Part shown: positions 1 through 48,556 of the stretch, piece after piece
Position numbering within the stretch: position 1 is the first letter of the stretch
How the letters are laid out: every line of letters starts with the position of its first letter
Source of the DNA: a virus
Taxonomy: Duplodnaviria; Heunggongvirae; Uroviricota; Caudoviricetes
Virus record (IMG/VR): IMGVR_UViG_2706794697_000013
Length of the DNA stretch: 48,556 nucleotides
Direction: 5' to 3' (one strand)
Made by a program: the position numbers and the translations under genes
The notes under the pieces: model-generated
What the model was told of the DNA's origin: nothing
Database searches by the model: none
The model's input: the letters and a program-made list of their open reading frames with translations, nothing else

Positions 1-137
1 CACAACATCCGAGGACAGCATCGTCCGCTGGCCCACAGAAGTCCGGAAAGTCATGGAAGGTCGTTGTTGGGAGGAGGTACAAATTCTCTCATGCAAAAAA
101 TACGTAAAATCGATAATAGCTGGAAATAATTCAATAC

Positions 138-198
138 ATGCACTCTCGAAAGTGCATCAGCCAACCGCAGAACGTTATTGCATACAACGTTTCTGCGG
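138..198 (-). terminator. Two adjacent hairpins 3' of tfa (candidate end of late operon)
   Basis: Inverted repeats ATGCACTCTCGAAAGTGCAT (138-158) and CCGCAGAACGTT..AACGTTTCTGCGG (166-198) just past the tfa stop; no clean U-run, so weak. Confidence 0.25.
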
Positions 199-212
199 CA
201 TAATCCCAATGA

Positions 213-797
213 TTACTCCCTGACAGGGTTCGTAGGCCACTCAATATCAGGTGCAGTTGACGTATCAACACGGTTCAGCAATACCCGATACTTTTTCCAT
301 GCTTCCAGCAACGAGATTTCTTCCTCCGTTGCAATTTCCAGATCTGCAGCATCCTGAAGCGGCGCAATATGCTCACTGGCTACCTGCATCAGGTTGTTTT
401 TTGTTTCTTCCGCCTCCCGGATCCGGAACAGTTTTTCTGCTTCCGTATCCTTCACCCAGGCTGTGCCGTTCCACTTCTGAAACTCCCCTTCCGGCGATAA
501 CCAGGTAACATTTTCCGGTAACGGACCGAGTTCAGAAATAAATAACGCGTCGCCGGAAGCCACGTCATAAACCGTTTTACCCCGATGATCTTCAACGAGA
601 TGCCACGATGACTCATCACTGTTGAAAACAGCCACGAAGCCAGCCGGAATATCTGGCGGTGCAATATCGGTACTGTTTGCTGGCAGACCTGTATGAGGCG
701 GAATATATGCATCACCTTCACCAATAAATTCATTAGTTCCGGCCAGCAGATTATAAATTTTTATGGTCCGTGGTTGTTCACTCATTCTGAATGCCAT
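213..797 (-). CDS. tfa: Tail fibre assembly protein (lambda Tfa / TfaR-like)
   Basis: 194 aa ORF immediately after the stf stop (shared boundary at 797); sequence pattern as recalled for lambda Tfa. Confidence 0.85.
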
Positions 798-3757
798 TAT
801 GCAAGCCTCACAATATAGTTAAATGCGATGTTTTTGACGGTGTTTTCCGCGTTACCAGCAGCGTTAACGGTGATGGTGTGTCCATGTGAACCAATCGCAA
901 CGGAGTGCGTATGAGCACCAATACCGACAGTATGCGCGTGTGCACCTGCAGATGCTGCTGTGCCGGACAGTGAATGGCTATGATTACCATCTATACTGGT
1001 ATTCGCTAACCACCCCGTAGACATACCTACTGAGCCTTGTACACCCCAGGTATTTTGACCTGAGCTTGTATAACCATATTGATAAGTATCTTTAAAAACA
1101 CTGGGGTTAAATCGACGGCCATCTCTATGGCTGTGATTACCAGCTGCATTCGTGCTGCCACTTAAACTATGGGTATGCGCACCAGTGTTATTCGTGGATT
1201 TAGTGCCGTAATCAAACGACGATGTGGTTTTCGTCCCCAAATCCGTACTGGATGCGCTGGCGCTGTGGGTATGCGATTTAATGCCGTCCTGTTCCTGAGA
1301 CAATACGGCCCGACCACTGGCAGGTTTGCCCTTAATCGTCCAGCCACGCATATCAGGGATCACGCCTGACGGATAAGCCGCTGCAAGTTTCGGGTATGCA
1401 GATTTGTCAAAAGCCTGCCCCTGCATCAGGGCATAGCCAGACGGAACGGTATCTGATGGCCACGGGATTGGTGCGCCAGGCGGATAAAACTGCTCTGATG
1501 GCGTATAGAGTGAATAAACTGTACCGTCCGTTAACCCTTCCGGCTTATTAGCAGAATATGCTGGTGACGTATGAATCGTCACGCTGGCATTACTGGTATA
1601 ATCCCATTGAATATTTACACCAGTCGCATAATTTCCGATTGCAACGTAAATATCGTAAGTATCACCAGATGTATTAACCCAGGCAAAATTTGTAAACCCT
1701 GTCAATGTGCGCTGCCATAAAGCACCAGTAATCCCCTTCGGATTACCATTACCTGCACGTAAAACAAGTTCAGATATACCTGCCTGTTGAGGTGACCCCA
1801 CGTTAAATCCAGCGCCACCAATCAACGTAATTGAAACAACAGAACTCGCCTGTGGCATGGTTACCGTTGCTAATTTGAACCAACCAGCACCACCGCTGAA
1901 TGACATTGTTGTTGAGTTAAGCGTACCAATATCTTTCGGCGTCAGTGTTATATCCGCTGAAAGCGCCTTACCATTCACCTTACGGGCAGAAGGTACCCGA
2001 CCATTCGCATTGTCATTAGCTGCTTTCACTGCTTTCGGTGTCGCAGCAAGCGTTTCAGATGTGCTGTTGGTTGCACTACTGAGCTGGACAATTCCTTTTT
2101 GTGCTGTCGTAGCGTCCTGTGCGGTGTATTTCCCGTTAGCCAGGTCATACGCGGCCTTAACGGCTTTTGGCGTTGCCGCCTGTGACTCGGAAGTGCTGTT
2201 AGTCGCACTGCTGAGCTGAACTATCCCTTTCTGTGCTGTCGTTGCATCCTGTGCGGTGTATTTCCCGTTAGCCAGGTCATACGCGGCCTTAACGGCTTTT
2301 GGCGTTGCCGCCTGTGACTCGGAAGTGCTGTTGGTCGCACTGCTGAGCTGTACTATCCCCTTTTTCGTCGTGCTCGCATCCTCAAGCGCCACGGCGGATG
2401 CAATATCCTCTGCCCGTTTTGCTGCTGTCTCGGCGCGCGTTGCCGCGGATTCCGCCGTACTTTTGCTCTGTGCTGCCGCTGCCGCACTGCCAGCAGCCTC
2501 TGTCGCCTTCGTGGATGCCGTCGTGGCGCTGCCCCTCGCTGCTGACGCCTGTCTGGTCGCCTCATCTTTTGAAGCAGACGCAGATGATGCCGATGACGCC
2601 GCCGAACTGGCGGACGATGCGGCAGCCGTTTTTGAGGATTCTGCGCTGGTTTCCGACGCTTTCGCGTTCGTTTCGGATGTCTTCGCTGCGGAAGCAGACC
2701 TCGCTGCTGCGCTGGCCTGTTCAGTGGCTTCGCCAGCCTTCGTTGTGGCTGTTGAAGCGGATGATGCGGCGCTTTCTGCCGATTTTCCGGCGGCGGTGGC
2801 ACTGACTGCTGCCTCCTCTGCCTTAATGGACGCCTCACGGGCCGATGATGCAGCTGCTGTCTCAGAGTCTGCCGCAGCTGAGGCGCTCTGTTCCGCTGCC
2901 GTTTCAGAAGACTTAGCATTCGTCTCGGACGTTTTTGCCGCCTTCACGGAATTTCCTGCCGCCGTTGCCGAGGAGGCTGCACTGCTGGCGCTTGTGGAGG
3001 CGTTCGTTTCTGATGATTTTGCCGCCTCTTTGGAGGCCGCCGCATCTCTGGCTGAAGTGGCGGCTTCTGACGCTTTCGTTGTCGCAGTGGATGCAGAAGT
3101 GGCTGCTGATTTTTGTGACGCTGCAGCATTCGTTTCTGACGTTTTCGCCGCACCGGCACTGGTGGCCGCCGCGCTTTTTGAGGACTCTGCAGCGGCAGCA
3201 CTTTTTGATGCTTCAGTGGCCTTTGTTGATGCCGTTCCTGCGCTGGAAGACGCCTCCTGAGCCGAAGTCGCGGCCTGTCCGGCTGACGTGCTGGCTGCAC
3301 GCGCTGAGCCTGCAGCATCAGTCGCATGGGTTGCCGCCTCACGGGCAGATGTGCCGGCATCACTGGCTGACTTCTTCGCGGCTGCCGTGTTCTGTGCCAC
3401 CGCGGACGCGTTACGCGCCACCTCTTCCACCATCAGTTCAAAACGGCGCAGAGCCTCCGGACGGGCATCATCCTCCGTCATGGCACCGAGAAAATCATTC
3501 AGCGTACCGGGTCGGGAATCTTCATACACAGTGATGGTCCCGGCATGTGACGGCGGGAATCCTTCCACCAACAGAATAACGCTGTACTGACCGTACTCAA
3601 CGTCCATGCTGTAACGCCCGGCTTCATCCGGATTTTCTGAGGCCAGCGTGTTCACCACCACCGTGGTGCTGTTACGTTTTGCTTTCAGCTGGATTGTGCA
3701 GTTCTGTACCGGTTTTCCTGTGCCGTCTTTCAGTACACCTGAAATCTTTACTGCCAT
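797..3757 (-). CDS. stf: Side tail fibre protein (lambda Stf / StfR-like)
   Basis: N-terminus [20 protein letters not shown] as in lambda Stf (ORF track starts 2 codons earlier at a GTG); long Ala/Ser-rich shaft; C-terminal part differs from lambda. Confidence 0.85.
1990..2350. repeat. Tandem 132-bp repeat inside stf (44-aa fibre repeat, 2 full copies plus a diverged third)
   Basis: gcggtgtatttcccgttagccaggtcatacgcggccttaacggcttttggcgttgccgcctgtgactcggaagtgctgtt recurs at 2121 and 2253; protein repeat [44 protein letters not shown]. Confidence 0.8.
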
Positions 3758-3764
3758 ATTCACC

Positions 3765-3795
3765 CCACAAAAAAGCCCGCCTGAACCGGCGGGCT
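3765..3795 (-). terminator. Rho-independent terminator after lom
   Basis: Minus strand AGCCCGCC-ggttca-GGCGGGCU followed by UUUUUUG, between the lom stop and the stf start. Confidence 0.6.
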
Positions 3796-3821
3796 GTCAT
3801 AACACTGTGTTACCTGGCTAA

Positions 3822-4473
3822 TCAGAATTTATAACCGACACCCACGATGAAACCGTCAGTGCGCCAGTCGCCACTGCCGGAGCCTTCATAAGCAATATCA
3901 ATGGCCACGGATTCGGTCGGGTTAAACTGCACGCCAGCTCCCCACGCCAGAGACGTGTTGCTGTGGCGACCGTCATCACTTCCGGTCAGCACGTCGTGCG
4001 TTTTCCCCTTGTTGTCAGTTACGCGGAGATAATCCCCGGAGAAAGTCGACACACGGCTGTAAGCCACACCCGCCATCGCATACGCGCTGAACCATTCATT
4101 CACGCGCACAGACGGCCCCGCCATTACGCTGAACCAGCGGTTACGAACGGAATCTTCATGCCAGCGGGTATCGCTGTAACGGGTCAGCTGGCGATTCTTG
4201 TCTCCTGCATAGCTGAATGACGTCACCAGCCCCAGNNNNNNNNNNNNNNNNNNNNNNNNNNNNNNNNNNNNNNNNNNNNNNNNNNNNNNNNTCCGTAAAC
4301 TCATAACGGTATTTCACGTTAATCCCGTTCAGATCATCACTGCCGGGAACGTTGGTCCGGGCATGAAGATACCCCGCGCTCAGCGTGGACTGATGTTCAG
4401 ACGCCCATGCAGGCGCACCGGATACGGCCAGACAAATGGCTGCGGACAAAATTGCTGCACAAACTTTACGCAT
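3822..4473 (-). CDS. lom: Lom-like outer membrane protein (interrupted by an N-run at 4236-4291)
   Basis: N-terminus MRKVCAAILSAAICLAVSGAPAWASEHQSTLSAGYLHA and C-terminal beta-barrel sequence as recalled for lambda Lom; two ORF-track pieces are in frame across the N-run. Confidence 0.75.
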
Positions 4474-4495
4474 AATTACCTCTCGCTTTTCTGCA

Positions 4496-4521
4496 ATAAA
4501 AAAGGCGTCATTCCTGACGCC
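4496..4521 (-). terminator. Rho-independent terminator after J
   Basis: Minus strand GGCGUCA-ggaa-UGACGCC followed by UUUUUUAUU, then the lom RBS GAGAGG. Confidence 0.6.
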
Positions 4522-4543
4522 CTTTATTGGGGTTATAAATATT

Positions 4544-7500
4544 TCAACGAATACTGATGCCGGAAGCCGCTTTTTTGGTCACAATCACCGTACAGTCGGT
4601 GATATTGCCTGCCCCCTGATTGCCTTTCTGGAAAATCTTAAACTCCAGAGTGACGCTACCACCACCACTAGGCATATCAATAACTGCACTGTAACTACCG
4701 GGAATGGCCCCTTTAGTTTCTCTGGATGCGATTAATACGCCGTTTTTGCGAACTTCAAAACCATAACCCGTGTATCGCGTGCCTCCTGGGTTATTTCCGC
4801 TCCCCGGATCGTCATACGCTATACCGTTAAAAATAATGGGCGGAATAATAATCTGGCGGTCAAAGTTATGATCATCGCTGATGGTGACTGTAACCGTACC
4901 GTCTGGTGTTTCCGTGTTACCCCACGTACCGACTTTTTTCGGGAAGGCTTTTGATACAGCTTTAACGAAATCCCCTCTGACCTGGGTCGCCTCCAGCATG
5001 CCCTTAATCGTACAGTTCTGGTTAATCGTGACATTGTTGAGCGTTCCTGAGTTCGCATTCACACTACCACTGATATCCGCATTTTTAGCGGTCAGCTTTC
5101 CGTCTGATGTCAGGGAAAATACCGGAGGACTGCCACCGCTGGTAATGGCGGGGGCTGTCAGGCGCTTCAGGAACACGTCGTTCATGAATATCTGGTTGCC
5201 CTGCGCCACAAACATCGGCGTTTCATTCCCGTTTGCCGGGTCAATAAACGCGATACGATTGGCGGCAACCAGAAACTGGCTCAGCTTGCCTTCCTCCGTG
5301 TCCTCCATGCTGAGGCCAATACCCGCGACATAATGTTTGCCGTCTTTGGTCTGCTCAATTTTGACGCCCCACATCGCATTCCATTTATCGTTAGCGTCCT
5401 TCCACTCTTTCGAAAACTCATCCAGTCTGCTGGCGTTATCCTCCGTCAGATCAACTTTTTCCAGCAGCTCTTTACCGAGATGGGATTCGGTTATCTTGCC
5501 TTTGAAAAAATCCAGGTAACCTTCCGCATCATCGCTCGCCCGACCGACGGCCTCCACGAATGCCGATTTGCCAACGGTGTTCACACTGCGGATATAAAAG
5601 TAATAATCATGGCCCGGTTTGATATTGATACTGGCGGCTATCCAGTACAGCCCCGCGCCAAGGTAGCGGGCTGTGGTTTCAACCTGCCTGATATCGGTAA
5701 TCCGCGTTTCCGAGAACCAGAACTCAAACTGTACCGTCGGATCATAAACCGCAAGATGCGGCGTGGCAGTTATCTGAAAATAGCCCGGCGTCAGCTCAAT
5801 CCGCGACGGTGCTACCGGTGCGGCAATCCTGAACGATACCGACGCCGGATCGCCCTGCTGTCCCCAGGCATTTACCGCCCGGACTGTCAGCGTGTACCGT
5901 CCCAGCGCCAGTTGCGTGAAGCGGTATGTGGTTTCCGTCGTCCGGGCCGTGCTGACCAGCCGCTCACTGCCGTCATCCGCTGCCACGGTCAGGCGAAGCA
6001 TAAAGCTCACCCCCTTCACCACCTTCGGCGTGTCCCAGCGCGCCAGCACCTGATATTCCCCGCTGTCTGCGGTGACTTCGGCAGTCAGGTGCTGCACCGC
6101 TGGCGGCGTGACACCATTCACCGTGCCGCTCTGGTCGCCGTCAAAGTGCGCCCCGTTATCCACGATGGCTTCTTTTTCCGGTACATGCTGCACGGCAGTG
6201 ATGGCATACGTGCCGTCATCGTTCTCACGGATACTCACACAGCGGAACAGGCGCTGGCGCAACGTCGGCAGCTTCAGCCCCCACACGCTGTATTCAGCAA
6301 CGCCGTCAGGAACACGGCTCACTTTCACCTTCACGCCGTCGGTGACGGACTGAACCTCCACGCTGACCGGATTGCCACTTCCGTCAACCAGGCTTATCAG
6401 CATGGTACCGGAGGATGGCAGCGTGATTTCACGGTCGAGCGTCAGCGTCCGGGTCTGGCTGTTTACCGCCAGCACGCGCCCGCCGATGCTGATACCCGCA
6501 TAGTCATCATCACAGATTTCAATGACATCGCCCGGCACATGGCGAAGCCCTTCTGCGCCCACGCTGAAGTCCACGGTCTGCGTTTCCAGCAGTTCTGTTT
6601 TAATCAGCCACAGCCCGGCGCGGTGTGCCTGCCCCCGGCTGGTACAGCCAAAAGCATCCATCTTCGTGACGTTACGACCGTAACGGGCAATGGCCTGCGT
6701 ATCCTCCACAAGCTCTGTCGCCGTCTCCCAGCCGTTATCCGGGTCAATCCAGTTCACCTCAACGGCATTATGGCGGTCTTTCAGGGCGCTGAAGCTGTAG
6801 CGGAACGGCGCGCCATCATCCGGCATCACCACATTACTGCGGTTATAGGTCCACACCTTATCCGACGGTCGGTCCTGCACGAACGTCAGCGTCTGCCCGT
6901 TCCATACCGGCATACAGCGCATCGCCGAGCAGAAATCACTGAGCACATCCCACGCCTTGCGCTGTGTGGTCAGGTACGCATTACAGGTGATGCGCGGCTC
7001 CGTGCCGCCAAAGCCGTCCGGCACTGACTGGTCGCAGTACTGGCCGATGACATACAGCGCCCATTTGTCCACATCCGCCGCACCAAGACGTTTCCCCATG
7101 CCGTAGCGCGGGTGGGTCAGCATATCCCACAGACACCAGGCCATGTTGTTGCTGTATGCTGGTTTTAACGTTCCGTCCCAGATACCGCTGTATTGTCGCG
7201 TCTGCGGGTTATAGTTCGACGGCACCTGCAGAATGCGCCCGCGAAGATGATAATTACGACTCACCTGCTGGCTGCCGAACTGCTCCGAGTCCACCTGTAC
7301 GCCGACCAGTGCAGTGTTCGGGTAGCACTGTTTCACATCGATGATTTCGGTGTATGACGACCAGAGCGTTTTGTTCTGCAGCTGGTCTGTGGTGCTGTCC
7401 GGTGTCATCCTGCGCATCCGGATACTGAACGGGCGCGGAGGCAGGTTATCCACCACCACCGAGACCAGATACTGCGAGGTGGTTTTGCCCTTAATGGTGA

Positions 7501-7957
7501 TGTCTTTTTCCGTCACCCAGCCACCGTTACGCTGTATCTGAACCAGCAGGCGGACTTCCGACGGATTCCTGTCTCCCTTTGAGGTGGTTTCCACCAGTGC
7601 CTGTACACCGAAGGTAAAGCGCAGACGGTCGATGTTTGCCGACGTGATGGTCCGGGTGATCGGCGTGTCATATTTCACTTCCGTACCCAGCACCGTCTCG
7701 GAGCCGGAGGATTCAAACCCCTCCGGCGGTGACTGCTCCTGCTCACCTGCCCGGAACACCACCGTGACGCCGGAGATGTTGGTATTCCCCTCATTGTCCA
7801 GCACCGGCGTACTGTTCAGCAGCACGCTTTTTAATCCATCCACCGGACCTTCAACCGGCCCTTCACTGATGGCATCGATCACACTCAGCAGCTGCGTGGA
7901 CTTCAGGTTGTCCTTCGCTTCGCGCGGGGTATGCCCCTTACTGCTGCCTTTACCCAT
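4544..7957 (-). CDS. J: Tail tip host-specificity protein J (lambda J-like, divergent C-terminal receptor-binding region)
   Basis: 1137 aa; N-terminus [24 protein letters not shown] and most of the length follow lambda J as recalled; last ~150 aa differ. Confidence 0.9.
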
Positions 7958-8017
7958 TCCTCACGCTCCATAAACGACAAAACCGCCCGCAGGCGGTTTC
8001 TCATAAAACATTTTGCA

Positions 8018-8665
8018 TCAGCGACCAATCACCACAACCTGACCACCATCCCCTTCGTCTGCCGTGCTGATCTCCTGAGAAACCACACGTGACCCCACGC
8101 GCATTTCCCCGTACAGAACAGGCAGAACATTACCCTGGGCAACCATGTTATCCAGTGACGAGAAATACGTGTTCTGTTTGCCGTTATCTGTACTGGCTGC
8201 CGTGGGCGTCCTGGCTTTCGGTGCCAGCATCTGCGCCACACCACCCAGGATCATACTGGCCCCTGCTGCATACATACCCGATACAGCCGCGGCCCCCAGC
8301 CAGCCCACAGGGTTCCACCATGCCACCGCAATCAGCGCCGCACCCAGCACCGCCTGAAACACACCGCCACTTTTGGCACCCGCCAGACGCGGAACGATGT
8401 GGATCACGGCACCATTTGCCAGCGGTTCATTAAGACGGGCAGATAATTCATTTTCGCCTGCATCACGCCCGGCAATGCGCACCTGATACCAGCCGTCGCT
8501 CAGTTTCTGACGAAATGCCGGGAGCTGTGTGGCCAGTGCCCGGATGGCTTCGGCCCCCGTTTTCACACGAAGGTCGATGCGGCGGCCAAATCGCTGCAAA
8601 TCCCCGTAAAGGCAGATGCGTGCCATGCCCGGTGACGCCAGAGGGAGTGTGTGCGTCGCTGCCAT
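8018..8665 (-). CDS. Tail assembly protein I-like
   Basis: 215 aa ORF between J and K in lambda gene order; start overlaps the end of K. Confidence 0.7.
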   Translation of the reverse strand: MAATHTLPLASPGMARICLYGDLQRFGRRIDLRVKTGAEAIRALATQLPAFRQKLSDGWYQVRIAGRDAGENELSARLNEPLANGAVIHIVPRLAGAKSGGVFQAVLGAALIAVAWWNPVGWLGAAAVSGMYAAGASMILGGVAQMLAPKARTPTAASTDNGKQNTYFSSLDNMVAQGNVLPVLYGEMRVGSRVVSQEISTADEGDGGQVVVIGR

Positions 8666-9291
8666 TTGTCGGTGTACCTCTCTCGTTTACTCAGTTGTTC
8701 AGGAATATGGTGCAGCAGCTCGCCGTCACCACAGTAAATGGCGGCATGATTCGGCACCGATGAACCAAAACAGCACAGCAGCACATCGCCCGGCTGCGCC
8801 GTTGACAACGGCACCTGATACAGCCCTGTAGCCTCCAGATTATCCAGATAGAGATTCTGACCATTACGCCACCAGTCGTCCTCACGATGAAAATCTGGCA
8901 TCTCAATTCCCGCCAGATGGTAAGCGTCCCGGAACAGCGTGTAACAGTCCGTCACCCCGTGCTCAAAGCGCCGCCCGGTGAGATGCGGCACACAGCGGAA
9001 CTNNNNNNNNNNNNNNNNNNNNNNNNNNNNNNNNNNNNNNNNNNNNNNNNNNNNNNNNNNNNNNNNNNNNNNNNNNNNNNNNNNNNNNNNNNNNNNNNNN
9101 NNNNNNNNNNNNNNNNNNNNNNNNNNNNNNNNNNNNNNNNNNNNNNNNNNNNNNNNNNNNNNNNNNNNNNNNNNNNNNNNNNNNNNNNNNNNNNNNNNNN
9201 NNNNNNNNNNNNNNNNNNNNNNNNNNNNNNNNNNNNNNNNNNNNNNNNNNNNNNNNNNNNNNNNNNNNNNNNNNNNNNNNNNNNNNNGCAC
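8563..9291 (-). CDS. Tail assembly protein K-like (NlpC/P60-type); N-terminal part masked by N-run 9003-9287
   Basis: Unmasked C-terminal part (..VPNHAAIYCGDGELLHHIPEQLSKRERYTDKWQRR..) resembles lambda K as recalled; boundaries uncertain because of masking. Confidence 0.55.
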   Translation of the reverse strand: MXXXXXXXXXXXXXXXXXXXXXXXXXXXXXXXXXXXXXXXXXXXXXXXXXXXXXXXXXXXXXXXXXXXXXXXXXXXXXXXXXXXXXXXXXXXXXXXXFRCVPHLTGRRFEHGVTDCYTLFRDAYHLAGIEMPDFHREDDWWRNGQNLYLDNLEATGLYQVPLSTAQPGDVLLCCFGSSVPNHAAIYCGDGELLHHIPEQLSKRERYTDKWQRRTHSLWRHRAWHASAFTGICSDLAAASTFV

Positions 9292-9339
9292 ATCGCCGGG
9301 CGTGCGCCAGAATCGCTGATTCTGTCTGTGTCATGGGAT

Positions 9340-10038
9340 TTACTGCGAAAGTTTGTTAATGGAAAGGAAGCCGCCAAAGTTGCCGACGTTATTGCGGAAC
9401 TTACAACCGCTCAGGCATTTGCTGCATTTATCCTTCGTGATATCGGACGTTGGCTGGTCATATTCATCCGCGACAGCCGGACCGTGATAACCGCACTCAT
9501 CACCGCGATAGGTCCAGGTGCAGGTATTAGCAAGCATGATGCGCCCCGGAAAAACAGCGCCGTCCGTTTCCGTCGGCGTGGACAGTACAAAGGAGGCACT
9601 GACCGCGCTCAGTTCGCTGCACTGCTCAATACGCCAGCGGCTGATCACCTCCTGCTCCGGATCGGCGTCACTGTTTCCGTTGACGAAGTTCACCGCATCC
9701 AGAAAACGGGCGTAAACCTTACGCCTGACCACCGTTCCGCCGACCAGACTCTGCAGGTCTTCCGCCATCCCGGTGACCATGCCGTGCAGATTAGAGACTT
9801 TCAGCGTTGGCCTTGCACTGGCACCTTTGCCGTTCATCTCAAATCCACTCCCCTGAATGGGATAGGCCTGATACTGCCGACTCTGCCAGGTGACAGACTC
9901 TCCTTTCTCGTTCTGCTCATTGCAGAAAAAGTAGCGATCCCCGCCTACCTCGGTCAGGTCGATTTCCCAGAGCACCACGCTGGCCGACTGCTCCGCACGA
10001 ATGCATTCATTCAGCGTTTCCTGTTGTATGTCCTGCAT
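9340..10038 (-). CDS. L: Minor tail protein L
   Basis: 232 aa, [33 protein letters not shown].. closely follows lambda L as recalled, same length. Confidence 0.85.
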   Translation of the reverse strand: MQDIQQETLNECIRAEQSASVVLWEIDLTEVGGDRYFFCNEQNEKGESVTWQSRQYQAYPIQGSGFEMNGKGASARPTLKVSNLHGMVTGMAEDLQSLVGGTVVRRKVYARFLDAVNFVNGNSDADPEQEVISRWRIEQCSELSAVSASFVLSTPTETDGAVFPGRIMLANTCTWTYRGDECGYHGPAVADEYDQPTSDITKDKCSKCLSGCKFRNNVGNFGGFLSINKLSQ

Positions 10039-10376
10039 CAGATCACCACTTCGTCAAACTGACACGAAAAATCGGTATAGGTGATATGTTCTGTCGCTGA
10101 CCACGTTCGACACACCACTCTGATTTTTCTGTTAATACCCGGCGGGCGCCAAAAAAAAGATTTATAGCCTTCATGCCGGGCTAAAAATTTTTCAAATGAA
10201 TCACGTTCATTCGCCTCAACTTTGAAATCACAGGTGAAAACGCGCAGAGAATGATTAAGTCCATTTGGACTTCGTTGCTCATAACCATCACCAAATCTTA
10301 CAGTTTTTATCGATGGTTTATTTTCTGTTTTCATTCCATCCTCTGGTAACCAGTGAAATTCTTCCGTATTAGCCAC
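10038..10376 (-). CDS. Minor tail protein M-like
   Basis: 112 aa with the [10 protein letters not shown] motif, positioned between tape measure and L. Confidence 0.7.
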
Positions 10377-13300
10377 TTAACATTCCCCCATCACGTCGCA
10401 TATTTAACAGATTGCCCTGCACCCGCTGATCAACCATCCCCATAAGTGCTTTTATTGCCTGAGGGCCAATCTCTCCATTCTGGCCGTCATTTTGAATAGT
10501 GATTTGGTATACAGGGGCATAGGTAATATCTCCGCCTCCATTACCACTTTTACTATTAATAGCTCTGACACCAAGAGAACCATCGGAAGTTCGTGTTAAT
10601 GGCATAATGGCTTCCGGTCCAGCCTCACCAAAAACACCAGCCCCTTTTGCAAAAGCAAAAAATTGCGGGGAATCATAAATACCGTTCGAATACGTGCTCA
10701 ATGACGGAGACTCATAAACACCGCCCTTTGCATTCGGAATAAATTTACTAATAGCACTCCCGATAGTTCCTAAAATCCCCCCAGAAGAACTGTTACTAAT
10801 GCTGTCGAAAATCCCAGTAATTGAAGCCTTTAATGCTATTCGACTAAGATCCGAAATCACGGAAGTAGCGAAAGAACGAAAATTTGCCTTGCCTGTCGTG
10901 ACAAAATCACCCAGCGCATCGGTCATCCCATCAAACATCTGAGTCGTGGTTGATTTTATCTGCTCACTGATATCCTTAGTGTCATCCAGCCAGTTATTGA
11001 ATCCCTGGGAGGCACCACTAACCCAGTCTCCTGCCTGAATATCGAGCTGCTCGTTTTTCTGTCTGACAATTTCTTTTTCCCGTTCCAGAGCATCATTCAG
11101 AGCCTGCATTTTCTCTTGAAAAACATGATCTGACATTCCACGGGATTTATCTGCATAGTCACGTTCAAGTTGCAGACGCTGATTGTTATATCCATGTTCA
11201 ATCCGCAGTAATTCCTGCTGGCGTTGCTGATTTTTATCGCCAACCCCATAACCAGCAATCTGAATATCATACCCCTGCTGACGATTATCAATCGAAGCCT
11301 GCAATGAATCACGCCATGCTGTTATTTCGGCGGATTCCTTGATTAGCCTGTTATTTTTTTCAATCGCAACATTTTTCTCCATCAACGTGGTTATTTCTTC
11401 CCGGTGTAAGAGAAGCGATTTCTGATCCTGGGTTAATTTCGATGATGGTCGTGACTCTAGGTCGGCAATCCGCTGACGCCACTTAACCAGTTCCTGTTCA
11501 GAGGAACTTAATTTAACGGTCAACTCAGCTTGTGAACTTAGTAACGCATTCTGTTGATTCAGATGATCAATCATTCGTTGGGCTGCATCATCAGAATAAC
11601 CTTTCGCCTTTGGTTGCTTTGGATCTTTATAACGCTCATTTATTTGAGCGATAAGATTATTATATTCTTCCTTTGAATACTGATTCTTTAGCTTTTCCAG
11701 TTTTGCAAGTTCACTAGCTCTCTGCTGCTCCCGGGTCTGATATTGTTTTGAAAAGGCATCTGCTCTCTGTCTGAGTTCAATTCCTTCCTGTTGTCGCTTG
11801 TTGTAATCGTTTATTGATGAATTTAGTACGTCCTGAGCAATTTTTTCTGCTTGAAGTACGCCCAATTGCTGCTTTAATCGTGCCAGCCTTTTATTTTGAG
11901 CTCCGCCATCTCCAATGCCACCTAACCCGAAAACTCCGGGTCGGGTATTTTTTTCTATTTCATCAATTTGACGGAGAACATCTGAGATTTTTTGATCAAG
12001 GGAGGCCTCACGGCCAATATCCAGCATGGAATCCCATGCCCATTTTGCGGAGTCTGCGACAGCTTTCCATGCAGTCTCAAGATAACCAAGATTTTCTTTA
12101 ATCTGGTTGGTGCGCTGGATCATTGAGGATGAGTATTCTTCTGTCGCAATGCGGGCGGCCTCCTGCTGGTTCCCTTCATCCTGTAGCGCCTTAATCTGGT
12201 TATAAGTCGCAAGTGTCAGAAAATGGTACTGATCATTAAGTTTTGATATGGCACTGACAGGATCCTTTGCAATTTCATTGAAGTCATTAACCAGTTGTTC
12301 GGTTGATATTCCTGTTACTTCGCTCGTTTTTACTATCGCTGTCGTCACTTGCTCCAGCGAACTGCTCGCTACCTTTCCCGAACGCACAAGCTGATTTAAT
12401 ACTGCCGCCGCAGCACCAGTTGTCGAATCAGCCGCATTCCCGGCACGTTGAGCTATATCGCCCAATTGCCCGCTGGTTGTCCCCAACTGATTTCCGGTAA
12501 GAATAAGAGATTTATTAAATTCGTCCTGCTCCTGAGAGCCTTTATAGTAAGCCAGTCCTAAGACCCCAACGGCTGCTGCGGCCAGGGTAAAAGGATTAAT
12601 TAATCCCAGCACATAAGAACCTACACCTTTGATCGCCGGGCCAATCCCACCGAACATATCTTTTAGCTGGCCGCCCTGCTGCATTAACACCATAAATGGC
12701 GACTGACCAGTGGACAACCCAACAACAATATCCGTCATTTGTACAGGCAACATGCGCATAGCAAAAGCCGTTTGTTTTGCCGACATTCCGGTTTTGCTTA
12801 ATTGTGATTGAGTAACCTCAAGCTCACTCCGCATAGCACGAAGTTTTCCAGAAAGCTCCTCATACATTTCAGGAGAAAGCATCCCCTTAGCTTTTGCTTC
12901 ATTGAGCTGTTTCTGTTGTTCTACCAGACGATTAAAAGCAGTTCCGACAGGATCAAGTTGAGCAATCAGACGTTGCAAAGCAACAACCTGTTCATCATGC
13001 GCTTTTGCTGCTTCTCGCTCTGCCTGAGCCTCTCCGGTAAGCTCTCGCCGTGTTTCCTGTATTTTTCGGCTATAATTCTCAAACTGAGAACCATTTATTT
13101 TCCCGGATGCAAACGCAGCATTAAGTTCATCATGCTGTTGTTCAAGATTTCTTAGCGCCGCAGCCAGAGGGTCGATCTTGTCCAGCATTCTTTGAAAGGC
13201 CTGAGCCTGCGCTTCCTGCTGGGCGGCAGCAAGTTTTCCGGCCTTCTCGGCTTCTCTCTGCGCTTGCGCAACCCCGCTCAATTCCTCTGTGGTTTCATTA

Positions 13301-13602
13301 AGTTTACGGACAAGAAATTCATATTCTTCTTTATCAATAAGCCCTTTATCGAAAAATTTCTTTAATTCAGAATAGCGTCGACCGACAGTATCAATTGCGG
13401 CACCAACTGGATCAATAGCTGCTTTTAATTTTGCGAGCGCGTTCTTCTCATCTTCTGTTGCCTTAGTCACTTTCCCTGCGCTATTTGCAGCAGTTTCCCC
13501 AGCCTGCGTCATTTTGACTAATGAGGAGGTCAGATTGTCAGCATTATTTTTCGCTCCAGTGCTATCAATAATTATTGCGAGACGCGAGGTTTGCTCTGCC
13601 AT
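10369..13602 (-). CDS. Tail tape measure protein
   Basis: 1077 aa, coiled-coil-rich with a Gly-rich hydrophobic core, directly downstream of the G/T chaperone pair. Confidence 0.85.
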
Positions 13603-13767
13603 TTATTAAAACTCCTGACAACAAAAAACCCACCGCGAAGTGGGTTTCAGGCGACATAATAGTAGATATAGCGATTACGAGGCCACGCAATGCTTTTCTC
13701 CAGGAGCATCATCGATTTAATTAAAGACACCATCACATCTCTGTAACAGAGTGTACGTAATTAACAA

Positions 13768-14086
13768 CTACACACACTGCTCCTGAAAATACTGGTCATC
13801 CAGTGCAAAGATCACTGCTTCAAATTCATCGCGCTCAATCAATACCGGATGAGTGGCTAAATATTCATTTATCTCTGTCAGAGATAAAGGCAAAGGCACC
13901 CCAGCCATTCCAGCATAACGTCGGGCACGGGATATTACCGAATAGGCGTACAACAACTCCTTAAGCACCGGGTCTATTTCTGGTTCCGGTATCGGTGGCA
14001 ACCTGAGTTTTTCTCGCTTCCATCTTGCCTTTTCCCCCCTTTCTCCCCCGAACTCCGATAACCACCGCTGGGCAGCTATGGCTTTT
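13768..14086 (-). CDS. T-frame extension of the tail assembly chaperone (G-T fusion by -1 frameshift)
   Basis: ORF in the -1 frame relative to G, lying between G and the tape measure; ORF track shows only the part after an internal TTG. Confidence 0.55.
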
Positions 14087-14537
14087 TTATCGTATCCTGC
14101 TTCTGCTGCTCTTTACCCTGGGCGATGCTGGCTGCTTCTGCAAGGATCTGCCAGTACAACTCTGGATTCTGCTTAAGCAGCGCGATCCCTCGTTCTGCCG
14201 TATATTCCAGTGCAACCTCAACACCATTAACCAGTTCACCAACCCCTTTCCAGTCTTTCAGCAGATAACGAGCGGCATTATCAATGAGTAAATCATCAAC
14301 AGAATCCACCTCGGAAACCTTTGAAATATCAAACTCCTTCGTTCCGACGTGCAAACTGGCATCCATTTTCTCAATGTGGCGACGGATTAATGCATTACGG
14401 GAGCGATACTGATCGTTATCGCTGCTTGCCACCAACAGTTTTAACCCGTCTACAGGTTTTAAGTCCTTCATTGGCGTAAACCAGCGTTCTCCACCAATGA
14501 TAATTTTCTGATTAAGAATAAACATCCATAACCTCAT
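14076..14537 (-). CDS. Tail assembly chaperone (G-like)
   Basis: 153 aa acidic protein between major tail and tape measure genes, with slippery site at its 3' end. Confidence 0.7.
   Translation of the reverse strand: MRLWMFILNQKIIIGGERWFTPMKDLKPVDGLKLLVASSDNDQYRSRNALIRRHIEKMDASLHVGTKEFDISKVSEVDSVDDLLIDNAARYLLKDWKGVGELVNGVEVALEYTAERGIALLKQNPELYWQILAEAASIAQGKEQQKQDTIKKP
14082..14088 (-). other. Programmed -1 ribosomal frameshift slippery heptamer A_AAA_AAG
   Basis: G reading frame ends AUA AAA AAG CCA UAG; the heptamer A AAA AAG sits three codons before the stop and the -1 frame continues into the T ORF. Confidence 0.6.
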
Positions 14538-14585
14538 TCAATGCGTCCCCCTGTAGGGCAGTACCACAGGAGGAATAACGGAAAA

Positions 14586-15548
14586 TCAACTAATCGCCTC
14601 AGCACTGGCTTTTGCGATCACGGCAGCCGGGGAATTTTTTTTTCTGGTTATCGTAGGTGCTTCATCTGCTGCGGTAATGCTCAATTGAACCTGGATAATG
14701 TCGCTATTACCCCCATCAGGCCATTCACCTGACACCTGAACCTTCGGGAAACTGAAAGTGTATGCCCCCTCTCCATTCGAAAGCGTGAAGCTGAACGGAA
14801 CTGTTTCTCCAGTCAGTGTTTTACTCCAGATTTCCCACGCGGCTTTAGACCATGAAAGCGTCACCGTACCGGACGGTGTAAAAGTAGTCGGAATATTTGC
14901 TCCTGCATAAGGCGAGCCAGTCCCGATACAACGCTGTGTCTGGAGTTTGTTATCGAACTGAATATCAAAACTGTCGATACAAAAACCGTTACCTCCGGCA
15001 ACACCATTCAGGCTTACTGCTGAAACCTCCTTAAACGAATAACGTAGCTTTCCTGCACTATCCACAGGTTCGCCTTTGATAAAATTCGTATCATCGGCCT
15101 TTGATTCCCAGTCCAGTCCGGCAAAGGTTACGGTCGCTGTAATATCGCCGTCGTTAGGGATCTGCATTTTCCATGAGCCAACCTGCGCTCCTCTGACGAC
15201 AGAGGCAATTCCGACATCGGACGCATAGGTCGCCAGAGAAAATGTTATTCGCTCATTCCCCATTGTCAGAGAATCGCCTGACCATTCCGCGCCGAAACAG
15301 GATGCAAGAAAATCATCATGTTGACCCCAGCGAAATTTGGTACCAACATCACCGCCGACATCCACAGTGCCAGGCGTCGCCCCCTGAGCCATCCGGGAGC
15401 CACCAATCTCATTATTTTCGCCTTTATTCTGGGTGGGTTTTACTCCCCAGCTTGTGCGTTTTAATAAACTCCAGTCACCACTTGCTGGCGTAGTGCCTGC
15501 AACCGTCTCCCGGATAAATGCCGAGATAACCTTTGCACCTGAACTCAC
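14586..15548 (-). CDS. Major tail protein
   Basis: 320 aa ORF upstream of the chaperone in conserved siphovirus order; not lambda V-like in sequence. Confidence 0.65.
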   Translation of the reverse strand: MSSGAKVISAFIRETVAGTTPASGDWSLLKRTSWGVKPTQNKGENNEIGGSRMAQGATPGTVDVGGDVGTKFRWGQHDDFLASCFGAEWSGDSLTMGNERITFSLATYASDVGIASVVRGAQVGSWKMQIPNDGDITATVTFAGLDWESKADDTNFIKGEPVDSAGKLRYSFKEVSAVSLNGVAGGNGFCIDSFDIQFDNKLQTQRCIGTGSPYAGANIPTTFTPSGTVTLSWSKAAWEIWSKTLTGETVPFSFTLSNGEGAYTFSFPKVQVSGEWPDGGNSDIIQVQLSITAADEAPTITRKKNSPAAVIAKASAEAIS

Positions 15549-15574
15549 AGGAGCCTCCTATGTCATTAATTGCG

Positions 15575-15967
15575 CTAGAGCGCGCGATATGGAATTTGAA
15601 GATTAAGCTGGAACCAGCCATTCTTTTCGCCAACGGCTATTGAGGAAACAGCCTGGTAACTGAGACGATCGTCATCCTGAAACTCAAACAGTTCCCGCAA
15701 TTTATCGGCTGTCTCAGTAATGAGTTTTGAACCAGAACCTGCGGGGACAAATAACTGAATAATGATTATCCCCGTGCGATAAACAACCGGCCCCGCGCCA
15801 ATTTCATTAACTCCAGCCTGCCCGGGAATATTACTTAACCGCGCCCAGATTAACTTACCGGAAGGATCGAACGTTGGCCCGTTCGGATACAATACGTCTT
15901 TTCCATCAATAATCGTCTGTGCCGTCATTCTGGAAATAACCGTATTTCTGATTTCAGTAAACTTCAT
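15575..15967 (-). CDS. Tail terminator / tail completion protein (candidate)
   Basis: 130 aa ORF immediately upstream of the major tail gene; call is by position only. Confidence 0.5.
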   Translation of the reverse strand: MKFTEIRNTVISRMTAQTIIDGKDVLYPNGPTFDPSGKLIWARLSNIPGQAGVNEIGAGPVVYRTGIIIIQLFVPAGSGSKLITETADKLRELFEFQDDDRLSYQAVSSIAVGEKNGWFQLNLQIPYRAL

Positions 15968-16344
15968 TTGTAAGCCTGTAAAACACCATGAAAAGCGTTG
16001 GCATACACGCCAGTTGGCGCTTGTTGTGAATGACCGTTTTCAAGAGCCTCTGCATAAGGAAGGTTATTCTGGATATAAATAACCCCGTAATTTGCAGCTT
16101 TCGAAATAACCCCGATCCCACGCTGAACAGCAATCGTACCGTTCGGATCCACGTTATCAGATATACCAAAATCGGGATGCTGTAACGACACCAGGTTGTT
16201 ATTTCTGAAACGTCCGGTATCAACCGGAGCAGCAATATCAATAGCAGTAAGAATCTGCATAGCGATGTAGCGAATCTTCAGCCCTACATCTTCCTCAATC
16301 ATCCCGGCAAATATTGACGGTTCTATATCCCATGCCTTTGCCAT
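15964..16344 (-). CDS. Head-tail joining protein (HK97 gp10-like, candidate)
   Basis: 126 aa, translationally coupled within the head-tail connector cluster. Confidence 0.5.
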   Translation of the reverse strand: MAKAWDIEPSIFAGMIEEDVGLKIRYIAMQILTAIDIAAPVDTGRFRNNNLVSLQHPDFGISDNVDPNGTIAVQRGIGVISKAANYGVIYIQNNLPYAEALENGHSQQAPTGVYANAFHGVLQAYK

Positions 16345-16728
16345 TTACGCTCTCCTTAACTGGATAGAGTAAACTGATGCGGAAGGATCTACACTTGCTG
16401 TAATTACCTCGTATCGTTGTAACTGCCTTGATACAGGATCATAAATCTCAATAATATGGTCGACAGCTGGTTTATCCGTAACCTCGCATACCAGAGCGGT
16501 TAATTTAAGGTCACCATGCAAAATATTAATCCCATCAATTCTGCCCAGCTTATAACGTGTCAACACGCCTCGCCCGGTATAGATTGCGGTTGATTCGCCG
16601 CCAGTTTCCGTCACAGGATCCCAGTGCCGGTGCGTAACGTAAGAACCAGAAAAATCACTCACGGCGTCCGCTAAATCCTCATCAAAAGCAGCGGCAACCT
16701 CTGACTGAATCTCTTCACGAAGCCCCAT
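16345..16728 (-). CDS. Head closure / head-tail adaptor protein (candidate)
   Basis: 127 aa, abuts neighbouring connector genes. Confidence 0.5.
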   Translation of the reverse strand: MGLREEIQSEVAAAFDEDLADAVSDFSGSYVTHRHWDPVTETGGESTAIYTGRGVLTRYKLGRIDGINILHGDLKLTALVCEVTDKPAVDHIIEIYDPVSRQLQRYEVITASVDPSASVYSIQLRRA

Positions 16729-17123
16729 TATCCCCCCCTCACAACCCTGACTTGTGAGCGACTAAGTCCGTACGGTTTCAGCAGTGCTATCGCAAGCTGT
16801 AAATCGGGTTCAAGCAATGCAGTGCTGTTTGCTGGCAACTCAGAAAATGATTTCGATACACTGACCCCGTCAGCCGACACGGCTTTACTGATAACAACGC
16901 CAGAATCATTTTTCTGCTGAAACAACTTACCGAATGAGGCAATTCTGGCTGCATATGCTCCCGCAAGTTTTACCTCTTCCGGAATACGGGATGGGTTAAT
17001 TTTCAGGTTGAAGCCATTAAGCCAGGCATTAGCCATTAAAACAGCTTTATTTTTAGCGTTCTCACTCGTCCAGGCGTTCCCAAACGCATTATCAACGTCA
17101 TCACAGGTCACGTAAGTGATCAT
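16728..17123 (-). CDS. Head-tail connector protein (gp6-like, candidate)
   Basis: 131 aa, first gene of the connector cluster after the capsid gene. Confidence 0.5.
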   Translation of the reverse strand: MITYVTCDDVDNAFGNAWTSENAKNKAVLMANAWLNGFNLKINPSRIPEEVKLAGAYAARIASFGKLFQQKNDSGVVISKAVSADGVSVSKSFSELPANSTALLEPDLQLAIALLKPYGLSRSQVRVVRGG

Positions 17124-17126
17124 GTG

Positions 17127-17303
17127 TTACTCCTGAGTTTTCCAGCCCATAGCCTTCCAGTTGTCAACTTCATCAGGATGAACATTAGCGATAGTTGGTG
17201 CGCCGGGAAACATCTGATAATCGGTCACCATAACCACTAACTCAATTTGCGTTTTTTGTGCGGCTTCACGCTGTGCTCTTTGCTCTTTAGTTAATCCGGC
17301 CAT
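17127..17303 (-). CDS. Small hypothetical head-module protein (58 aa)
   Basis: ATG start at 17303 with stop at 17127, filling the gap between capsid terminator and connector gene; RBS spacing is short; below ORF-track size cutoff. Confidence 0.3.
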   Translation of the reverse strand: MAGLTKEQRAQREAAQKTQIELVVMVTDYQMFPGAPTIANVHPDEVDNWKAMGWKTQE

Positions 17304-17313
17304 ATGCCCCCCA

Positions 17314-17337
17314 TTAAAAATGGGGCCGAAGCCCCGT
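17314..17337 (-). terminator. Hairpin terminator after major capsid gene
   Basis: Minus strand GGGGC-UUCG-GCCCC followed by AUUUUUAAUGG, immediately after the capsid stop. Confidence 0.6.
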
Positions 17338-17345
17338 TTGAATGT

Positions 17346-18485
17346 TTAACCAAGAATCAGACAACCATGTGCCGGCTTCACTGATGAAACACCCCATGCC
17401 AGTCCAACTTCATAGCGCACCTGGCGATACTGACGATACAGTGCAATCTGGAACGTAATCCCTGAAATCGGGTCCGTAACATTCATTACATCATCAGCAT
17501 TATCGCCACCTTCCGGCATTGCCGGAGTACGGGATGCCAGCAGAAACGCGTTGCGATCAAACGCCATATTTGCAGTAAAGGCCCCAACAACTGTGATGGC
17601 AGTATCATCGGCCAGATCCTGACGCAGTCCGGGCGCTGCAAGAGTAATCAGATTGCTGGTCGCTGCTGCCACAACATACTGATTCGGATCACCAGCGAAC
17701 GTAACAATCTGACCTGCAGAAATACTCCCCGAACCAGTATCAATGGAAATAAGAACATCGCCTTCTTTTTTCTCTCCATTCACGAGATAACCAGTTGCAG
17801 CAACCTTTGGCGCTCGTTTCACACCTGCCGAACTGTGAATATTGAATCCCTCCAGACGCCCCAACACGCCCTCACGCAGTAGCTGTTCAGTGCCGGATTC
17901 ATTCACTTTAAACAATACAGACTGTTTTCCGCGCAAATTAGCAATGGCAGTGGAGCCAAGCACCATCTGCAGATCGGTTGTCGGTGCGCCGTTATCCTCC
18001 AGAACCTGACGAGCCAGAGCAGCATCAGAAAGATCATCTTTAACACCAAACGGCGTTGTCCCTGCGGTTCCCACGGCGCGGGAAGCACCGAAATACAACG
18101 CACCAAGATCAGCCTCAACCTCGTTTGCAAGGGCGCGAAAAGCCTGCTTGAACTGATCAGCCAGAATGGTGTTGTAAGTCCCTGAAGGGCCAAGAGCCAG
18201 TTGTTCTTCACCATTCCATTTAACCGGTGCCATTTTGGATTTAGTAATTTTTACATCAACAGTGCCAATATTTTGATCACCGGTATTCGGAGCTGACGGC
18301 CCCGGTACGATATCTTCGGTTTTCGCCTCAGGCGCAACTGGCGCGGTTACCGTCTGATCTTTTGCTGCGGCGTCAGCTTTTGCGTTTTTTGCTACCGCAG
18401 GGATAAAACCTACCTGCTCACGGGATACAACATCCAGGGCGGTATAAATAGTCGGGATCAACCCGGTCAGGGTATTTCCAGCCAT
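17346..18485 (-). CDS. Major capsid protein
   Basis: 379 aa from ATG at 18485 (MAGNTLTGLIPTIY..) with an AGGA RBS; follows the scaffold gene. Confidence 0.75.
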   Translation of the reverse strand: MAGNTLTGLIPTIYTALDVVSREQVGFIPAVAKNAKADAAAKDQTVTAPVAPEAKTEDIVPGPSAPNTGDQNIGTVDVKITKSKMAPVKWNGEEQLALGPSGTYNTILADQFKQAFRALANEVEADLGALYFGASRAVGTAGTTPFGVKDDLSDAALARQVLEDNGAPTTDLQMVLGSTAIANLRGKQSVLFKVNESGTEQLLREGVLGRLEGFNIHSSAGVKRAPKVAATGYLVNGEKKEGDVLISIDTGSGSISAGQIVTFAGDPNQYVVAAATSNLITLAAPGLRQDLADDTAITVVGAFTANMAFDRNAFLLASRTPAMPEGGDNADDVMNVTDPISGITFQIALYRQYRQVRYEVGLAWGVSSVKPAHGCLILG

Positions 18486-18583
18486 AATTAAATATTCCTT
18501 AAAAATTTGCGTAATTGTGAATAGATGGAGTAATGAGCTATCCAGCCCTGACACCAGCTCCCATCCGGAAGCTGACAAATGTG

Positions 18584-19348
18584 TTAATCAACGATTGTGA
18601 TACCGTCTTTCAATGCGTTTTGCTTACCTGCAACATCCAGTGCATCAAAAGCAGAGCGTTTCATCGTTTTCTGACCAATATCATGCTGTGTCGGACGGGA
18701 GCCGCCGCCATTGTTGCCACTGGCTTTCAGGATGTAGTCTTTCTGAGGGTAATTTTCGACAAGGAACTCCAGCGCCTCATCAAACTGCGCCAGTTCGCCA
18801 GGCTTCGCGCGGGAATAAATTTTGTTGCCGGAAGCGTCATAAGCAACGATCCTCCCTTCTTCCACTTTGAATGCCTGCCCGAAGCGGGCTTGTAATAAAT
18901 CTGCCGGGATCGCAATTTTATCGGCAATATATTTTGAACCCGCAAAACTACCGCCAATCATAGAATCGTAAAGCTGCTTCTCCAGCATCTGAGAGCGTTG
19001 CTTTTCTTCATCTAATTGCTGCTGAAAATTTTTCGTAATTTCTGCCTTAACCTGGTCAACCTGTCCCGCATCGAGCAGCTTTTTCTGGTCGATTTTTGAC
19101 AGCATTTCCAGTGCCTCGATCGCCTTCTTCGGGTCTTCGATAGCGGCAAACTTAGCCAGTTTTTCCTCTGCAGCTTCTTTAGCCAGGCGATGATTTTTTG
19201 CCTCGCCATTAAGCTCTGTAATTTTTTTTGTCGCCAGCGGTGCATCGAAGCCAATTTCTTTACCATCGTCGTGCACATAAACTGGCAGGCCAGCAGTATC
19301 AATTTCTGCGTATTGTTTTCCGTTAATCTCGACCGTTTTCAGTTTCAT
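18584..19348 (-). CDS. Scaffolding protein
   Basis: 254 aa from ATG at 19348 (MKLKTVEINGKQ..), coiled-coil Lys/Glu-rich, directly upstream of the capsid gene. Confidence 0.6.
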   Translation of the reverse strand: MKLKTVEINGKQYAEIDTAGLPVYVHDDGKEIGFDAPLATKKITELNGEAKNHRLAKEAAEEKLAKFAAIEDPKKAIEALEMLSKIDQKKLLDAGQVDQVKAEITKNFQQQLDEEKQRSQMLEKQLYDSMIGGSFAGSKYIADKIAIPADLLQARFGQAFKVEEGRIVAYDASGNKIYSRAKPGELAQFDEALEFLVENYPQKDYILKASGNNGGGSRPTQHDIGQKTMKRSAFDALDVAGKQNALKDGITIVD

Positions 19349-19404
19349 ATTAGTACCTGGTTTAAGTCTTCCGACAGTTACGCTGCTCACCATCCGGATC
19401 GCAG

Positions 19405-19432
19405 CAATAAAAAAGGCCACCCGAAGGTAGCC
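19405..19432 (-). terminator. Hairpin (UUCG loop) with U-run between head morphogenesis and scaffold genes
   Basis: Minus strand GGCUACC-UUCG-GGUGGCC followed by UUUUUUAUU; one G-U wobble in the stem. Confidence 0.4.
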
Positions 19433-19452
19433 TGTTGTAATAAATGATTTAT

Positions 19453-20568
19453 TTAAATCCCTGCTTTTCTGAATACCTGTGCATCACGCTCACGGAGCTG
19501 CTTCAGCGTCAGCCATTCGCCTTTATCGGTGTAAAATTCATCTGGCGACATACCACCATCCCGAATCAGCTTTGCTCGGCTTTCCCCCACAATCTGTTTT
19601 TGTCTGGTGTAAGGCTGACGCAAAAACCATTCCCTGTAGGTTGTATCTCCGGCCACCACGCCATCCATGCTGGCCCGCTCAGCCGGGGAAATATCGCGAA
19701 CATCAATACCCAGTTCCTTCGCTGATTTCAGAATGAACGTTTCCGTTGAGCGGCAGCAGAAATGAATTTTTCCCGGCCCCTGCAAATAAGGCACGCTGTG
19801 ACCTACAGGTTTATTATTCAGCGTATATTTGAGGCGATCCCTGATTCGACATTGTGGCGTAGTACGATTATCAAGCGTTGATAACCATTGCTTACCCTTA
19901 ATCAAATCATTATTCGCGCTGGCAAAACTCTCACGGGCAGTAGCAGCAAGATGTCCAACCGCTGTTTTTGCAATGCTGGCCGCATTAGCCCGGCTCATCT
20001 GCAATGCACCATCCTGAAATCCCTTACTGACATGTCCCCGAATTTTTCTTGCGATCTGCTCATTGGTATCCCCCAGCAAAAAACCCTGACGCACTGTATT
20101 TGTTATGCGTCTGAGCCGATCCGCCTCAAGATCTGAGGCCCACTCACTGAGCAGTCGTCCCTGGAATGGTCGCGCCATTGCAGCGGCATAAAGTGCATCA
20201 GGAGAGATACCAACCAGAGGGTGAACATCAGCAACAAAATCAGGTAGCATAGAATCAAACAGACTTAACTGATAACCAGCCTCATAAATTGCCAGCTCGT
20301 TCAGCTCTCCGGAGAGACTGGTAAACATGCTGTTAATAGCAGTGCGGTTAACCTCTCTGACGCTCGCCAGAAGTGACTCCAGGCGCTTAACGGTAAAACT
20401 ACCTGGATCGAGGCTGTCCAGTGCTATCAGCAGGCGAGCAGTAAGTTCCGCATCGCTGTCATTCAGTATTTTCACCATTCTGGCAGCCACGCCAGTGCTA
20501 TAGCGGGATATCCAGACTGCATGAGCAATTGATTCATCACGCAGCCGTTCATTCACGGTTTGCATCAT
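19453..20568 (-). CDS. Head morphogenesis / minor head protein (Mu gpF-like)
   Basis: 371 aa ORF directly downstream of and overlapping the portal gene. Confidence 0.6.
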   Translation of the reverse strand: MMQTVNERLRDESIAHAVWISRYSTGVAARMVKILNDSDAELTARLLIALDSLDPGSFTVKRLESLLASVREVNRTAINSMFTSLSGELNELAIYEAGYQLSLFDSMLPDFVADVHPLVGISPDALYAAAMARPFQGRLLSEWASDLEADRLRRITNTVRQGFLLGDTNEQIARKIRGHVSKGFQDGALQMSRANAASIAKTAVGHLAATARESFASANNDLIKGKQWLSTLDNRTTPQCRIRDRLKYTLNNKPVGHSVPYLQGPGKIHFCCRSTETFILKSAKELGIDVRDISPAERASMDGVVAGDTTYREWFLRQPYTRQKQIVGESRAKLIRDGGMSPDEFYTDKGEWLTLKQLRERDAQVFRKAGI

Positions 20569-21955
20569 TGATTTCCATCAGCATTACACTCTGATTTTTT
20601 AATTCATCGATCACTTCCTCTGGACGGGAATCCTGATCGATAAATTTCAACGCCTGCAACACCCGAACCGCATCAATCTGACGTATATCACCGCCCTGAC
20701 GCAATGACTGAACAGCCAGCGCGGAGGATGAGTCAAACACCTGGGCAGATACATCCAGTTCAGTGCGCACATCCACATTGCCACCGCAACTCTCTCCGAT
20801 CCATTCCGCCATTATCTGGAGAATATTATCGAGGGCATCTTCGAGGGAGTTCGCCATTGTATAAAGCGGCGAGTTTTCCTGCATTCGCTCTTCATTAGTC
20901 TGATCAACAGATTTGGTGGATGTATTTTCAGCACGCAGAAGTTTAGCGCCGGCATGACGCATCTGATTTTCCAGCTTCTCAAGTGATGTTTCGCCAGATT
21001 CTATCGCTGCGCCACTATGTTCAACATATTCGAGGCCATTTTTTGTTCTGTCCTCAAAAATCGTAGCGGTGGATGCACCAACCGTCAGTTCTTCATTCCT
21101 GTCCAGCCCGTAGGCCACCAGCAATGGAACGCGGGCAACATGAAGAATATTGTCCTGCTCGCTCTGGCTTTGCCAGTGCTTGATATTCAGCAAGCCAAGA
21201 TTAAGCAATGGCGGTGTACCACGCATAAATCCTGTTTTCTTCGTGTACAGTGTTACCAGAGGAATATCATCACGGCTGGTATTCCATGACTCATGAAGCG
21301 TCCAGACAGATTCGCCATTAGTGCCTTCGCTACGTCGATAAATTTCAACTCGACGGGGCATAATATGGCGGATCTGCTCCACCTTCTTCTGCCCGAAATC
21401 ATCACCATCAATAATGATGACCTCTTTTATACGCAAATCAGTGAGAACAACTTTCCCTTTTTCAACTTTCGATTTCCATCCAATAACCTGGCGTGGATTC
21501 AGCATCGTAACGTACGGACGACCACCGGTCGCGTTTTCATCGGCTTTTGTCCGAATCTCTTTCATATCCGTTCGTGGATAGTCCACCAGCGCATGTGCCA
21601 CACCATACTGAAATGCGAGGCTGAAAAATTGCTGCGCCCACACATCCAGTCGGCTCCCCTCCATGTCGATATTTTCTGCATATTCCCTGATTTTTGCCGG
21701 CGTTTCCTCACTCAATACTGTCGGCTCTGCAAATATGCGCCCAATATTTTGCTTGATGCTTTCTTCATACACAGGAAGTAGCGTAGCCACAGACAGGCGT
21801 TTTTTATAAGCGTCTTCATCTTCGTTAGGCCATTTTGGGAGATAATTTTCCCCCTGCCTGCGCATTTCAAGCGTACCGCCCATCAGTGCGTCGTTAATAT
21901 CCCACGCCTCCAGCATATCGTTATAGTCGAGGTTGGGTGTTGATATATCAGCCAT
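20549..21955 (-). CDS. Portal protein
   Basis: 468 aa ORF immediately downstream of the large terminase gene. Confidence 0.7.
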   Translation of the reverse strand: MADISTPNLDYNDMLEAWDINDALMGGTLEMRRQGENYLPKWPNEDEDAYKKRLSVATLLPVYEESIKQNIGRIFAEPTVLSEETPAKIREYAENIDMEGSRLDVWAQQFFSLAFQYGVAHALVDYPRTDMKEIRTKADENATGGRPYVTMLNPRQVIGWKSKVEKGKVVLTDLRIKEVIIIDGDDFGQKKVEQIRHIMPRRVEIYRRSEGTNGESVWTLHESWNTSRDDIPLVTLYTKKTGFMRGTPPLLNLGLLNIKHWQSQSEQDNILHVARVPLLVAYGLDRNEELTVGASTATIFEDRTKNGLEYVEHSGAAIESGETSLEKLENQMRHAGAKLLRAENTSTKSVDQTNEERMQENSPLYTMANSLEDALDNILQIMAEWIGESCGGNVDVRTELDVSAQVFDSSSALAVQSLRQGGDIRQIDAVRVLQALKFIDQDSRPEEVIDELKNQSVMLMEINDANRE

Positions 21956-21957
21956 AA

Positions 21958-23268
21958 TTAAATCCGAAGTGATGTGACTCTTCCGGTCGGTTTGACAATA
22001 GGGAATTGCTTAACGATGAAATAACCTCCGGCATCATTCGGGTGATCATTGCCAGATTTTTTATCAGGCTCCCCCTTCTCATCCCAGACCTGTTGCTCCA
22101 GAGATTCGGCATATAACGGGCAACGCTTCACATTAACTTTATAGCGACGCTCACCATTGGCATTGCAGAACATTGCATTCATTGAGTTAACGCGATCTTT
22201 TACTGGCGGGTTCGAGCTGTTCACCACAACGTTAAAACCAGCCTGCTTAAGCTGGGCTATATCCGTCGTACTTGCGTTACTTGATTTTCTGGAATCCCCG
22301 GAAGCATCTGGATAAATATAAATTTCCCTCACTTTCCGGTAATCATTCCCATCATACAGCCAGAAGCGTTCTTTAATGATGCGGATCATATCCGGCGTAT
22401 CGTAGGCATTGATGATTTCAGTTACCGCACATGGAAGCCCCAAACGCAGCACATGGACGATTCCCGCCATCTTTCCAACGTTAAAATCCATCCCAATATA
22501 AATCGGCTCCCCTGGCTGCTCCACTTCTTCGCAATTATTCAGTTTCCGGTCAAACTGATGGTAAACAGTACCACTTGTCAGGTTAGTAAACTGTCCTCGA
22601 AGATAGGCTTTAATCAGCTCTGGAGGGTATGATTCAAGAAGCGAAGGAATGTAATCTGCTGGCAGGTTCTTTTCATTATCGAAAGTAGATGCCTGCACCA
22701 GACCATACAGTGAGGCCAGCTCTGTTTTTTCACGCACGGCTTTAACAAACTGCTCGTAGACAAATTTGAATCCTTCCGGCGTGGTTGTAACGTCAATACC
22801 GTTGCGAAGTCCATCAATCTTATAACGCATACGTGCAATTATCTTGCGCCACGCCGTTCTGGCTTTTTCCTTCGGCAAAATGTCCAGTTCATCCACCAAC
22901 GCATTACCAATTTTGAAACCGACGATCGTTTGTGGCTTCTCCATCGATCTGCAGATAGTGGTTCCCCGATACTGGCGTCCGTAATAAAAGTGAACCTCTT
23001 TATTTCCCTCATTAATTTTTACGTTCAATCCCCAGTCAGCAGCAACTTCTTCCACTGTAGGGTAAAAAATATCGCGAATTTGGGGATACGTTGGCGCAAA
23101 ATATCCCTGATTTATACCTGGATGCTCCCAAATCCCCTTGCATATGCCGCCACACCCAACCCATGTTTTGCCCGAGCCAAAACCAGCAATATAGGCTTTA
23201 AATTTATGGGGCATTGAAAGAAATCGCGCCTGAGGCACATTAAGCGTCGGAGAGATCATCTTCATCAC
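21958..23268 (-). CDS. Terminase large subunit
   Basis: 436 aa with Walker A-like AGFGSGKT near the N-terminus and acidic nuclease-like C-terminus; not lambda A-like. Confidence 0.8.
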   Translation of the reverse strand: MMKMISPTLNVPQARFLSMPHKFKAYIAGFGSGKTWVGCGGICKGIWEHPGINQGYFAPTYPQIRDIFYPTVEEVAADWGLNVKINEGNKEVHFYYGRQYRGTTICRSMEKPQTIVGFKIGNALVDELDILPKEKARTAWRKIIARMRYKIDGLRNGIDVTTTPEGFKFVYEQFVKAVREKTELASLYGLVQASTFDNEKNLPADYIPSLLESYPPELIKAYLRGQFTNLTSGTVYHQFDRKLNNCEEVEQPGEPIYIGMDFNVGKMAGIVHVLRLGLPCAVTEIINAYDTPDMIRIIKERFWLYDGNDYRKVREIYIYPDASGDSRKSSNASTTDIAQLKQAGFNVVVNSSNPPVKDRVNSMNAMFCNANGERRYKVNVKRCPLYAESLEQQVWDEKGEPDKKSGNDHPNDAGGYFIVKQFPIVKPTGRVTSLRI

Positions 23269-24334
23269 TCCTTACTCTGGCATCAACCACATTAATATTG
23301 ATCGCCACAGGCTGGGGATGTTCATTATCTTCCACCGTTTCGATCTCTTTGCGCAGCTTCTGGTTTTCCATTCTGCGCCGTTCAATTTCCAGTTCCCGTA
23401 GCCGCTTATCTGCACATAAAGCCCCGCCAGCAGAAAACAAACGCAACAATTCACGCCGGGCGGCAGCCTTATCCTCCAGCAGGATCTCAACGCCGAATTT
23501 TCCGAATTTTGCCCCTGCATATAATTGCCGCGCATCCCCATCAAGCAGAGTGGTATCAGCCATATAAAGCTGTCCCGTTCCCTCACCGCAGCACTTCGGG
23601 CAGTCCGGATTGGGTATGGCGTTATCAACAAAGCCGAGGCCTCCATATTCCGGTTCGGGTTTGCCATCTCTGGAAGCCTGCGCCGCTGCCTTGTCGAATT
23701 CTGCTATATCGCGCCACTGGTAGAGATGATTCTCGCCCCAGCAATAACGGCAGTTAACACGGCGAAATTGTGCAAGCTGATTGGGGTCGGCCAGGACAAT
23801 AGCCATCAACTGACTCACTAGTAAATCCAGGTCTGCGGTATAGCGTTTCTGGTACTGATTGCGGAAGTAGCTGATAGCGCGAAAAACCCTGGCATTTCTA
23901 AGCATACGACTGGCGTTGCTGTTAGCTGTCGCACCTTGCCCCTCATAACCGGCTAGTCGGTACGCCTCTGTCGGCTTTTTACCCTGAGCAACAAGCATCG
24001 CAAACTTAGCCTGCTGGTCAGAAATGCCGAATTCATCGGGACAGAACGAAAATTCCTCCGCGTCGCCCTCATTCAGGCCCGCATCGAATACTGGCTTTTT
24101 TTCCTGAGATTTTTCGTTCCGCTTTTGTGCAGTCTGCGCAGATTTTTTCTGCGCACTTTTTTGCGCAGTTTTGCACATTTCTGTCTGCGCATTTTTCGGA
24201 GTTTTTTTGATGTAACGACGGGCTGTTGCGTAATTCAGTCCCCTTGCTTCACACCATGCCACCGGAGATATACCGGAGCGGGTGTATTCAGCAATATACT
24301 CCTGCTGCAACGCCCCCCAGTCCGGTCTGCTCAT
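23240..24334 (-). CDS. Terminase small subunit (N-terminal HTH, internal Terminase_2-like motif)
   Basis: 364 aa; N-terminal HTH-like stretch; internal AYRLAGYEGQGATANSNASRMLRNARV resembles small-terminase signatures; overlaps the large subunit start. Confidence 0.6.
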   Translation of the reverse strand: MSRPDWGALQQEYIAEYTRSGISPVAWCEARGLNYATARRYIKKTPKNAQTEMCKTAQKSAQKKSAQTAQKRNEKSQEKKPVFDAGLNEGDAEEFSFCPDEFGISDQQAKFAMLVAQGKKPTEAYRLAGYEGQGATANSNASRMLRNARVFRAISYFRNQYQKRYTADLDLLVSQLMAIVLADPNQLAQFRRVNCRYCWGENHLYQWRDIAEFDKAAAQASRDGKPEPEYGGLGFVDNAIPNPDCPKCCGEGTGQLYMADTTLLDGDARQLYAGAKFGKFGVEILLEDKAAARRELLRLFSAGGALCADKRLRELEIERRRMENQKLRKEIETVEDNEHPQPVAININVVDARVRSDEDDLSDA

Positions 24335-24337
24335 CAG

Positions 24338-24589
24338 TTAGTCCTGATTTTTATCCACCCTGAGTAGTTCGCGCAGAGCAAAGGCATCCCCTTTTCTGGC
24401 AAGCTTAAACAATGCCGCTCGTAACTCGGCTTCACCTTTCGCTCTGCCCTTACGGATGGCCGCATAAAAATCTGTCATTGCTTCCCGATTTTCTTTCAGT
24501 CGGTTCAGATCAACATCCAGAACGTCAGCGATTTGTTGTGCAGTCATCCGGCACGCTGCCAGAGACTCGACTTTCGAATACGGAATCAT
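24338..24589 (-). CDS. Hypothetical small protein upstream of terminase
   Basis: 83 aa ORF; function not recognised. Confidence 0.35.
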   Translation of the reverse strand: MIPYSKVESLAACRMTAQQIADVLDVDLNRLKENREAMTDFYAAIRKGRAKGEAELRAALFKLARKGDAFALRELLRVDKNQD

Positions 24590-25475
24590 TTGTCACCCCC
24601 ATTGATATGCAGGGTGTCTTCTTCCTGTATTTTTCGTGAAGGATTTTTACTGCAGCGTTGTTCCAGGTGACCTGATGGTGAATGCGTTTATGACTGGCAC
24701 CCATAAGTGAGATTTTTACGCACGACGGCGCATACATGACGGAGTAAAAACTTTTAACGTAGGTTCCGGAATCCAGATACAGCTCGGTCATTCCGCCGCT
24801 GTTTTTCTGCGTCTGTTTCTGCCCTAACTGGACAGCACCGATCGTCATAAACAATTCACCACAGCGACCGAGATTCGTGTACGTATTCACATCCTCGTTA
24901 ATGCGCCCCATGAATGAGAACGGTCGATCAACCGAACAGATAAAGCTGTTCATTGCCTTGCGTTTCACCCACGAAGCATGGCCGCCATTGTCACCAAGAA
25001 AATCCCCGCCCTGCGACATAGCGATGGAAAGAGCAGGTATTGATTCGTAGTACGCAAGCATTTCAGAAAGGATCTCATCCAGTTTCCTTATCGGGAAATA
25101 GGCCTGGTCATAGTTGCGATCCACCCGAAACTGGAACTCGTGATAATCATCATCGAGCTGAATGAAGTATTTACACCCGACCAGTTTTGCCTGGTCGAAA
25201 CAGGCATTACGGGCGTAAAAAATTGAGCGGCGGTCACTAAAATTATCGGCTTCGTCAAAACGACTAGCAATATCGGCTTTGGAAAATACCAGCACCTGTT
25301 CACCAAATTCAGCCATGTACTGATGCCGTGTCTTATCTTCATCATCAACAACGATAAAAATTTTCCCGGTATAGCCAGCACGACGCAACGTCCGGTAAGT
25401 CAGAACTTTGTCCGGTCGCCCGTGAGTCAGAATAAAGGCGCAAAAATCATCACGCATATTCCTCCTCCCCGCCAT
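24525..25475 (-). CDS. Hypothetical protein with acidic DxD-like motifs
   Basis: 316 aa ORF with IFIVVDDED and YFIQLDDDY; overlaps the end of the ParB-like gene; family not recognised. Confidence 0.45.
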   Translation of the reverse strand: MAGRRNMRDDFCAFILTHGRPDKVLTYRTLRRAGYTGKIFIVVDDEDKTRHQYMAEFGEQVLVFSKADIASRFDEADNFSDRRSIFYARNACFDQAKLVGCKYFIQLDDDYHEFQFRVDRNYDQAYFPIRKLDEILSEMLAYYESIPALSIAMSQGGDFLGDNGGHASWVKRKAMNSFICSVDRPFSFMGRINEDVNTYTNLGRCGELFMTIGAVQLGQKQTQKNSGGMTELYLDSGTYVKSFYSVMYAPSCVKISLMGASHKRIHHQVTWNNAAVKILHEKYRKKTPCISMGVTNDSVFESRVSGSVPDDCTTNR

Positions 25476-26238
25476 GCATGATCTCCACCATGCGCTGCGT
25501 CATTCGGACAAATCCATTTTCAATAGCCTGCTGATAATCAATGATCACCAGCGCCGACTCCTCGAAAAGGCACTGAATTTCAGCGGGGGCATGAGCGTAA
25601 TAGTCCGCAATTCTGCTGAAATTAAACACCGTGTGACGTTCTGCTGCACACAGGAGGAATTTCTCAATATCAGGATCAAGGGACGCCGAACGTATCCGGC
25701 TGATCAGCTCCTGAGTTTTCGTATCGTCGTACAGTTCACTGATATCCGGTTTACCGCCTGACGGCTCATAAACAGGCGTATCAATTTTCGTCGTATACGG
25801 CTCCTCCTCATTTCCTGTACCGGGCAAAACATCCGTCAACAGTTCATCAATTTCTGCCGGGATGAAGCCTGTCAGGGAGACATCAAAATCAGCATTGATT
25901 AGGTCCGACAGCTCCATCCGCAACAGATCTTCATCCCAGCCAGCATTCATCGGCAGGCGATTATCTGCCAGGCGGTACGCCTTTTTCTGCTCATCCGTCA
26001 GGCCAGACAGAACAATGACCGGAACAGAATCCATTTTGAGCATTTCAGCCGCCATAACACGACCGTGACCCGCAATAATTTCGCCCTTTTCGTCAATCAG
26101 CACCGGATTAGTCCAGCCGAATTGCTTAATACTTTCTACCAGTTGTGCCACCTGCTCAGTACTGTGCGTCCTGGCGTTGTGCGCATACGGTGACAATTCT
26201 TGTAATGGGCGATAGACTATCTTTAATTTCTCGCTCAT
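25450..26238 (-). CDS. ParB-like nuclease domain protein
   Basis: 262 aa; N-terminal region carries a ParB/Srx-type motif (..GHGRVMAAEML..). Confidence 0.6.
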   Translation of the reverse strand: MSEKLKIVYRPLQELSPYAHNARTHSTEQVAQLVESIKQFGWTNPVLIDEKGEIIAGHGRVMAAEMLKMDSVPVIVLSGLTDEQKKAYRLADNRLPMNAGWDEDLLRMELSDLINADFDVSLTGFIPAEIDELLTDVLPGTGNEEEPYTTKIDTPVYEPSGGKPDISELYDDTKTQELISRIRSASLDPDIEKFLLCAAERHTVFNFSRIADYYAHAPAEIQCLFEESALVIIDYQQAIENGFVRMTQRMVEIMHGGEEEYA

Positions 26239-26375
26239 ACAGCCTTGCTTTATGAATAAAACGCACCCCAGCAGCCAGTGCTACTGGGGGCGGAGGTGTT
26301 GCTGGTAAAGTTAGGTATTGGATCAATGAGTGAGTCAACATAATATTAAACTCACAATTATAAATCAGCCATATA

Positions 26376-27833
26376 TTAGGAGCGCCAAAAAAAACCTGAA
26401 AACAATATAATAACAGGATAAATTTCAAGGCGACCAAGAATCATAGCTATGCACATTAAATATTTTGCAATGTCATTAAGCACTCCGAATGACGATGCAG
26501 TAGCCCCAAAACCTAATCCCATATTATTAATACATGCAGCCACTGTTGCAAATGATGTAAGAAAATCATATCCCATACCATTTAACACCAGTATAAAAAA
26601 CACCGTGAAGAGAGTATAAAGAAAAAAGAAACTCCATACAGACCTCATTACACGATCTGTAACTATCTTCCCTCCTACATTTACACTCAACAACGCTCTG
26701 GGATGAGAAAGCTGATTTATCTCGTGTTTGCTTTGTTTGAAAAGTATAAGAAATCGAAGTGACTTAATTCCACCACAGGTTGAACCTATACATCCCCCAA
26801 AGAAACTTGACAACAGCAAAAACACTATCGTGTGCGTGGGCCAGTTTGCATAATCCTGCGTAGCTAAACCATTATCAGTGAGCATGGAGCTGGCAAGAAA
26901 AAACGAATGAATAAAACTTCCATGCAAGTCATACATACCTATATGCCAGACCTGGAAAGAGGTAACAATGATCACCCCTAAGGCTATTAACAGAAAGAAA
27001 CGAAGTTCAATATCTCTGATTAAAGGTTTTATCGTTTTTCTGCTAATAACAATATACCAAAGAGTGAAGTTGAAAGCCGATAGCAGGGAAAAAGAACCAG
27101 CCACCAGCTCAACCAAATAGTTATTAAAATATCCGATACTCTCGCTATGAGTTGAGAAACCACCAAGCGAAACTGTGGAAATCCCGTGACAAATAGCATC
27201 AAACAAAGGCATTCCTGCAAGTCTATAACAGACAATACAAGCAATACCTAATAAAGAATAAGTTATCCACAGTGTCCGTGACGTATCGGCCAGGCGGGGA
27301 GTGAGTTTGTCATCCTTAAATGGCCCCGGCATTTCTGACTGATAAAGCTTTGCACCACCAATACCCAATAATGGCAATACTGCAACCGCCAGAACAATAA
27401 CTCCTAAACCACCTATAAAATTTAACTGTGACCGATAGTACAAATATGCCCGAGGTAATGAACTAACATCATCAATTACAGTTGCTCCTGTTGTTGTTAT
27501 TCCAGAAACCCCTTCAAACAGAGCATCAATGAACGTTAAATTAAGTTCTGAGTCAATCCATAAAGGGAATGCACTAATAACAGAAAACAAAATCCAAAAC
27601 ATTACAATTATAATAAACCCATCACGGGTACGTAATTGAATGCCAGATTTCTTAGTTGTATACCACGCTCCGCCACCAATGCAAAAAAATATAACGAAAG
27701 TTATAAAGAAAACGAACAGGCTTTTTTCTTTATAAAACAATGCTACAACCATTGGTGGCAACATTGAAAGACTATAGAGCCAAACCAGGAACCCACACAT
27801 ATGAGTAACAACTCTTACATGAGATGTATTCAT
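26376..27833 (-). CDS. trkG: Trk-system potassium uptake protein TrkG
   Basis: 485 aa polytopic membrane protein from MNTSHVRVVTHMCGFLVWLYSL.., recognised as K-12 Rac TrkG; gene is visibly AT-rich. Confidence 0.85.
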   Translation of the reverse strand: MNTSHVRVVTHMCGFLVWLYSLSMLPPMVVALFYKEKSLFVFFITFVIFFCIGGGAWYTTKKSGIQLRTRDGFIIIVMFWILFSVISAFPLWIDSELNLTFIDALFEGVSGITTTGATVIDDVSSLPRAYLYYRSQLNFIGGLGVIVLAVAVLPLLGIGGAKLYQSEMPGPFKDDKLTPRLADTSRTLWITYSLLGIACIVCYRLAGMPLFDAICHGISTVSLGGFSTHSESIGYFNNYLVELVAGSFSLLSAFNFTLWYIVISRKTIKPLIRDIELRFFLLIALGVIIVTSFQVWHIGMYDLHGSFIHSFFLASSMLTDNGLATQDYANWPTHTIVFLLLSSFFGGCIGSTCGGIKSLRFLILFKQSKHEINQLSHPRALLSVNVGGKIVTDRVMRSVWSFFFLYTLFTVFFILVLNGMGYDFLTSFATVAACINNMGLGFGATASSFGVLNDIAKYLMCIAMILGRLEIYPVIILFSGFFWRS

Positions 27834-27970
27834 ATCTAAATATTCTTTCAATTATAACCACCTTGCTGCAATATTATGATTATACTGTATAAAATTTAAC
27901 TCCTCTTAGATCTTACTTCACTGTTCCTTATGAAACAATCATCAAAATGAATCATATTGTAGTTAAGATT

Positions 27971-28435
27971 TTACTTTAAACACTGCTCGGTTATGTATTG
28001 CTGAGCACCTTCAAGTTGGGCCTGCATCATTACCAGTCGTTCCCGGAGGGTGAAATAATCCCGTTCAGCGGTGTCTGCCAGTCGGGGGGAGGCTGCATTA
28101 TCCACGCCGGAGGCGGTGGTGGCTTCACGCACTGACTGACAGACTGCTTTGATGTGCAACCGACGACGACCAGCGGCAACATCATCACGCAGAGCATCAT
28201 TTTCAGCTTTCGCATCAGCTAACTCCTTCGTGTATTTTGCATCGAGCGCAGCAACATCACGCTGACGCATCTGCATGTCAGTAATTGCCGCGTTCGCCAG
28301 CTTCAGTTCTCTGGCATTTTTGTCGCGCTGGGCTTTGTAGGTAATGGCGTTATCACGGTAATGATTAACAGCCCATGACAGGCAGACGATGATGCAGATA
28401 ACCAGAGCGGAGATAATCGCGGTTACTCTGTTCAT
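27971..28435 (-). CDS. Spanin inner-membrane subunit (Rz)
   Basis: Single N-terminal transmembrane segment then coiled coil; ATG at 28435 overlaps the endolysin stop (ATGA). Confidence 0.75.
28030..28215 (-). CDS. rzoR: Spanin outer-membrane lipoprotein (Rz1, RzoR-like), embedded in Rz
   Basis: 61 aa in the +1 frame inside Rz; lipobox VVGC and proline-rich [15 protein letters not shown]; matches K-12 RzoR as recalled. Confidence 0.8.
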
Positions 28436-28929
28436 TGCTGACCCCACAAACAGATTTCACGCTCAATCTCACGACGAGTCATGAGACCTTTCCATTGCTT
28501 ACCGCCAGCATATGTCCAGCGACGTAGCTGATCACATGCGCCTTTGATATCGCCCTGGTTTATTTTGCGAAGAAGCGTCGATGTTCTGAAATTGCCAGCA
28601 CCCACGTTGTAAACGAATGAGTAAAGAGCGCCGCGCGTTGTTTCCGGTATATCGACTTTGATGTACGGGTTAATTTGTCTGGCGACAGTGGCAAGGTCTT
28701 TATTCAAGAGTGTTTTGCATTCTGCTTTGGTATACGTTTTACCGAGCATGATGTCTTTTCCTGTATGCCCGTGACATACAGTCCATACACCAACAATATC
28801 TTTGTATGGTATGTAGCTGACACCTTCCAGACCATCGTTACCACTTGGGCCAGTGATTAACACTGATGCTATAGCAATTGCTCCGCCACCAATAGCAGCA
28901 GCAACGACTTTTCGTAATGATGGAGGCAT
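28432..28929 (-). CDS. SAR endolysin (phage 21 R-like lysozyme)
   Basis: 165 aa; N-terminal Gly/Ala-rich signal-anchor-release segment; stop overlaps Rz start, start overlaps holin stop. Confidence 0.8.
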
Positions 28930-29144
28930 TATTCACCTCTCGCAGCCTTGCGCTTATCTTCTTTAATCTTGAAATAAAGGTTTGTCAGGTACGTCAGCAG
29001 GCCAAATACCAGACTACCCAGCACACCGATTGCAGCCCACTGTGACGGAGTTACTCTATCGAGCAACTGTAAAAACCAGTAGCCAGCACTGCCTGCGGAG
29101 GTGCCGTAGGCAATGCCTGTTGAAATTTTGTCCATGGATTTCAT
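28929..29144 (-). CDS. Pinholin (phage 21 S-like) with dual-start motif
   Basis: 71 aa from [14 protein letters not shown].. with GGAGGT RBS 7 nt upstream; two TM segments; ORF track extends 19 codons further upstream. Confidence 0.8.
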
Positions 29145-29246
29145 AGCCTCACCTCCGCACGGAACGGATGGCATAGTTATTATGTGTAGGCTTTCAGACA
29201 CATCAATCAGAGCCTTAATTGATATATATGCTGGAGACGATGCAAT

Positions 29247-29270
29247 ATAAAAAGCTCGCCGTAGCGAGCT
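29247..29270 (-). terminator. Rho-independent terminator after the lipoprotein pair
   Basis: Minus strand AGCUCGC-uacg-GCGAGCU followed by UUUUUAUAUUG, between lipoprotein 2 stop and holin start. Confidence 0.6.
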
Positions 29271-29395
29271 AATAAAATGTATTTCTCTGATATTATGTTT
29301 ATTTGTATTAGCTCAGACTTGACATCACAGGTTTCGTATATAGAACATCATCAAATCTGTCAGTTTGCTATGAATGAGATATAGTAATTGAAGAG

Positions 29396-29791
29396 CTAAC
29401 CTCGCATGTCAAAGCCAGATTTCTGAAAATCTCTGTAGACTTCCGGATTGTTGAAGGCCGGAAATTTGGCTTTATGAGCTGCGGACTTTATCGCTTCGCA
29501 ATAGGCTTTATCACCGTTACTGGTAGATATTTTTAACGCCGTGCCATCCTGAGAGAATTCCATATGCAACCTGCATTTTTTCCCTTTCCAGTTATGCGGC
29601 TCATCAAGTTTGGCATTAATTGCAGCTCTGATTCCCCGCGCTTGCGCCCCCCATTCATCCTGATCATCCCAGCGTCCTGAACTGCAACTACCTGTAGCAG
29701 TAGTTTTGTGGCAATCTGAAGGGTGTAAAGGTGTGCATCCCGCAACAAAACCGACCCAAAAAGTCAACATAACGATTTTCTTTAATCCCAC
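29396..29791 (-). CDS. Lipoprotein with TolA C-terminal (domain III)-like domain, copy 2
   Basis: Probable GTG start with GAGGAG RBS; lipobox VAGC; C-terminal ..KKCRLHMEFSQDGTALKISTSNGDKAYCEAIKSAAHKAKFPAF..PEVYRDF.. resembles TolA domain III as recalled. Confidence 0.65.
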   Translation of the reverse strand: MGLKKIVMLTFWVGFVAGCTPLHPSDCHKTTATGSCSSGRWDDQDEWGAQARGIRAAINAKLDEPHNWKGKKCRLHMEFSQDGTALKISTSNGDKAYCEAIKSAAHKAKFPAFNNPEVYRDFQKSGFDMRG

Positions 29792-29941
29792 TTCTTGCTC
29801 CTCAATCCATTAAAATCTCAGCAATAGTAGTTGTTACGTCCGCCACTGGCTCAGAGCTGACTATCCGCTAAATTTAGCTCAGTGCCGTAGCTGTGTCAGA
29901 ACAAACCTAAGCCGAAACCGTTTATTACAAAACAATAAATA

Positions 29942-30370
29942 TCAGGGTTTAAAATCCAGCACCCCATTTTGAAATACTTTATATACTTCCGGCGAAGGGG
30001 GGGCAGGTATATCAGCATTCTTTATCGCATTCATCGCTTCACGACATAAATCGAGGTCTCCACTTTCTCTTTTAACCTCCAGTAGAAGGCCATTCGGGGC
30101 CATATGCATTCTCAGTGTACACTCTTTTCCTGAATACTTACTCGCATCCCCGAACTGTTTTTCGATGGCGCTCTTGATTTGATGGGCATACAGACGGATA
30201 TCCTCACTAACATCAGAAGTACGTTCAGATGAACTCACATACTGTGTCTCTATTGCTTTATCGGAGTAATATGATGTACGGTCATGATAATTTGTCGATA
30301 CAGCATCAGTGCACCCGATAATAATCCCACTAATAATCAACGTAAGAATTGATGCGCTACGAAAACCCAT
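29942..30370 (-). CDS. Lipoprotein with TolA C-terminal (domain III)-like domain, copy 1
   Basis: ATG with GAGGAAAA RBS; lipobox IIGC; C-terminus YAHQIKSAIEKQFGDASKYSGKECTLRMHMAPNGLLLEVKRESGDLDLCREAMNAIKNADIPAPPSPEVYKVFQNGVLDFKP closely follows the E. coli TolA C-terminus as recalled. Confidence 0.75.
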   Translation of the reverse strand: MGFRSASILTLIISGIIIGCTDAVSTNYHDRTSYYSDKAIETQYVSSSERTSDVSEDIRLYAHQIKSAIEKQFGDASKYSGKECTLRMHMAPNGLLLEVKRESGDLDLCREAMNAIKNADIPAPPSPEVYKVFQNGVLDFKP

Positions 30371-30960
30371 TTTTCCTCACATATGTCATATAGTAAAGGA
30401 TTATATATACCGTTGTTTTGGACGCTCAAACAGCGAATCAGATCAAATAAAACGCACATTTGTTAACATTTACACAAAGTCTGCGTGGGATATTCTGAAA
30501 GAATATCCATAATGTGGAGAGAATCTATTGAAGTGCATGGTGCCGGGTGCCTCCCGGTGAACAAAATGTTCGTGATACCTGTCGGCGACAGAAAAGGTTA
30601 ATGGTATCACCCCACCGCACAGGGGGATTCACCATGCAGGAGTTTTCTTAGCAAACTCACTGCGCGCCCGGCAACTCCCAACCACATAAAATGCGGAGTT
30701 TGTGGCATTTATGCATATAACTCGCAGGAATTATCTTAAAAAACTGATGTCGATCCGGATTAAAAAGAAGCAGGTCATCATCAGATGACTGGAAAAAAGG
30801 AAAACAAAAAATACTCATCATACAGTTTTGATTGCAGGGATGAGCCTGCTATGCACAATATGCAGAATATAAGCAAGATAAAAATATGCAGGCATATTAT
30901 TTCGGATCTTGTTATTAACACAACCTTTTTAATAATCATTTGGCATACAATAAACCAGCC

Positions 30961-30987
30961 CAAAAAGAACCGCCTAAACAGGCGGTT
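30961..30987 (-). terminator. Rho-independent terminator in the Q-to-lysis intergenic region
   Basis: Minus strand AACCGCC-uguuua-GGCGGUU followed by CUUUUUGGG. Confidence 0.5.
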
Positions 30988-31307
30988 GGTCAATACAAAG
31001 GATGCTTCGTCTTTATTATAGTAATCTGAGGCGTCGGGTGTCTTGTATCAGACAACATATTGTCCCGCTAAACAGCGAATTACAAACCACCCTGCAATGA
31101 TCTCTCATCTCATTTTATATGAGTTGACGACATCAGGATAACGCATCATCAGCCCCTGCCAAGAAATATCAAAACTCCCGCCAGCAATGTGTTATCACAA
31201 TATTGTAAAAAAAACACAGCACCGAAACTATAACTGGTCTCTGTTATAATTTGGAGCAGAAAGACCAGTTGCCCAACTAGCAGCATTCTCCCCTGCTTTC
31301 CTGACGT

Positions 31308-31334
31308 AAAAAAACCGCATTAAGCGGTTTTTTT
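31308..31334. terminator. Bidirectional hairpin terminator downstream of Q (candidate tR')
   Basis: AAAAAAACCGC-ATTAA-GCGGTTTTTTT, symmetric A-run and T-run flanks, about 80 bp past the Q stop. Confidence 0.6.
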
Positions 31335-31414
31335 ACGATGTCCATGTCTGCAATCCGCCTCGCGATACAGCTTTGCGAAGCATAGCAAAATTGAAGCAGT
31401 TTATACGTAAGAAA

Positions 31415-31957
31415 TCAAGCCATTTTCTCAGCAAATGATTCACGCATGGGAATATATAGGGCATACTCAGCAACAGCTAACCAATTAGCAATCCGTTTTT
31501 CGCATGTGCTAAAACACCACTCTGGGTGTGCATCATTTAGCAATTCAGCCATTTTGCGCTTAGTCATCCCCCGCCCTTCATAGCGTTGCCGGAGAATGCA
31601 AATCAATCCTGGATGCTCTGCCAGCACCTCACTTATGACTCGATCAATACATAACGCCTCTGCATCAGTACAATGCGCCAGCCAGCTCTTTTGCTTGCCG
31701 TTGATCATCTCTCGCAAAAACGCTTCCAGCTCAGCTTTCTCTATTCCCGCTTTTTTCATTCTGCGCAGGGCTTCATTAATGGCTGTTTTCGTCAGTTTTT
31801 TGGATGCCAACAACTGATTGAACATATTCCCTGACCTGCCACCGCCAATATACGACCAGCGCCCCCACATACGTAGTTTTCCCTGAATCCAGACACTTTC
31901 CAGCGTGGTGAGGCGAAGGTGTTCTCCGCTTTTTCCTGTATTCGTTGGGTAAATCAT
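31415..31957 (-). CDS. Late gene antiterminator (Q-like)
   Basis: 180 aa ORF directly upstream of the late region, after nin-type genes; family call is by position and general resemblance. Confidence 0.5.
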   Translation of the reverse strand: MIYPTNTGKSGEHLRLTTLESVWIQGKLRMWGRWSYIGGGRSGNMFNQLLASKKLTKTAINEALRRMKKAGIEKAELEAFLREMINGKQKSWLAHCTDAEALCIDRVISEVLAEHPGLICILRQRYEGRGMTKRKMAELLNDAHPEWCFSTCEKRIANWLAVAEYALYIPMRESFAEKMA

Positions 31958-32244
31958 AAATGACCTTTCTTTCTCCAGATTTCTTGTGTGCGAAAAACCC
32001 CTTCAGCATGCATCAGGCGCAATTCTTCTTTGGTGTAATCGCTGGTTTTTACCCGCCCGTCGATTAGATCGTGGCATGAGCTACAGGCTATCGCCGCCTG
32101 CATATCATGTGGTTTTGTCGCTGTTCCGCACGTCCCCGCCAGCCTGTAATGCGCCAGCACAGAGGTTTCGGGATTGTGATTGCAGTAGCCAGGGATTCTG
32201 ATCTGGCACATCTGGCCTTTAGCCGCTTTACGTAAATTCACCAT
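31954..32244 (-). CDS. YbcO-like (DUF1364) Cys-rich putative nuclease
   Basis: 96 aa with ..LRKAAKGQMCQIRIPGYCNHNPETSVLAHYRL..CGT..KP..IACSSCHDLIDGR.. resembling DLP12 YbcO as recalled. Confidence 0.6.
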   Translation of the reverse strand: MVNLRKAAKGQMCQIRIPGYCNHNPETSVLAHYRLAGTCGTATKPHDMQAAIACSSCHDLIDGRVKTSDYTKEELRLMHAEGVFRTQEIWRKKGHL

Positions 32245-32954
32245 TACGCAAACTCCAGTAGTTGTGCGGCCACATTTTCAACTTCCTCCTGAGAGGAGAA
32301 TTTACGGAACAGAATCCAGTTCCACAGCACATTCAGTACAGATTTATAAACCTGCTGAAACTCGACTTCGTCCATATTCGCAAAAGCGATGGATTTTGCC
32401 CGACGCCCACGGCTACCGTCCGGATAAATATGCTCGGTGTAAAATCCGGCCTGAATGGTTACCCACTCGCGGAAAGCCTCAAACGACTTTAGCAACGCCG
32501 TATCCCGGGTTCTACGAGTCGCAACGGTGTTAAGGTATTGCTCTGCGGCATCACTCAGGGCTGGCGTGTGTTCCCGACCAACTGATTCGCACAGGTAATC
32601 AACGAAACCAGACAGCAGTTCTCGTTCGCGAGGCGTGATCGCCCCACCGACCGGAGTCCAGTAATCGAATCCCAGTTGCNNNNNNNNNNNNNNNNNNNNN
32701 NNNNNNNNNNNNNNNNNNNNNNNNNNNNNNNNNNNNNNNNNNNNNNNNNNNNNNNNNNNNNNNNNNNNNNNNNNNNNNNNNNNNNNNNNNNNNNNNNNNN
32801 NNNNNNNNNNNNNNNNNNNNNNNNNNNNNNNNNNNNNNNNNNNNNNNNNNNNNNNNNNNNNNNNNNNNNNNNNNNNNNNNNNNNNNNNNNNNNNNNNNNN
32901 NNNNNNNNNNNNNNNNNNNNNNNNNNGGTGTAAAGCCCCACATAGCATGAACAA
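32244..32954 (-). CDS. Nin-region protein (DUF1367-like), N-terminal part masked by N-run 32680-32926
   Basis: Unmasked C-terminal ~145 aa in frame with the masked stretch; lies between replication genes and ybcO-like gene. Confidence 0.4.
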   Translation of the reverse strand: MFMLCGALHXXXXXXXXXXXXXXXXXXXXXXXXXXXXXXXXXXXXXXXXXXXXXXXXXXXXXXXXXXXXXXXXXXXXXXXXXXXXXXXXXXXQLGFDYWTPVGGAITPRERELLSGFVDYLCESVGREHTPALSDAAEQYLNTVATRRTRDTALLKSFEAFREWVTIQAGFYTEHIYPDGSRGRRAKSIAFANMDEVEFQQVYKSVLNVLWNWILFRKFSSQEEVENVAAQLLEFA

Positions 32955-33128
32955 ACACTACATATCAAATAGCTGGTACAAGGATAGAAATACGACACTT
33001 ATTATTAAAAACGATTAGATAAATTACATTTTAATGTTATGCAAAAGTTCTTTTTTATCATAACATTTCAATAAAAGCATTACAGATGCAATCATCCCGT
33101 CATCATCAATTATTTAAGGTGGTTAAAC

Positions 33129-33215
33129 ATGGAAAATAACAAGTTCGCACATCTCGCTCCTTTTTTATCCGTAATCCTTTTCGCTTGTTGTTTTATATGG
33201 GCATTATTTTTATAA
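33129..33215 (+). CDS. Small hydrophobic peptide (28 aa, candidate membrane peptide)
   Basis: AAGGTGG RBS 6 nt upstream of ATG; MENNKFAHLAPFLSVILFACCFIWALFL then TAA; sits in an AT-rich non-coding stretch. Confidence 0.3.
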   Translation: MENNKFAHLAPFLSVILFACCFIWALFL

Positions 33216-33606
33216 AGTAGCCACATGATAAGTTGCTGGAATCATATTTCCCACTCAAGTCATTAACATTTGATAAGATATATCTAAAAGGACGCCTTTA
33301 CATTATTTATGCGTATATAATTTATTTATATACACAGTAAAGGTATCCTGGGAAAATATTTATCGTTAAAAAATACATCATAAATAATTAAGCTGAAATT
33401 TCAGAACACAACTAATACACACAATAAGGTTCAGTAACAGTAATCTATGTGGACTACATCGAGATTTTTTGATTAAACTTTAATAACTTATTCCTAACAC
33501 ACAGAATGCATAAACTAAAAGTAAAACAAATAGTTATACGAAAAACAACCATATTTATTCTATCTTCTCCTCTAATCAACATATCAATTATGTGTTTCAT
33601 AACAGC

Positions 33607-33646
33607 TTGACATAACCCTCCAAAAGATGCATTTTTAATGCATGTT
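33607..33646 (+). promoter_or_regulatory. Candidate promoter with NsrR-type operator upstream of the yeaR-like gene
   Basis: TTGACA at 33607-33612; AAGATGCATTT-t-TAATGCATGTT at 33624-33646 matches the 11-1-11 NsrR inverted-repeat consensus (AAGATGCATTT n AAATGCATCTT) at 20 of 22 positions. Confidence 0.55.
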
Positions 33647-33661
33647 TTGGAGGAGGTGGTT

Positions 33662-34000
33662 ATGACACACAAGAGAATTCCTAAAGATTGGGTAATCAAA
33701 CGCTCAACTCCGTTCTTCACAAAAGAGAACGTACCTTCAGCGTTATTAACACATCATAATACAGCAGCAGGTGTTTTTGGGCAGTTGTGCGTAATGGAAG
33801 GCACTGTAACATATTATGGTTTTACTGATGAGAATGCTACTGAACCGGAGATAAAAGTAGTCATTAATGCTGGCGCTTTTGCAACAAGCCCACCACAATA
33901 CTGGCACCGTGTTGAACTAAGCGATGATGCTCAGTTTAATATTAACTTTTGGGTCGCTCCAGACTTTTCGGGCGAAAAAGTCTATAGCACCAAAAAATAG
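33662..34000 (+). CDS. YeaR-like DUF1971 protein
   Basis: GGAGGAGG RBS before ATG at 33662; ..RSTPFF..GV..L.VM.G.V.Y.G..DE...EP...VI.AG.FA..PP..WH..D..FNI.F.VAP.. follows K-12 YeaR as recalled. Confidence 0.65.
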   Translation: MTHKRIPKDWVIKRSTPFFTKENVPSALLTHHNTAAGVFGQLCVMEGTVTYYGFTDENATEPEIKVVINAGAFATSPPQYWHRVELSDDAQFNINFWVAPDFSGEKVYSTKK

Positions 34001-34029
34001 ATGATCATATTAAAAATGCTTTAACAGTC

Positions 34030-34067
34030 AGACCCGGCAGGGCTATCCCCGACGGGTCTCATTTTTG
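34030..34067 (+). terminator. Rho-independent terminator after the yeaR-like gene
   Basis: AGACCCG..CGGGTCT inverted repeat followed by CATTTTTG, 30 bp after the stop. Confidence 0.55.
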
Positions 34068-34620
34068 TAAATATATTGGTTCTACATTGACAGGAGACTT
34101 CAACCATAAGAAGTAATCTGAATACTTGAGCAATAAATTTACTTAAGATTAATGAGCGCACCTTGCCGGACAAAGATAAACCAAGGTAACACCTTTTTTC
34201 TAGCCAGTATGTAATCAATCAGAAAGCCGCTCCATAAGAACAACAGCAAGACAATAAATTGCCATTACAGCCGCAATAGCCAGCGCACATTTGAGAACCA
34301 GCACGACAACCCCCTGTATTAGACGCACACCAGTCCTGATAAATATGAGGCTGTCTCGTCAGTGATTCAATACAACTATTGGGTATAGTTTCTGTGATTT
34401 TATTCTGTAGAAATGGAACACAACAACCAGTCACCACCAGCACTTCCTTAAATGCTCTAAGTCAGAAACAAGCCAACATTTTAGTCCGCTTTGAGCGATC
34501 TGCAGACATTGCTAGCAGCCTTCTGTGTGAATTCTCAGGGAGCAGGTCGGCATAGCATCACGTTGAGGCTCTTACCCTACTTGTTCACACCAACCCTAAC
34601 TCCACAGACTGATTCATAAA

Positions 34621-35622
34621 TTAGTAATCTGCGTGTTTCGCACTTTTCAGAAATGCTTTCATATTTTCATTAGGTCGCTCAATTTCGAAGTTACTTCCAT
34701 ATAACTCTTGTAATTTTGGCCATAACTTACTTAATAACCCTCTCCTGCGATAAAATGGATGTATCCAAACGGTAGATAGGTACGGAGAATTTGCATTTGA
34801 ATTGTTTATTGTGACCAGCCCAACTAAACATTGTCGATAACCACTATTATCCATTGATTGTATTTCTTCGACGAATGGATACGCGATTACATCAGTCCAA
34901 CCATGATCGGTTGTATCCCATTGCATTCCGTCATGACATTCCTTCGACTGATAGCGGCGTAAAGCTACACACGCGAGCTTTTGCCAATCTGGAGAATTAA
35001 TTGTGATCTCTTCATCGTATGACGCGCCTATTGGAGCGGGTATTGGTCTGATTAATCCAGCATGGCATTCATCATAGAACTTCATGTTTCCCTCAGAAAC
35101 GTTGTGTACGTTGGGTTGCTCCATGTGTGCGCCATTCAAAAATAGCTCTGATAGTAGTGTATCTACACTGTAATCTTTATTGATTATTGTCGGCTTAGAG
35201 TTTTTCTTATTAAGGCCGCGAGTAACGATTTTTTGATCAATGTTAACAACATGGAATAATCCGTCGGGGAGGCTAGCGAACCACGATGGGGCATCGGACC
35301 AGAATAGCATGCCTTTTGTACTTCTTAAGAGTTTAATTAAGTTAATACAAGCTTCTTCACTAGTCTTGCCGTTGATGCGAAGTATGTTAGGACTAAAGTA
35401 ATATTCATCCATATCAGGGAATGCAGCTTCGCAAAACTCCTGTACATAATTTAGCACCTGGATTCTACAGAGATCATCATAGCTGGTAATAACTAAGGGG
35501 GTATCTTCATTACTATTATGATTATCAATAATGCAATCTATAGCGAGACTTACTGCTTTGCGTATCACTTCAGTTGAATCTAACGACTCTAAAAATTTTG
35601 TCTTTCGTGTGCGAATATCCAT
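34621..35622 (-). CDS. Hypothetical protein B (333 aa) with GNAT-like C-terminal motif; second gene of AT-rich cassette
   Basis: ATG at 35622, 15 nt after protein A stop; C-terminal ..LSTVWIHPFYRRRGLLSKLWPKLQELYG.. resembles GNAT motif A; AT-rich. Confidence 0.6.
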   Translation of the reverse strand: MDIRTRKTKFLESLDSTEVIRKAVSLAIDCIIDNHNSNEDTPLVITSYDDLCRIQVLNYVQEFCEAAFPDMDEYYFSPNILRINGKTSEEACINLIKLLRSTKGMLFWSDAPSWFASLPDGLFHVVNIDQKIVTRGLNKKNSKPTIINKDYSVDTLLSELFLNGAHMEQPNVHNVSEGNMKFYDECHAGLIRPIPAPIGASYDEEITINSPDWQKLACVALRRYQSKECHDGMQWDTTDHGWTDVIAYPFVEEIQSMDNSGYRQCLVGLVTINNSNANSPYLSTVWIHPFYRRRGLLSKLWPKLQELYGSNFEIERPNENMKAFLKSAKHADY

Positions 35623-35637
35623 GTATGACCTGCGCTA

Positions 35638-36660
35638 TTAAAATTCATGAATGAACGGTTTGTCATCTGGTTGCAAAATGGTGGTTTTATTCGTTGCTAC
35701 ATTTAAACTGTTGTAGAGCATAATTGCCAGGTTCGATGCATTTTCAATCAGCGTTTCAAGATCCTGGTCTGTAATCACTACGAGGTTCCCTTCTTTATCC
35801 TTTCCACCACGATGCACTAAGTGATTTCGATTGAGGGTTGCCAATTCAATAGCTTCTATCGGACAGTCTTTTTGTACTTTTATATCGAATGTAGCTTCAT
35901 AGCGGTCGATTACCTTTTTAGTGCTATGCCAGCTTGCACTGATCAAGTGTTCCTTGATTGACCTGATTAGCTCTCCCCTAATTTTCTCGATGGGTTCACC
36001 CTTGAAAGGCAACGCAGCAATATCTTTGCTTACTTTAAATTCAGTCTTACCTTTTTCTATACAATTGGCTATGTAGACATCATCTTTCTCTATAGAATTA
36101 ATGAATAGCTCAACATAAAGCGTTTCCAAAGCTGTAATAACATTCGTGTAGAGCAAACTAAGCAAGTGGTTTTTTTGCTGTTGTTCAGTTTTATCTTTTG
36201 CAAGTTTTTTTATTTTATCGATATTATCAATGAATTTTAAATACGGATTACCGGAAGACGTTACAGCGTCGTAGATATCATCATCGTACCAATCATCTAT
36301 ATTATTTGAGTTTCCAGACCAGTCAAAACATTGTGTTTGTAATTCATCTACTAATTCCTCAATATACTCAGATTTAACATATTGACCGAAGATGGATTGT
36401 AGTTCTTCGCTCGCATCATACGGCCCGCCATATATGTAAGCATAGCCACCTTCTCTACTTTCATACGGACAAGCATTTGCCGGATCTTCAAAGTTTTCAA
36501 AGAACCAGTTTTTCATTACTTCGAGTTGATCTTTTTTGCTTATGTATTTTAAAGATTTTAGTGGAACTTTCTTTCCATTAACCTCGAAAACAATTTTCAC
36601 GATGTAACGCTCCCTTGTATCAATTGCGCAACTATTATACCACAGCGAAATACAGGGCAT
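35638..36660 (-). CDS. Hypothetical protein A (340 aa) with C-terminal HEPN-type Rx4H motif; first gene of AT-rich cassette
   Basis: GGAGG RBS 6 nt upstream of ATG at 36660 (ORF track extends 23 codons further); C-terminal ..ELATLNRNHLVHRGG.. fits R-x4-H; about 36 percent GC by hand count. Confidence 0.6.
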   Translation of the reverse strand: MPCISLWYNSCAIDTRERYIVKIVFEVNGKKVPLKSLKYISKKDQLEVMKNWFFENFEDPANACPYESREGGYAYIYGGPYDASEELQSIFGQYVKSEYIEELVDELQTQCFDWSGNSNNIDDWYDDDIYDAVTSSGNPYLKFIDNIDKIKKLAKDKTEQQQKNHLLSLLYTNVITALETLYVELFINSIEKDDVYIANCIEKGKTEFKVSKDIAALPFKGEPIEKIRGELIRSIKEHLISASWHSTKKVIDRYEATFDIKVQKDCPIEAIELATLNRNHLVHRGGKDKEGNLVVITDQDLETLIENASNLAIMLYNSLNVATNKTTILQPDDKPFIHEF

Positions 36661-36798
36661 AACCTGCCTCCTTAAACTAACATACCATGAGCCAGCAATG
36701 TCCGCTATTGGCACAAAGCGGACAACCACGCTAGCTCTCCCCTGTGCCAGAAAAATGTCAATTTACATATGAACTAATGCTCTTTGATCTAGTAACGT

Positions 36799-37215
36799 CT
36801 ATAAATACCGAAGATTTCCTTGATAAAATGCCAGTACACGTTTCATAACTTCACTCTTCCGGCACTCGCGACAGATTATGTTCTGACGCCTGTCATAGCG
36901 GCGTATTTCTCCGTCTGGTAATGACCAGATAAGGTCAGGATCAACCACAACCGTTTTTTTCACCTTTGCCCTGGATAGTTTTTTGCGGGCGTTTTTCCAA
37001 TCCTTACGAGCCTGTTCAGACGGGAATAACCCATAGCCAGAGTTGTATACATCGCCACTGGCAACCAACTCTCTGGCAAGAATGCTCATCAGATATCTTG
37101 TCGCACCTGTCTTGGCCTCCAGTTGCCTTAACGTCTCGCGCCCACTCTGGCGTACCAACTCAACAACCTGCTCCTTAATTTTTTCACGCTCTTCCTGTGT
37201 AAAAACTTTTGCCAT
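36799..37215 (-). CDS. Hypothetical protein (138 aa)
   Basis: ATG at 37215 directly after the upstream stop; basic C-terminal half with CRECRK; family not recognised. Confidence 0.45.
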   Translation of the reverse strand: MAKVFTQEEREKIKEQVVELVRQSGRETLRQLEAKTGATRYLMSILARELVASGDVYNSGYGLFPSEQARKDWKNARKKLSRAKVKKTVVVDPDLIWSLPDGEIRRYDRRQNIICRECRKSEVMKRVLAFYQGNLRYL

Positions 37216-37230
37216 AAGCGCCTCCGGCAA

Positions 37231-37992
37231 TCACTTTTCCGACACAATACGACTGGAGGAATCGACAATCTGTCGGACAATATCCCGGTGCTTGTTCAGC
37301 TCCCGCAGCGCGGCGCAGACTCGCTCCCACTTCTGGACATGATTTTTCGCCCGACGCAGTTCGCGGTTTGCCATATGCAGCGATGGTAAAACTAGGTCAT
37401 CCGCTTGCGTTTCAGTAAACGATGGCAGCGACTGCACAATGTCCGCCACAGTTTCTGTTTTAATATCTTCCTGTGTTGCCGCTTCCTGTACTGGTAACGC
37501 AACACCGGCTGGCTGAGGAAAGGCTTTACCATCAGTTTCCGCTACCGATGCAGCTTTCGGCTCTGCTGGTAAATTATCGCCCGGCATGCAGTAACGAAAT
37601 TTACTGTTCTGGTTTACGCGAATCAGGCGTCCTTTGCTGATTGCCATTGCCAGCGTTGAAGCAACTTTGCGGGATGTTGTACCGAACAGCGTAGCCAGTT
37701 CATCCGCCGTTTGTGGTCCGCGTTGTTCAATCGTCGCGGTTAAATCGCACTCTGAGATTTTCACTACAGTTGCCGTGGTGGTTTCTTCCGGCAGTTCTGC
37801 CTGCATTGGCTGTTCCTGCTGAACGTTGTTATCAGCCACACGCCAGGTGTACGCGCTTTTATCAACGAAACCAGCTTTTTTCAGTTCCCATAGTTCGTTC
37901 AGCACTTCTTCACGACTGATATCAAGTCGCGCAGCAAGTTCTATGGATGTGGCTTTTCCCATTGCTTTCAGTGCGTCAAAAACAGTCTCCAT
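37231..37992 (-). CDS. Hypothetical protein with two winged-helix-like segments (253 aa)
   Basis: GGGAGG RBS before ATG at 37992; ..[26 protein letters not shown].. and ..[31 protein letters not shown]..; follows ydaV. Confidence 0.45.
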
Positions 37993-38014
37993 AAAAATTT
38001 CCTCCCGGTAAAAA

Positions 38015-38761
38015 TTACTTCTCAATTCCTGGCTGGACGACATTCGGACGCCAGCTCTCCCAGTTAAAATTCACCCATCGCCCGCCGTTCATGGTCATGC
38101 GATCCATAATCCGCTCGCCGAGCAATGTTTTCATGGCCTCATAGTTCAGGTTTGTCAGCATCCCCACGCTGCGCATCGACGCTGTCCGGCGATCAACAAT
38201 CTGGTGCAGCACCACCTGCTCGTTTTTCGTCTCGCGCTGAATGCCAATTTCATCAAGAACCAGCAGATCCACTTCGCATAGTTCCCGCAAAAATTTTTCG
38301 CCTGACTGCCCATCGTCATAGCTGGCGTGCAGGGCACTCATAACATCAGCCACGGTAACCACAATCACTGTCTGACCGTCTTTCAGCAGGCGATTCCCGA
38401 TAGCTGCCGCTAAGTGGTTCTTCCCGGTACCAGGTTTTCCGCTGAACGCAAAATTTGTACACCCGGTCATCAGTTCATCAGCGATGGATTTCGCCTGACT
38501 CAACGCGTATCGCTGCGCTTCGTTCTGCACCTGGTAATTCGAAAACGAGCATTTGCGGTGCAATGGCTGGATGCCAGAGCGATTCAGAATTTTTTCCACC
38601 CGCAACTGACGATTCTGACGGTTGATCTCCTCACAACGTTTCTGGCCTTCGGAAAGTTGCCACTCGCGCCACTCCGCTACCGTCTTGAATGGCGCGGTTA
38701 CATGTGACGGGGCCAGTCTGCGGATACGTTCAAGAACGTCGCCTGTCGCAATATTTTTCAT
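38015..38761 (-). CDS. ydaV: DnaC/IstB-like replication ATPase
   Basis: 248 aa with Walker [16 protein letters not shown] and Walker B LLVLDEIG; same length as K-12 Rac YdaV. Confidence 0.8.
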
Positions 38762-38767
38762 GGTCAG

Positions 38768-39625
38768 TTACCCCCTGAAGCCTGGCGGGATCGCACTATC
38801 CGGTAACGAGACGGTGTTAACCTGTCGGAGTAACGTCTCAGGTCGAACACCTTTCGGCGCGAACAAGCCCTGGTATTCATTGGCGATGCTGTGTCGAATC
38901 ACCTGCTCAGGTGAAAAACCCTGCTGGCGGAATTTTTCCAGCTCCCGTATCGCCCCGTTAGCGCCCTGCTCCGTTCGAATCGGTTTTCGCAATGCCTGGC
39001 GAAATTCAACCCACTCACGCCAAAGCGAGACAGAAATCCAGTTCGGCAAAGCAATATCCAGAGGGTCAAACTTTTTGACACCTCGATTCCCCCGGGGGGG
39101 ATTTAGGGGGGGATCTGTTTTTAGATCTTTATCTGTATCTTTATTAGTTGCCTTTGTGTTGACATCATGTTCAAACACCACTTCAACATCTGTTTGAACA
39201 CCTGTTAAATTTCTCTCTTGTTTTGTTTGAACATCTGCTTCCTTTCTGCTTCTTCTGGCCTGAACAGATGCTTTTCCTGCGGCTGATTTTTTGGTTAATT
39301 TTTCCCTGACTGATGCCAGATCTTCCTCAATCCGAAGATGCACCCATTCCTCGCCGTTATCGCAAAAAAACTCCTGCAAGGATGGTTCAACATCAGCCCA
39401 TCGCTCGTTAGTCAGACGGGCAATTTTTGCCAGCCTGTTTTTAGGTATTGGCTTTCCTGTTTGCCAGTAATTGAACATCAGCAACAAATACGCACCATGC
39501 TCCTCTGCTGACAAATGCATGGTGTCAGCCAGGTAATCAGCTATGTACAGTTGCATGTATGGTAATGCGGCCATAATTGCCCCGTATGATGCTGCCCGGT
39601 GGCTTAGAATAAGCACAAACAGCAT
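38768..39625 (-). CDS. ydaU: Replication initiation protein (O-like, DUF1376)
   Basis: 285 aa ORF upstream of the DnaC-like gene, same length as K-12 YdaU. Confidence 0.7.
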   Translation of the reverse strand: MLFVLILSHRAASYGAIMAALPYMQLYIADYLADTMHLSAEEHGAYLLLMFNYWQTGKPIPKNRLAKIARLTNERWADVEPSLQEFFCDNGEEWVHLRIEEDLASVREKLTKKSAAGKASVQARRSRKEADVQTKQERNLTGVQTDVEVVFEHDVNTKATNKDTDKDLKTDPPLNPPRGNRGVKKFDPLDIALPNWISVSLWREWVEFRQALRKPIRTEQGANGAIRELEKFRQQGFSPEQVIRHSIANEYQGLFAPKGVRPETLLRQVNTVSLPDSAIPPGFRG

Positions 39626-39637
39626 GGAAACTTTTGC

Positions 39638-40060
39638 TTAATGAACAATGACAGAATCGTCGGAAGACCCGCCGCCGCTGAAATGCGCTTTCCGGTAAAC
39701 GGCTTGGACTGCATCATCATGCGCATCAATTGCCGTACTTAACGCTTCCTGCGCCGCCAGTAATGCACGGCGTTCCAGGGTATCGAAGATGCAGAGTCGG
39801 TGACGCAGCTCGCGCGGAAGGATTGCCAGAATTGCTGGGATCAGCTTCTGAATTTTTTCTCTTTGCGTTTTCGTTTCACCTTTCAACCAACGGTGATAGA
39901 TATTCTGCTGATTATTCCAGTCCTTGCCTGGTACCAGGGGCAATTCGCCGCCCCCCTGGCGCAGATATTCTTCAGTAATGGCATTGGCTACCCATGCCTG
40001 CCCTTTTTCGGCTGCCAGGGCTAACAACACTGACTCGATGTGCTCATGCTTGATTTTCAT
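39638..40060 (-). CDS. ydaT: CII-like regulator / toxic protein YdaT
   Basis: 140 aa ORF immediately downstream of the cro-like gene; matches Rac gene order and length. Confidence 0.7.
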   Translation of the reverse strand: MKIKHEHIESVLLALAAEKGQAWVANAITEEYLRQGGGELPLVPGKDWNNQQNIYHRWLKGETKTQREKIQKLIPAILAILPRELRHRLCIFDTLERRALLAAQEALSTAIDAHDDAVQAVYRKAHFSGGGSSDDSVIVH

Positions 40061-40311
40061 GAATCAACTCCCATCAGCTTTTTCGTAGTAGTTTTATTTC
40101 TGCCAATAGTTAAAATTACATCAGCAGAAAATAATCCGTTTGATGCATGAGCGATTTTTTCAGCGTAATTTGTTTCGCCGGTATATTCTGTGCGAGGCAA
40201 TTTTCCGTTATCCATCCATTTGTAGATTGCTCTTTGGCTGACACCACAAACGTCGGCCACAACAGAAACGCGAACAGTTTTGATTACATCTTCAAGTGTT
40301 TTCTGGTTCAT
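40057..40311 (-). CDS. ydaS: Cro-like HTH regulator YdaS
   Basis: HTH ..DVCGVSQRAIYKWMDNGKLP..; ATG at 40311 with GAGGGTG RBS; divergent from the repressor gene; exact start uncertain. Confidence 0.65.
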   Translation of the reverse strand: MNQKTLEDVIKTVRVSVVADVCGVSQRAIYKWMDNGKLPRTEYTGETNYAEKIAHASNGLFSADVILTIGRNKTTTKKLMGVDS

Positions 40312-40372
40312 ATCACCCTCACAATGTGAACTTTGAGTACATGCTATAACAGAACTGACAGTACATTCAAGA
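40312..40372. promoter_or_regulatory. Divergent promoter/operator region between racR and ydaS (OR analogue)
   Basis: 61-bp spacer containing AGTACAT twice (40335, 40360) and a TGAACT..AGTACA near-palindrome; plausible TTGAAT-16-TATAGC promoter on the minus strand. Confidence 0.5.
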
Positions 40373-40810
40373 GTGAATATCATTGAACTTATGGTTCATG
40401 AAGATAAAGCGCGTAAAGAGTTCGCCAGTAGGCTTGCGCTAGCCTGTGAAAACGCTGGTTATGAACAACATGGAAGGCAGGCAGAAATTGCCCGTCGAAT
40501 GAAATTAACACCAAAAGCGGTTAGCAAATGGTTTAATGGCGAAACAATTCCTCGCCGAGAGAAATTAAGGGAATTAGCAACACTCATTGGAACAACACCA
40601 ACCTATCTTTTGGGAGAGGATACAGAAGAAAGTGGACAGGTACGTTTCTATCAGGAGTTAAATCCAAGACAAAAAATCATCATTGACCTTCTGGACGAGC
40701 TCCCTGACAGTGAGACAGATGAACTTTTAAAAACTCTTGAGGAGAAAAAACAGAAGTACAATGCAATTTACGAAGAGCTAGCACGAAAGAAAAAACAAAA
40801 AGCCTCTTAA
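40373..40810 (+). CDS. racR: Prophage repressor (CI analogue)
   Basis: 145 aa with N-terminal HTH (..QAEIARRMKLTPKAVSKWFNGETIP..); divergent from cro-like gene; Rac gene order. Confidence 0.75.
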   Translation: MNIIELMVHEDKARKEFASRLALACENAGYEQHGRQAEIARRMKLTPKAVSKWFNGETIPRREKLRELATLIGTTPTYLLGEDTEESGQVRFYQELNPRQKIIIDLLDELPDSETDELLKTLEEKKQKYNAIYEELARKKKQKAS

Positions 40811-40879
40811 ACCAGCATAAATCCGGTAGCGTCCCCCTCCGGGTTTGTGCTTCACTTTATCCCATCTCATTTTTTTACA

Positions 40880-40935
40880 CACAAAATGTACTTATAGTAC
40901 TTTACATCAATGAACACAAAGTACATTATATACCT
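40880..40935 (+). promoter_or_regulatory. Early-left promoter with operator-like repeats (OL/pL analogue)
   Basis: ATGTACTTATAGTACTTTACAT and AAGTACATTATATA carry the same GTAC(A/T)T motif as the OR side; TTTACA-17/18-(C)ATTATA promoter-like spacing. Confidence 0.45.
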
Positions 40936-41100
40936 ACCAACCCACCCCGCCCCACAGAACGCAGGGCAATACTTCGAGTTACCAGGCAGTGGTCAGGGGT
41001 TAAGTAGCCAGCCCGAGGCGTATGAACATGACGGCAGGGTTCAGATTTTGCAGTGCAGCAGGTTTCAGTTCCGCCACCCGGCGTTAAGGGGAGAGATAAG

Positions 41101-41235
41101 ATGGTGCATTACGAAGTAGTTCAGTATTTGATGGATTGTTGCGGTATCACTTACAACCAGGCTGTGCAGGCTTTACGCAGCAACGACTGGGATCTCTGGC
41201 AGGCAGAAGTCGCTATACACAGCAACAAGATGTGA
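41101..41235 (+). CDS. ydaG: Rac early small protein YdaG
   Basis: 44 aa MVHYEVVQYLMDCCGITYNQAVQALRSNDWDLWQAEVAIHSNKM, recognised. Confidence 0.7.
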   Translation: MVHYEVVQYLMDCCGITYNQAVQALRSNDWDLWQAEVAIHSNKM

Positions 41236-41245
41236 GATTCGCAAA

Positions 41246-41401
41246 ATGCAAAAAATCGACCTCGGCAACAACGAATCCCTGGTGTGCGGCGTGTTCCCCA
41301 ACCAGGATGGAACGTTCACTGCCATGACGTATACCAAAAGCAAAACATTTAAAACCGAAACTGGTGCGCGCCGATGGTTGGAGAAGCACACAGTAAGCTA
41401 A
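41246..41401 (+). CDS. ydaF: Rac early small protein YdaF
   Basis: 51 aa MQKIDLGNNESLVCGVFPNQDGTFTAMTYTKSKTFKTETGARRWLEKHTVS; below ORF-track cutoff, read from DNA. Confidence 0.65.
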   Translation: MQKIDLGNNESLVCGVFPNQDGTFTAMTYTKSKTFKTETGARRWLEKHTVS

Positions 41402-41886
41402 CGATTAAAACGTCTACTCCTGCTGTTCCAGAATAACTTCATAAAATGGGAGTATTTTTCGGTGACGAGATAATAAGAACAGTTTGCGCTATCACTCTGA
41501 TGTTGAATGATGCCCTTCCGTTCTAATTTTTTCATAACCGGGTTACGGCAAGGAGAAGTGATAATAAGATTTCCTGTTTTAAGGAAATCTTTAAATACAG
41601 CGATTTCTTTCTCAGATAAACGAAGCAATACTCGTTGCTCTGGTAGTAATGAATAATGCTTTTGAATATGTGCTCGCAATCTTGAGAAGGAAATGGCGAC
41701 CACGAAAGAAAAGGCAAAAACGATAATCTGAAAGAGCCAAGGTATTTCAGTATAAGCATTGAATGCGACAGTAAACTCTTTCGGTATCAGCCAGAGAGTG
41801 AGACCAAAAATGATAATCGTATACATAAGTATTTCGAGTGGCTCGTTAGCAAAAAGTTTCAACAATGGAGTAAATACATCCAACAT
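41398..41886 (-). CDS. sieB: Superinfection exclusion protein B
   Basis: 162 aa from ATG at 41886 (MLDVFTPLLKLFANEPLEILMYTIIIFGL..), membrane protein, opposite strand to flanking early genes as in Rac. Confidence 0.8.
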   Translation of the reverse strand: MLDVFTPLLKLFANEPLEILMYTIIIFGLTLWLIPKEFTVAFNAYTEIPWLFQIIVFAFSFVVAISFSRLRAHIQKHYSLLPEQRVLLRLSEKEIAVFKDFLKTGNLIITSPCRNPVMKKLERKGIIQHQSDSANCSYYLVTEKYSHFMKLFWNSRSRRFNR

Positions 41887-42103
41887 ATCAATAACTCTCA
41901 ACTGTAAGGGTATTGAAATGTTAACACAAGCTCTCGCTGTAGGGGTATAGCCGAGACCACCGAAGCCCGGAGGTGGTGAAATAAAACCGGGCACAACACG
42001 AAGGCGCATTTCCGATATCCATAAAGAGTCGGTCTTGTCTGTTAAATTTAAATGGTGGGAGTGCGCCTCCGGTTGTAAATAACGACATTGCTGTGTGTAG
42101 TCC

Positions 42104-42160
42104 TGGCGGCATCAGTTTTTTTCTTGAAGTTCGGCTGATGTCCGCCCTTTTTAAAGTGAA
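42104..42160 (+). terminator. Hairpin with T-runs in the sieB-kilR intergenic region (candidate early-left terminator)
   Basis: GGCGGCATCAG..CTGATGTCCGCC imperfect inverted repeat followed by CTTTTTAAAG; imperfect stem, low confidence. Confidence 0.25.
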
Positions 42161-42327
42161 TTTTGTGATGCGGTGAATGCGGCTAAGCGCACGTGGCACA
42201 GTTAAAAGTCATGTTAGTCCTTATTGGTTTGGGTGGGAAAGCCGACTGTAATTGTTAACTGGTTGCAGTCACCTGGAGGCACCAGGCACCGCATCAACAA
42301 AGTTCATTTGTAAAAATGGAGATAATT

Positions 42328-42549
42328 ATGATTGCACATCACTTCGGAACTGATGAAATACCACGTCAGTGTGTGACTCCTGGCGATTATGTTCTTCATG
42401 AAGGCCGGACATATATTGCCTCGGCAAACAATATTAAAAAGCGAAAACTATATATTCGTAACCTGACCACAAAAACATGCATTACTGACCGCATGATTAA
42501 AGTCTTCCTCGGTCGTGATGGTTTACCTGTAAAGGCGGAGTCATGGTGA
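42328..42549 (+). CDS. kilR: Cell division inhibitor KilR
   Basis: 73 aa [73 protein letters not shown], recognised. Confidence 0.85.
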
Positions 42550-42719
42550 TGACTAAGAAAATAAAATGTGCTTACCACCTTTGCAAAAAAGACGTTGAAG
42601 AAAGCAAAGCTATTGAAAGAATGCTTCACTTCATGCACGGGATTTTATCAAAAGACGAACCGAGAAAATATTGCAGTGAAGCTTGTGCCGAAAAAGACCA
42701 GATGGCACATGAACTTTAA
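42549..42719 (+). CDS. ydaE: Cys-rich small protein YdaE
   Basis: 56 aa [56 protein letters not shown]; start overlaps kilR stop (ATGGTGATG); below ORF-track cutoff. Confidence 0.7.
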   Translation: MTKKIKCAYHLCKKDVEESKAIERMLHFMHGILSKDEPRKYCSEACAEKDQMAHEL

Positions 42720-42793
42720 TTAATTGACTATTCGAAACTGAATTTATGCCAGAAATGGCAGGTATTCGCTCAACCTTAATTAAGGAGAAAAAC

Positions 42794-43069
42794 ATGATTA
42801 CCAATTATGAAGCCACTGTTGTAACTACCGATGACATTGTTCACGAGGTGAATCTGGAAGGAAAGCGCATTGGCTACGTAATTAAAACAGAAAATAAAGA
42901 AACCCCATTCACTGTGGTTGATATCGATGGTCCATCAGGCAACGTAAAAACACTTGATGAAGGTGTCAAAAAAATGTGCCTGGTGCATATCGGAAAGAAT
43001 CTGCCCGCAGAAAAAAAAGCCGAATTTCTGGCAACTCTAATTGCAATGAAATTAAAAGGTGAAATCTGA
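42794..43069 (+). CDS. racC: RacC
   Basis: 91 aa from MITNYEATVVTTDDIVHEVNLEGKRIGYVIK.., recognised; sits upstream of recE. Confidence 0.75.
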   Translation: MITNYEATVVTTDDIVHEVNLEGKRIGYVIKTENKETPFTVVDIDGPSGNVKTLDEGVKKMCLVHIGKNLPAEKKAEFLATLIAMKLKGEI

Positions 43070-43170
43070 AAGAAATAGCCTGCGTATGGCGCAGGCTATG
43101 AACAGTGTGTATCCGGCAAGATCATTCACTGAACAAAACGAATTTTAATCTGAGTTGAGGTTAAAAAACA

Positions 43171-45771
43171 ATGAGCACAAAACCACTCTTCCTGTTACGG
43201 AAAGCGAAAAAATCATCCGGTGAACCTGACGTCGTCCTGTGGGCAAGCAACGATTTTGAATCGACCTGTGCCACTCTGGACTACCTGATCGTTAAGTCAG
43301 GTAAAAAACTGAGCAGCTATTTTAAAGCTGTTGCCACGAATTTTCCTGTCGTTAATGACCTGCCCGCTGAAGGTGAGATCGATTTTACCTGGAGTGAACG
43401 CTATCAACTCAGCAAAGACTCCATGACATGGGAACTAAAACCGGGAGCAGCACCAGACAACGCTCACTATCAAGGCAATACCAACGTCAACGGCGAAGAC
43501 ATGCCTGAGATTGAGGAGAATATGCTACTCCCAATTTCTGGCCAGGAACTGCCCATTCGTTGGCTTGCTCAACACGGCAGCGAAAAACCGGTAACGCACG
43601 TTTCACGCGACGGACTCCAGGCATTACACATTGCTCGGGCTGAAGAACTACCGGCTGTTACTGCCCTGGCTGTTTCCCACAAAACCAGCCTGCTCGACCC
43701 GCTGGAAATTCGCGAACTCCACAAACTGGTTCGTGACACTGACAAAGTTTTCCCTAATCCTGGTAATTCAAACCTGGGACTGATAACTGCTTTTTTCGAA
43801 GCATACCTGAACGCTGACTACACCGATCGAGGACTGCTGACAAAAGAGTGGATGAAGGGTAATCGTGTTTCACACATCACTCGCACGGCTTCCGGTGCTA
43901 ATGCTGGCGGCGGAAACCTCACCGATCGCGGCGAAGGTTTCGTACACGATCTGACGTCACTGGCGCGGGACGTAGCCACTGGCGTACTGGCCCGTTCAAT
44001 GGATCTGGACATCTATAACCTTCATCCGGCACACGCTAAACGCATTGAGGAAATTATCGCTGAAAATAAACCGCCCTTTTCTGTTTTCCGCGACAAATTC
44101 ATCACCATGCCTGGCGGGCTGGATTATTCCCGCGCCATCGTGGTTGCGTCCGTAAAAGAAGCACCAATTGGGATCGAGGTCATCCCCGCGCACGTCACTG
44201 AATATCTGAACAAAGTACTGACTGAAACCGATCATGCCAACCCTGATCCGGAAATCGTGGATATTGCCTGCGGTCGCTCCTCTGCCCCGATGCCGCAGCG
44301 AGTAACAGAAGAAGGAAAACAGGATGATGAAGAAAAACCGCAACCATCTGGAACAACGGCAGTTGAACAGGGAGAGGCTGAAACAATGGAACCGGACGCA
44401 ACTGAACATCATCAGGACACGCAGCCGCTGGATGCTCAGTCACAGGTAAATTCTGTTGATGCGAAATATCAGGAACTGCGGGCAGAACTCCATGAAGCCC
44501 GGAAAAACATTCCATCAAAAAATCCTGTCGATGCCGATAAATTGCTTGCTGCATCACGTGGTGAATTTGTTGACGGAATTAGCGACCCGAACGATCCGAA
44601 ATGGGTAAAGGGGATCCAGACTCGCGATTGTGTGTACCAGAACCAGCCAGAAACGGAAAAAACCAGCCCGGATATGAATCAACCTGAGCCAGTAGTGCAA
44701 CAGGAACCGGAAATAGCCTGCAATGCCTGCGGCCAGACTGGCGGGGATAACTGCCCTGACTGTGGTGCGGTGATGGGCGACGCAACATACCAGGAAACAT
44801 TCGATGAAGAGAGTCAGGTTGAAGCTAAGGAAAATGATCCGGAGGAAATGGAAGGCGCTGAACATCCGCACAATGAGAATGCTGGCAGCGATCCGCATCG
44901 CGATTGCAGTGATGAAACTGGCGAAGTCGCAGATCCCGTAATCGTAGAAGACATAGAGCCAGGTATTTATTACGGAATTTCGAATGAGAATTACCACGCG
45001 GGTCCCGGTGTCAGTAAGTCTCAGCTCGATGACATTGCTGATACTCCGGCACTGTATTTGTGGCGTAAAAATGCCCCCGTGGACACCACAAAGACAAAAA
45101 CGCTCGATTTAGGAACCGCTTTCCACTGCCGGGTACTTGAGCCGGAAGAATTCAGTAACCGCTTTATCGTAGCACCTGAATTTAACCGCCGGACAAACTC
45201 CGGAAAAGAAGAAGAGAAAGCGTTTCTGAGGGAATGCGCAAGCACAGGAAAAACGGTTATCACTGCCGAAGAAGGCCGGAAAATTGAACTCATGTATCAG
45301 AGCGTTATGGCTTTGCCGCTGGGGCAATGGCTTGTTGAAAGCGCCGGACACGCTGAATCATCAATTTACTGGGAAGATCCTGAAACAGCAATTTTGTGTC
45401 GGTGCCGTCCGGACAAAATTATCCCTGAATTTCACTGGATCATGGACGTGAAAACTACGGCGGATATTCAACGATTCAAAACCGCTTATTACGACTACCG
45501 CTATCACGTTCAGGATGCATTCTACAGTGACGGTTATGAAGCACAGTTTGGAGTGCAGCCAACTTTCGTTTTTCTGGTTGCCAGCACAACTATTGAATGC
45601 GGACGTTATCCGGTTGAAATTTTCATGATGGGCGAAGAAGCAAAACTGGCAGGTCAGCTGGAATATCACCGCAATCTGCGAACCCTGGCTGACTGCCTCA
45701 ATACCGATGAATGGCCAGCTATTAAGACGTTATCACTGCCCCGCTGGGCTAAGGAATATGCAAATGACTAA
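43171..45771 (+). CDS. recE: Exodeoxyribonuclease VIII (RecE)
   Basis: 866 aa, [41 protein letters not shown].., same length and sequence as K-12 RecE as recalled. Confidence 0.95.
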
Positions 45772-46573
45772 GCAACCACCAATCGCAAAAGCCGATCTGC
45801 AAAAAACTCAGGGAAACCGTGCACCAGCAGCAATTAAAAATAACGACGTGATTAGTTTTATTAACCAGCCATCAATGAAAGAGCAACTGGCAGCAGCTCT
45901 TCCACGCCATATGACGGCTGAACGTATGATCCGTATCGCCACCACAGAAATTCGTAAAGTTCCGGCGTTAGGAAACTGTGACACTATGAGTTTTGTCAGT
46001 GCAATCGTACAGTGTTCACAGCTCGGACTTGAGCCCGGTAGCGCCCTCGGTCATGCATATTTACTGCCTTTTGGTAATAAAAACGAAAAGAGCGGTAAAA
46101 AAAACGTTCAGCTAATCATTGGCTATCGCGGCATGATTGATCTGGCTCGCCGTTCAGGTCAAATCGCCAGCCTGTCAGCCCGTGTTGTCCGTGAAGGTGA
46201 CGAGTTTAATTTCGAATTTGGCCTTGATGAAAAGTTAATACACCGCCCAGGAGAAAACGAAGATGCCCCTGTTACCCACGTCTATGCTGTCGCAAGACTG
46301 AAAGACGGAGGTACTCAGTTTGAAGTTATGACGCGCAAACAGATTGAGCTGGTGCGCAGCCAGAGTAAAGCTGGTAATAACGGGCCGTGGGTAACTCACT
46401 GGGAAGAAATGGCAAAGAAAACGGCTATTCGTCGCCTGTTCAAATATCTGCCCGTATCAATTGAGATCCAGCGTGCAGTATCAATGGATGAAAAGGAACC
46501 ACTGACAATCGATCCTGCAGATTCCTCTGTATTAACCGGGGAATACAGTGTAATCGATAATTCAGAGGAATAA
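45764..46573 (+). CDS. recT: Single-strand annealing recombinase RecT
   Basis: 269 aa from [23 protein letters not shown]..; start overlaps recE stop; ORF track extends upstream in frame. Confidence 0.95.
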
Positions 46574-46628
46574 TTCAGCCTGGCGGTGTAATGCACCGCC
46601 AACTTGAAATATTTTTATGAGAAAAATT

Positions 46629-46823
46629 ATGAGATATGACAATGTTAAACCATGTCCATTTTGTGGTTGTCCATCAGTAACGGTGAAAGCCATTTCAGGA
46701 TATTACCGAGCGAAGTGTAACGGATGCGAATCCCGAACCGGTTATGGTGGAAGTGAAAAAGAAGCACTCGAACGATGAAATAAACGAACCACTGGAAATA
46801 ATAATGGAGGTGTTCATGTATAA
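46629..46823 (+). CDS. ralR: Restriction alleviation protein RalR (Lar)
   Basis: 64 aa MRYDNVKPCPFCGCPSVTVKAISGYYRAKCNGCESRTGYGGSEKEALERWNKR.. read from DNA. Confidence 0.8.
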
Positions 46824-47004
46824 AATTACCGCCACTATTGAAAAGGAAGGTGGCACTCCTACTAACTGGACAAGATATTCAAAATCTAAACTAACGAAAT
46901 CAGAATGCGAAAAAATGCTCTCAGGTAAAAAAGAAGCAGGCGTTTCCAGAGAGCAGAAAGTAAAACTGATAAATTTTAATTGCGAGAAACTTCAGTCCTC
47001 GTGA
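46816..47004 (+). CDS. ydaC: YdaC
   Basis: 62 aa from MYKITATIEKEGGTPTNWTRYSKSKLTKSECEKM..; ATG overlaps ralR stop. Confidence 0.6.
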   Translation: MYKITATIEKEGGTPTNWTRYSKSKLTKSECEKMLSGKKEAGVSREQKVKLINFNCEKLQSS

Positions 47005-47103
47005 ATTGCATTGTATTCAAATTAAAACTTCATAGCTGATTATTAATAATCAACATCGGGCGTCAATTTAAGTCTAACATTGGCGCCTGCCAGAGGTGAT
47101 GCG

Positions 47104-47319
47104 ATGGCACAAGTAATCTTTAATGAAGAGTGGATGGTTGAATACGGCCTGATGCTTCGCACTGGTCTGGGGGCCAGACAAATTGAAGCATACCGCCAGA
47201 ACTGTTGGGTGGAAGGCTTCCACTTCAAACGAGTATCTCCTTTAGGGAAGCCAGACAGTAAGCGAGGGATTATCTGGTATAACTATCCAAAGATAAATCA
47301 GTTTATCAAAGACTCATGA
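47104..47319 (+). CDS. xisR: Excisionase
   Basis: 71 aa [71 protein letters not shown], immediately upstream of int. Confidence 0.85.
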
Positions 47320-47320
47320 T

Positions 47321-48556
47321 ATGTCTAAATTACCAACAGGTGTCGAGATTCGAGGTAAATACATTCGCATCTGGTTCATGTTTCGAGGAAAACGATGTCG
47401 GGAAACATTGAAAGGCTGGGAGGTTACTAACAGTAACATTAAAAAAGCCGGGAATTTAAGAGCGTTGATAGTTCATGAAATCAATTCCGGTGAGTTTGAG
47501 TATTTAAGACGTTTTCCCCAGTCCAGCACTGGGGCAAAAATGGTGACAACGAGGGTCATAAAAACGTTCGGGGAGCTTTGTGATATCTGGACAAAAATTA
47601 AAGAAACAGAGTTAACAACAAACACAATGAAGAAAACGAAATCACAATTAAAAACACTCAGGATAATAATTTGTGAGAGTACTCCGATATCGCATATTCG
47701 TTATAGCGATATCTTAAACTACCGGAATGAACTGCTGCATGGAGAAACGCTTTACCTGGATAATCCAAGATCCAACAAAAAAGGAAGAACCGTGCGCACA
47801 GTTGATAACTATATCGCCCTGCTCTGTTCGTTGTTACGTTTTGCGTATCAGTCGGGATTTATATCAACCAAACCATTTGAAGGAGTAAAGAAATTACAGA
47901 GAAACAGAATAAAGCCTGACCCGTTATCTAAAACAGAATTCAATGCATTAATGGAAAGTGAAAAAGGACAGAGCCAGAACTTGTGGAAATTTGCCGTATA
48001 CTCCGGGCTTCGTCACGGGGAACTGGCTGCTCTGGCGTGGGAGGATGTGGATTTCGAGAAGGGAGTTGTGAATGTCAGAAGAAACCTGACGATACTGGAT
48101 ATGTTCGGTCCCCCAAAAACAAATGCGGGGATCCGGACGGTAACACTACTGCAGCCTGCTCTTGAAGCACTGAAGGAGCAATACAAACTGACCGGGCATC
48201 ATCGCAAAAGCGAAATCACTTTTTATCATCGGGAGTACGGCAGAACCGAAAAGCAAAAACTGCATTTTGTTTTCATGCCCAGAGTGTGTAACGGAAAACA
48301 GAAACCTTATTACTCGGTAAGCAGTTTGGGTGCGAGATGGAATGCAGCAGTAAAACGTGCTGGTATTCGCCGCCGTAATCCGTACCATACGCGGCATACT
48401 TTTGCCTGCTGGCTGTTGACGGCAGGAGCGAACCCGGCGTTTATAGCCAGCCAGATGGGGCATGAAACTGCGCAGATGGTGTATGAAATTTACGGTATGT
48501 GGATTGATGACATGAACGACGAACAGGTAGCCATGTTGAATGCGCGGTTATCGTAG
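47321..48556 (+). CDS. intR: Tyrosine integrase
   Basis: 411 aa with C-terminal catalytic region (..RHGELAALAWEDVD..HTRHTFACWLLTAGANPAFIASQMGHETAQMVYEIYGMW..); stop at window end. Confidence 0.95.
   Translation: MSKLPTGVEIRGKYIRIWFMFRGKRCRETLKGWEVTNSNIKKAGNLRALIVHEINSGEFEYLRRFPQSSTGAKMVTTRVIKTFGELCDIWTKIKETELTTNTMKKTKSQLKTLRIIICESTPISHIRYSDILNYRNELLHGETLYLDNPRSNKKGRTVRTVDNYIALLCSLLRFAYQSGFISTKPFEGVKKLQRNRIKPDPLSKTEFNALMESEKGQSQNLWKFAVYSGLRHGELAALAWEDVDFEKGVVNVRRNLTILDMFGPPKTNAGIRTVTLLQPALEALKEQYKLTGHHRKSEITFYHREYGRTEKQKLHFVFMPRVCNGKQKPYYSVSSLGARWNAAVKRAGIRRRNPYHTRHTFACWLLTAGANPAFIASQMGHETAQMVYEIYGMWIDDMNDEQVAMLNARLS

Follow-up and report, generated by a model that had tools for sequence, protein, structure and literature searches.

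We found that the DNA analysed here, a 48,556-nt stretch that we call the window, covers almost the whole of a temperate lambdoid siphovirus prophage. The prophage is full length and belongs to the Rac family, in the type that integrates in the 5' end of ttcA; we put the probability of this reading at about 0.88. By blastn, roughly 39 kb of the window aligned at 99.95-100% identity with a prophage adjoining ttcA in E. coli NCTC10444, whose genome is closed, and about 17 kb aligned at 94-99.9% with K-12 Rac, similarity far above chance. The parts matching NCTC10444 at this level are window positions 1-500 and everything beyond 8000, and in that genome the element lies between sitD and ttcA. Membership in the Rac family is supported by IntR and XisR, which are 98.8% and 100% identical in amino acid sequence to their K-12 counterparts, and by the colinear recE-recT-ralR/kilR/sieB early-left region. 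The lambda-like functional gene order, together with segments similar enough to lambda to be able to recombine with it, makes the element lambdoid.

The window ends exactly with the intR stop codon, and the att sites would lie outside it, at positions that can be placed from the NCTC10444 copy. There, one copy of a 43-nt imperfect att repeat falls within ttcA codons 3-17 and the other lies between uspF and sitA; past window position 1 the element continues for about 3.9 kb, across sitABCD, up to the latter copy. sitABCD is inside the att repeats in NCTC10444, and the unit is about 52.5 kb long. The features of the window are listed in Table 1.

Table 1. Features of the window, with the evidence for each assignment.
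Feature	Position	Strand	Basis
Spacer adjoining the sitD stop codon in NCTC10444; not a prophage end	1..212		100% identical to NCTC10444
lom (N run 4236-4291), stf (~986 aa), tfa	213..4473	-	
Lambda-type tail tip L, K, I, J	4544..10038	-	87-93% DNA identity to lambda; K with N run 9003-9287
Tape measure (1077 aa; K-12 ynaA = first 312 aa) and M-like protein	10038..13602	-	
Tail chaperone G (= ydaY) and -1 frameshift extension T	13768..14435	-	phrog_313, phrog_1189; 100% aa to K-12 ydaY region
Connector and tail shaft: Ad1, Hc1, Neck1, tail terminator, tail tube	14586..17123	-	Full-length PHROG; Pfam Phage_tube_2
TerS, TerL (Terminase_6N/6C), DUF4055 portal, Mu-F-like head protein, scaffold, P22-coat-family capsid, 58-aa protein	17127..24334	-	Full-length PHROG, Pfam
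ParB_N protein (262 aa), TAGT-family glycosyltransferase (310-316 aa), 69-aa protein	24338..26238	-	PF02195, PF20691, phrog_620, phrog_842
trkG potassium transporter (moron)	26376..27833	-	99.6% aa to K-12 TrkG; GC 36-41%
Lysis cassette: P21-type holin, lysozyme, Rz	27971..29144	-	Pfam Phage_holin_2_1, Phage_lysozyme; Rz 95% aa to lambda
Rz1 embedded in Rz	28030-28215	-	ORF list
Two TolA-C-terminal-domain proteins with lipobox-like N-termini	29396-29770, 29942-30370	-	Pfam TolA
STnc100 RNA	30481-30667	-	Rfam RF02076
Q-like antiterminator (DUF1133), DUF1364/HNH-like, DUF1367	31415..32926	-	Pfam DUF1133, weak Phage_antitermQ, phrog_131
Low-GC (33-41%) cargo and nin-like segment, missing from K-12	33638..37230		
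DUF1971	33638-34000	+	
333-aa protein of unknown kind	34621-35622		
320-aa HEPN (RiboL-PSP) family protein	35638-36600		
DUF977/Ren-like	36799-37230		
ydaT (CII analogue), ydaU, ydaV (DnaC-like loader), full-length ydaW (DUF1627)	37231..40060	-	94-99.6% aa to K-12; Pfam DUF1376 and IstB/DnaA ATPase
Immunity module, not of the K-12 Rac type	40057..40934		No similarity to YdaS/RacR
cro-like gene at the ydaS position	40057-40311	-	No similarity to YdaS
Three operator-like repeats	40328-40399		Repeat and motif clustering
DicA-like HTH repressor at the racR position	40391-40810	+	Only Pfam HTH_3; weak DicA hit (NCBIfam)
Two further operator-like repeats and PL-like promoter	40886-40929		Repeats, promoter-like sites
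ydaG-like and ydaF; sieB	41101..41886	+; - (sieB)	DNA 98.7% to K-12; SieB 99.4% aa
Early-left operon kilR, ydaE, racC, recE, recT	42328..46573	+	98.5-100% aa to K-12
ralR (W50 stop, 49 aa) and rcbA/ydaC (R63 stop, 62 aa)	46629..47004	+	K-12 alignment
Antisense RalA sRNA	46822-47000	-	Rfam RF02694, 225 bits
xisR excisionase	47104..47319	+	100% aa to K-12 XisR
intR tyrosine integrase	47321..48556	+	98.8% aa to K-12 IntR; PGAP name in NCTC10444 copy

Read from the integrase end, the genome is laid out as int-xis and a recET/kil early-left operon, followed by a repressor and a divergent cro-like gene that probably share operators. Next come ydaT as a CII analogue, ydaU/ydaV for replication, nin-like and cargo genes and a Q-like antiterminator, and then holin-lysozyme-Rz/Rz1, trkG, the ParB_N/glycosyltransferase pair and terminase. 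The remainder is predicted to encode a scaffold-built head of the HK639 type, a neck, tube and tape measure of the element's own kind, a lambda-type L, K, I, J tip, and lom-stf-tfa. Every visible morphogenesis gene from TerS to Tfa is full length, matching PHROG profiles end to end, and the lysis cassette, Q-like gene, replication genes, int/xis and the G/GT slippery site are present as well. Three-frame translation places the slippery A AAA AAG at 14088-14082, right before the G stop, from where it leads into an open -1 frame. The original prediction of a K-12 Rac relative with a full, mosaic structural module is therefore borne out by the TerS-Tfa profiles and the colinear alignment; its further description of the element as intact holds only for the visible part of the sequence. 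Three runs of N (4236-4291, 9003-9287 and 32680-32926; 588 bases in total) cover some of lom, about 100 codons (~40%) of K, an essential tail gene, and the beginning of DUF1367. The hidden N-terminus of DUF1367 was located by tblastn of the NCTC10444 protein, and the visible part of K is 100% identical to that of NCTC10444.

Judged by its sequence relationships, the mosaic structural region draws on at least four origins. Lambda and the window element share overall gene order, and L, K, I, J, lom, the stf C-terminus, tfa and Rz are 72-95% identical in amino acid sequence (tfa 94%, stf C-terminus 72%, J 88%, I 79%, L 94%). At the DNA level, identity to lambda is 87-93% in the main blocks (window 163-10060, ~9.9 kb with gaps and one N run) and 94% in Rz. 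The similarity is confined to L through tfa and Rz. It is weaker in M, at 42% aa, and in the tape measure, at 28%, and falls to 30-35% over the receptor-binding end of J (its last ~150 aa); GC content steps from 55-60% to 42-49% near position 10,000. The tail had been called lambda-like from M through tfa; this description fits L to tfa, but M and the tape measure are only distantly similar and the tube not at all. Lambda terminase, portal, capsid, tube and chaperone gave no tblastn hit at E<1e-3, so no homologues of the lambda virion proteins A, B, C, E, V and G/T were detected and the element would not make a lambda-type virion (HK97-fold head with protease, lambda tail shaft); nor was similarity to lambda detectable in the neck, replication, immunity, recombination, int, holin or endolysin genes. 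The packaging and head genes are thus not of the lambda type, as had been proposed. From portal to capsid they instead resemble those of HK639 (portal 69%, Mu-F-like protein 50%, scaffold 65%, capsid 75% and a small head-proximal protein 62% aa), whereas the HK639 terminase, neck and tube are dissimilar and its tail tip is ~30% identical. Because of the T4-type terminase domains and the Mu-F-like protein, the genome would probably be packaged by a headful mechanism.

Purifying selection is evident in comparison with the copy in EAEC 042: dN/dS pooled over 26 genes was 0.14, with values of 0.05 for capsid, 0.09 for portal and 0.07 for TerL. At a coverage of at least 80% at one place, the structural half (window 1-24000) was found in 657 of 5426 complete E. 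coli genomes (12%), and the early/regulatory half with trkG and lysis (24001-48556) in 87 of the same 5426.

Comparison with K-12 Rac (NC_000913.3, 1411899-1434958; blastn and tblastn) showed that the two elements are colinear. The order of intR, xisR, ydaC/rcbA, ralR, recT, recE, racC, ydaE, kilR, sieB, ydaF, ydaG, ydaT, ydaU, ydaV and trkG is kept, at 94-100% amino acid identity, and the remnants ynaK, ydaY, ynaA, lomR, stfR and tfaR follow the same order; window 40935-48556 forms one block of 98.7% DNA identity. The expected match of the early and immunity region and trkG to K-12 Rac was thus found for these genes, but not at the racR and ydaS positions. Across window 40067-40934, no DNA or protein similarity to RacR/YdaS was detectable by blastn or tblastn, K-12 having racR/ydaS in place of the window's repressor and cro alleles. 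Since neither its cro gene nor its repressor gene is related to ydaS or racR, the element is heteroimmune to K-12 Rac, a member of the Rac family with a different immunity type. Five of eight motif matches fall in two operator-like groups flanking the repressor. No induction route and no SOS link is visible: the repressor carries an HTH only, with no self-cleavage (S24) domain in Pfam, the LexA box CTGT-N8-ACAG has no match in the window, and family scans of the window genes detected no antirepressor.

Relative to the window, K-12 Rac shows three clean deletions of 8.4, 11.6 and 9.1 kb (window 4220-12667, 14428-25984 and 28416-37542) and an IS5, located in lom. Joining window sequences separated by these distances exactly explains the K-12 junctions, each of which has a 2-bp microhomology (TG, TT and TA). 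The genes cut by the deletions are whole in the window: the K-12 tape measure ends at residue 312 of 1077, the ParB-like YnaK consists of the first ~87 of 262 aa of the ParB_N protein (K-12 match, residues 1-89), and the ydaW product (DUF1627) ends at residue 168 of 270, fused to Rz from residue 8. Since the junctions cut genes that are whole in the window, K-12 Rac is the derived form. K-12 Rac is accordingly a decayed descendant of an element with exactly the window's architecture, produced by three illegitimate deletions and an IS5 insertion, and the suggestion that the window represents the ancestral form is upheld. A swap of the immunity module and a different attR-proximal end, with pinR-ynaE-ynaM at the site of the NCTC10444 sitABCD, further set K-12 Rac apart. 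The K-12 "orphan" genes ynaK, ydaY, ynaA, ydaW and rzpR can now be matched to the parent phage genes of which they are stumps. The opposite polarity, in which K-12 Rac is an older compact form and the window has gained modules, might draw on the frequent description of Rac as an ancient fossil, for which PMC4632033 gives an age of more than 4.5 Myr. We give it practically no credence: every K-12 junction cuts an open reading frame that is full length both in the window and in PHROG families, by which it is already refuted.

The mosaic could also be an artefact of assembly, with the N runs as scaffold joins made between contigs of different prophages at repeats that several lambdoid prophages share. 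The genes that hold the three N runs would be among those that commonly recur in co-resident lambdoid prophages, and the lengths of the runs (56, 285 and 247) differ from the corresponding NCTC10444 intervals (4, 257 and 242 nt), as expected for estimated scaffold gaps. However, the order across all three gaps is the same in the closed NCTC10444 and EAEC 042 genomes, the sequences bordering the K and DUF1367 gaps on either side match NCTC10444 at 100%, and window 1-500 corresponds to the end of that NCTC10444 prophage next to sitD. Given this agreement in order and flanks, we judge a mis-scaffolded chimera very improbable and retain the reading of one contiguous prophage.

The identity, gene content, junctions and purifying selection of this prophage were demonstrated; that this copy can still make particles is a tentative proposition, with a chance somewhat short of even. 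Indirect evidence for excision, replication and particle release comes from the pooled dN/dS of 0.14 and the precedent of KingRac (PMC6731689). With a similar probability, also short of even, the prophage has kept all its genes but does not complete the cycle, owing to a lesion in an N run, a genome that trkG and sitABCD make too long for the head, or the want of a working induction signal. The N runs do fall in K, lom and DUF1367. The unit of ~52.5 kb with sitABCD compares with 49.6 kb for HK639, the sole isolated phage with a related capsid protein, and the genome could therefore exceed the capacity of the head. LexA box, S24 domain and antirepressor are all missing from what was found, the characterised relative KingRac is only weakly induced by mitomycin C (PMC6731689), and no isolated phage among 50,697 records carries the module, though its half of the window is so common in complete genomes. 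Against such a defect, the flanks of the K and DUF1367 gaps show 100% identity to NCTC10444, a genome with intact K, lom and DUF1367, head and tail dN/dS values of 0.05-0.2 argue for recent selection for function, and neither the frameshift signal nor any of the overlapping gene junctions has been lost.

Elements of this kind are already known, and the finding is a sound but ordinary one that leaves current understanding unchanged: full-sized Rac-like prophages are on record (PMC5917428, PMC6379469), active ones have been described, and the same architecture is present in EAEC 042. Prophage 042p3 (ROD21) of that strain, published in 2010, is 50.4 kb long with sitABCD at its tail end (PMC2808357). 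It aligned with the window over 36.8 kb at 82-98% and shares the ttcA site, gene order, trkG, the ParB_N/TAGT pair and the genes for head and tail, with sitDCBA following the tail fibres; its repressor (WP_000233320.1) is identical to that of the NCTC10444 copy. It differs in the cargo between ydaW and the nin genes (QueH, hokD), in its recE/recT alleles and tail fibres, and in having two tRNA genes rather than TolA-like genes between Q and holin; a tRNA scan of the window found none. KingRac, an active Rac-like phage from a mouse commensal E. coli, is a full-sized lambdoid prophage of 46.8 kb at ttcA (PMC6731689, PMC12251178). Its particles are tailed, and on lysogenising K-12 it takes the place of Rac at ttcA (PMC6731689). 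It shares the rcbA R63 stop allele with the window. Because trkG is not named among the genes in its gene table, comparison by that table suggests a late region different from the window's, and KingRac could not be confirmed as the same element. The LT-IIa-encoding Rac-like prophage Rac-SA53 (KU052037) shares the ttcA site, Int (99.5%), Xis (100%), KilR, RacC, YdaT (96%), ydaW (91-94%), the Q-like gene (76%) and TerS (75% aa). It differs in immunity, recT, toxin genes and a contractile-tail-type late region with a baseplate gene, and has no similarity to the window's head and tail genes. In a collection of 50,697 phage records, no isolated phage shared the head module at >83% aa. The near-identical records there include PHASTER predictions, and GenBank "phage" entries such as vB_EcoS-666R9, predicted by PHASTER from draft genomes, were rejected as proof of particles. 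The chief value of the window is as a clean reference for the base-by-base derivation of K-12 Rac, the source of RecET recombineering, KilR, RalR/RalA and TrkG.

The ParB_N and TAGT genes are translationally coupled and lie just upstream of the terminase genes (window 24525-26238). They may form a packaging-linked DNA glycosylation module that acts in the absence of TET dioxygenase and C5-methyltransferase, the known partners of this glycosyltransferase family, although we consider this unlikely. If true, Rac-type coliphages would have a DNA modification that is still uncharacterised and occurs in a substantial share of E. coli strains, one overlooked because K-12 lost the pair and kept only the stump ynaK. 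PDB sequence searches with the glycosyltransferase and two unknown proteins gave no hits. Among ten cargo candidates, PADLOC returned nothing beyond the ParB_N domain, which resembles that of ParB-methyltransferase fusions. A two-gene system made up of the 333-aa and 320-aa proteins is unsupported, as Aeromonas prophages carry the 320-aa HEPN protein on its own. Rfam matches in the window were limited to RalA, STnc100 and IS009. Chromosomal sitABCD and trkG are confirmed as travelling cargo of the Rac phage family.

We compared the window with positions 1409000-1439000 of the K-12 chromosome (NC_000913.3) by blastn, and found that the defective Rac prophage of K-12 matches it in eight colinear blocks of 94.5-99.9% identity, with three long segments missing (see table). 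All three K-12 junctions are exact joins of two window flanks at a 2-bp microhomology (TG, TT and TA), and every one of them cuts an ORF that the window has at full length. YnaA corresponds to residues 1-312 of the 1077-aa tape measure, YnaK to the N-terminal ~87 residues of a 262-aa ParB_N protein, and YdaW to residues 1-168 of a 270-aa DUF1627 ORF, joined to Rz from residue 8. Because the exact joins truncate ORFs that are whole in the window, we infer that K-12 Rac is the derived form and that its ancestor had the window's head and tail module, which bears out the original prediction that the window is an ancestral-type form of Rac. In the near-identical copy carried by the closed genome of E. 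coli NCTC10444, RefSeq labels ynaK (2239-2496 of stretch L002; window 25981-26238) a pseudogene with a truncated C-terminus. There the 262-aa ORF is uninterrupted and has the window's sequence, and in enteroaggregative E. coli (EAEC) 042 the copy is annotated as a full-length gene; the RefSeq label was probably carried over from K-12 as an annotation artefact.

Features of the window and its alignment to K-12 Rac
Feature	Position	Strand	Length	Remarks
K-12 colinear block				tfaR, stfR (blastn)
K-12 colinear block				both lomR halves, with IS5 of K-12 in between (blastn)
K-12 colinear block				ynaA, ydaY; 99.9%
K-12 colinear block				ynaK, trkG, rzpR; 99.3%
K-12 colinear block				ydaW, ydaV, ydaU, ydaT; 98.3%
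K-12 colinear block				ydaG through intR; 98.7%
Missing from K-12	4220-12667		8,448 bp	part of lom, J, I, K, L, M, tape measure from residue 313
Missing from K-12	14428-25984		11,557 bp	tail tube through terminase, glycosyltransferase, most of ParB-like gene
Missing from K-12	28416-37542		9,127 bp	Rz first codons, lysozyme, holin, Q region, nin-like and cargo genes, C-terminal third of ydaW
IS009	256-454	-		Rfam; inside tfa
N run	4236-4291		56	
J receptor-binding end	4544-5000	-		
N run	9003-9287		285	
ParB_N/glycosyltransferase pair	24525-26238	-	262 and 310-316 aa	
TolA-domain ORFs	29396-30370	-	124 and 142 aa	
STnc100 RNA	30481-30667	-		Rfam; between Q-like gene and lysis genes
N run	32680-32926		247	
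DUF1971 gene	33638-34000	+		
Two cargo genes	34621-36600	-	320 and 333 aa	320-aa protein at 35638-36600
Repressor	40391-40810		139 aa	HTH_3 sole domain; sub-threshold DicA-like match
Divergent gene beside repressor			84 aa	Cro-like
ralR and rcbA	46629-47004	+	49 and 62 aa	

We searched 5,426 complete E. coli genomes with the window by megablast, counting a half as present where one place covered at least 80% of it. By this measure 24001-48556 was found in 87 genomes and 1-24000 in 657, which shows that prophages of this kind are common in E. coli. The top match was the closed chromosome of NCTC10444 (NZ_LR134092.1, 2715227-2763809), where the copy is flanked by sitD and ttcA. Identity is 100% over window 1-500 and 99.95-100% from ~8000 to the end; the sole divergent part (~500-8000, 83-97%) comprises the 5' part of tfa, stf, lom and J, and reflects recent replacement of these host-range genes by recombination.

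The window ends at the stop codon of int, and so contains no att site. In NCTC10444, a 43-nt imperfect repeat (39/43 identical) lies in codons 3-17 of ttcA, 59 nt past int, and its second copy lies between uspF and sitA, a position whose K-12 counterpart is the ttcC pseudogene; K-12 homology reaches ~150 bp inward of this second copy. Because an att-type repeat is found beyond sitA, sitABCD lies inside the prophage ends, and the window therefore lacks ~3.9 kb of a unit of ~52.5 kb. The sitABCD genes (3376-7461 of L001, another NCTC10444 stretch) adjoin window position 1 and are flanked by the tail-fibre assembly gene and the attR-type repeat; K-12 Rac carries pinR-ynaE-ynaM there instead. Position 1 is the base directly after the sitD stop codon; this left edge looks like a cut at a gene boundary and is unlikely to be a phage end. 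The attR-to-sitA junction was present in one piece in 502 of the 5,426 genomes. As tail-end cargo, sitABCD was described in 2010 for a 50.4-kb prophage of EAEC 042 (PMC2808357), which likewise occupies ttcA and shares the window's architecture.

The prediction that the element is intact held for its visible part: we looked for frameshifts and truncations and found none in any visible essential gene, and the N runs, notably the one in K, remain masked. PHROG profiles were covered essentially end to end by TerS, TerL, portal, Mu-F-like head protein, scaffold, capsid protein, a 58-aa protein, Ad1, Hc1, Neck1, tail terminator, tube, chaperone G, tape measure, M, L, I, J and Stf, and the Pfam domains Terminase_6N/6C, DUF4055, Phage_Mu_F, P22_CoatProtein and Phage_tube_2 were present. 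The chaperone gene, the homologue of K-12 ydaY, ends in the codons ATA AAA AAG CCA TAG, and at its heptamer A AAA AAG a -1 shift gives access to an open frame coding for a phrog_1189 segment, which is the conserved G/GT frameshift arrangement. The lysis set consists of a P21-type holin, lysozyme and lambda-like Rz/Rz1; upstream lies a DUF1133 protein, a weak Q-antiterminator match, and STnc100 is possibly a late-transcript leader. A scan of the window found no tRNA genes. In favour of a functional prophage, conservation extends to the frameshift signal, the overlaps between genes and the switch, and dN/dS against the EAEC 042 copy is 0.14 when pooled over 26 genes (capsid, 0.05; portal, 0.09; TerL, 0.07; tape measure, 0.18); purifying selection has acted on the head and tail genes since the split from that copy.

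The three N runs correspond to intervals of 4, 257 and 242 nt in NCTC10444, a difference of +52, +28 and +5 nt. Because their lengths differ from these intervals while the flanking sequence in K and DUF1367 is identical to NCTC10444, they look like gaps left by scaffolding, with estimated lengths, real insertions being the unlikely reading. The gaps would lie at sequences shared with other lambdoid prophages.

Other observations, like the N run in K, may count against a functional prophage. No LexA box was found in the window, no S24 domain in a domain scan of the repressor, and no antirepressor in family scans. Among the 50,697 records of a phage collection, no isolated phage had the window's head module at >83% amino acid identity. 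Near-identical vB_EcoS 'phage' records were rejected as isolated phages, being PHASTER predictions, and the near-identical record SPF_0923 was not counted as one either. Phage HK639 was the sole isolated phage in this search with a related capsid. Because the 52.5-kb unit is longer than the HK639 genome (49.6 kb), we infer that head capacity could be limiting.

A lambda-like tail with a non-lambda head had also been predicted, and this stands in outline, with the boundary moved to the M/L junction inside the tail, where lambda similarity stops. By blastn, lambda DNA similarity of 87-93% is limited to window 163-10060, where it ends ~22 nt inside M; Rz is lambda-like as well. At the protein level, identity to lambda is 94% for Tfa, 88% for J, 79% for I, 94% for L and 95% for Rz, falling to 42% for M and 28% for the tape measure; protein comparison detected no lambda similarity in G/T, tube, neck, head or terminase. 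Over its first 1000 residues J shares ~96% identity with lambda J, against 30-35% in its last ~150, the receptor-binding end, which implies that its receptor specificity would differ from lambda's LamB. The portal, Mu-F, scaffold and capsid of HK639 are 50-75% identical to the window's, whereas its terminase and tail shaft are unrelated; TerS of the Rac-like element Rac-SA53 is 75% identical to the window's. GC content is 55-60% in the lambda-like part, steps down to 42-49% across the remaining structural region, and is 33-41% in trkG and the cargo segment.

Contrary to the original proposal, the genes at the racR and ydaS positions proved not to be RacR and YdaS. By blastn, window 40067-40934 shares no DNA similarity with K-12, and the window's repressor and Cro-like proteins have no tblastn match in K-12. 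We searched the whole window for GAACnnnnnGTACAT, allowing at most one mismatch, and found three copies in the 80-bp divergent intergenic region (40328-40399) and two just downstream of the repressor (40886-40926), over a promoter-like site facing the early-left operon; these account for five of the eight matches. The two clusters, which overlie promoter-like sites, look like candidate OR and OL operators of the window's own immunity type, an arrangement which argues that the element is a heteroimmune member of the Rac family. The repressor accession is identical in EAEC 042 and NCTC10444. YdaS and YdaT have been viewed as analogues of Cro and CII (PMC5917428, PMC9986795). Relative to K-12, ralR has a premature W50 stop (64 aa in K-12) and rcbA a premature R63 stop (69 aa in K-12), and the RalA antitoxin RNA is complete. 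The R63 stop is also present among variants derived from KingRac (PMC12251178).

The original prediction is correct in substance, for a kind of element already known and an architecture already published. That K-12 Rac is incomplete, with a complete version in other strains, has been stated since 2001 (cited in PMC6379469). 'Full-sized Rac-like prophages', Rac-SA53 among them, bear LT-II toxins (PMC5917428), and rac-like prophages at ttcA include Sp10 and CP-933R (PMC4632033). KingRac, a 46.8-kb Rac-like phage, is weakly mitomycin-inducible, forms tailed particles and, in the mouse gut, displaces the Rac of K-12 (PMC6731689, PMC12251178). Our analysis adds the exact deletion map, the immunity swap, the places where the parts of the mosaic meet and how far the element really extends.

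Several side genes accompany these modules. Directly upstream of terS, a ParB_N gene, of which K-12 ynaK is a stump, overlaps by 26 nt a gene for a TAGT-family 'GREB1-related' glycosyltransferase (PF20691, E = 4e-34; phrog_842), whose DDD motif may be a candidate GT-A DXD site. The pair recurs in three distant contigs, where it precedes terminase genes of different types and the stop codon of one gene overlaps the start codon of the next. In two of these contigs the upstream partner has a ParB_N match, and in the third it has no recorded Pfam match. Neither a TET gene nor a methyltransferase gene lies near the pair. In a segment of 38-41% GC, a 320-aa cargo protein belongs to the HEPN (RES-NTD1 / RiboL-PSP) family (122 homologues), and its 333-aa neighbour has only a weak GNAT-like match; neither has a PADLOC match. 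The 320-aa protein may be an abortive-infection gene product, because it is of a HEPN family found solitary at prophage ends, as in Aeromonas. Between the Q-like gene and the holin, where EAEC 042 instead has two tRNA genes, two ORFs encode proteins with lipobox-like N-termini and a TolA C-terminal domain, which, speculatively, may protect against colicins or filamentous phages by serving as TolA decoys in the periplasm. Lastly, a DUF1971 gene (TehB N-terminal domain-like) is transcribed against the surrounding operon and sits in the window's lowest-GC kilobase (32.7%).

Follow-up and report, generated by a model that had tools for sequence, protein, structure and literature searches.

What sets the choice of receptor in phage lambda and its relatives? 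Host specificity is determined by the C-terminus of gpJ (PMC3509688, PMC11101478), and when the phage 434 gene takes the place of lambda J the phage binds OmpC, which serves 434 as receptor (PMC3509688, citing Fuerst & Bingham 1978; PMC11101478). Feiss et al. 2022 sequenced 434 and lambda h434 imm21, the carrier of the genetically defined h434 host-range allele (PMC9119081). In the lambda structure an Ig-like domain is present as a trimer and inserts its four bottom loops into the LamB trimer; on binding, the bottoms of the domains move apart, the fibre twists and the tail tip opens, and point mutations in lambda J can extend receptor use to OmpF (PMC11101478). Brodel et al. 2024 took residue 964 of lambda J as the natural junction, joined gpJ C-termini of natural origin to it and so retargeted the particles to OmpC; the A8 and 1A2 gpJ chimeras both use OmpC and accept different variants of it (PMC11338833). 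Phage phi330 has also been reported to be OmpC-dependent (PMC12502783). Here we analyse gene J in a 48,556-nucleotide virus record, IMGVR_UViG_2706794697_000013, referred to below as the window, for which a preliminary description had proposed a lambda-like J with a divergent receptor-binding end.

Results

Prophage context and tail-tip genes

As a whole the window represents a Rac-family prophage of full length, whose tail-tip module resembles that of lambda. Collinearity with E. coli NCTC9082 extends from a point just past sitD to the end of intR, adjoining ttcA; besides a head module with a P22-like capsid and a DUF4055 protein, the prophage has trkG, recE/recT, kilR and sieB. Three runs of masked N (4236-4291, 9003-9287 and 32680-32926) interrupt the sequence, one of them in lom and one in the K/I region, and at these two places they conceal whether each of the tail genes is intact. 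An unrelated cargo slot at 33.6-36.7 kb of the window gave one clear hit, to DUF1971, in PADLOC and Pfam scans, and its two large ORFs had only sub-threshold hits in the same scans.

J sits in a tail-tip gene cluster, with a homologue of I upstream (Pfam Lambda_tail_I) and lom, stf and tfa downstream. The order J-lom-stf-tfa is that of lambda, and the annotated orthologous map of NCTC9082 likewise follows the tail-tip order M-L-K-I-J-lom-stf-tfa. The features, in window coordinates, are as follows.

213-797, minus strand: tfa, tail fibre assembly chaperone, 194 aa, 94% identical to lambda orf-194, Pfam Caudo_TAP
797-3763, minus strand: stf, side tail fibre, a 988-aa ORF from a GTG, with Pfam phage_tail_N, three Phage_fiber_2 repeats and Collar
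989-1132, minus strand: divergent patch of Stf, about 50 residues (aa ~878-925) between His-x-His repeats, located by block identity
3822-4473, minus strand: lom, Ail/Lom outer-membrane protein gene, located from sequence and translation, broken by the 56 masked N at 4236-4291
4504-4521, minus strand: G+C-rich hairpin and T-run just past the J stop codon, located by minus-strand reading and a hairpin scan
4544-7957, minus strand: J, tip attachment protein or central tail fibre, an intact ORF of 1137 aa plus stop, from the ORF list and its translation
4547-5035, minus strand: 434-type receptor-binding region of J, aa 975-1137, assigned from identity to 434 J, Pfam Ig_GpJ_C and fold matches
4958-5048, minus strand: module boundary at which DNA identity to lambda collapses, located in 30-nt identity bins
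5036-7957, minus strand: lambda-like J body, aa 1-974, with hub domains, FNIII/Ig domains, helical shaft and beta-prism fibre

The hairpin that follows J reads GGCGTCAGGAATGACGCC then TTTTTTATT on the minus strand, and the scan gave the same hairpin on the plus strand. Hairpin and T-run are likely to be an intrinsic terminator between J and lom, and phage 434 has a terminator annotated at the equivalent place after J. The lom orthologue is annotated Ail/Lom in both NCTC9082 and 434.

The J ORF runs uninterrupted for 3414 nt, and the divergent region is its 3' end. Six Pfam models match it, all above their cut-offs and in the expected order: FNIII-A_GpJ, Phage-tail_3, Ig_J, Ig_J_second, Phage_Tail_Tip and Ig_GpJ_C. 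The gpJ architecture is complete, with an N-terminal FNIII-A domain, the hub, two Ig/FNIII domains, the tail-tip fibre and a C-terminal Ig receptor-binding domain; the names used for the domains of the body follow Pfam and the lambda tail structure paper (PMC11101478). Ig_GpJ_C (PF12421), which Pfam describes as 'Tip attachment protein J, C-terminal receptor binding domain', matches aa 1001-1136 (window 4550-4957) with 88 bits against a cut-off of 26.2, and the match spans profile positions 1-134 of 135.

A sharp boundary between a lambda-like body and a divergent end

Comparison with lambda J (NP_040600, from NC_001416) divides the protein in two. The body, aa 1-974, is 96.4% identical to lambda J at the amino acid level, as expected from the preliminary description, in which most of J was lambda-like. 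The region from aa 975 to 1137 is 39.3% identical with three indels (36.6% over aa 985-1137), and the whole protein is 88% identical. That the last ~150 residues differ from the LamB-binding domain of lambda was therefore correctly seen, and the peptides quoted for this end are present in the translation; high identity to lambda J aa ~975-1132, the LamB-binding allele, which would have spoken against the proposal, is not found. The interval originally given for the divergence, 4544-5000 (aa 986-1137), lies within the divergent part, but the divergence begins about 10 codons further upstream, near window position 5035.

At the DNA level the transition is abrupt. Identity to lambda J in 150-nt bins is 0.90-0.99 through gene nucleotide 2850 and is then 0.77, 0.53, 0.50 and 0.63; the 30-nt bins across gene nucleotides 2851-3030 give 0.93, 0.93, 0.67, 0.80, 0.50 and 0.37. 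Identity thus collapses at gene nucleotides ~2910-3000 (window ~4958-5048), from ~95% to ~50% within ~60-90 nt, and the final block common to the two proteins stops around GTL(N/S)NVTI. On these sequence comparisons, the step from 96% to 39% within one ORF is a sharp module boundary and not noise.

The divergent end is the phage 434 allele

A megablast search of phage records with the last 657 nt of J gave 110 hits, in which 434 has 98.3% and lambda h434 imm21 98.2% DNA identity. The body is 97.6% identical to 434 J, and 160 of the 163 residues from aa 975 to 1137 are the same as in 434 J (98.2%, no gaps), with 97.5% identity over this region to the h434 allele of lambda h434 imm21. The three replacements, written as window residue to 434 residue, are I1108V, Q1110H and G1115R, all close to the C-terminus and within or next to a strand-loop region. 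The 434-versus-lambda and window-versus-lambda profiles drop in the same 150-nt bin and with the same values (0.77, 0.53, 0.49-0.50, 0.63). Gapless near-identity to 434 J and h434, together with the same junction with a lambda-like body, identify the window domain as the 434 allele.

When the 163-aa region was compared with all phage records by tblastn, the identities were bimodal: 74 records were at least 90% identical, 169 were below 60%, and none fell between. The upper group includes 434, lambda h434 imm21, mEp460, phage cdtI, several ECOR-derived 'PhiR' phages and many Stx1 and Stx2 phages; ASU11, Stx2_EH2201 and mEp460_ev081 each carry a one-residue variant of the window domain (99.4% identity). 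The lower group includes lambda, HK630, VT1-Sakai, BP-4795 and phi330; the J alleles of the last three belong to the same Ig_GpJ_C family and are 38-46% identical to the window domain. A distribution of this kind fits discrete, exchangeable alleles of the J receptor-binding domain, of which, as judged from the alignments, the window carries the 434 allele. A comparison with HK97, phi80 and Stx-phage J proteins had been proposed for this end. The J proteins of HK97 and phi80 are annotated in their own records as similar to lambda J, and BLASTP of the C-terminal 201 aa of the window against them gave no significant similarity (E 0.27 and 2.1, respectively).

Homology and predicted fold of the receptor-binding domain

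Searched alone against the PDB, the divergent 153 aa gave 9wca ('A8 gpJ 713') as the best match among solved structures (E 8e-27), and lambda gpJ in 8xcj and 8iyk matched with E ~1e-18. We aligned the C-terminal 201 aa of the window with 19 homologues from a large protein collection, and the same alignment was the basis of an AlphaFold model. The allele types in it share the invariant motifs FP, DDxxFDRQ, NG and IDMPxGxG, and the stretches between these motifs vary in length and sequence. The model, a monomer, is mostly beta and has a pLDDT of 77, which is moderate confidence. Its top four Foldseek matches are 8xcj (the lambda central fibre, open, with LamB), 8xck (the same fibre, closed), 9wca (A8 gpJ, closed) and 9wcb (A8 gpJ, open and OmpC-bound), with E-values of 7e-17 to 7e-15 and TM-scores of 0.62-0.63; the fifth-ranked match has an E-value of 2e-4. 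The window domain is accordingly predicted to be a beta-sandwich like the solved gpJ receptor-binding domains.

We also asked if the residues still shared with lambda cluster in the predicted beta-strands. This idea was rejected: 31 of 88 strand residues (35%) are identical to lambda, as compared with 25 of 65 (38%) elsewhere. Because lambda identity is no higher in the strands, the picture of a conserved core with variable loops derives solely from the multi-allele alignment.

Prevalence in E. coli genomes

The C-terminal 487 nt of each type were searched against 5426 complete E. coli genomes. The 434-type end has a match in 2113 of them (39%); 624 records match at 99% identity or more, and one, strain B1_2, is exact. 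The lambda-type end has a match in 98 of the 5426, all at 99% or more, and the five matches listed are laboratory K-12, B, C41/C43(DE3) and BL21-Gold(DE3) strains. Among these genomes the form common in nature is the 434-type end, and the LamB-type end of lambda hardly occurs outside laboratory strains; for this reason a J that differs from lambda is the expected state for a wild prophage. The divergent end is already known, as the classical and very common 434 (h434) allele, and it is structurally understood for related alleles.

The preliminary description did not recognise the J end as this allele.

Side tail fibre and its chaperone

The Stf reading frame opens with a GTG; the true start may be an ATG two codons downstream (near window 3757), by analogy with lambda orf-401, which begins MAVKISG. 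The N-terminal 352 aa are 80% identical to orf-401, in agreement with the proposed match of the Stf N-terminus to lambda. The accompanying suggestion that the Stf C-terminus (797-1500) differs from lambda holds for a short stretch only. The C-terminal 229 aa (aa 760-988) are 72% identical overall to lambda orf-314, and in 20-aa blocks identity is 0.8-1.0 except at aa ~880-919 (0.35 and 0.15), with two short repeat indels. The patch of ~50 aa is the sole strongly divergent part of the Stf C-terminus; the remainder is mostly 80-100% identical to lambda, and Tfa, as listed above, is 94% identical to its lambda counterpart. The larger difference from lambda is in the middle of Stf: the orf-401 match ends near aa 354, a second match runs to ~aa 500, and the orf-314 match starts at aa 760. 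The middle holds the three Phage_fiber_2 repeats, and its DNA is rare among phage records, none of which covers 80% of the fragment; the best, JL22, has 91% identity over 66%.

Discussion

The J protein of this prophage is in all probability (about 0.88) a natural mosaic in which a lambda-like body, aa 1-974, is joined to the receptor-binding allele of phage 434, aa 975-1137, with OmpC rather than LamB as its most likely receptor. The choice of OmpC over LamB follows from the 98% identity of the domain to the h434 allele, and to this extent the suggestion that the divergent end implies a different outer-membrane receptor gains support from the sequence relationship (98.2% to 434 J, 97.5% to h434) and from the literature on OmpC. 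The joint between body and receptor-binding domain lies at the usual module junction. If the window protein behaves as lambda gpJ does with LamB and A8 gpJ with OmpC, the central tail fibre would end distally in three copies of the Ig-like beta-sandwich, the bottom loops of the trimer would insert into the trimeric porin, and binding would be transmitted up the fibre so that the tail tip opens.

Could the C-terminus instead have diverged from the lambda type in situ, by accelerated point substitution under diversifying selection and with no exchanged cassette? The two domains are homologous, share conserved motifs and so descend from one ancestor, and diversifying selection classically acts on receptor-binding domains. 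However, DNA identity falls from ~95% to ~50% inside 60-90 nt, the 434-versus-lambda profile steps at the same place, 434-type sequence (93-99%) is joined to J in many phages including Stx phages, mEp460 and cdtI, and no record falls between 60% and 90% identity. Because of the abrupt DNA step and the two-peaked distribution we rejected in-situ divergence in favour of cassette exchange, and we regard it as extremely unlikely. Nor is it probable that a 434-type domain serves here for another receptor, such as OmpF or a different porin, or for non-K-12 OmpC alleles exclusively, by way of the three substitutions. The differences from 434 at aa 1108, 1110 and 1115, the extension of lambda J to OmpF by point mutation (PMC11101478) and the discrimination among OmpC alleles by OmpC-using gpJ chimeras (PMC11338833) all speak for such a shift; against it stand the 98% identity to an experimentally defined allele and the wide occurrence in phages and prophages of one-residue variants (ASU11, Stx2_EH2201 and mEp460_ev081, 99.4%), with a 100% DNA match in E. 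coli B1_2, and nothing points to a different porin. This reading is very improbable.

It is unlikely that J is an inert relic of a defective prophage, with a receptor specificity that has no present function. Defects are frequent in Rac-family prophages, the orthologues of gpJ, recT and intR in NCTC9082, the closest complete genome, are annotated as frameshifted, and the three masked N runs hide parts of the window prophage. The window J, on the other hand, is a full-length, uninterrupted ORF with exactly as many residues as in 434, stf and tfa next to it have intact ORFs, and the window spans a complete head, tail, lysis, replication and integrase set that is collinear with related phage records. 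J is probably functional in this prophage.

Mosaic J and OmpC use being the preferred interpretation, how finely can host range be specified? Since OmpC is polymorphic, and A8 and 1A2 differ in the alleles they accept, host range within the OmpC users is not readable from sequence. I1108, Q1110 and G1115 might tune the accepted OmpC alleles, and separately the Stf tip patch might alter a secondary specificity, which would give a host-range combination distinct from that of 434; we think this improbable, and the combination, if true, would still be allelic fine-tuning inside a known system. The supplements of Brodel et al. 2024 were searched for window peptides, with 1A2 in mind as a possible 434-type allele, and contained no occurrence, and the literature searched on the ECOR 'PhiR' phages, which carry the same allele, contained nothing specific about their receptors.

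The J host-range swap between lambda and 434, with its LamB-type and OmpC-type C-termini, is textbook phage genetics. It has since been put to use in engineering, and structures of two related alleles have been solved; the value of the present case as a discovery is small. A suitable annotation for the window J is tip attachment protein of the 434 type, probably OmpC-dependent.

Among the described systems, lambda gpJ (NP_040600; structures 8IYK, 8XCJ and 8XCK) shares with the window J the body, the domain architecture, a homologous receptor-binding domain and the predicted fold, but it binds LamB, and its receptor-binding region is only 39% identical with three indels. The A8 gpJ chimera (PDB 9WCA; 9WCB with OmpC G17 of E. 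coli EDL933) has the same fold and uses OmpC (Brodel et al. 2024, PMC11338833), yet it is a different allele, with 52% and 47% identity over the Foldseek fragments aligned to 9wca and 9wcb, and with loop lengths that differ in the alignment. The orthologous gpJ of NCTC9082 is annotated as frameshifted, unlike the intact window gene. The closest counterpart is 434 J (OL657226, UMO75286.1), which also has 1137 aa and is 97.7% identical overall without gaps, with 26 substitutions in total, three of them within the receptor-binding region. The two phages also share the gene order J-terminator-lom-stf-tfa. They differ in their surroundings: the window J belongs to a Rac-family prophage whose capsid module is P22-like and not to a 434- or lambda-type genome, and the side tail fibre has 988 aa in the window as compared with 437 aa in 434.

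Identity and make-up of the prophage

The window (1-48556) is a complete Rac-family prophage, whose left limit lies just past sitD and whose right limit is the end of intR, adjoining ttcA. Its gene order is collinear with that of E. coli NCTC9082, the closest complete genome, and its composition is mosaic, a P22-like capsid/DUF4055 head module being joined to a lambda-like tail-tip module; trkG, recET, kilR and sieB are also present. Among phage records, the left half of the window is best matched by SPF_0923 (ON032529.1), with 97.9% identity and 94% coverage. It was deposited as a Salmonella phage. Because it also contains trkG and the flanking transporter genes sitABCD, the SPF_0923 record seems to represent a prophage region, either excised or predicted, together with some host flank.

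Three stretches of the window are masked:

4236-4291, N run of 56 bases, within lom
9003-9287, N run of 285 bases, tail K/I region
32680-32926, N run of 247 bases

The lom reading frame is broken in the record by the first of these runs, and, with the sequence of the lom and tail K/I genes partly masked by N, their intactness is not readable from the record.

A non-collinear block, possibly defence cargo

Only one large block, at 32927-36820, lacks collinearity with NCTC9082, and in the window it includes these ORFs:

33638-34000, plus strand, DUF1971 ORF
34621-35622, minus strand, ORF of 333 aa, sub-threshold GNAT match
35638-36729, minus strand, ORF of 363 aa, sub-threshold HEPN/RES N-terminal match

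The two minus-strand ORFs adjoin each other, and PADLOC returned no match for either. At the matching position NCTC9082 carries the IteAS anti-phage system, whereas the window has other ORFs there, and the block may represent alternative defence cargo at a prophage hotspot.

The J protein and the side tail fibre

The 434-type C-terminus, which is the type found in the J protein of the window, is present in 2113 of 5426 complete E. coli genomes. The lambda LamB-type C-terminus is found in 98 of the 5426, every match having at least 99% identity, and the five matches listed are all laboratory strains. J is 1137 aa in the window, compared with 1132 aa in SPF_0923. It is intact in the window, unlike in NCTC9082 (NZ_LR134080.1), where three orthologues are annotated as frameshifted pseudogenes:

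5054-8468, gpJ
46313-47123, recT
47871-49105, intR

A further tail feature is the side tail fibre:

797-3763, stf, 988 aa, notable parts at aa 459-590 and aa 878-925

The fibre contains three tandem units of ~44 aa (three matches to Pfam Phage_fiber_2), and phage records offer few close matches to the middle third of the protein, the best being JL22 at 91%. The lambda stf frames orf-401 and orf-314, even when summed, are shorter than the 988-aa protein, and a patch of ~50 aa, flanked by His-x-His repeats, has just 15-35% identity to lambda.

Follow-up and report, generated by a model that had tools for sequence, protein, structure and literature searches.

Which function is served by two overlapping genes that stand just ahead of the terminase genes in an intact Rac-type prophage of E. 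coli is the question raised by this locus, which we analysed within a stretch of 48,556 nucleotides of viral DNA (the window) that keeps the head, tail, lysis and terminase genes of the prophage all intact. The original prediction had pointed to two reading frames of 262 and 316 amino acids, placed just upstream of the terminase. Both are present on the minus strand, where they overlap by 26 nt as longest ORFs, and they are followed directly by an 83-aa ORF, TerS and TerL (Table 1). The pair does not consist of chance ORFs, since each protein has more than 7,700 homologues and DNA of the pair is matched in 1,580 of 5,426 complete E. coli genomes. The overall interpretation offered earlier, a ParB-like protein beside a possible transferase, was borne out by the finding of a TAGT-family enzyme and a ParB-like partner, and we lean, with slightly better than even confidence, towards the pair being a self-contained, late-expressed and ParB-assisted DNA glycosylation module.

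Table 1. Position of the gene pair, its motifs and the adjoining features in the window
Feature	Coordinates	Strand	Description
TerL, large terminase subunit	21958..23268	-	ORF list, family matches
TerS, small terminase subunit	23240..24334	-	ORF list, family matches
83-aa TerS-like ORF	24338..24589	-	directly downstream of the pair
TAGT-family GT-A glycosyltransferase	24525..25475	-	316 aa as longest ORF; 310 aa from probable start at 25457
Conserved C-terminal region beyond the Pfam model	24663..24812	-	invariant columns in residues 222-271
DxD motif D108-D109-D110, putative catalytic	25146..25154	-	invariant in 17 homologues
First acidic motif V43-D-D-E-D47	25335..25349	-	D44 and D47 invariant in 17 homologues
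Translational-coupling junction (putative)	25450..25470	-	GGGGAGGAGG, then Met7 ATG overlapping the ParB stop as ATGCGTGA
YnaK-type ParB-like protein, full-length, 262 aa	25450..26238	-	Pfam ParB_N, phrog_620, PGAP ynaK
Helical C-terminal domain, residues 166-255	25474..25743	-	AF2 helices; TAGT-specific partner module
Linear motif Y148-x2-K-x3-P-x-Y-x-P...P164	25747..25797	-	predicted disordered linker
ParB/Srx nucleotide-binding domain and helix pair, residues 1-134	25837..26238	-	
Box II-like motif G57-H-G-R60	26059..26070	-	HMM alignment to Noc 7nfu
Terminator-like hairpin	26266..26289	-	between trkG moron and ParB start

The 316-aa protein had been described as unrecognised and without an assignable family; instead, it gives a clear match to TAGT, the TET-associated glycosyltransferase family (PF20691; 118.8 bits against a cut-off of 27.5, E 4.1e-34), which extends over residues 14-228 of the ORF and positions 4-205 of the 205 in the profile, and it also matches phrog_842 (8e-104). 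The accompanying hint of a DxD-type transferase held up in both the profile search, which found PF20691, and the structure comparison, which found a GT-A fold. Foldseek matched the AF2 model to SpsA, glycogenin, ColGalT1 and SunS, with glycogenin, SunS and ThuS (the latter two being peptide S-glycosyltransferases) among the nearest solved folds, and to models of viral TAGT proteins at E 1.6e-19. The two acidic motifs reported at the outset lie at residues 39-47 (IFIVVDDED) and 103-111 (YFIQLDDDY) of the ORF; the former comes after strand 2 of a confidently modelled Rossmann-like core and the latter holds the DxD triplet. R20 and E194-D195 (24891-24896) are invariant in the 17 homologues as well and correspond, together with D108-110, to the R...DDD...ED motif described for phage DNA GT-A enzymes of experimentally proven activity and for JGT (bioRxiv 10.1101/2023.12.21.572611). 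The C-terminus, where the AF2 model is poor, carries the conserved pattern TQ..GGMTELY..GTYVKSFY..PSC..H-x-R-I-H-H..W, the RIHH..W part of which occurs in all partner-linked TAGTs examined and is missing in three other TAGTs. A PDB sequence search with the glycosyltransferase profile returned only a chance match, to T4 gp54 (E 0.94), and there is therefore no solved homologue; NCBIfam offered a useful family for neither protein, and PGAP names the enzyme 'GREB1-related protein'. A serotype-converting glycosyltransferase of the Gtr type was considered and rejected because a membrane or flippase partner is absent and the genomic position is wrong.

In the 262-aa protein, the claimed N-terminal ParB/Srx motif was confirmed by a passing match to Pfam ParB_N (PF02195; 29.3 bits against a cut-off of 26.3, E 8.7e-7) and by a ParB/Srx fold, and the protein matches phrog_620 at 1.7e-90. 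The AF2 model places, in order, a nucleotide-binding domain, a helix-helix segment, a disordered linker (pLDDT below 50 over residues 136-158) and a C-terminal domain, and contains no helix-turn-helix (HTH) DNA-binding domain. Three residues of the box II-like GHGR motif, namely G57, G59 and R60, never vary, and H58 hardly does; the alignment to the GERR of Noc and ParB indicates that the phosphate-binding arginine is retained, that the first arginine is replaced by glycine, and that the glutamate serving CTP hydrolysis is replaced by histidine. The linker motif is conserved at 80% or more over 78 partners from many phyla. The C-terminal domain follows the pattern FL..AAxRH..IAxYYA..Q.L.E.SALVIID, and its AF2 model, which is weak, gave no significant fold match. 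The idea that it might be a hidden oxygenase was discarded, as it is all-helical and has no recognisable di-iron or 2OG motif. A literature search on 'ynaK', or on Lactobacillus phages c5 and LL-Ku together with ParB, found no functional study.

The protein shares with the partition ParBs (Spo0J, Noc, KorB) the CTPase-type ParB/Srx fold and the box II arginine, but it differs from them in having GHGR in place of GERR and in lacking an HTH, a ParA partner and parS-like repeats. No parA gene was found in the annotated prophage, and no parS-like repeats stood out in or around the pair, the sole repeat family lying within terS. No similarity between the C-terminal domain and the dimerisation domain of ParB could be detected, and the score against the partition-ParB family TIGR00180 (38.1 bits, from the N-domain only) falls short of the cut-off of 58.45.

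The arrangement of the two genes suggests joint production. Homologues and PGAP place the start of the glycosyltransferase at Met7 (ATG 25457-25455), which is preceded by a GGAGG run (Shine-Dalgarno) and overlaps the ParB stop codon, so the enzyme is probably 310 aa long and the true overlap 8 nt. Read from its sequence, the junction marks the two genes as translationally coupled, and overlaps of 4-40 nt are present in most of the 80 and 33 related loci described below. The terminator-like hairpin ahead of ParB has a stem of ten pairs, seven of them G-C, with a T-run behind it, and the pair would therefore be reached only by antiterminated late transcription; a promoter scan gave nothing better than shuffled sequence. 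Given the coupling, both proteins would be made together, from an antiterminated late transcript just before the terminase.

Comparison across loci revealed that the association runs in both directions. A set of 80 TAGT loci was drawn from Proteobacteria, Bacteroidota, Firmicutes, Veillonella, Planctomycetes, Verrucomicrobia and archaeal MAGs, and in 78 of them the partner lies directly upstream and overlaps the TAGT start, the remaining two being loci without upstream DNA; conversely, each of the 33 viral loci with a C-domain-bearing ParB has a TAGT gene downstream. By their gene order, then, the ParB-like protein and TAGT form an obligate pair, carried by phages of many phyla and also by an archaeal virus, and no ParB-TAGT fusions were found. 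In seven or more loci (L012, L026, L032, L033, L057, L075 and L077) the C-module is encoded alone upstream of TAGT, as an ORF that starts at the Y148-type linker motif, and these C-module-only loci lie in replication modules, beside genes for PolA, the beta-clamp and a primase-helicase and with no terminase.

This distribution bears on the proposal that the ParB-like protein is a packaging accessory, recognising pac or cos or helping the terminase as an HNH-like nuclease, with the glycosyltransferase as an unrelated passenger. The constant placement of the pair immediately upstream of TerS and TerL speaks for it: the order ParB-TAGT-TerS-TerL-portal holds in most related loci, and in Lactobacillus phage c5 the pair constitutes ORF1-ORF2, right after cos. 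'ParB-like nuclease' is also among the database names, a label taken from names only. We nevertheless regard the proposal as very unlikely, given that the linkage is to TAGT and to no single terminase family, the TerS and TerL genes after the pair belonging to at least four different Pfam families (four or more for TerL). The C-module-only variants, the missing HTH and the missing parS-like repeats count against it too, as does phage c5, in which HNH endonucleases already adjoin cos.

The N-terminal module is also found elsewhere. Modules of the same type (50-65% identical) are fused or adjacent to N6_N4 DNA methylases in 26 proteins, and others lie directly upstream of Mom-family genes (five confirmed individually), of another TAGT or of PAPS-reductase-like genes; at one locus (L031) a SAM-MTase, ParB and C-domain are joined in a single protein. 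By these sequence comparisons, the N-module is shown to be reused with methylases and Mom. The ParB-N6/N4 methyltransferase fusions resemble the present protein in their N-terminal 135-145 residues, to which the above identity applies, and in their niche, prophages (PMC12704722), but here no methylase is fused, and a separate, coupled glycosyltransferase would be recruited via the dedicated C-domain.

A closer precedent for the pair as such is 5mYOX176/ParB176 (O'Toole et al., PNAS 2026; PMC13229309). That work established that phage ParB-like proteins are cognate-specific activators of thymine dioxygenases and are needed on dsDNA only, and listed glycosyltransferases, ParBs and terminases as the commonest neighbours in 5mYOX clusters (PMC13229309). 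Both systems have a ParB-like gene beside a DNA-modifying enzyme, ParB176 being specific to its cognate enzyme, and the likeness to ParB176 in architecture extends to the nucleotide-binding domain, a short helical segment, a long disordered linker, a C-terminal domain and the lack of a DNA-binding domain. Thus, the architecture of modification-associated ParBs is found in the AF2 model and adjacency to a cognate enzyme in the 78/80 and 33/33 loci. In contrast to the precedent, the partner here is a glycosyltransferase and no dioxygenase was found, and activation may be proposed by analogy. A point against the present reading is that, even in the precedent, mutants in the NTP-binding residues of the characterised activator were still functional (PMC13229309). 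Activation of a glycosyltransferase would extend the emerging idea that the ParB fold may be a general access factor for methylases, Mom, dioxygenases and glycosyltransferases.

We propose that the glycosyltransferase is a metal-dependent GT-A enzyme that would move a sugar from a nucleotide-sugar donor, and that the 262-aa protein may serve as its obligate adaptor or activator. The ParB/Srx domain and helix pair would form the generic part, giving DNA-modifying enzymes access to dsDNA, and the linker motif and helical C-domain would be the glycosyltransferase-specific part that probably docks onto the enzyme. The phage genome may then be glycosylated after replication, before or during packaging, and the modification would most plausibly blunt host restriction or other nucleic-acid-targeting defences.

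What the sugar is placed on is less easily answered. Canonical TAGT acceptors are 5hmC, 5hmU or a sugar already on them, and no source of these is visible beside the pair. The window contains no TET/JBP, thymidylate-synthase homologue or DNA methylase; the most frequent families among the neighbours of the pair in the 80 loci include no hydroxymethyl-pyrimidine source or DNA methylase; neither kind of gene was found within 10 kb in the related loci examined; and neither a source nor a DNA methylase is annotated in the complete 31.8-kb genome of phage c5. The association with TET/JBP or another 5-hydroxymethyl-pyrimidine source that is typical of TAGT is, then, absent from the pair. Similar cases have been met before, as recent papers left unexplained the enzymes of about 65% of GT-A/GT-B contigs, and of 288 of 753 TAGT-bearing phages, that have no 5-hydroxymethyl-pyrimidine pathway. 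JGT, which makes base J in trypanosomes and is reported to be the nearest cellular structural relative of phage TAGT-type enzymes (bioRxiv 10.1101/2023.12.21.572611), is likewise a GT-A DNA glycosyltransferase, but it acts on 5hmU supplied by JBP1/2, and no such hydroxylase was found here.

One answer would be that the enzyme only extends or decorates hydroxymethyl-pyrimidines, or their sugars, made outside the module, in the manner of the second sugar of T2/T6, and that in E. coli it is idle or acts on foreign DNA such as that of T-even phages. Characterised TAGTs do use 5hmC or glucosyl-5hmC, both PHROG 842 and RefSeq carry the label 'beta-glucosyl-HMC-alpha-glucosyltransferase', and a second TAGT in some loci (L032, L117) would fit the addition of sequential sugars. 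With the T2/T6 enzyme of that name and with 5mYOX-associated GT-A enzymes the present protein shares PF20691, the GT-A fold, R...DDD...ED and a phage origin, but it is set apart by its obligate partner with a ParB C-domain and by the conserved C-terminal RIHH..W. Close similarity to T-even phages was also lacking: in a tblastn search of 50,697 phage records (E <= 1e-3) the glycosyltransferase retrieved no T-even phage, its best myovirus match being Aeromonas phage 65 at 23% identity, and no alpha- or beta-glucosyltransferase, dCMP hydroxymethylase, C5-methylase or TET/JBP partner accompanies it. The late-operon place behind a terminator speaks against expression in the lysogen. E. coli is not known to make 5hmC or 5hmU, which we count against this answer as well. 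The pair would seem to be self-sufficient, because no linked precursor enzyme was seen in more than 110 loci across phyla and none is annotated in phage c5; the conservation of such a two-gene unit makes an externally supplied base, in our estimation, unlikely.

Alternatively, the acceptor may be a protein rather than DNA, namely the linker motif of the ParB-like protein (which would then prime itself in the way glycogenin does), a protein of the packaging apparatus or the virion, or some host factor, in which case the ParB-like protein would be substrate or targeting subunit. The TAGT-domain protein GREB1 of humans O-GlcNAcylates a protein (PMC7968844), and glycogenin, SunS and ThuS are close in fold; the strictly conserved Y-x2-K-x3-P-x-Y in the disordered linker offers a tyrosine or threonine as candidate site, the structural genes nearby would suit modification of a virion protein, and by gene content neither the window nor phage c5 makes a hydroxylated DNA base available. 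Against this, the N-module keeps company with DNA methylases, Mom and, from the literature, 5mYOX, all of them modifiers of DNA bases, and the C-module-only variants have DNA polymerase, clamp and primase genes as neighbours instead of structural ones. Longer TAGT proteins are moreover fusions to SAM-methyltransferase-like, P-loop-kinase-like, second glycosyltransferase or sulfotransferase-like domains (assigned by reading the sequences, with no family search), of which the first two, present in close relatives, are typical of DNA hypermodification clusters. A protein acceptor thus appears rather unlikely to us, and DNA the more plausible target of the favoured glycosylation module.

If DNA is the acceptor, the sugar could be put directly on an unmodified constituent, either a canonical base nitrogen or a site that needs no prior hydroxymethylation, with the ParB-like partner opening or clamping dsDNA so as to expose it; we advance this as a tentative possibility, appreciably less secure than the glycosylation module itself. 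A part in phage DNA hypermodification is already known both for TAGT-type glycosyltransferases and for ParB-like activators, and all characterised cases begin from 5-hydroxymethyl-pyrimidines; what is new is that an orphan TAGT makes up one half of a strict two-gene unit with a dedicated ParB adaptor. Direct glycosylation of unmodified DNA would, if true, be a previously undescribed DNA modification chemistry, present in about one in six to one in four of the E. coli strains sequenced. Further study of the pair may reveal a DNA modification or an acceptor not seen before, and would have implications for the evasion of restriction and anti-phage defence, for artefacts that arise when E. coli phage DNA is sequenced and for enzymes used as tools to label DNA.

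K-12 carries Rac as a cryptic prophage in which the 262-aa form of YnaK is reduced to an 87-aa remnant, and the pair might accordingly be taken for decaying debris with no current function. At least 80% of the pair is covered in only 867 of the 1,580 matching E. coli genomes, and some records have ynaK annotated as a pseudogene by PGAP. We consider decay most improbable, since in the window both ORFs are as intact as the head, tail, lysis and terminase genes and the catalytic residues and those of the motifs do not vary from phylum to phylum; where NZ_CP058571.1 lists a pseudogene, this is an artefact of the annotation, the DNA there being identical to that of the window. The intact Rac-type prophage now gives the orphan TAGT a tractable setting in E. 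coli, for which K-12 provides a natural null.

The reading best supported by our analysis, which we favour with some caution, is that the two overlapping genes form a late-expressed two-component DNA glycosylation module. The original prediction, in which a ParB-like protein and a possible nucleotide-sugar or nucleotidyl transferase were thought perhaps to act in DNA modification, is supported and sharpened to a TAGT glycosyltransferase with a ParB-like adaptor. Both minus-strand open reading frames are real, and the terminase genes do lie directly downstream on the same strand; 5' of the pair are the trkG transporter gene and a holin-lysozyme-Rz lysis cassette. The window is an intact Rac-type lambdoid prophage of E. 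coli, and identical DNA in E. coli EC2 is annotated with recE/recT, kilR, sieB, ydaS-W, trkG, ynaK and head and tail genes. Pair DNA occurs in 1,580 of 5,426 complete E. coli genomes (at least 80% coverage of the pair in 867 of the 1,580) and in ten induced-prophage phage records, and the module is carried by cultured phages of Lactobacillus delbrueckii, L. gasseri, Nocardia and Vibrio and by Haloarcula virus HHTV-2. In the cryptic Rac of K-12 MG1655, ynaK is reduced to an 87-aa stub joined to ydaY, and a deletion has removed the glycosyltransferase, terminase and head genes; that the pair itself represents decay strikes us as highly improbable. PGAP calls ynaK on NZ_CP058571.1 (locus L001, 21644-21901, corresponding to window positions of about 25981-26238) a 258-nt pseudogene 'missing C-terminus', leaving some 520 nt of coding sequence unannotated in DNA 100% identical to the intact 262-aa ORF, which looks like an artefact of modelling on the truncated 87-aa YnaK of K-12.

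Coordinates of the pair, its surroundings and features of related loci (L numbers)
Feature	Location	Strand	Remarks
ParB-like ORF	25450..26238	-	262 aa; ORF listing
TAGT ORF	24525..25475	-	316 aa; ORF listing
83-aa ORF		-	between TAGT and TerS
TerS	23240..24334	-	small terminase subunit
TerL	21958..23268	-	large terminase subunit
Hairpin	26289-26266		strong, terminator-like; between trkG moron and ParB start
trkG	26376-27851	-	TrkH family; GC 0.385; moron between lysis cassette and late packaging genes
TTTTTCTGCGCA-like 21-mers	24110-24200; 24802-24822		four clustered copies; fifth copy
Low-GC island	34621-36729	-	GC 0.36-0.40; between DUF1971 and DUF977 genes, prophage early region
TolA-type ORFs	29396-30370	-	adjacent, 131 and 142 aa
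Histidine phosphatase + cytidylyltransferase-like gene	L107 2942-3895; L109 1419-2387; L110 5770-6729		between ParB-like gene and TAGT
Second, divergent TAGT	L032 2970-3845; L117 1689-2540		adjoins ParB-C-domain/TAGT pair
Mom-family genes	L120 5462-6100; L121 5483-6097; L135 5452-6153; L146 4535-5260; L158 2984-3718		PF25680, E 1e-40 to 1e-46
GT2-family genes	L082 17837-20316; L083 8659-11138		four in a row

The 316-aa protein, for which no family could at first be named, is assignable: it scores 118.8 bits on Pfam PF20691 (TAGT, TET-associated glycosyltransferase; cut-off 27.5) and matches PHROG 842 at 8e-104, and newer PGAP records name it 'GREB1-related protein'. Its AlphaFold2 model, confident over residues 1-160 and weak past residue 223, resembles the PDB GT-A glycosyltransferases SpsA, glycogenin, ColGalT1 and SunS/ThuS as well as viral TAGT models (E 1.6e-19). 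Residues R20, D44, D47, D108-D110 and E194-D195 are invariant among 17 homologues, down to 59% identity, and R20, D108-D110 and E194-D195 correspond to the R...DDD...ED signature of experimentally active phage DNA GT-A enzymes and trypanosome JGT (bioRxiv 10.1101/2023.12.21.572611). Because the invariant residues fit this signature, the two acidic motifs first noticed by eye are real and conserved, the second being the catalytic DxD. This enzyme should not inherit the PHROG/RefSeq label 'beta-glucosyl-HMC-alpha-glucosyltransferase', since T-even phages are so distant that searching with it does not retrieve them. As homologues begin at Met7, whose ATG comes after GGGGAGGAGG and shares bases with the preceding gene's stop codon in ATGCGTGA, the protein probably has 310 aa and is coupled in translation to the gene before it. 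The E. coli form has an extra tail of about 25 residues, absent in other homologues. Nine close relatives (P0263, P0246, P0254, P0268, P0295, P0298, P0288, P0265 and P0273) carry fused domains that, assigned from reading the sequences and not by family search, are SAM-methyltransferase-like (N- or C-terminal), P-loop-kinase-like, sulfotransferase-like or a second glycosyltransferase.

Scanning the glycosyltransferase alignment over one genome per GTDB species gave 80 loci (40-60% identity) in Proteobacteria, Bacteroidota, Firmicutes, Veillonella, Planctomycetes, Verrucomicrobia, Saccharibacteria and some archaeal MAGs. In 78 of them the gene immediately before the TAGT, in the same orientation, encodes a homologue of the 262-aa protein, usually overlapping the TAGT start by 4-40 nt; the remaining two have no upstream DNA. 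Conversely, when viral contigs were scanned with the ParB alignment, a TAGT followed in all 33 loci whose ParB-like protein has the C-domain, in five of them after one extra gene: a histidine-phosphatase/cytidylyltransferase-like fusion (three), a second TAGT (one) or an unassigned insert (L113). By gene order the pair is one unit. The phosphatase part of the fusion is ribazole-phosphatase/PGM-like and the other domain TagD/RfaE-domain-II-like, which points to a custom nucleotide-activated donor in part of the variants, and the second TAGT of L032 and L117 implies that sugars are added sequentially in some phages.

In the model of the 262-aa protein, a helix pair (103-134) and a disordered linker (136-165) lead into a helical C-terminal domain (166-255), for which a structure search gave no significant fold match; the model has no HTH DNA-binding domain, and the annotated prophage no parA gene. 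Since the 78 partners share, at 80% conservation or above, both the linker motif Y148-x2-K-x3-P-x-Y...P164 and the C-domain signature FL..AAxRH..IAxYYA..Q.L.E.SALVIID, the C-terminal module is the part specific to the glycosyltransferase. Linker motif and C-domain also occur alone in at least seven loci, where an ORF of about 135 aa precedes the TAGT and the neighbours are DNA polymerase A, beta-clamp and primase-helicase genes. A RIHH..W motif at the glycosyltransferase C-terminus, which the examined partner-linked enzymes have and three TAGTs lacking the partner do not, is only suggestive of an interface because the sample is small. The glycosyltransferase might instead modify protein, with GREB1 and glycogenin-like folds as precedents and the partner's conserved Tyr motif as a possible acceptor, a reading that we regard as unlikely.

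The ParB N-terminal module appears to be a general-purpose adaptor for DNA-modifying enzymes. In 46 viral loci the match (50-65% identity) is confined to residues 1 to about 140, and there the module is fused or adjacent to N6_N4 DNA methyltransferases (26 proteins) or lies upstream of PAPS-reductase/DndC-like genes or, in L130, a divergent TAGT; a genomic locus, L031, encodes a SAM-methyltransferase-ParB-C-domain fusion. As a stand-alone protein of about 190 aa, 50-60% identical to our N-domain, it directly precedes Mom-family genes (six by Pfam count, five individually confirmed), a pairing of which we found no description in the literature searched. Phage ParB-like proteins that lack a DNA-binding domain, and in which a short helical segment and some 50 aa of disordered linker join an NBD to a C-terminal domain, were recently shown to be cognate-specific activators of thymine dioxygenases, needed on dsDNA only; the same paper names GTs, ParBs and terminases as the most common neighbours (O'Toole et al., PNAS 2026; PMC13229309). 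These activators offer a mechanistic precedent for the 262-aa protein. A survey of the ParB-CTPase fold describes methylase fusions in prophages and mentions neither glycosyltransferases nor YnaK (PMC12704722).

In related loci, the first two same-strand genes 3' of the pair encode a TerS-like protein and TerL, individual examples showing the order ParB-TAGT-TerS-TerL-portal, and Lactobacillus phage c5, whose genome is complete, has the pair as ORF1-ORF2, right after the cos site. The ParB-like protein could be a packaging accessory, which we consider very unlikely; the TerL following the pair comes from at least four Pfam families (Terminase_6N, 21 loci; Terminase_3, 18; GpA, 4; TerL_ATPase, 3; plus T7-type). 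Because a hairpin separates trkG from the ParB start, the pair should be transcribed only from the antiterminated late transcript; the hairpin is trkG's own. The clustered TTTTTCTGCGCA-like copies lie inside the 5' part of terS, where SAQKK/AQK repeats are encoded, and could be a pac-site candidate or plain repetitive coding sequence.

In the glycosylation module that we favour, the GT-A enzyme would supply the chemistry, the ParB N-module would give access to dsDNA, as apparently for methylases, Mom and dioxygenases, and the linker motif and C-domain would bind the adaptor to this one glycosyltransferase. Characterised TAGTs act on 5hmC or a sugar already on 5hmC. No TET/JBP dioxygenase, thymidylate-synthase homologue or DNA methylase was found in the window, and a hydroxymethyl-base source was absent from the most frequent families flanking the pair in the 80 loci (upstream genes varied: SSB, RusA, VRR-NUC, PolA, a few methylases), from within 10 kb of the pair in two further contigs and from the annotated genome of phage c5 (31.8 kb), in which no hypothetical protein reaches 210 aa. 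Dependence on hydroxymethyl bases produced elsewhere seems to us quite improbable, and we raise only tentatively that the pair glycosylates an otherwise unmodified DNA constituent directly. Published surveys record such orphan glycosyltransferases without explanation: about 65% of GT-A/GT-B contigs lack 5mYOX or ThyS (bioRxiv 10.1101/2023.12.21.572611), and in 288 of 753 phages the TAGTs are solitary, their function undefined (PMC13216743). Both protein families were already known, as were, in principle, ParB-assisted DNA modification and TAGT DNA glycosyltransferases; the strict ParB-C-domain/TAGT pairing without any precursor pathway is uncharacterised, and E. coli offers a direct testing ground for it.

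Other cargo was also noted. In the ParB-TAGT phage loci L082 and L083, the GT2-family glycosyltransferase genes sit just after the capsid gene and may serve virion or surface glycosylation. The low-GC island of the window, which could be cargo of the defence or moron type, has a 333-aa ORF that weakly matches GNAT (E 9e-4) and a 363-aa ORF whose weak match is to a HEPN/RES N-terminal domain (E 2e-4). The TolA-type ORFs, annotated elsewhere as TolA C-terminal-domain proteins, precede the lysis cassette transcriptionally, at higher coordinates, and probably represent additional prophage cargo.

Follow-up and report, generated by a model that had tools for sequence, protein, structure and literature searches.

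A pair of genes for TolAIII lipoproteins in a Rac-like prophage of Escherichia coli

Why would a prophage carry, immediately upstream of its holin gene, two genes for small envelope proteins built around a single domain of TolA? The locus that raises this question lies in a Rac-like E. coli prophage (IMG/VR record IMGVR_UViG_2706794697_000013; the window is the whole stretch of DNA that was analysed, 48,556 nucleotides), where two minus-strand ORFs, called copy 1 and copy 2 here, encode small predicted outer-membrane lipoproteins sharing one layout: a lipoprotein signal peptide, then a linker of 25-30 residues, then the TolA C-terminal domain (TolA domain III, TolAIII). An earlier note, made from the sequence alone, had seen in them tandem mimics of TolAIII travelling as a self-contained unit of cargo, a picture of which some parts stand and others do not (the features concerned are collected in Table 1).

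Table 1. Features in and around the two lipoprotein genes, with their positions in the window
Feature	Coordinates	Strand	Details
Copy 1	29942-30370	-	ORF, 142 aa, predicted outer-membrane lipoprotein
Copy 1 layout			signal peptide 1-19; Cys20 lipid-modified (predicted); disordered linker about 21-50; TolAIII domain 51-142
Copy 2	29396-29791	-	ORF, 131 aa, GTG start, predicted outer-membrane lipoprotein
Copy 2 layout			Cys19; conserved linker with extra Cys27/Cys36 pair and GRWDDQDEWG motif; TolAIII domain about 46-131
Intergenic spacer	29792-29941	-	150 nt; weak promoter-like site at 29899->29871; separates the two copies
Promoter-like site (sigma-70)	30400-30429	-	TTGAGC-18-TATAAT, 10/12 consensus matches; about 30 nt upstream of copy 1 ATG
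Terminator-like hairpin	29245-29270	-	7-bp stem, 5 G-C pairs, UACG loop, then UUUUUAUAUU
STnc100-family prophage sRNA	30481-30667	-	Rfam RF02076, 86.6 bits (gathering 47), E 1.8e-18
EssD-type holin gene	28929-29201	-	RefSeq annotation (216 nt there)
DUF1133 gene	31415-31957		antiterminator (Q) position; annotation
Candidate late promoter	31044->31015	-	AAGACA-18-TATAAT, pattern; downstream of DUF1133 gene
Terminator-like hairpins	30987-30956	-	pattern; after candidate late promoter

Domain, fold and lipoprotein signals

Both of the lipoproteins described earlier, with the lipoboxes IIGC and VAGC, were recovered as minus-strand ORFs, and each lipobox is canonical. Copy 1 begins with MGFRSASILTLIISGIIIGC (basic n-region, hydrophobic core, lipobox I-I-G-C20, Thr at +2) and copy 2 with MGLKKIVMLTFWVGFVAGC (basic n-region, hydrophobic core, lipobox V-A-G-C19, again Thr at +2); copy 1 has GAGGA some 5 nt ahead of its ATG and copy 2 GAGGAG ahead of its GTG, at the homologous position of which the IncI1 plasmid protein, 88.5% identical to copy 2, has an ATG. 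The lipobox is kept across the relatives (test pattern [LVI][ASTVI][GAS]C), where the +2 position is occupied by Ala or Ser, and by the E. coli +2 rule, under which an Asp there would signal retention in the inner membrane, both copies would probably be sorted to the outer membrane.

The likeness to TolA domain III was confirmed for both proteins, by profile matches above the gathering score as well as by superposition of the fold. Against the Pfam family of the TolA C-terminal domain (PF06519, cut-off 25), copy 1 scores 82.6 bits (E 2.4e-23) and copy 2 54.6 bits (E 1.3e-14). Copy 1 had been called near-collinear with TolA, and its alignment with E. coli TolA 334-421 is indeed gapless (E 5e-28), takes in the last residue and reproduces the motif string given at the time, with 52/86 residues identical (60.5%) over TolA 336-421; the alignment of copy 2 is weaker (E 5e-9; 26/77 identical, i.e., 33.8%). 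In the AF2 models the domain has a pLDDT of about 90 in either protein, with the TolAIII arrangement of a long first helix, a three-stranded sheet and more helices, and the linkers are predicted to be disordered. With Foldseek against the PDB, the copy 1 model superposes on 2x9a_B (TM 0.96, rmsd 0.6 Å, 88 columns), from the complex of If1 g3p with TolAIII, and the copy 2 model on 3qdp (TM 0.92, rmsd 1.1 Å), a fold comparison made with predicted models from AlphaFold, the training of which included TolAIII structures. The two proteins thus share Pfam family, fold and disulfide cysteines with E. coli TolAIII (residues about 330-421; PDB 1TOL, 2X9A, 3QDP/3QDR, 1S62), the cysteine pair (TolA C363 and C388) being kept in either copy as in every relative aligned.

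What sets them apart from E. coli TolA is everything ahead of this domain. The N-terminal transmembrane domain I, which binds TolQ/TolR, is absent from both, a cleavable lipoprotein signal peptide standing in its place, and so is the long helical domain II, where only 25-30 predicted disordered residues separate the lipid anchor from TolAIII; a lipoprotein signal and a short tether have thus replaced domains I and II, which predicts a domain tethered to the outer membrane, beyond the reach of energising by TolQR. Consistently, matches to full-length TolA profiles are restricted to profile positions 265-387: for the TolA equivalog model NF007065 (cut-off 213) the scores are 107.8 and 53.7, and for TIGR02794 (cut-off 59.45) they are 75.6 for copy 1, obtained via the C-terminal part alone, and 47.2 for copy 2.

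That copy 1 exceeds the TIGR02794 cut-off is the likely source of its annotation. RefSeq labels copy 1 as a tolA pseudogene in 3/3 genomes checked, with a feature of only 261 bp described as "tolA, incomplete, missing N-terminus", an artefact, by the best explanation, of a short protein having been matched to a full-length TolA model; in 3/3 genomes checked copy 2 has its signal peptide cut off, and the automatic name given to the family of both proteins is [quoted passage not shown]. Mis-annotation of this kind, together with deletion of the pair's whole region, window positions 28416-37542, from the Rac prophage of E. coli K-12, would in part account for how little the genes have been studied: a full-text literature search turned up no work on TolAIII lipoproteins of phages or plasmids, nor on their function. 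Other libraries add little by way of a role, as a Pfam scan at E <= 1 gave solely TolA, TonB_2 and a chance-level But2 match (copy 2), the PADLOC-DB 2.0 defence-protein models gave zero matches at E <= 0.1 for either protein, the BFVD viral structure library gave no significant match, and the PHROGs matches are 5374 and 5772, the latter a family to which both copies belong (E 1e-62 to 1e-65) and which is listed as "unknown function".

Whether the proteins deserve to be called mimics depends on the copy. On the face that g3p, colicin N (ColN) and TolB use, copy 1 keeps 18/24 TolA residues (11/14 in helix 336-349 and 7/10 in strand 412-421), and among the residues kept are I344, I348, D418 and K420 (TolA numbering), mutation of which abolishes colicin N and g3p function (PMC4339652); the two disulfide cysteines are kept as well. 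The TolA changes D418P and K420P, which do away with colicin N and g3p binding, correspond to D139 and K141 in copy 1 and to D128 and R130 in copy 2. Identity on this face compared with the remainder of the domain (18/24 vs 34/62, one-sided Fisher p = 0.07) is only suggestive of enrichment. Copy 2, by contrast, keeps 6/24 residues of the same face and 2/9 of a second ligand face, and 3/3 colicin A lysines are lost, so that the term mimic fits copy 1 and not copy 2. A TolB-box mimic in the copy 2 linker (SSGRWDDQDEWG, resembling the colicin E9 motif DGSGWSSENNPWG) was considered and rejected, as the Trp spacing is different and the second Trp falls within the first helix, which is modelled confidently. 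Both genes are under purifying selection, which acts on the TolAIII domain rather than on the linker: dN/dS is 0.09-0.25 for the copy 1 domain, among variants 66-91% identical that share the same 142-aa architecture, and 0.08-0.13 for copy 2. As to the origin of the copy 1 domain, a domain-only homologue search gave only short E. coli/Shigella proteins and zero full-length TolA.

Layout, mobility and relatives

The promoter proposed for the pair was found as a pattern match, the TTGAGC-18-TATAAT site upstream of copy 1 containing TATATAAT, in a region where a consensus scan gave 11 such sites vs 7.2 expected in shuffles, i.e., near the chance rate. The terminator proposed after copy 2 is there too, as a hairpin with a U-run (29270-29253; -13 kcal/mol, z = -2.87 vs shuffles) placed 125 nt downstream of copy 2 and directly ahead of the holin gene. 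No terminator was detected in the 150-nt spacer between the copies, which are likely co-transcribed, judging by this layout. Directly upstream of copy 1 lies the STnc100 sRNA, the 3' part of which falls within a block common to other phage backbones, and between Q and the pair there are no tRNA genes. If the candidate late promoter and the hairpins after it are pR' and tR', late transcripts would read through the pair as well.

The two copies are old paralogues, 28% identical, which does not fit a tandem pair formed by recent duplication, and the spacer is the joining point of copy 2: similarity to the prophage L098, which has the same Q module with copy 1 only, ends exactly at 29941. The idea of a self-contained cargo unit therefore survives in part, in that the pair occupies the slot between Q and holin and is flanked by a promoter-like site and a terminator-like hairpin, but each family is also found alone, and two genes with separate histories do not make one indivisible unit. 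Nor is it the pair by itself that moves. The block from 28928 to 30658 is 96.9% identical in phage mEp460_ev081, whose Q and lysis genes differ, breakpoints at about 28930-28940 recur in IMG/VR proviruses in which the same block again lies beside different Q and lysis genes, and what is exchanged between phage backbones comprises the pair, the holin gene and part of the STnc100 sRNA. This presence and absence at a module junction, among phages otherwise related, is as in a phage moron. The pair is present in 773/5426 complete E. coli genomes (14%), natural lysogens including HS30-1 and ATCC 43896, while a tblastn search of 50,697 deposited phage genomes matched mEp460_ev081 only.

Copy 1 variants sit in the Q-to-holin slot, the site of stx; one of them, 66% identical, lies between Q and nanS-p-like, DUF1378, DUF826 and holin genes. 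The stxAB genes of Stx phages are among the closest comparisons, sharing this slot of lambdoid prophages with the copy 1 unit and its own promoter-like and terminator signals, although they encode a secreted toxin, whereas the copies are predicted to be envelope proteins acting on the carrier cell. Relatives of copy 2 have a different range: they are found downstream of nikB on IncI-complex plasmids (a position directly after nikB that is conserved in IncI1, IncB/O, IncK and IncZ plasmids, with a relative on about 600 sequenced plasmids), and, in about 30 species of Enterobacterales, standing alone on the chromosome, the synteny of the chromosomal ones being kept within genera only. At 50% identity the family as a whole falls into no fewer than 130 clusters, mostly of 110-165 aa and mostly with a lipobox, and one member adjoins a GmrSD/HEPN defence pair.

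Candidate roles of the pair

The role we consider most likely, though we hold it tentatively, is that of decoys intercepting Tol-dependent colicins and filamentous phages. Each lipoprotein would probably end up on the periplasmic side of the outer membrane, where its flexible tether of 25-30 residues would hold a stand-alone TolAIII; given that the inner-membrane anchor and helical domain II of TolA are missing, such a protein would be expected to bind ligands only, with no coupling to the TolQR motor. The translocation domains of group A colicins and the N1 domain of g3p reach the periplasm at the outer membrane, so that they could meet the tethered decoy ahead of the genuine TolA and be captured competitively, whereupon entry would stall. 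TolAIII binds colicin N and g3p-N1 with affinities of about 1-12 µM, and TolB at about 40 µM (PMC4339652, PMC7391070), a difference owing to which invaders could be stopped by rather little decoy, and Tol-Pal function largely spared. Copy 1, with the E. coli g3p/ColN/TolB face kept, would be the true mimic, and copy 2, with that face diverged, would presumably have a different ligand range; expression would come from the pair's own promoter in lysogens and, in addition, from late transcripts. The same kind of gene being present on prophages, IncI-complex conjugative plasmids and chromosomes suggests an independence from phage lysis that would support the decoy role, and a plasmid might well have a motive of its own, since IncI pili serve phage If1, which uses them together with TolA.

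Laboratory precedents point the same way. Over-production of periplasmic TolAIII reportedly led to colicin tolerance and leakiness (Levengood-Freyermuth and colleagues in 1993), soluble TolAIII is said to inhibit Ff infection (Riechmann and Holliger in 1997), and periplasmic TolAIII or g3p-N1 reportedly makes cells tolerant of group A colicins and resistant to Ff phages (Levengood-Freyermuth in 1993, Bouveret in 2002 and Boeke in 1982). The outcome of those constructs, titration of TolA ligands, is like the one predicted here, but they were artificial, soluble, over-produced and leaky, whereas the copies are natural, predicted to be lipid-anchored, under purifying selection and located on mobile elements. 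Small accessory outer-membrane lipoproteins of phages and prophages that give superinfection exclusion, thought to block the entry of competitors, are themselves nothing new (Cor of phi80, N15 and HK022, and Llp of T5). These inactivate a surface receptor, FhuA, whereas the copies would imitate a periplasmic hub, at a step after receptor binding, and the resemblance is functional only, no sequence relation of the copies to Cor/Llp having been found in the Pfam or PHROGs scans.

Several observations weigh against the decoy role. Copy 2, with most E. coli TolA contacts lost, may be unable to bind the known ligands; the host might pay a price for a decoy that binds the TolB N-terminus; as for the promoter, consensus matches of its sort occur near the chance rate in the region; the holin gene moves with the pair, which could point to a lysis-related role; and many members of the family stand alone on chromosomes, away from mobile elements, which a housekeeping role in the envelope would fit too.

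The lysis connection leads to the first of two alternatives that we regard as unlikely but worth weighing, namely that the proteins modulate Tol-Pal for the benefit of the element: by binding the TolB N-terminus or another TolAIII partner they would reduce the TolA-driven mobilisation of Pal, resulting in a looser outer membrane that aids spanin lysis, in more vesicles or in envelope remodelling, with any protection as a side effect. Copy 1 retains the strand and the helix that bind TolB, which uses one common site on TolAIII with g3p and colicin N (PMC4339652, PMC7391070), and modulation of the TolB interaction has been suggested as a possible regulator of vesicle production (review, PMC7391070); moreover, the pair is immediately upstream of the holin gene, moves with it and, if the candidate pR' is real, would be transcribed together with the lysis genes. 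Yet a terminator-like hairpin lies between the pair and the holin gene, the plasmid and chromosomal relatives of copy 2 have no lysis genes nearby, an affinity between TolAIII and TolB as weak as about 40 µM (PMC4339652) would require much protein for sequestration, and lambdoid phages lyse well without such genes, which 1/50,697 deposited phage genomes has.

To much the same degree improbable is that these are envelope proteins with a partner outside the known TolA ligands, the TolAIII/TonB-CTD fold being a general module for strand augmentation; copy 2 and the chromosomal relatives may then bind some outer-membrane or periplasmic protein, and mobile elements would merely have acquired the gene. 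This would suit copy 2, with ligand faces so unlike those of E. coli TolA (6/24 and 2/9) in a family that is highly conserved, linker motif and extra cysteine pair included, and it would suit the many clusters of mostly lipobox-bearing proteins noted above, several of them at stable chromosomal sites. It sits less well with copy 1, which clearly follows E. coli TolA, with plasmids and prophages carrying the same gene repeatedly, and with chromosomal positions kept within genera only, which fits horizontal spread; an alternative partner is, besides, suggested by no data.

A function in conjugation or entry exclusion, for which the plasmid relative's place directly after the nikA-nikB relaxase genes (conserved after nikB in all four plasmid groups named above) might argue, is very improbable. 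Plasmid pMS7163B conjugates despite a naturally truncated copy, in which the last helix and strand are replaced, and in its conjugation screen transposon insertions in that copy were neutral (logFC +0.39 vs -5.69 for nikB), which, the gene there being already truncated, shows only that an intact copy is dispensable for pMS7163B transfer; around the copies on prophages and chromosomes there are no transfer genes, and in IncI plasmids exclusion is already provided by ExcA/TraY. Least probable of all is that the genes are inert, functionless fragments of a captured tolA, as the RefSeq "incomplete" call and the TIGR02794 match of only the C-terminal part of copy 1 might have one believe: copy 1 is an unbroken ORF that has a start codon and Shine-Dalgarno sequence of its own as well as a signal peptide and lipobox, and both selection and architecture already speak against the view (domain dN/dS 0.09-0.25, the 142-aa architecture kept across 66-91%-identical variants).

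Proposed import-hub decoys beneath the outer membrane

Should copy 1 and copy 2 be decoys, a broader proposal, more doubtful than the decoy role itself, would be that stand-alone TolAIII lipoproteins are widespread and so far unrecognised "import-hub decoys" under the outer membrane, a receptor-independent immunity borne by prophages, plasmids and chromosomes alike. It would be aimed at entire groups of bacteriocins that depend on Tol and of filamentous phages specific to pili, with copy 1, copy 2 and others covering different ligand sets, and IncI-type plasmids would by this means offset the phage sensitivity created by their own pili. Group A colicins and filamentous phages all route through TolAIII, and a natural mobile decoy of this domain, if true, would be a new kind of resistance, one acting after receptor binding. 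Given that 14% of complete E. coli genomes have the pair, and about 600 sequenced plasmids a copy 2 relative, it could shape colicin warfare, how sensitive cells are to pilus-specific phages and how engineered bacteriocins can be used, and for research on Tol-Pal the pair would give a natural probe of the coupling between TolA and TolB.

Predicted lipoproteins ending in TolA domain III

The two small proteins under study, copy 1 (N-terminus MGFRSASILTLIISGIIIGC) and copy 2 (N-terminus MGLKKIVMLTFWVGFVAGC), alike show a basic n-region followed by a hydrophobic core and a canonical lipobox, and both are preceded by good Shine-Dalgarno sequences (GAGGA 5' of copy 1, GAGGAG 5' of copy 2), the GTG start of copy 2 being supported by its plasmid homologues, which have ATG at that codon. 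As both have Thr at position +2, the E. coli +2 rule for lipoprotein sorting predicts the outer membrane as their destination.

Their C-terminal parts match the Pfam family of the TolA C-terminus (PF06519) far over threshold (E 2.4e-23 for copy 1, 1.3e-14 for copy 2), and a comparison with PDB sequences aligned copy 1 gaplessly to E. coli TolA 334-421, up to the last residue (E 5e-28), just as the near-collinearity claimed in the earlier note would have it, with copy 2 also matching TolA (E 5e-9). Identity to TolA amounts to 52/86 residues (60.5%) for copy 1 and 26/77 (33.8%) for copy 2, the copies being just 28% identical to one another. The AlphaFold models have confident C-terminal domains (pLDDT about 90), each preceded by a disordered linker (21-50 for copy 1, 20-45 for copy 2), and Foldseek superposes these models, predictions of a TolAIII (TolA domain III) fold that AlphaFold had already seen, on solved E. 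coli TolAIII structures: copy 1 on 2x9a_B (rmsd 0.6 Å, 88 columns, TM 0.96; PDB 2x9a being its top match), and copy 2 on 3qdp (rmsd 1.1 Å, TM 0.92). Lipoboxes, PF06519 and Foldseek thus bear out the combination of lipoprotein signal and TolA C-terminal domain that the earlier note had read from both proteins. Unlike TolA, both copies lack the transmembrane domain I and the long helical domain II (their NCBIfam matches are confined to the last ~100-120 profile positions), so there is no means of coupling them to the TolQR motor and, judging by domain content, they would be binding modules only.

Published TolAIII interfaces (PMC3365938, PMC4339652, PMC7391070) place g3p-N1, colicin N and TolB at one common site (helix 334-349 plus strand 412-420) and colicin A at the edge opposite to it (375-380 together with K368, K379 and K396). 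Copy 1 is identical to TolA at 18/24 positions of the common face (11/14 in helix 336-349, 7/10 in strand 412-421), 34/62 in the rest of the domain and 4/9 at the colicin A site, the respective counts for copy 2 being 6/24 (4/14 and 2/10), 21/62 and 2/9. The enrichment of identity on the common face of copy 1 is suggestive, not significant (one-sided Fisher p = 0.07); I344, I348, D418 and K420, whose mutation is published to abolish function, are all retained in copy 1, and 3/3 colicin A lysines are replaced in copy 2. Face by face, then, the earlier designation of the pair as TolAIII mimics is apt for copy 1 but not for copy 2, a diverged relative whose ligand range may differ from that of E. 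coli TolA.

Genomic setting, mobility and wider distribution

The window is a Rac-like prophage, in which DUF1367, DUF1364 and DUF1133 genes (the latter at the antiterminator, Q, position) lie upstream of the pair, trkG and ynaK lie downstream, and the EssD/RrrD lysis genes adjoin. Of the possible promoter and clean terminator previously ascribed to the pair, the terminator corresponds to a terminator-like hairpin with a U-run, and the promoter, like every promoter assignment made here, is a pattern match; the candidate late promoter and terminator farther upstream, if real, would mean that the pair is also read in late transcripts. Directly 5' of copy 1 there is a strong match to the STnc100 sRNA family (related to PasD sRNAs, according to a 2026 preprint), which may be an independent sRNA or a leader portion of the TolA-like mRNA. 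The potassium transporter gene trkG, located between the lysis and packaging genes as in K-12 Rac, is further cargo of the same late region. Just beyond the Q-like gene, on its downstream side, lie two weak isrK (Hfq-binding sRNA family) matches, which probably reflect chance or distant kinship. Three N runs are masked or unresolved sequence, the third of which breaks, upstream of the Q-like gene, a DUF1367-like ORF and stops similarity searches at 32680.

Coordinates of the features discussed, in the window and in other genome stretches compared (L-numbers)
Feature	Sequence	Position	Strand	Remarks
Copy 1	window	29942-30370	minus	ORF, 142 aa, ATG start
Copy 2	window	29396-29791	minus	ORF, 131 aa, GTG start
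Promoter-like site	window	30429->30400	minus	TTGAGC-18-TATAAT, pattern match
Hairpin + U-run	window	29270-29253	minus	-13 kcal/mol, z = -2.9
Candidate late promoter + terminator	window	31044-30956	minus	pattern match
STnc100-family prophage sRNA	window	30481-30667	minus	Rfam RF02076, 86.6 bits vs gathering 47
trkG	window	26376-27851
isrK matches (two)	window	31253-31381	opposite strands	about 20-22 bits vs gathering 50
N runs	window	4236-4291, 9003-9287, 32680-32926		56, 285 and 247 bases
Late region with copy 1 variant in stx slot	L094-L096	569-7743
Plasmid relative of copy 2	L002	6004-6435
Plasmid relative of copy 2	L004	5005-5400
Plasmid relative of copy 2	L005	5004-5435
Plasmid relative of copy 2	L135	1084-1581
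Serratia marcescens relative of copy 2 with GmrSD_N and HEPN genes	L010-L013	5001-7736

Among 5426 complete E. coli genomes, 773 cover the region of the pair (29200-30500, 1.3 kb) to at least 80%, nearly always at identities of at least 99%, and 153 matching stretches were found among IMG/VR proviruses; among 50,697 deposited phage genomes, one, mEp460_ev081 (LR597641.1, L003), has the pair. The block which that phage has in common with the window (28928-30658) is carried with a different Q gene and lysis cassette, which suggests that the phage picked the block up from a resident Rac-like prophage through recombination. Provirus breakpoints recur at about 28930-28940 and about 30560, so the mobile block consists of the holin gene, copy 1, copy 2 and part of the STnc100 sRNA; the "self-contained cargo unit" of the earlier note is hence mobile, but takes in more than the pair itself. 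From E. coli K-12 Rac (NC_000913.3, 1423200; L134) window positions 28416-37542 are absent, a deletion of about 9.1 kb joining ydaW to rzpR, with the Q-like gene, both TolA-like genes, holin and lysozyme lost.

Copy 1 variants are found alone between Q and holin, and one prophage that shares the Q module is similar to the window precisely as far as the stop codon of copy 1, so copy 2 joined copy 1 in a separate step. A 66%-identical copy 1 variant occupies the stx slot of a Stx-phage-like late region (order: Q, TfpB-like gene, AraC-type regulator, TolA-like gene, nanS-p-like, DUF1378, DUF826, holin), a position filled by stxAB in Stx phages. Copy 2, in turn, shares 88.5% identity with the product of a gene that immediately follows nikA-nikB in conjugative plasmids of types IncI1, IncB/O, IncK and IncZ and is present in about 600 plasmid records. 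The copy 2 family is also represented by a lone chromosomal gene in about 30 species-representative Enterobacterales genomes, synteny being kept within genera only. In Serratia marcescens the relative adjoins GmrSD_N (DUF262) and HEPN genes, a defence-type pair, making an association with a defence island possible. A full-library search gave 130 clusters (50% identity) at E <= 1e-3, most of 110-165 aa and most with lipoboxes, whose named members bear automatic names only; the PHROGs entry for the family reads function unknown, and PADLOC holds no model for it.

A tentative decoy model and its rivals

The reading that we favour, at a little under an even chance, is that the proteins act as decoys: an outer-membrane-tethered TolAIII module would meet colicin translocation domains or g3p-N1 at their periplasmic entry point and capture them unproductively. 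TolAIII binds colicin N and g3p-N1 with affinities of about 1-12 µM versus about 40 µM for TolB (PMC4339652), so capture without crippling the host seems plausible. Carriage by IncI plasmids fits the decoy model, since IncI pili attract phage If1, whose co-receptor is TolAIII. By analogy, both copies could be assigned to a known kind, the accessory outer-membrane lipoproteins that protect their carrier cell.

Deliberate Tol-Pal modulation via TolB, in favour of which stand the linkage of the pair to the holin gene and the conserved TolB face, is judged rather unlikely, and an envelope role with a partner other than the known TolA ligands, which would concern copy 2 especially, is about as doubtful. 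That the genes are inert remnants is unlikely; dN/dS is 0.08-0.13 in the copy 2 family and 0.09-0.25 in the copy 1 domain (relaxed to 0.5-0.77 in the linker), and the 142-aa architecture is unchanged in copy 1 variants of 66-91% identity, so both are real genes. A conjugation role is unlikely as well: plasmid pMS7163B still conjugates with its copy 2 relative truncated by a resistance-region insertion, and insertions in the gene are neutral, so the plasmid relative is not needed for conjugation.

Novelty and database annotation

The domain assignment of both copies is already present in databases. The lipoprotein plus TolAIII architecture and its distribution over prophages, plasmids and chromosomes are, by contrast, absent from the searched literature: full-text searches, in a collection with few subscription journals, found no paper on the architecture, its spread or any function, and neither "prophage" nor "decoy" had a match in a 2020 Tol-Pal review (PMC7391070). 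In 3/3 genomes checked (L001, L132, L133), RefSeq depicts copy 1 as a pseudogene of 261 bp only ("tolA, incomplete, missing N-terminus") and gives copy 2 an internal ATG as its start (124 aa), whereby the n-region of the signal peptide is lost. Both calls look like annotation artefacts, which may extend to hundreds of genomes.

Follow-up and report, generated by a model that had tools for sequence, protein, structure and literature searches.

We report that the interval between a Q-type antiterminator gene and the late genes of an E. coli prophage is in all probability a Rac-type lambdoid late-gene regulatory cassette, with Q, the promoter pR', a pause element and the terminator tR', that would be read on the minus strand. 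The interval lies in a stretch of DNA of 48,556 nt (hereafter the window, to which coordinates refer unless another record is named), and the evidence consists of the homology of the gene product to Q21 and of the family-wide conservation of a promoter layout, of a pause-like element and of the position and orientation of the terminator. The first-pass annotation of this DNA had proposed a small RNA on the plus strand, antisense to the late transcript, and had offered a late-strand leader ending at tR' as its fallback; the anatomy of the plus-strand RNA (a -10 element, a reverse U-tract approximately 80 nt further on and no ORF on that strand) is there, but every comparative test speaks against it.

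The window corresponds to a lambdoid prophage of E. coli, which is assigned to the Rac type because RalA, the RalR antitoxin RNA, is present (Rfam match at 46822-47000 on the minus strand, 225.1 bits). An Rfam match to IS009 is found at 256-454, also on the minus strand (220.9 bits). The 501 bases around the -10/terminator interval show 100% identity to many E. coli chromosomes and are present at a coverage of at least 80% in 444 of 5426 complete genomes (approximately 8% of complete E. coli genomes). Among the strains with this variant, CP53 and ATCC 43896 match without a difference over the 501 and 143 nt, respectively, that were compared. In one of the genomes with the identical locus (L001) the region is flanked by trkG and lysis genes and by the DUF1133/DUF1364/DUF1367 trio, and the annotation places a holin, a lysozyme and a lysis protein downstream, with a spanin gene also on the late strand. 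The late strand of the window is the minus strand, where two moron ORFs and then a P21-type holin (28929-29201; PF04971) come after the ORF at 31415-31957; hence the lysis genes are on the same strand downstream of the Q-like gene, and the interval does lie between Q and the late genes as first described. Upstream of Q, a masked run of N (32676-32933) falls inside a DUF1367-like gene, the full ORF of which is unreadable.

The gene at 31415-31957 (minus strand) encodes a protein of 180 aa, which we consider to be a Q-type late antiterminator and a distant member of the Q21 family. The product matches Pfam PF06576 (DUF1133) with 356 bits and, at a borderline score of 26.1 bits, PF06530 (Phage_antitermQ), while a profile built from 15 homologues matches the Q21 structures 6JNX and 6P18 (E-value 1.2e-5) in two collinear segments. 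Near-identical genes in GenBank phage records are annotated as antitermination protein Q, and a survey using HHpred gave DUF1133 the same Q assignment (PMC8136144). A Q-family gene is thus located immediately upstream on the strand of the terminator. A search of a phage database in near and distant modes returned four to six records, and these covered the end of Q and the promoter alone. We also note that a contig with the MAG label Candidatus Nanosynbacter (JARKOR010000130.1; L013) carries a fragment 100% identical to an E. coli DUF1133 protein, which probably represents contamination of the bin.

Promoters were scored with a simple sigma-70 weight matrix on both strands of the window. The standard promoter scan missed the extended -10 element discussed below, and the standard terminator scan missed tR', the A and T runs of which were absorbed into the stem; purpose-written scans were therefore used for both. 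The candidate pR' (31390..31418, minus strand) is composed of a -35 element TTGATT (31418..31413), TGC (31398..31396) and TTCAAT (31395..31390), with a spacer of 17 nt between TTGATT and TTCAAT that ends in TGc. Its score of 10.56 places it among the best approximately 12 sites of the window (top ~0.01%), and at the level of sequence a sigma-70 promoter is accordingly found directly after the Q gene.

The comparison with other DUF1133 loci, taken from 27 places in species-representative genomes and from several E. coli prophages, gives this promoter its weight. In 23 of the 24 loci for which the layout was compared, and which represent many Enterobacteriaceae genera with a DUF1133 protein identity between 51 and 100%, the same fixed arrangement is present: TTGnnn, 14 nt, TGn, TTnAAT, 5 nt and TAnGCT. 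The last of these elements, which is at an invariant position in 23/24 loci, corresponds in the window to TATGCT (31379..31384, minus strand), a -10-like hexamer preceded by TGc and located 5 nt past TTCAAT. We interpret TATGCT as a probable sigma-dependent pause and Q-loading site, although it could alternatively be the true -10. Because TTCAAT is without the usual A at position 2, the late-strand start site is uncertain, and it is predicted near 31383 if TTCAAT is the -10 and near 31372 if TGcTATGCT has this role. The spacer between the -35 element and TGn varies among the DUF1133 protein subgroups (loci L002-L032 and the window). Some subgroups have an 11-bp-spaced direct repeat (AAGTGA...AAGTGA) that is a candidate Q-binding element; in the spacer of the window's subgroup there is no clear direct repeat, and no Q-binding element was identified there.

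Transcription from pR' is predicted to give a late-strand leader RNA of approximately 65-75 nt (31308..31383, minus strand) that ends in the U-run of tR'. The leader would form a hairpin at its 5' end (GCUUCGC/GCGAGGC) and then the terminator, with a folding energy of -30.1 kcal/mol (z -4.4). The prediction is also consistent with the blocks that blastn detects in diverged E. coli relatives, i.e. 31308-31419 (82%, O157 prophages), 31255-31419 (75-77%) and 31353-31420 (92-94%): the Q side is the anchor of each of these blocks, and one class ends exactly at the edge of the terminator (31308).

The terminator itself (31305..31337) is a perfect 14-nt palindrome with the arms CGTAAAAAAACCGC (31305-31318) and GCGGTTTTTTTACG (31324-31337) and a CCGC-loop-GCGG core, and since A7 and T7 flank this core symmetrically it reads, on paper, as an intrinsic terminator in both directions; on this point the first-pass annotation was correct. 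Its strand is nevertheless strongly supported as the minus (late) strand by the family-wide position and orientation, which bears out the fallback reading of the terminator as tR'. On the minus strand it forms a stem-loop followed by U7 between the promoter and the late genes, and an intrinsic terminator co-directional with Q is present 44-92 nt past the Q stop codon in 26 of 28 loci, compared to 0/28, on either strand, in a control interval 200-340 nt downstream. In the reverse direction 9 of the 28 loci pass a loose test, and an uninterrupted reverse T7 is found in the window's lineage alone. The count of terminator stems did not bear out extensive covariation, which we had considered: it shows mostly one stem (CCCGC/GCGGG, in 19 of 25 loci) together with 20 different loops and three alternative stems.

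From these data we infer the exact start site, the pausing and the Q-dependent read-through, and the switch would operate as follows. A constitutive sigma-70 promoter directly after the Q-like gene would drive transcription of the minus strand, and polymerase starting near 31383 would make the leader of 65-75 nt and stop at the intrinsic terminator (31337-31305). After induction, newly made Q would load at the TATGCT pause and carry polymerase past the terminator, and the read-through transcription would then enter the moron, lysis and structural genes. Should the plus-strand TGTTATAAT fire, the resulting antisense transcript would end at the symmetric terminator, short of pR' and Q.

This arrangement agrees with the definition of a Q cassette by Yin et al. 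(bioRxiv 10.1101/651190), which comprises a promoter, a -10-like pause element close to it and a terminator. Short pR'-tR' RNAs have been described in lambda, 21, 82, P22 and Stx phages (PMC7547250). As in lambda (pR'/6S RNA/tR') and phage 21 (pR'21/Q21), we find Q, a promoter, a -10-like element, a predicted short leader and a terminator ahead of the late genes. The window differs from these cassettes in that its protein belongs to DUF1133 with a marginal similarity to PF06530 (26.1 bits), and in that the hexamer in the -10 position is TTnAAT with an upstream TGn. The predicted leader (65-75 nt) is also shorter than lambda 6S RNA, which is 194 nt. StxS (EcOnc15) resembles the predicted leader in being a short, constitutive RNA of the lysogen that ends at tR' just past pR' (PMC7547250). 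StxS is, however, processed to 74 nt from a longer terminated transcript, binds Hfq and targets stx1AB and rpoS, and it has no sequence similarity to the predicted leader of the window.

Rfam was searched at gathering thresholds over the whole window and by E-value within 30300-31700 and 31200-31420. The model of IsrK from Salmonella Gifsy-1 (RF01394) gives a full-length alignment with the minus-strand leader, but with 21.6 bits on the minus and 20.1 bits on the plus strand the gathering threshold of 50 bits is not reached, and as the plus strand scores almost the same we ascribe the resemblance to the terminator. The sub-threshold matches on both strands (Thr leader, AgrB, isrK and OrzO-P) were all terminator-driven and were rejected as families.

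The cassette is also present in O157 Sakai prophage Sp10 (L110; NC_002695.2 1940011-1940780), where both the DUF1367/DUF1364/DUF1133 trio and the pR'/tR' layout recur; the cassette is directly followed by tRNA-Ile and tRNA-Arg genes, and AgvB1 is found approximately 1.2 kb further on the antisense strand. The O157 Hfq-CRAC peaks (Table S2 of PMC4104026) include none at the Sp10 cassette, but sites within 100 bp of a CDS were filtered out of that data set. EcOnc11/12 of O157 Sakai was considered as the pR' leader of a DUF1133 cassette and rejected, as it follows the spanin gene on the opposite strand. The contexts of PasA-D (holin/lysozyme, LpxR and lambda-type Q), which were compared on the basis of their descriptions, differ from those of the window leader and of the module to its left.

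Several other features were noted on the late strand. A full-length Rfam match to STnc100 (30481-30667, minus strand; 86.6 bits with a gathering threshold of 47) is located between tR' and the first moron ORF, and a 2026 preprint ties STnc100 to the prophage sRNA PasD. Two ORFs at 29942-30370 and 29396-29791 (minus strand; 142 and 131 aa) have the TolA C-terminal domain PF06519 (82.6 and 54.6 bits, respectively) and lipobox-like N-termini (..IIGC and ..VAGC). As judged from these matches the products are prophage-encoded lipoproteins imitating domain III of TolA, and they could conceivably serve as decoys for colicins or filamentous phages. Finally, a promoter-like AAGACA-18-TATAAT (10/12 matches; window 30956-31044, minus strand) is followed approximately 25 nt on by an intrinsic terminator (30987..30968), and this site could give a very short late-strand RNA of approximately 45 nt (fold z -1.4).

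The plus-strand features have to be viewed against the mosaic structure of the interval. A joint between two modules is located at 31254/31255, with TGTTATAAT to its left and the terminator to its right. The left module (31121..31254, 134 nt) is delimited by homology in diverged relatives, which stops at 31252-31254. The right module (31255..31420, minus strand), as defined by the blastn homology classes, comprises the 3' end of Q, pR', the leader, tR' and approximately 50 nt beyond. In O170, E22-type and AST262/O166-type prophages the left module is located approximately 85 nt downstream, in the late direction, of a phage tRNA-Gly gene (L007 and L035-L037). The hairpin that the first-pass annotation had described, built from a perfect 9-bp inverted repeat (AACTGGTCT at 31232-31240 and AGACCAGTT at 31262-31270), spans the joint: each module contributes one arm, and relatives of either module are without the partner arm. 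Such a repeat arises in 19 of 2000 shuffles of 31150-31300 (approximately 1%), and the wider region folds no better than shuffles (z -0.13 on the minus and -1.44 on the plus strand). The ACTGGTCT hairpin is an accident of the recombination joint. It could not be part of a late-strand leader either, as the fallback reading had it, since on that strand it is downstream of tR'.

At the end of the left module is a small conserved palindrome of 26-28 nt (AAACTATAAC-TGGTCTCT-GTTATAATTT, 31225..31252), the stem of which is TATAAC/GTTATA, and for this reason both strands carry -10-like hexamers. With 22 of 26 columns invariant, compared to a mean column identity of 72% for the module, it is the best conserved block; the alignment holds five sequences of which two are near-identical, i.e. 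effectively four lineages. When viral contigs were searched for the conserved core, 71 loci with eight sequence variants were obtained, and two matches (L053 and L072) were dropped as chance matches inside coding DNA. In the window type the -10 reads TGTTATAAT, while others have TGTTATAAT or CGTTATAAT and a third group has TGTTATAGT.

On this background, the plus-strand TGTTATAAT most probably arose incidentally from a conserved, AT-rich palindrome that was recombined next to tR'. It is possible, although we hold it only tentatively, that the palindrome is itself functional, as an RNA hairpin or processing signal of the late transcript or as a recombination linker, with the resemblance to a -10 being incidental. 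Its invariance relative to the rest of the module speaks for such a function, and so does its location at the module edge, exactly where homology breaks; in three other lineages a phage tRNA array precedes it on the late strand. Folding of the hairpin slightly favours the minus strand in three of the four lineages, the gain of approximately 1-3 kcal/mol coming from G-U pairs at positions that are C-A mismatches on the plus strand. Energy differences of this size are small, however, and the remaining lineage shows the opposite; the invariance was sampled in just about four independent lineages, no known motif was recognised in the palindrome, and the two additional pattern matches in viral contigs were due to chance. 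Neither a minus-strand promoter within the palindrome (TATAGT), which would be without a -35 element and without a conserved upstream part, nor an intrinsic terminator from the T8 run at 31207-31214, which has no adequate stem, was retained as a candidate.

A further reading, which we likewise regard as possible but doubtful, is that the 9-mer fires weakly and spuriously and gives an RNA without function, the symmetric terminator serving to insulate pR' and Q from antisense transcription. The extended -10, a consensus match and putative small-RNA promoter, is indeed present at 31242..31250 on the plus strand, inside the conserved palindromic core. The 9-mer TGTTATAAT occurs three times in the window compared to 1.68 expected, and because 27 of 100 shuffles reach this number the 9-mer alone is not above chance; the site is one of 12 in the window (both strands) that score at least 10.24 on the sigma-70 matrix, and it scores as high as pR'. 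For any given terminator, the chance that a site of this strength falls in the 80 nt upstream is approximately 1%, but this is a local value before any look-elsewhere correction and is much less impressive across all terminators in the window. With an A8 tract approximately 30 nt upstream of the consensus extended -10, initiation may well take place, in which case the reverse U-tract would give an RNA of approximately 78 nt. The interval is in horizontally acquired DNA with a GC content of 41-43%, which fits a spurious promoter, and the nine of 28 related terminators that pass the loose reverse test suggest that partial bidirectionality is common in the family. Against this putative insulating role, a clean reverse U-tract is absent from most relatives.

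That the plus strand encodes a functional RNA is, in our view, improbable. This RNA would be approximately 75-80 nt long, start near 31256-31258 and end near 31332-31334 at the reverse U-tract; it would be complementary over its full length to the late transcript across tR' and immediately beyond, and could act as a cis-antisense brake on late or lysis expression or, together with the pR' leader, make up a convergent pair. The consensus TGTTATAAT, one of the 12 high-scoring sites, and a perfect reverse terminator 58 nt downstream of the -10 are consistent with such a gene. So is the coding capacity, since no plus-strand ORF of at least 30 aa crosses the interval; the earlier statement that the interval has no ORF holds for this strand, while on the minus strand two short, unsupported ORFs (45 and 30 aa) overlap it. 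The predicted RNA also folds well (z -4.6), mostly by virtue of the terminator. It would, however, be without the internal hairpin that had been ascribed to it: the 9-bp inverted repeat exists, but TGTTATAAT is within the loop of the AACTGGTCT/AGACCAGTT hairpin, and an RNA starting 6-8 nt after the -10 (31256-31258) keeps the 3' arm only.

There are precedents for an RNA of this kind. The nearest are AsxR and AgvB of O157 prophages, which have their own promoter and terminator, are antisense to the late transcript downstream of pR' and occur as convergent pairs (PMC4104026). These RNAs measure 51-60 nt, including a 3' part of 42 nt that is conserved, and they are located kilobases from pR' near the lysis genes (e.g. 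AgvB1 of Sakai Sp10). With the models for AgvB and AsxR (RF02702/RF02703, accessions according to the Pas preprint) no match was obtained at E-values up to 10 in 30300-31700, at E-values up to 1 in 31200-31420 or at the gathering score in the whole window, and Esr41 likewise gave no Rfam match at E-values up to 10. Lambda OOP and paQ, small constitutive antisense RNAs of the lambdoid regulatory region (cited in PMC7547250), would provide a mechanistic model if the plus-strand RNA exists; they have no sequence relationship to it, and whereas OOP is at the 3' end of cII and paQ inside Q, the antisense target in the window would be an untranslated stretch just past tR'.

The comparative data argue against a conserved gene. 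The promoter and the terminator are on different mosaic modules, and they are not conserved together: the six other variants with the -10 core (approximately three independent lineages) lack any terminator on the plus strand within 250 nt and are directed towards a tRNA gene, while relatives of the terminator module are without the -10. Among the variants elsewhere, the E22-type has lost the TG and the AST262-type carries TATAGT. Antisense promoters facing tR' are not enriched among 26 DUF1133 cassettes (four with at least 8 bits compared to approximately six expected), and the window alone has an antisense site of more than 10 bits. Moreover, pairing of A7 with the U7 tail would leave little single-stranded U-tail for Hfq. 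Conversely, the only lineage with the 9-mer facing tR' is also the only one with an uninterrupted reverse T7, which could reflect co-adaptation and not coincidence. Taken at sequence level, the -10/terminator pair is a juxtaposition peculiar to the window's lineage and not a conserved gene. We therefore give little credence to the idea that a small-RNA gene was born at the mosaic joint in this Rac-type lineage, when recombination put the promoter 58 nt from tR' and the terminator gained its reverse U-tract, its antisense product of approximately 78 nt being convergent with the pR' leader. If true, base pairing of this RNA to the read-through late transcript, or to the terminator of the leader, would damp leaky late or lysis expression in lysogens; if the 9-mer fires, the locus would cleanly illustrate how module shuffling can assemble a small-RNA gene.

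In summary, the finding reduces to a textbook lambdoid late switch and is as such mostly of little consequence. Its wider meaning concerns DUF1133, a domain of unknown function present in thousands of enterobacterial prophages, the members of which become readable as Q21-related antiterminators. The DUF1133 promoter layout appears to be undescribed in the literature that we searched, and it provides a template for the annotation of late promoters and pR' leader RNAs in such prophages.

Follow-up and report, generated by a model that had tools for sequence, protein, structure and literature searches.

Gene content and gene order identify the window (the whole analysed stretch of viral DNA, 48,556 nucleotides) as an E. 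coli prophage, lambdoid and of the Rac type. Two plus-strand genes lie close together in it: one encoding a hydrophobic peptide of 28 amino acids (aa) and one encoding a DUF1971 (TehB-N-like) protein (Table 1). The slot that they occupy is a hot spot flanked by the replication module and the ybcN-ybcO-Q module, and in related prophages the equivalent slot contained QueH, KilA-N/Hok, S8 peptidase or other cargo. The neighboring YbcN and 333-aa genes are both encoded on the minus strand, as expected from the initial annotation, which had described the DUF1971 gene as running opposite to the surrounding phage genes within an AT-rich island. The GC content was 28.8% at positions 32927–33606 and 41.0% in the DUF1971 gene, against 47.2% for the whole window. 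A PADLOC scan for defence systems gave no match for the DUF1971 protein or for the neighboring 333-aa, 363-aa and 142-aa proteins.

Table 1. Features of the cargo region and its flanking genes (positions in the window; strand left empty for palindromic elements).
Feature	Position	Strand	Remarks
DUF1367/YbcN gene	~32249–32848	minus	partly N-masked in the window; read from an identical locus
Conserved block CTTATTATTAAAAACGATTAGATAAATTACATTTTAATGTTATGCAA	32998–33044	plus	upstream of the 28-aa ORF; nearly invariant across lineages otherwise ~73% identical
Shine-Dalgarno AAGGTGG of the 28-aa ORF	33116–33122	plus	6 nt before ATG; read from sequence
28-aa hydrophobic peptide gene MENNKFAHLAPFLSVILFACCFIWALFL	33129–33215	plus	polar N-terminus, then ~20 hydrophobic residues to the C-terminus
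AT-rich spacer	33216–33606	plus	confined to the DUF1971-linked lineage; same 466 genomes as the DUF1971 gene
−35 hexamer TTGACA	33607–33612	plus	invariant in 13/13 cassette variants
Long quasi-palindrome	33608–33667		−35 to just past the start codon; covers RBS and ATG
NsrR-type operator, 11-1-11 inverted repeat AAGATGCATTT t TAATGCATGTT	33624–33646		20/22 to consensus
Putative −10 hexamer CATTTT	33630–33635	plus	inside the left NsrR half-site; 17-nt spacer after −35
RBS GGAGGAGGTGG	33649–33659	plus	read from sequence
DUF1971 (TehB-N-like) gene, STM1808 type	33662–34000	plus	112 aa, counted from the ATG that follows the RBS
Intrinsic terminator	34030–34066	plus	stem AGACCCG...CGGGTCT at 34030–34059, then CATTTTT; sequence and folding
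333-aa gene	34621–35622	minus	neighbor of the DUF1971 gene

Among 5426 complete E. coli genomes, 457–466 (~8%) contained the DUF1971 cassette, and all copies were at least 95% identical. Some Shigella also carry it. The prophage allele was the only STM1808-type DUF1971 gene in these 5426 genomes, none of which contained a diverged chromosomal copy; at the K-12 dsbB locus, umuDC-hlyE stands where other genera have the DUF1971 gene. K-12 and CFT073, the strains with published NsrR ChIP data, lack the cassette. It is present in three induced and sequenced phages, and strains LD39-1 and NCTC9066 and lysogens of vB_EcoS-673R7 are examples of carriers. In some strains the host prophage is disrupted by IS elements (IS2 in rrrD; IS1 in one DUF1971 allele). 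A literature search for a prophage-borne DUF1971 gene or a prophage NsrR site found no relevant report, and no transcriptome of a carrier strain turned up.

The mechanical open reading frame (ORF) of the DUF1971 gene begins at position 33638; the 112-aa call uses the ATG behind the ribosome binding site (RBS). Pfam family PF09313 matched the protein over its full domain (positions 1–80 of 80, E = 2.3e-26). Among known structures, PDB 3DL3 (Vibrio) aligned with residues 1–111 (E = 3.5e-59) and PDB 3BB6, the YeaR fold, matched at 1.6e-24. The ORF was intact in nearly all of the ~460 carrier genomes, and pN/pS between phage alleles was 0.03–0.21, indicating purifying selection. Two histidines, His32 and His82, were invariant in an alignment of 17 DUF1971 sequences. 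STM1808 of Salmonella enterica serovar Typhimurium is reportedly an NsrR-regulated DUF1971 protein, in which His32 and His82 are said to be zinc ligands required for nitric oxide (NO) resistance in Salmonella.

The protein had initially been likened to K-12 YeaR. That resemblance holds for the shared domain PF09313, and the alignment to K-12 YeaR reached E = 8e-32, but it does not hold for closest kinship: identity was 41% to YeaR (111 aa) versus about 73–82% to the STM1808-type branch. Within this branch, the dsbB-linked genes of Salmonella, Citrobacter and Klebsiella, the Kluyvera and Leclercia genes, and the Vibrio orthologs were 79–82% identical to the phage protein. Judged by these identities, the phage gene belongs to the STM1808-type branch of DUF1971 and is not a yeaR copy. 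We therefore consider it extremely improbable that the cassette is a prophage copy of yeaR, i.e., a YeaR paralog under NsrR repression and NarL/NarP nitrate activation. The two systems do have in common the DUF1971 fold (PDB 3BB6) and an NsrR site, AAATGGTATTTAAAATGCAAATT in the case of yeaR, which overlaps the promoter as the phage site is predicted to do. However, yeaR is paired with yoaG and activated by NarL/NarP (Lin et al., 2007, as cited in PMC5320621), whereas the phage cassette has no yoaG-like (DUF1869) plus-strand ORF before its terminator and no NarL heptamer pair upstream. The best NarL 7-2-7 match (12/16) fell inside the spacer and not upstream of the −35 hexamer, and the upstream DNA was non-homologous to the yeaR promoter.

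The TTGACA −35 hexamer, strong RBS and terminator attributed to the DUF1971 gene at the outset were all present. The putative −10 hexamer is weak, and a consensus promoter scanner called no plus-strand promoter; transcription is predicted to start at ~33642. In the cassette variants the RBS read GAGGAGG, GATGAGG, GGGAGG or AGGAGG. The T run of the terminator (TTTTT) occupies positions 34062–34066, and the terminator was missed by an automatic scan because its loop region exceeds 8 nt. The −35 hexamer, operator, RBS and terminator were all kept across the variants.

The palindrome overlapping this predicted core promoter, AAGATGCATTTTTAATGCATGTT, had two mismatches to the NsrR consensus AAGATGCATTTNAAATGCATCTT, reproducing the agreement at 20 of 22 positions that was first claimed for it. 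At three or fewer mismatches it was the sole match in 48.6 kb, and 100 shuffles contained none. A position matrix of the AAGATGCATTT-N-AAATGCATCTT type was built from the 26 distinct 11-1-11 sites in Table 4 of PMC5320621. On this matrix the operator scored 27.8 bits, which is above 25 of the 26 published sites (range 12–31); ytfE alone was higher (31.3). The next-best site in the window scored 13.8 bits, and the maximum over 2000 shuffles of the AT-rich island was 22.7 bits. An NsrR-type site was retained in 13/13 cassette variants at 17.7–28.6 bits, with one common allele (AACACGC...) falling to 20.7 bits; AAGATGC, AAGGTGC and AAGGAGC are further natural alleles. Within the cassette, polymorphism was highest in the operator/RBS segment, although a strictly conserved operator would be expected to vary little. 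When the promoter region was scanned with the Fur, FNR and NarL consensus sequences, all matches were at background level.

Comparable operators were found upstream of chromosomal relatives. An NsrR site of at least 20 bits was present in 51/79 ortholog upstream windows versus 4/1792 control windows, and ~50 chromosomal orthologs across the Enterobacteriaceae had a strong NsrR site 15–27 nt before the ATG with the −10 hexamer in the left half-site. A dsbB-ycgN position of the DUF1971 gene was seen in the following loci: Salmonella, Citrobacter, Klebsiella, Raoultella, Yokenella, and Phytobacter. From the LT2 gene order, we take the dsbB-linked Salmonella gene to be STM1808. The Salmonella and phage proteins were 113 and 112 aa long, respectively, and 79% identical, with His32 and His82 in both, and both genes had a strong NsrR 11-1-11 site just before the ATG. 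They differed in setting, the Salmonella gene being chromosomal and the phage gene prophage cargo, and the operator lay 15 nt from the ATG in the phage versus 25–27 nt in the dsbB-linked orthologs. With ybcN and prophage cargo genes on its two sides instead of dsbB and ycgN, the phage gene is a xenolog and not a positional ortholog. STM1808 is named as an NsrR-regulon and virulence gene in PMC7527575 (citing Karlinsey 2012). The initial annotation had proposed an accessory gene with its own promoter behind an NsrR-type operator in a prophage. This proposal passed every in-silico test available, and kinship with the STM1808-type branch is a better basis for it than the yeaR analogy, since this branch already belongs to the NsrR regulon in Salmonella.

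The closest proteins (80–82% identity) came from a Kluyvera/Leclercia/Enterobacter/Pseudescherichia group, whose promoter-operator layout was identical to that of the phage. In 21/22 orthologs of this group, a TTTACA −35 hexamer stood at the position of the phage TTGACA, followed by a 17-nt spacer and a TATTTT −10 hexamer inside the left half-site of the operator; the RBS was GGAGG. The group differed from the phage in having a Fur-box-like GATAATGAGATTTATTATC (14–17/19 to consensus) 64–66 nt before the ATG, where the best phage match was 11/19, and in the location of its genes beside housekeeping genes (murQ/murP-like, phoPQ-purB), outside prophages. Like the phage gene, these genes were found without dsbB-ycgN synteny. 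Synonymous sites were saturated between the phage gene and this group (pS ~0.9), so the capture was not recent. Of two metagenomic relatives checked for a phage-borne setting, P0009 had ordinary chromosomal surroundings and P0007 lay on a short contig.

Rfam searches of the whole window at the gathering threshold, and a permissive scan of positions 32927–34700, returned only chance miRNA-like matches in the island. It was these matches that first pointed to a long hairpin. The underlying quasi-palindrome pairs CATAACC with GGTTATG, and CTCCAAAA(G)ATGCATT with AATGCAT(G)TTTTGGAG. Folded as RNA it gave −26.5 kcal/mol (z = −4.9), with z of −1.4 to −6.1 among the 13 variants. The palindrome is far longer than the 23-bp NsrR site and extends over the RBS and ATG, so an additional or different role is possible.

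One such role would be that of an RNA or DNA structural element, instead of or besides an NsrR operator, which as the main role of the palindrome appears distinctly unlikely. In a first version, read-through transcription from the AT-rich upstream DNA would produce mRNA in which a 57-nt hairpin hides the RBS and start codon, such that only transcripts initiated inside the operator would be translated. In a second version, the quasi-palindrome would be kept and diversified through template-switch mutation. Both versions draw on the strong fold and on the pairing from end to end of the element, including CCTCC/GGAGG and CATAACC/GGTTATG. Pairing-preserving double changes (e.g., CCTCAAAAAC/GTTTTTGAGG and CCATC.../...GATG) were seen, 85.9% of cells were paired versus 83.2% after shuffling (0/500 shuffles reached the observed value), and the segment is a polymorphism hot spot. 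However, the covariation was modest, came from closely related sequences and involved double changes at only three pairs, and the match of the 23-bp core to the NsrR matrix is far above chance. If transcription starts where the conserved promoter geometry predicts, the left arm precedes the start site and would be absent from the regulated mRNA. In Citrobacter orthologs, the NsrR site is likewise embedded in a perfect palindrome of equal length, clear of the RBS, which suggests a property of the operator at the DNA level. An RNA hairpin as the main function was judged less likely on account of the predicted start site inside the hairpin and the RBS-free Citrobacter palindromes.

The 28-aa hydrophobic ORF with a good RBS, noted at the outset some 500 bp upstream, was found with its start 533 bp upstream of the DUF1971 start. 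It was intact and exactly 28 codons long in 11/11 distinct nucleotide versions from lineages ~73% identical in DNA. Its variable sites were distributed 6/7/17 over the three codon positions and pN/pS was 0.12–0.37, again indicating purifying selection. Diverged copies had a Shine-Dalgarno sequence of AAGGTGA, AAGGTAG or AAAGTGA. The conserved block upstream accompanied the ORF even where the left flank differed (locus L126) and is probably the promoter/control region of the gene; a promoter role is proposed in these terms because the block contained no clean sigma-70 consensus. The module was present in 1176/5426 complete E. coli genomes (22%), was never annotated and often occurred without the DUF1971 gene. 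Homology to the small-ORF lineages without DUF1971 stopped at the stop codon of the 28-aa ORF, and other alleles of the spacer that follows had a 57-bp insertion at ~33350. The 28-aa ORF is thus a real gene, and a separate and more widespread prophage module. No match was found for the 28-aa or 37-aa peptides in NCBIfam, PHROGs or Pfam, an exact look-up of the 28-aa peptide in a collection of 15 billion proteins found it absent, and full-text searching of the literature gave no paper with the peptide strings.

The product is a predicted single-pass membrane peptide. Small hydrophobic peptides of E. coli include the type I toxins ShoB, TisB, ZorO and Ibs and the membrane proteins YohP and YpdK. 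The phage product resembles these in its comparable size, single predicted transmembrane stretch, own RBS and absence from annotation, and differs in having no similarity to a library family, no detected antisense RNA and no structured leader. Of the two roles suggested for it in the initial annotation, the small membrane protein is favored by the purifying selection, while the type I toxin lacks support, no conserved 5'-UTR fold, antisense partner or Rfam match having been found. That the peptide serves as the toxin in an abortive-infection or type I toxin-antitoxin module, silenced by an unrecognised antisense RNA, is an unlikely reading. In its favor, the peptide is short and very hydrophobic, its long 5' leader (~85–130 nt) contains the conserved upstream block, the prophage region bears hok genes in related phages, and a minus-strand promoter-like site (33231–33203) lies antisense to the 3' end of the ORF. 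This site was the only antisense promoter-like site, though, and lies outside the region conserved between lineages. The leader had no conserved fold (the consensus of nine leaders plus ORF gave −2.4 kcal/mol with 10 pairs, one of them covarying), and the family libraries (Rfam, NCBIfam, PHROGs, Pfam) gave nothing. A charged C-terminal tail is common in the type I toxins ShoB, TisB, ZorO and Ldr, and the 28-aa peptide has none.

The palindrome and the peptide can also be read jointly, in a way that we hold to be unlikely: the interval from −35 to ATG would be a hypervariable self-complementary control element with an RBS-masking hairpin, accompanied by new prophage membrane-effector peptides. 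If so, template-switch alleles would vary NsrR affinity and RBS strength and give lysogen-specific NO set-points, and in transcripts starting outside the operator the hairpin would close off both the RBS and the start codon. The 28-aa peptide, and possibly a 29-aa peptide of an element at 34195–34490, would be toxin or exclusion factors.

Overall, the locus is best explained, with good though not complete confidence, as moron cargo consisting of an NsrR/NO-controlled STM1808-type gene and an independent gene for a 28-aa membrane peptide. The sequence features, their statistical strength and conservation, and the purifying selection on both genes are results of this analysis, whereas promoter use, NsrR binding, NO induction and phenotype are inferred. 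Under this moron-cargo explanation, a sigma-70 promoter (TTGACA, 17 nt, CATTTT) would drive the DUF1971 gene, with its −10 hexamer and start inside the near-consensus operator. In a lysogen, the [4Fe-4S] NsrR of the host would sit on the operator and block RNA polymerase. Nitric oxide would nitrosylate the cluster and release NsrR, allowing transcription of a DUF1971 mRNA with a strong RBS and a leader of only 20 nt. The encoded protein is small and cupin-like, and it keeps His32 and His82. NO is predicted to be the only controlling signal, because the Fur box of the closest chromosomal relatives and the NarL site of yeaR are both missing from the cassette. E. coli lysogens would in this way gain a member of the NO-stress regulon that is absent from the chromosome of the species. 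The 28-aa single-pass membrane peptide gene, with its own RBS and conserved upstream block, is part of the unannotated and more widespread prophage module described above.

At 28.8% GC, the surrounding DNA is a possible target of H-NS silencing, and the cassette might accordingly be inert baggage, i.e., silenced AT-rich DNA whose genes are unexpressed or decaying in a defective prophage. The Rac-like host prophage, which is IS-disrupted in some strains, and the lack of a plus-strand promoter call from the scanner would fit such a state. Against it stand the purifying selection on both genes, ORFs intact in nearly all of the ~460 (DUF1971) and 1176 (peptide) genomes, the retained −35 hexamer, operator, RBS and terminator, and the occurrence of the cassette in phage particles that had been induced and sequenced. 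Inert baggage is thus very improbable, and the moron-cargo explanation is retained.

Classical lambdoid morons with host-stress or virulence genes include sodC (Gifsy-2/Fels-1) and bor and lom (lambda). Like these, the DUF1971 gene stands alone between a promoter and a terminator of its own, is independent of phage circuits, atypical in composition and patchy among similar phages; it also has an independent orientation and is present or absent among related phages. The interval 32998–34066 is lysogenic-conversion cargo consisting of two independent plus-strand genes. Unlike sodC, bor and lom, the DUF1971 cargo brings an operator for a host redox/NO sensor, and would therefore plug directly into an existing host regulon. 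The cassette is clearly a further case of a well-known type of phage cargo, a predicted NsrR-regulon moron, with no new mechanism; the mechanistic picture is unchanged by these findings.

The NsrR regulon has been treated as a fixed chromosomal set. It would instead be strain-variable in E. coli, being extended via a Rac-type prophage in ~8% of sequenced genomes. The added gene is otherwise absent from E. coli, and in Salmonella its counterpart has been associated with virulence and with resistance to NO. The natural operator alleles, spanning 18–29 bits, may provide a ready-made NsrR affinity series. Found in 22% of complete E. coli genomes and annotated in none of them, the 28-aa gene gives the small-protein catalogue a concrete new entry.

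The window represents a complete E. coli prophage of the lambdoid, Rac type; several E. coli chromosomes matched the 1.47 kb around the cassette at 100% identity. In strain LD39-1, the locus lay between trkG plus the lysis genes and sieB/kilR/racC/recE. The cassette filled the interval separating ybcN from the cargo genes, with minus-strand phage genes on both sides. The third N run, adjoining the cassette, hid the start of the ybcN-like gene and the DNA upstream of it; the masked sequence was supplied from L001, a locus identical to the window.

Features of the cassette and its surroundings in the window
Feature	Position	Strand	Remarks
Small ORF (28 aa)	33129-33215	+	AAGGTGG six bases before ATG
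-35 TTGACA	33607-33612	+	sequence
NsrR-type palindrome	33624-33646
RBS GGAGGAGGTGG	33649-33659	+	sequence
DUF1971 gene	33662-34000	+
Terminator AGACCCG...CGGGTCT, then TTTTT	34030-34059 (stem); 34030-34066 (whole)	+
Q-like DUF1133 gene	31415-31957	minus
ybcO	31954-32244	minus
DUF1367/ybcN gene	~32249-32848	minus	partly masked by N run 32680-32926
Cargo genes (333 aa; 363 aa), then replication genes	34621-35622; 35638-36729	minus	other side of cassette
N run	4236-4291		56 nt
N run	9003-9287		285 nt
N run	32680-32926		247 nt

The plus-strand ORF, opposite to the phage genes as claimed in the initial annotation, encoded a DUF1971 protein (PF09313, E = 2.3e-26). Its identity to K-12 YeaR, the proposed relative, was only 41%. 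Structure matches were 3DL3 ("tellurite resistance protein B", 119 aa; E = 3.5e-59), 3BB6 (YeaR; E = 1.6e-24) and 3M70 (N-terminal domain of Haemophilus TehB; E = 5e-11). Hundreds of 111-114-aa proteins from Salmonella, Klebsiella, Citrobacter, Kluyvera, Vibrio, Aliivibrio and Photobacterium were 73-82% identical to the phage protein; the gene is not a yeaR copy. His32 and His82 were invariant in a 17-sequence alignment.

In Salmonella, Citrobacter, Klebsiella, Raoultella, Yokenella and Phytobacter the gene directly followed dsbB and mostly preceded ycgN. We take the dsbB-adjacent Salmonella gene to be STM1808, from the LT2 map with STM1807 as dsbB. Karlinsey et al. (2012) reportedly identified STM1808 as a new NsrR-regulated gene, required in virulence and when cells grow under nitrosative stress, and its product as a zinc protein dependent on H32 and H82. 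Passages in secondary sources, including PMC7527575, refer to "NsrR-regulated STM1808" with a virulence role. At the K-12 dsbB locus, umuDC and hlyE follow, and no STM1808-type gene was found after dsbB. Relative to STM1808, the phage gene is a xenolog and not a positional ortholog. Phage alleles were under purifying selection (pN/pS 0.03-0.21), and synonymous sites were saturated against every chromosomal relative (pS ~0.8-1.0), so capture by phage was old. The closest chromosomal relatives adjoined housekeeping genes, not phage genes.

The claimed NsrR-type operator was recovered as the palindrome AAGATGCATTTTTAATGCATGTT, with two mismatches to the 11-1-11 consensus. It was the sole match in the window at three or fewer mismatches, and 100 shuffles gave none. 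A position matrix was made from the published CFT073 list of 26 distinct 11-1-11 sites (PMC5320621, Table 4); on it the palindrome scored 27.8 bits, below ytfE (31.3 bits) only, and the other published sites 12-26 bits. The second-best 23-mer in the window reached 13.8 bits, and shuffling the AT-rich island 2000 times gave no more than 22.7 bits. The island itself was evident from GC contents of 28.8% upstream of the gene, 41.0% within it and 47.2% overall, and the -35, strong RBS and terminator ascribed to the gene were all present. The predicted promoter (TTGACA, 17 nt, CATTTT) was in the same register as in close chromosomal orthologs, and the -10, whichever is used, falls inside the operator. 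Transcription is predicted to start at ~33642, in the right half-site. Read from the sequence, this layout is the one classically expected of a repressor that acts by occlusion.

The 300 nt upstream of chromosomal relatives were scanned with the same matrix in 80 retrieved loci (one genome per species), or 79 after exclusion of a Shigella copy of the same cassette. Sites of at least 20 bits were present in 51 of 79 upstream regions and of at least 24 bits in 49; among 1792 control 300-nt windows of the same loci, four reached 20 bits and none reached 24. Enterobacteriaceae supplied all sites of at least 20 bits but one, which belonged to Photobacterium (L059); nearly all the sites ended 15-27 nt ahead of the ATG. 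Most Vibrionaceae loci had no such site. The group nearest the phage protein (79-82% identity) comprised Kluyvera, Leclercia, Enterobacter, Pseudescherichia, Silvania and Buttiauxella, and 21 of its 22 loci (L007-L028) carried TTTAC(A/G), 17 nt, TATTTT, the -10 being part of the left half-site. This group also had a Fur-box-like palindrome, GATAATGAGATTTATTATC (14-17 of 19 positions matching the consensus), fixed 64-66 nt before the ATG and just upstream of the -35, which hints that both iron and NO control the DUF1971 gene in those genera. Neither the phage cassette nor the dsbB-linked orthologs had this motif. Matches to the Fur, FNR and NarL consensus in the phage cassette were at background only, so the phage version appears to keep only the NO-sensing input.

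Self-complementarity in the window reached far past the 23-bp NsrR site. CATAACC (33611-33617) paired with GGTTATG (33658-33664, ATG included) and CTCCAAAA.ATGCATT with AATGCAT.TTTTGGAG, burying the RBS; the RNA fold had -26.5 kcal/mol (z = -4.9). Recovered cassettes had 13 variants of the 78 nt before the ATG. Across 16 distinct full-length cassettes, polymorphism peaked in the 40 nt at 33618-33657 (pi 0.115); the rest of the 1-kb unit had 0.06 or less, except at its divergent 3' end. Several changes were paired across the arms, e.g. from CCTCC/GGAGG to CCTCA.../...TGAGG and to CCATCA.../...TGATG, though the formal count of pairing was only suggestive (85.9% of cells paired vs 83.2% in shuffles; double changes at three pairs). 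A main role as an RNA switch is made less likely by the inferred start site, which lies inside the hairpin, and by Citrobacter orthologs, in which 39-bp perfect palindromes surround the NsrR site and the RBS is not involved. A DNA-level explanation, such as extended operator contacts or quasi-palindrome template-switch mutation, seems at least as likely. In the Citrobacter/Yokenella loci (L029-L035, L046, L063) the palindrome was GCATCTATAAGATGTAT-attaa-ATACATCTTATAGATGC, much exceeding the 23-bp consensus (-25 to -30 kcal/mol as RNA, z -5.6 to -7.7). Extended palindromes thus recur around this operator in different lineages.

The promoter-gene segment (33500-34070) was found in 466 of 5426 complete E. 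coli genomes, and the upstream AT-rich DNA (32980-33350) also in 466. A sensitive DNA search placed the DUF1971 gene in 457 of the 5426, always at 95% identity or above, so the prophage allele is the only one in the species. Three sequenced, induced phages carried the cassette (97% protein identity). Related prophages held QueH, KilA-N plus a Hok gene, or an S8 peptidase plus an AAA protein in the same slot, variation typical of a moron hot spot. In a second allele (96-97% identical; L004, from E. coli EBJ003, and phage vB_EcoS-673R7) the DNA diverged right after the DUF1971 stop, placing the right boundary of the cassette at ~33995-34000. A 41-aa Hok/Gef-family gene followed (L004 5587-5712), convergent to the DUF1971 gene, then a KilA-N gene.

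The cassette is a moron that appears to join an established host regulon, that of NsrR; the literature search found no description of it. The analysis shows the features, how strong and conserved they are, and selection acting on both genes; NsrR binding, induction and benefit are inferred, as follows. In a lysogen, host NsrR would bind the palindrome and block the promoter; NO would destroy the NsrR cluster, allowing transcription of the DUF1971 gene with a 20-nt leader. Transcription would end at the terminator, ahead of the convergent cargo genes, and the protein would equip the NO response of the cell with an STM1808-type function. This would extend the NsrR regulon in a strain-variable way and supply natural operator alleles, leaving the mechanistic picture unchanged.

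The 28-aa ORF and its good RBS were present as described, and the ORF is a module separate from the DUF1971 gene. Copies 73-75% identical in DNA occurred in other prophages without that gene, keeping start, stop and exactly 28 codons (e.g., MENNKSAHYAPFLSVILFVLCCVWALFL). Relatives were encoded by 193 IMG/VR contigs; the 80 retrieved held seven peptide variants, all intact, followed by DUF1971 at 533-591 bp in 35 and not followed by it in 45. Variable sites by codon position numbered 6/7/17, and pN/pS against the window allele was 0.12-0.37. Homology between lineages began at a nearly invariant block (32998-33044) and ended at the stop codon, directly followed by a terminator in the DUF1971-less lineage. 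The module occurred in 1176 of 5426 genomes and was never annotated, revealing a widespread small gene. The peptide had no match in Pfam, NCBIfam, PHROGs or the literature searched. In our reading it is probably a genuine small single-pass membrane peptide, the first of two roles originally offered; the other, a type I toxin-like peptide, is unsupported, as the leader had no conserved fold and no conserved antisense partner was found.

A good sigma-70-like promoter (TTTACA, 16 nt, TATACT; 10/12 match) lay at ~32907-32934 on the minus strand, partly within the N run and taken from L001 (7981-8008). It faces ybcN-ybcO-Q, divergent from the small ORF, in DNA conserved in all lineages, and might allow the Q operon to be transcribed independently of N. 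An unannotated ~300-bp element (34195-34490, minus) directly past the DUF1971 terminator occurred independently of the cassette, in 1758 of the 5426 E. coli genomes; in Qin-type prophages it lay between cargo genes and hokD. It contained two terminator-like hairpins and a very hydrophobic ORF, MLVLKCALAIAAVMAIYCLAVVLMERLSD, of 29 aa (34215..34304, minus; GGGGG/AGGAGG RBS) or 37 aa from an upstream GTG (34215..34328), and may represent a further small membrane peptide or a terminator region resembling tR2. The 333- and 363-aa cargo proteins fell into PHROGs of unknown function (phrog_16994, phrog_17908). PADLOC matched neither, and Pfam gave only hints below threshold (GNAT acetyltransferase; HEPN/RES N-terminal domain 1); the two may form an uncharacterised pair acting in defence or as a toxin system. 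Elsewhere in the prophage, Rfam matches above the gathering score, all on the minus strand, were RalA antitoxin sRNA (46822-47000, 225 bits), STnc100 sRNA between Q and the lysis genes (30481-30667, 87 bits) and IS009 (256-454, 221 bits).
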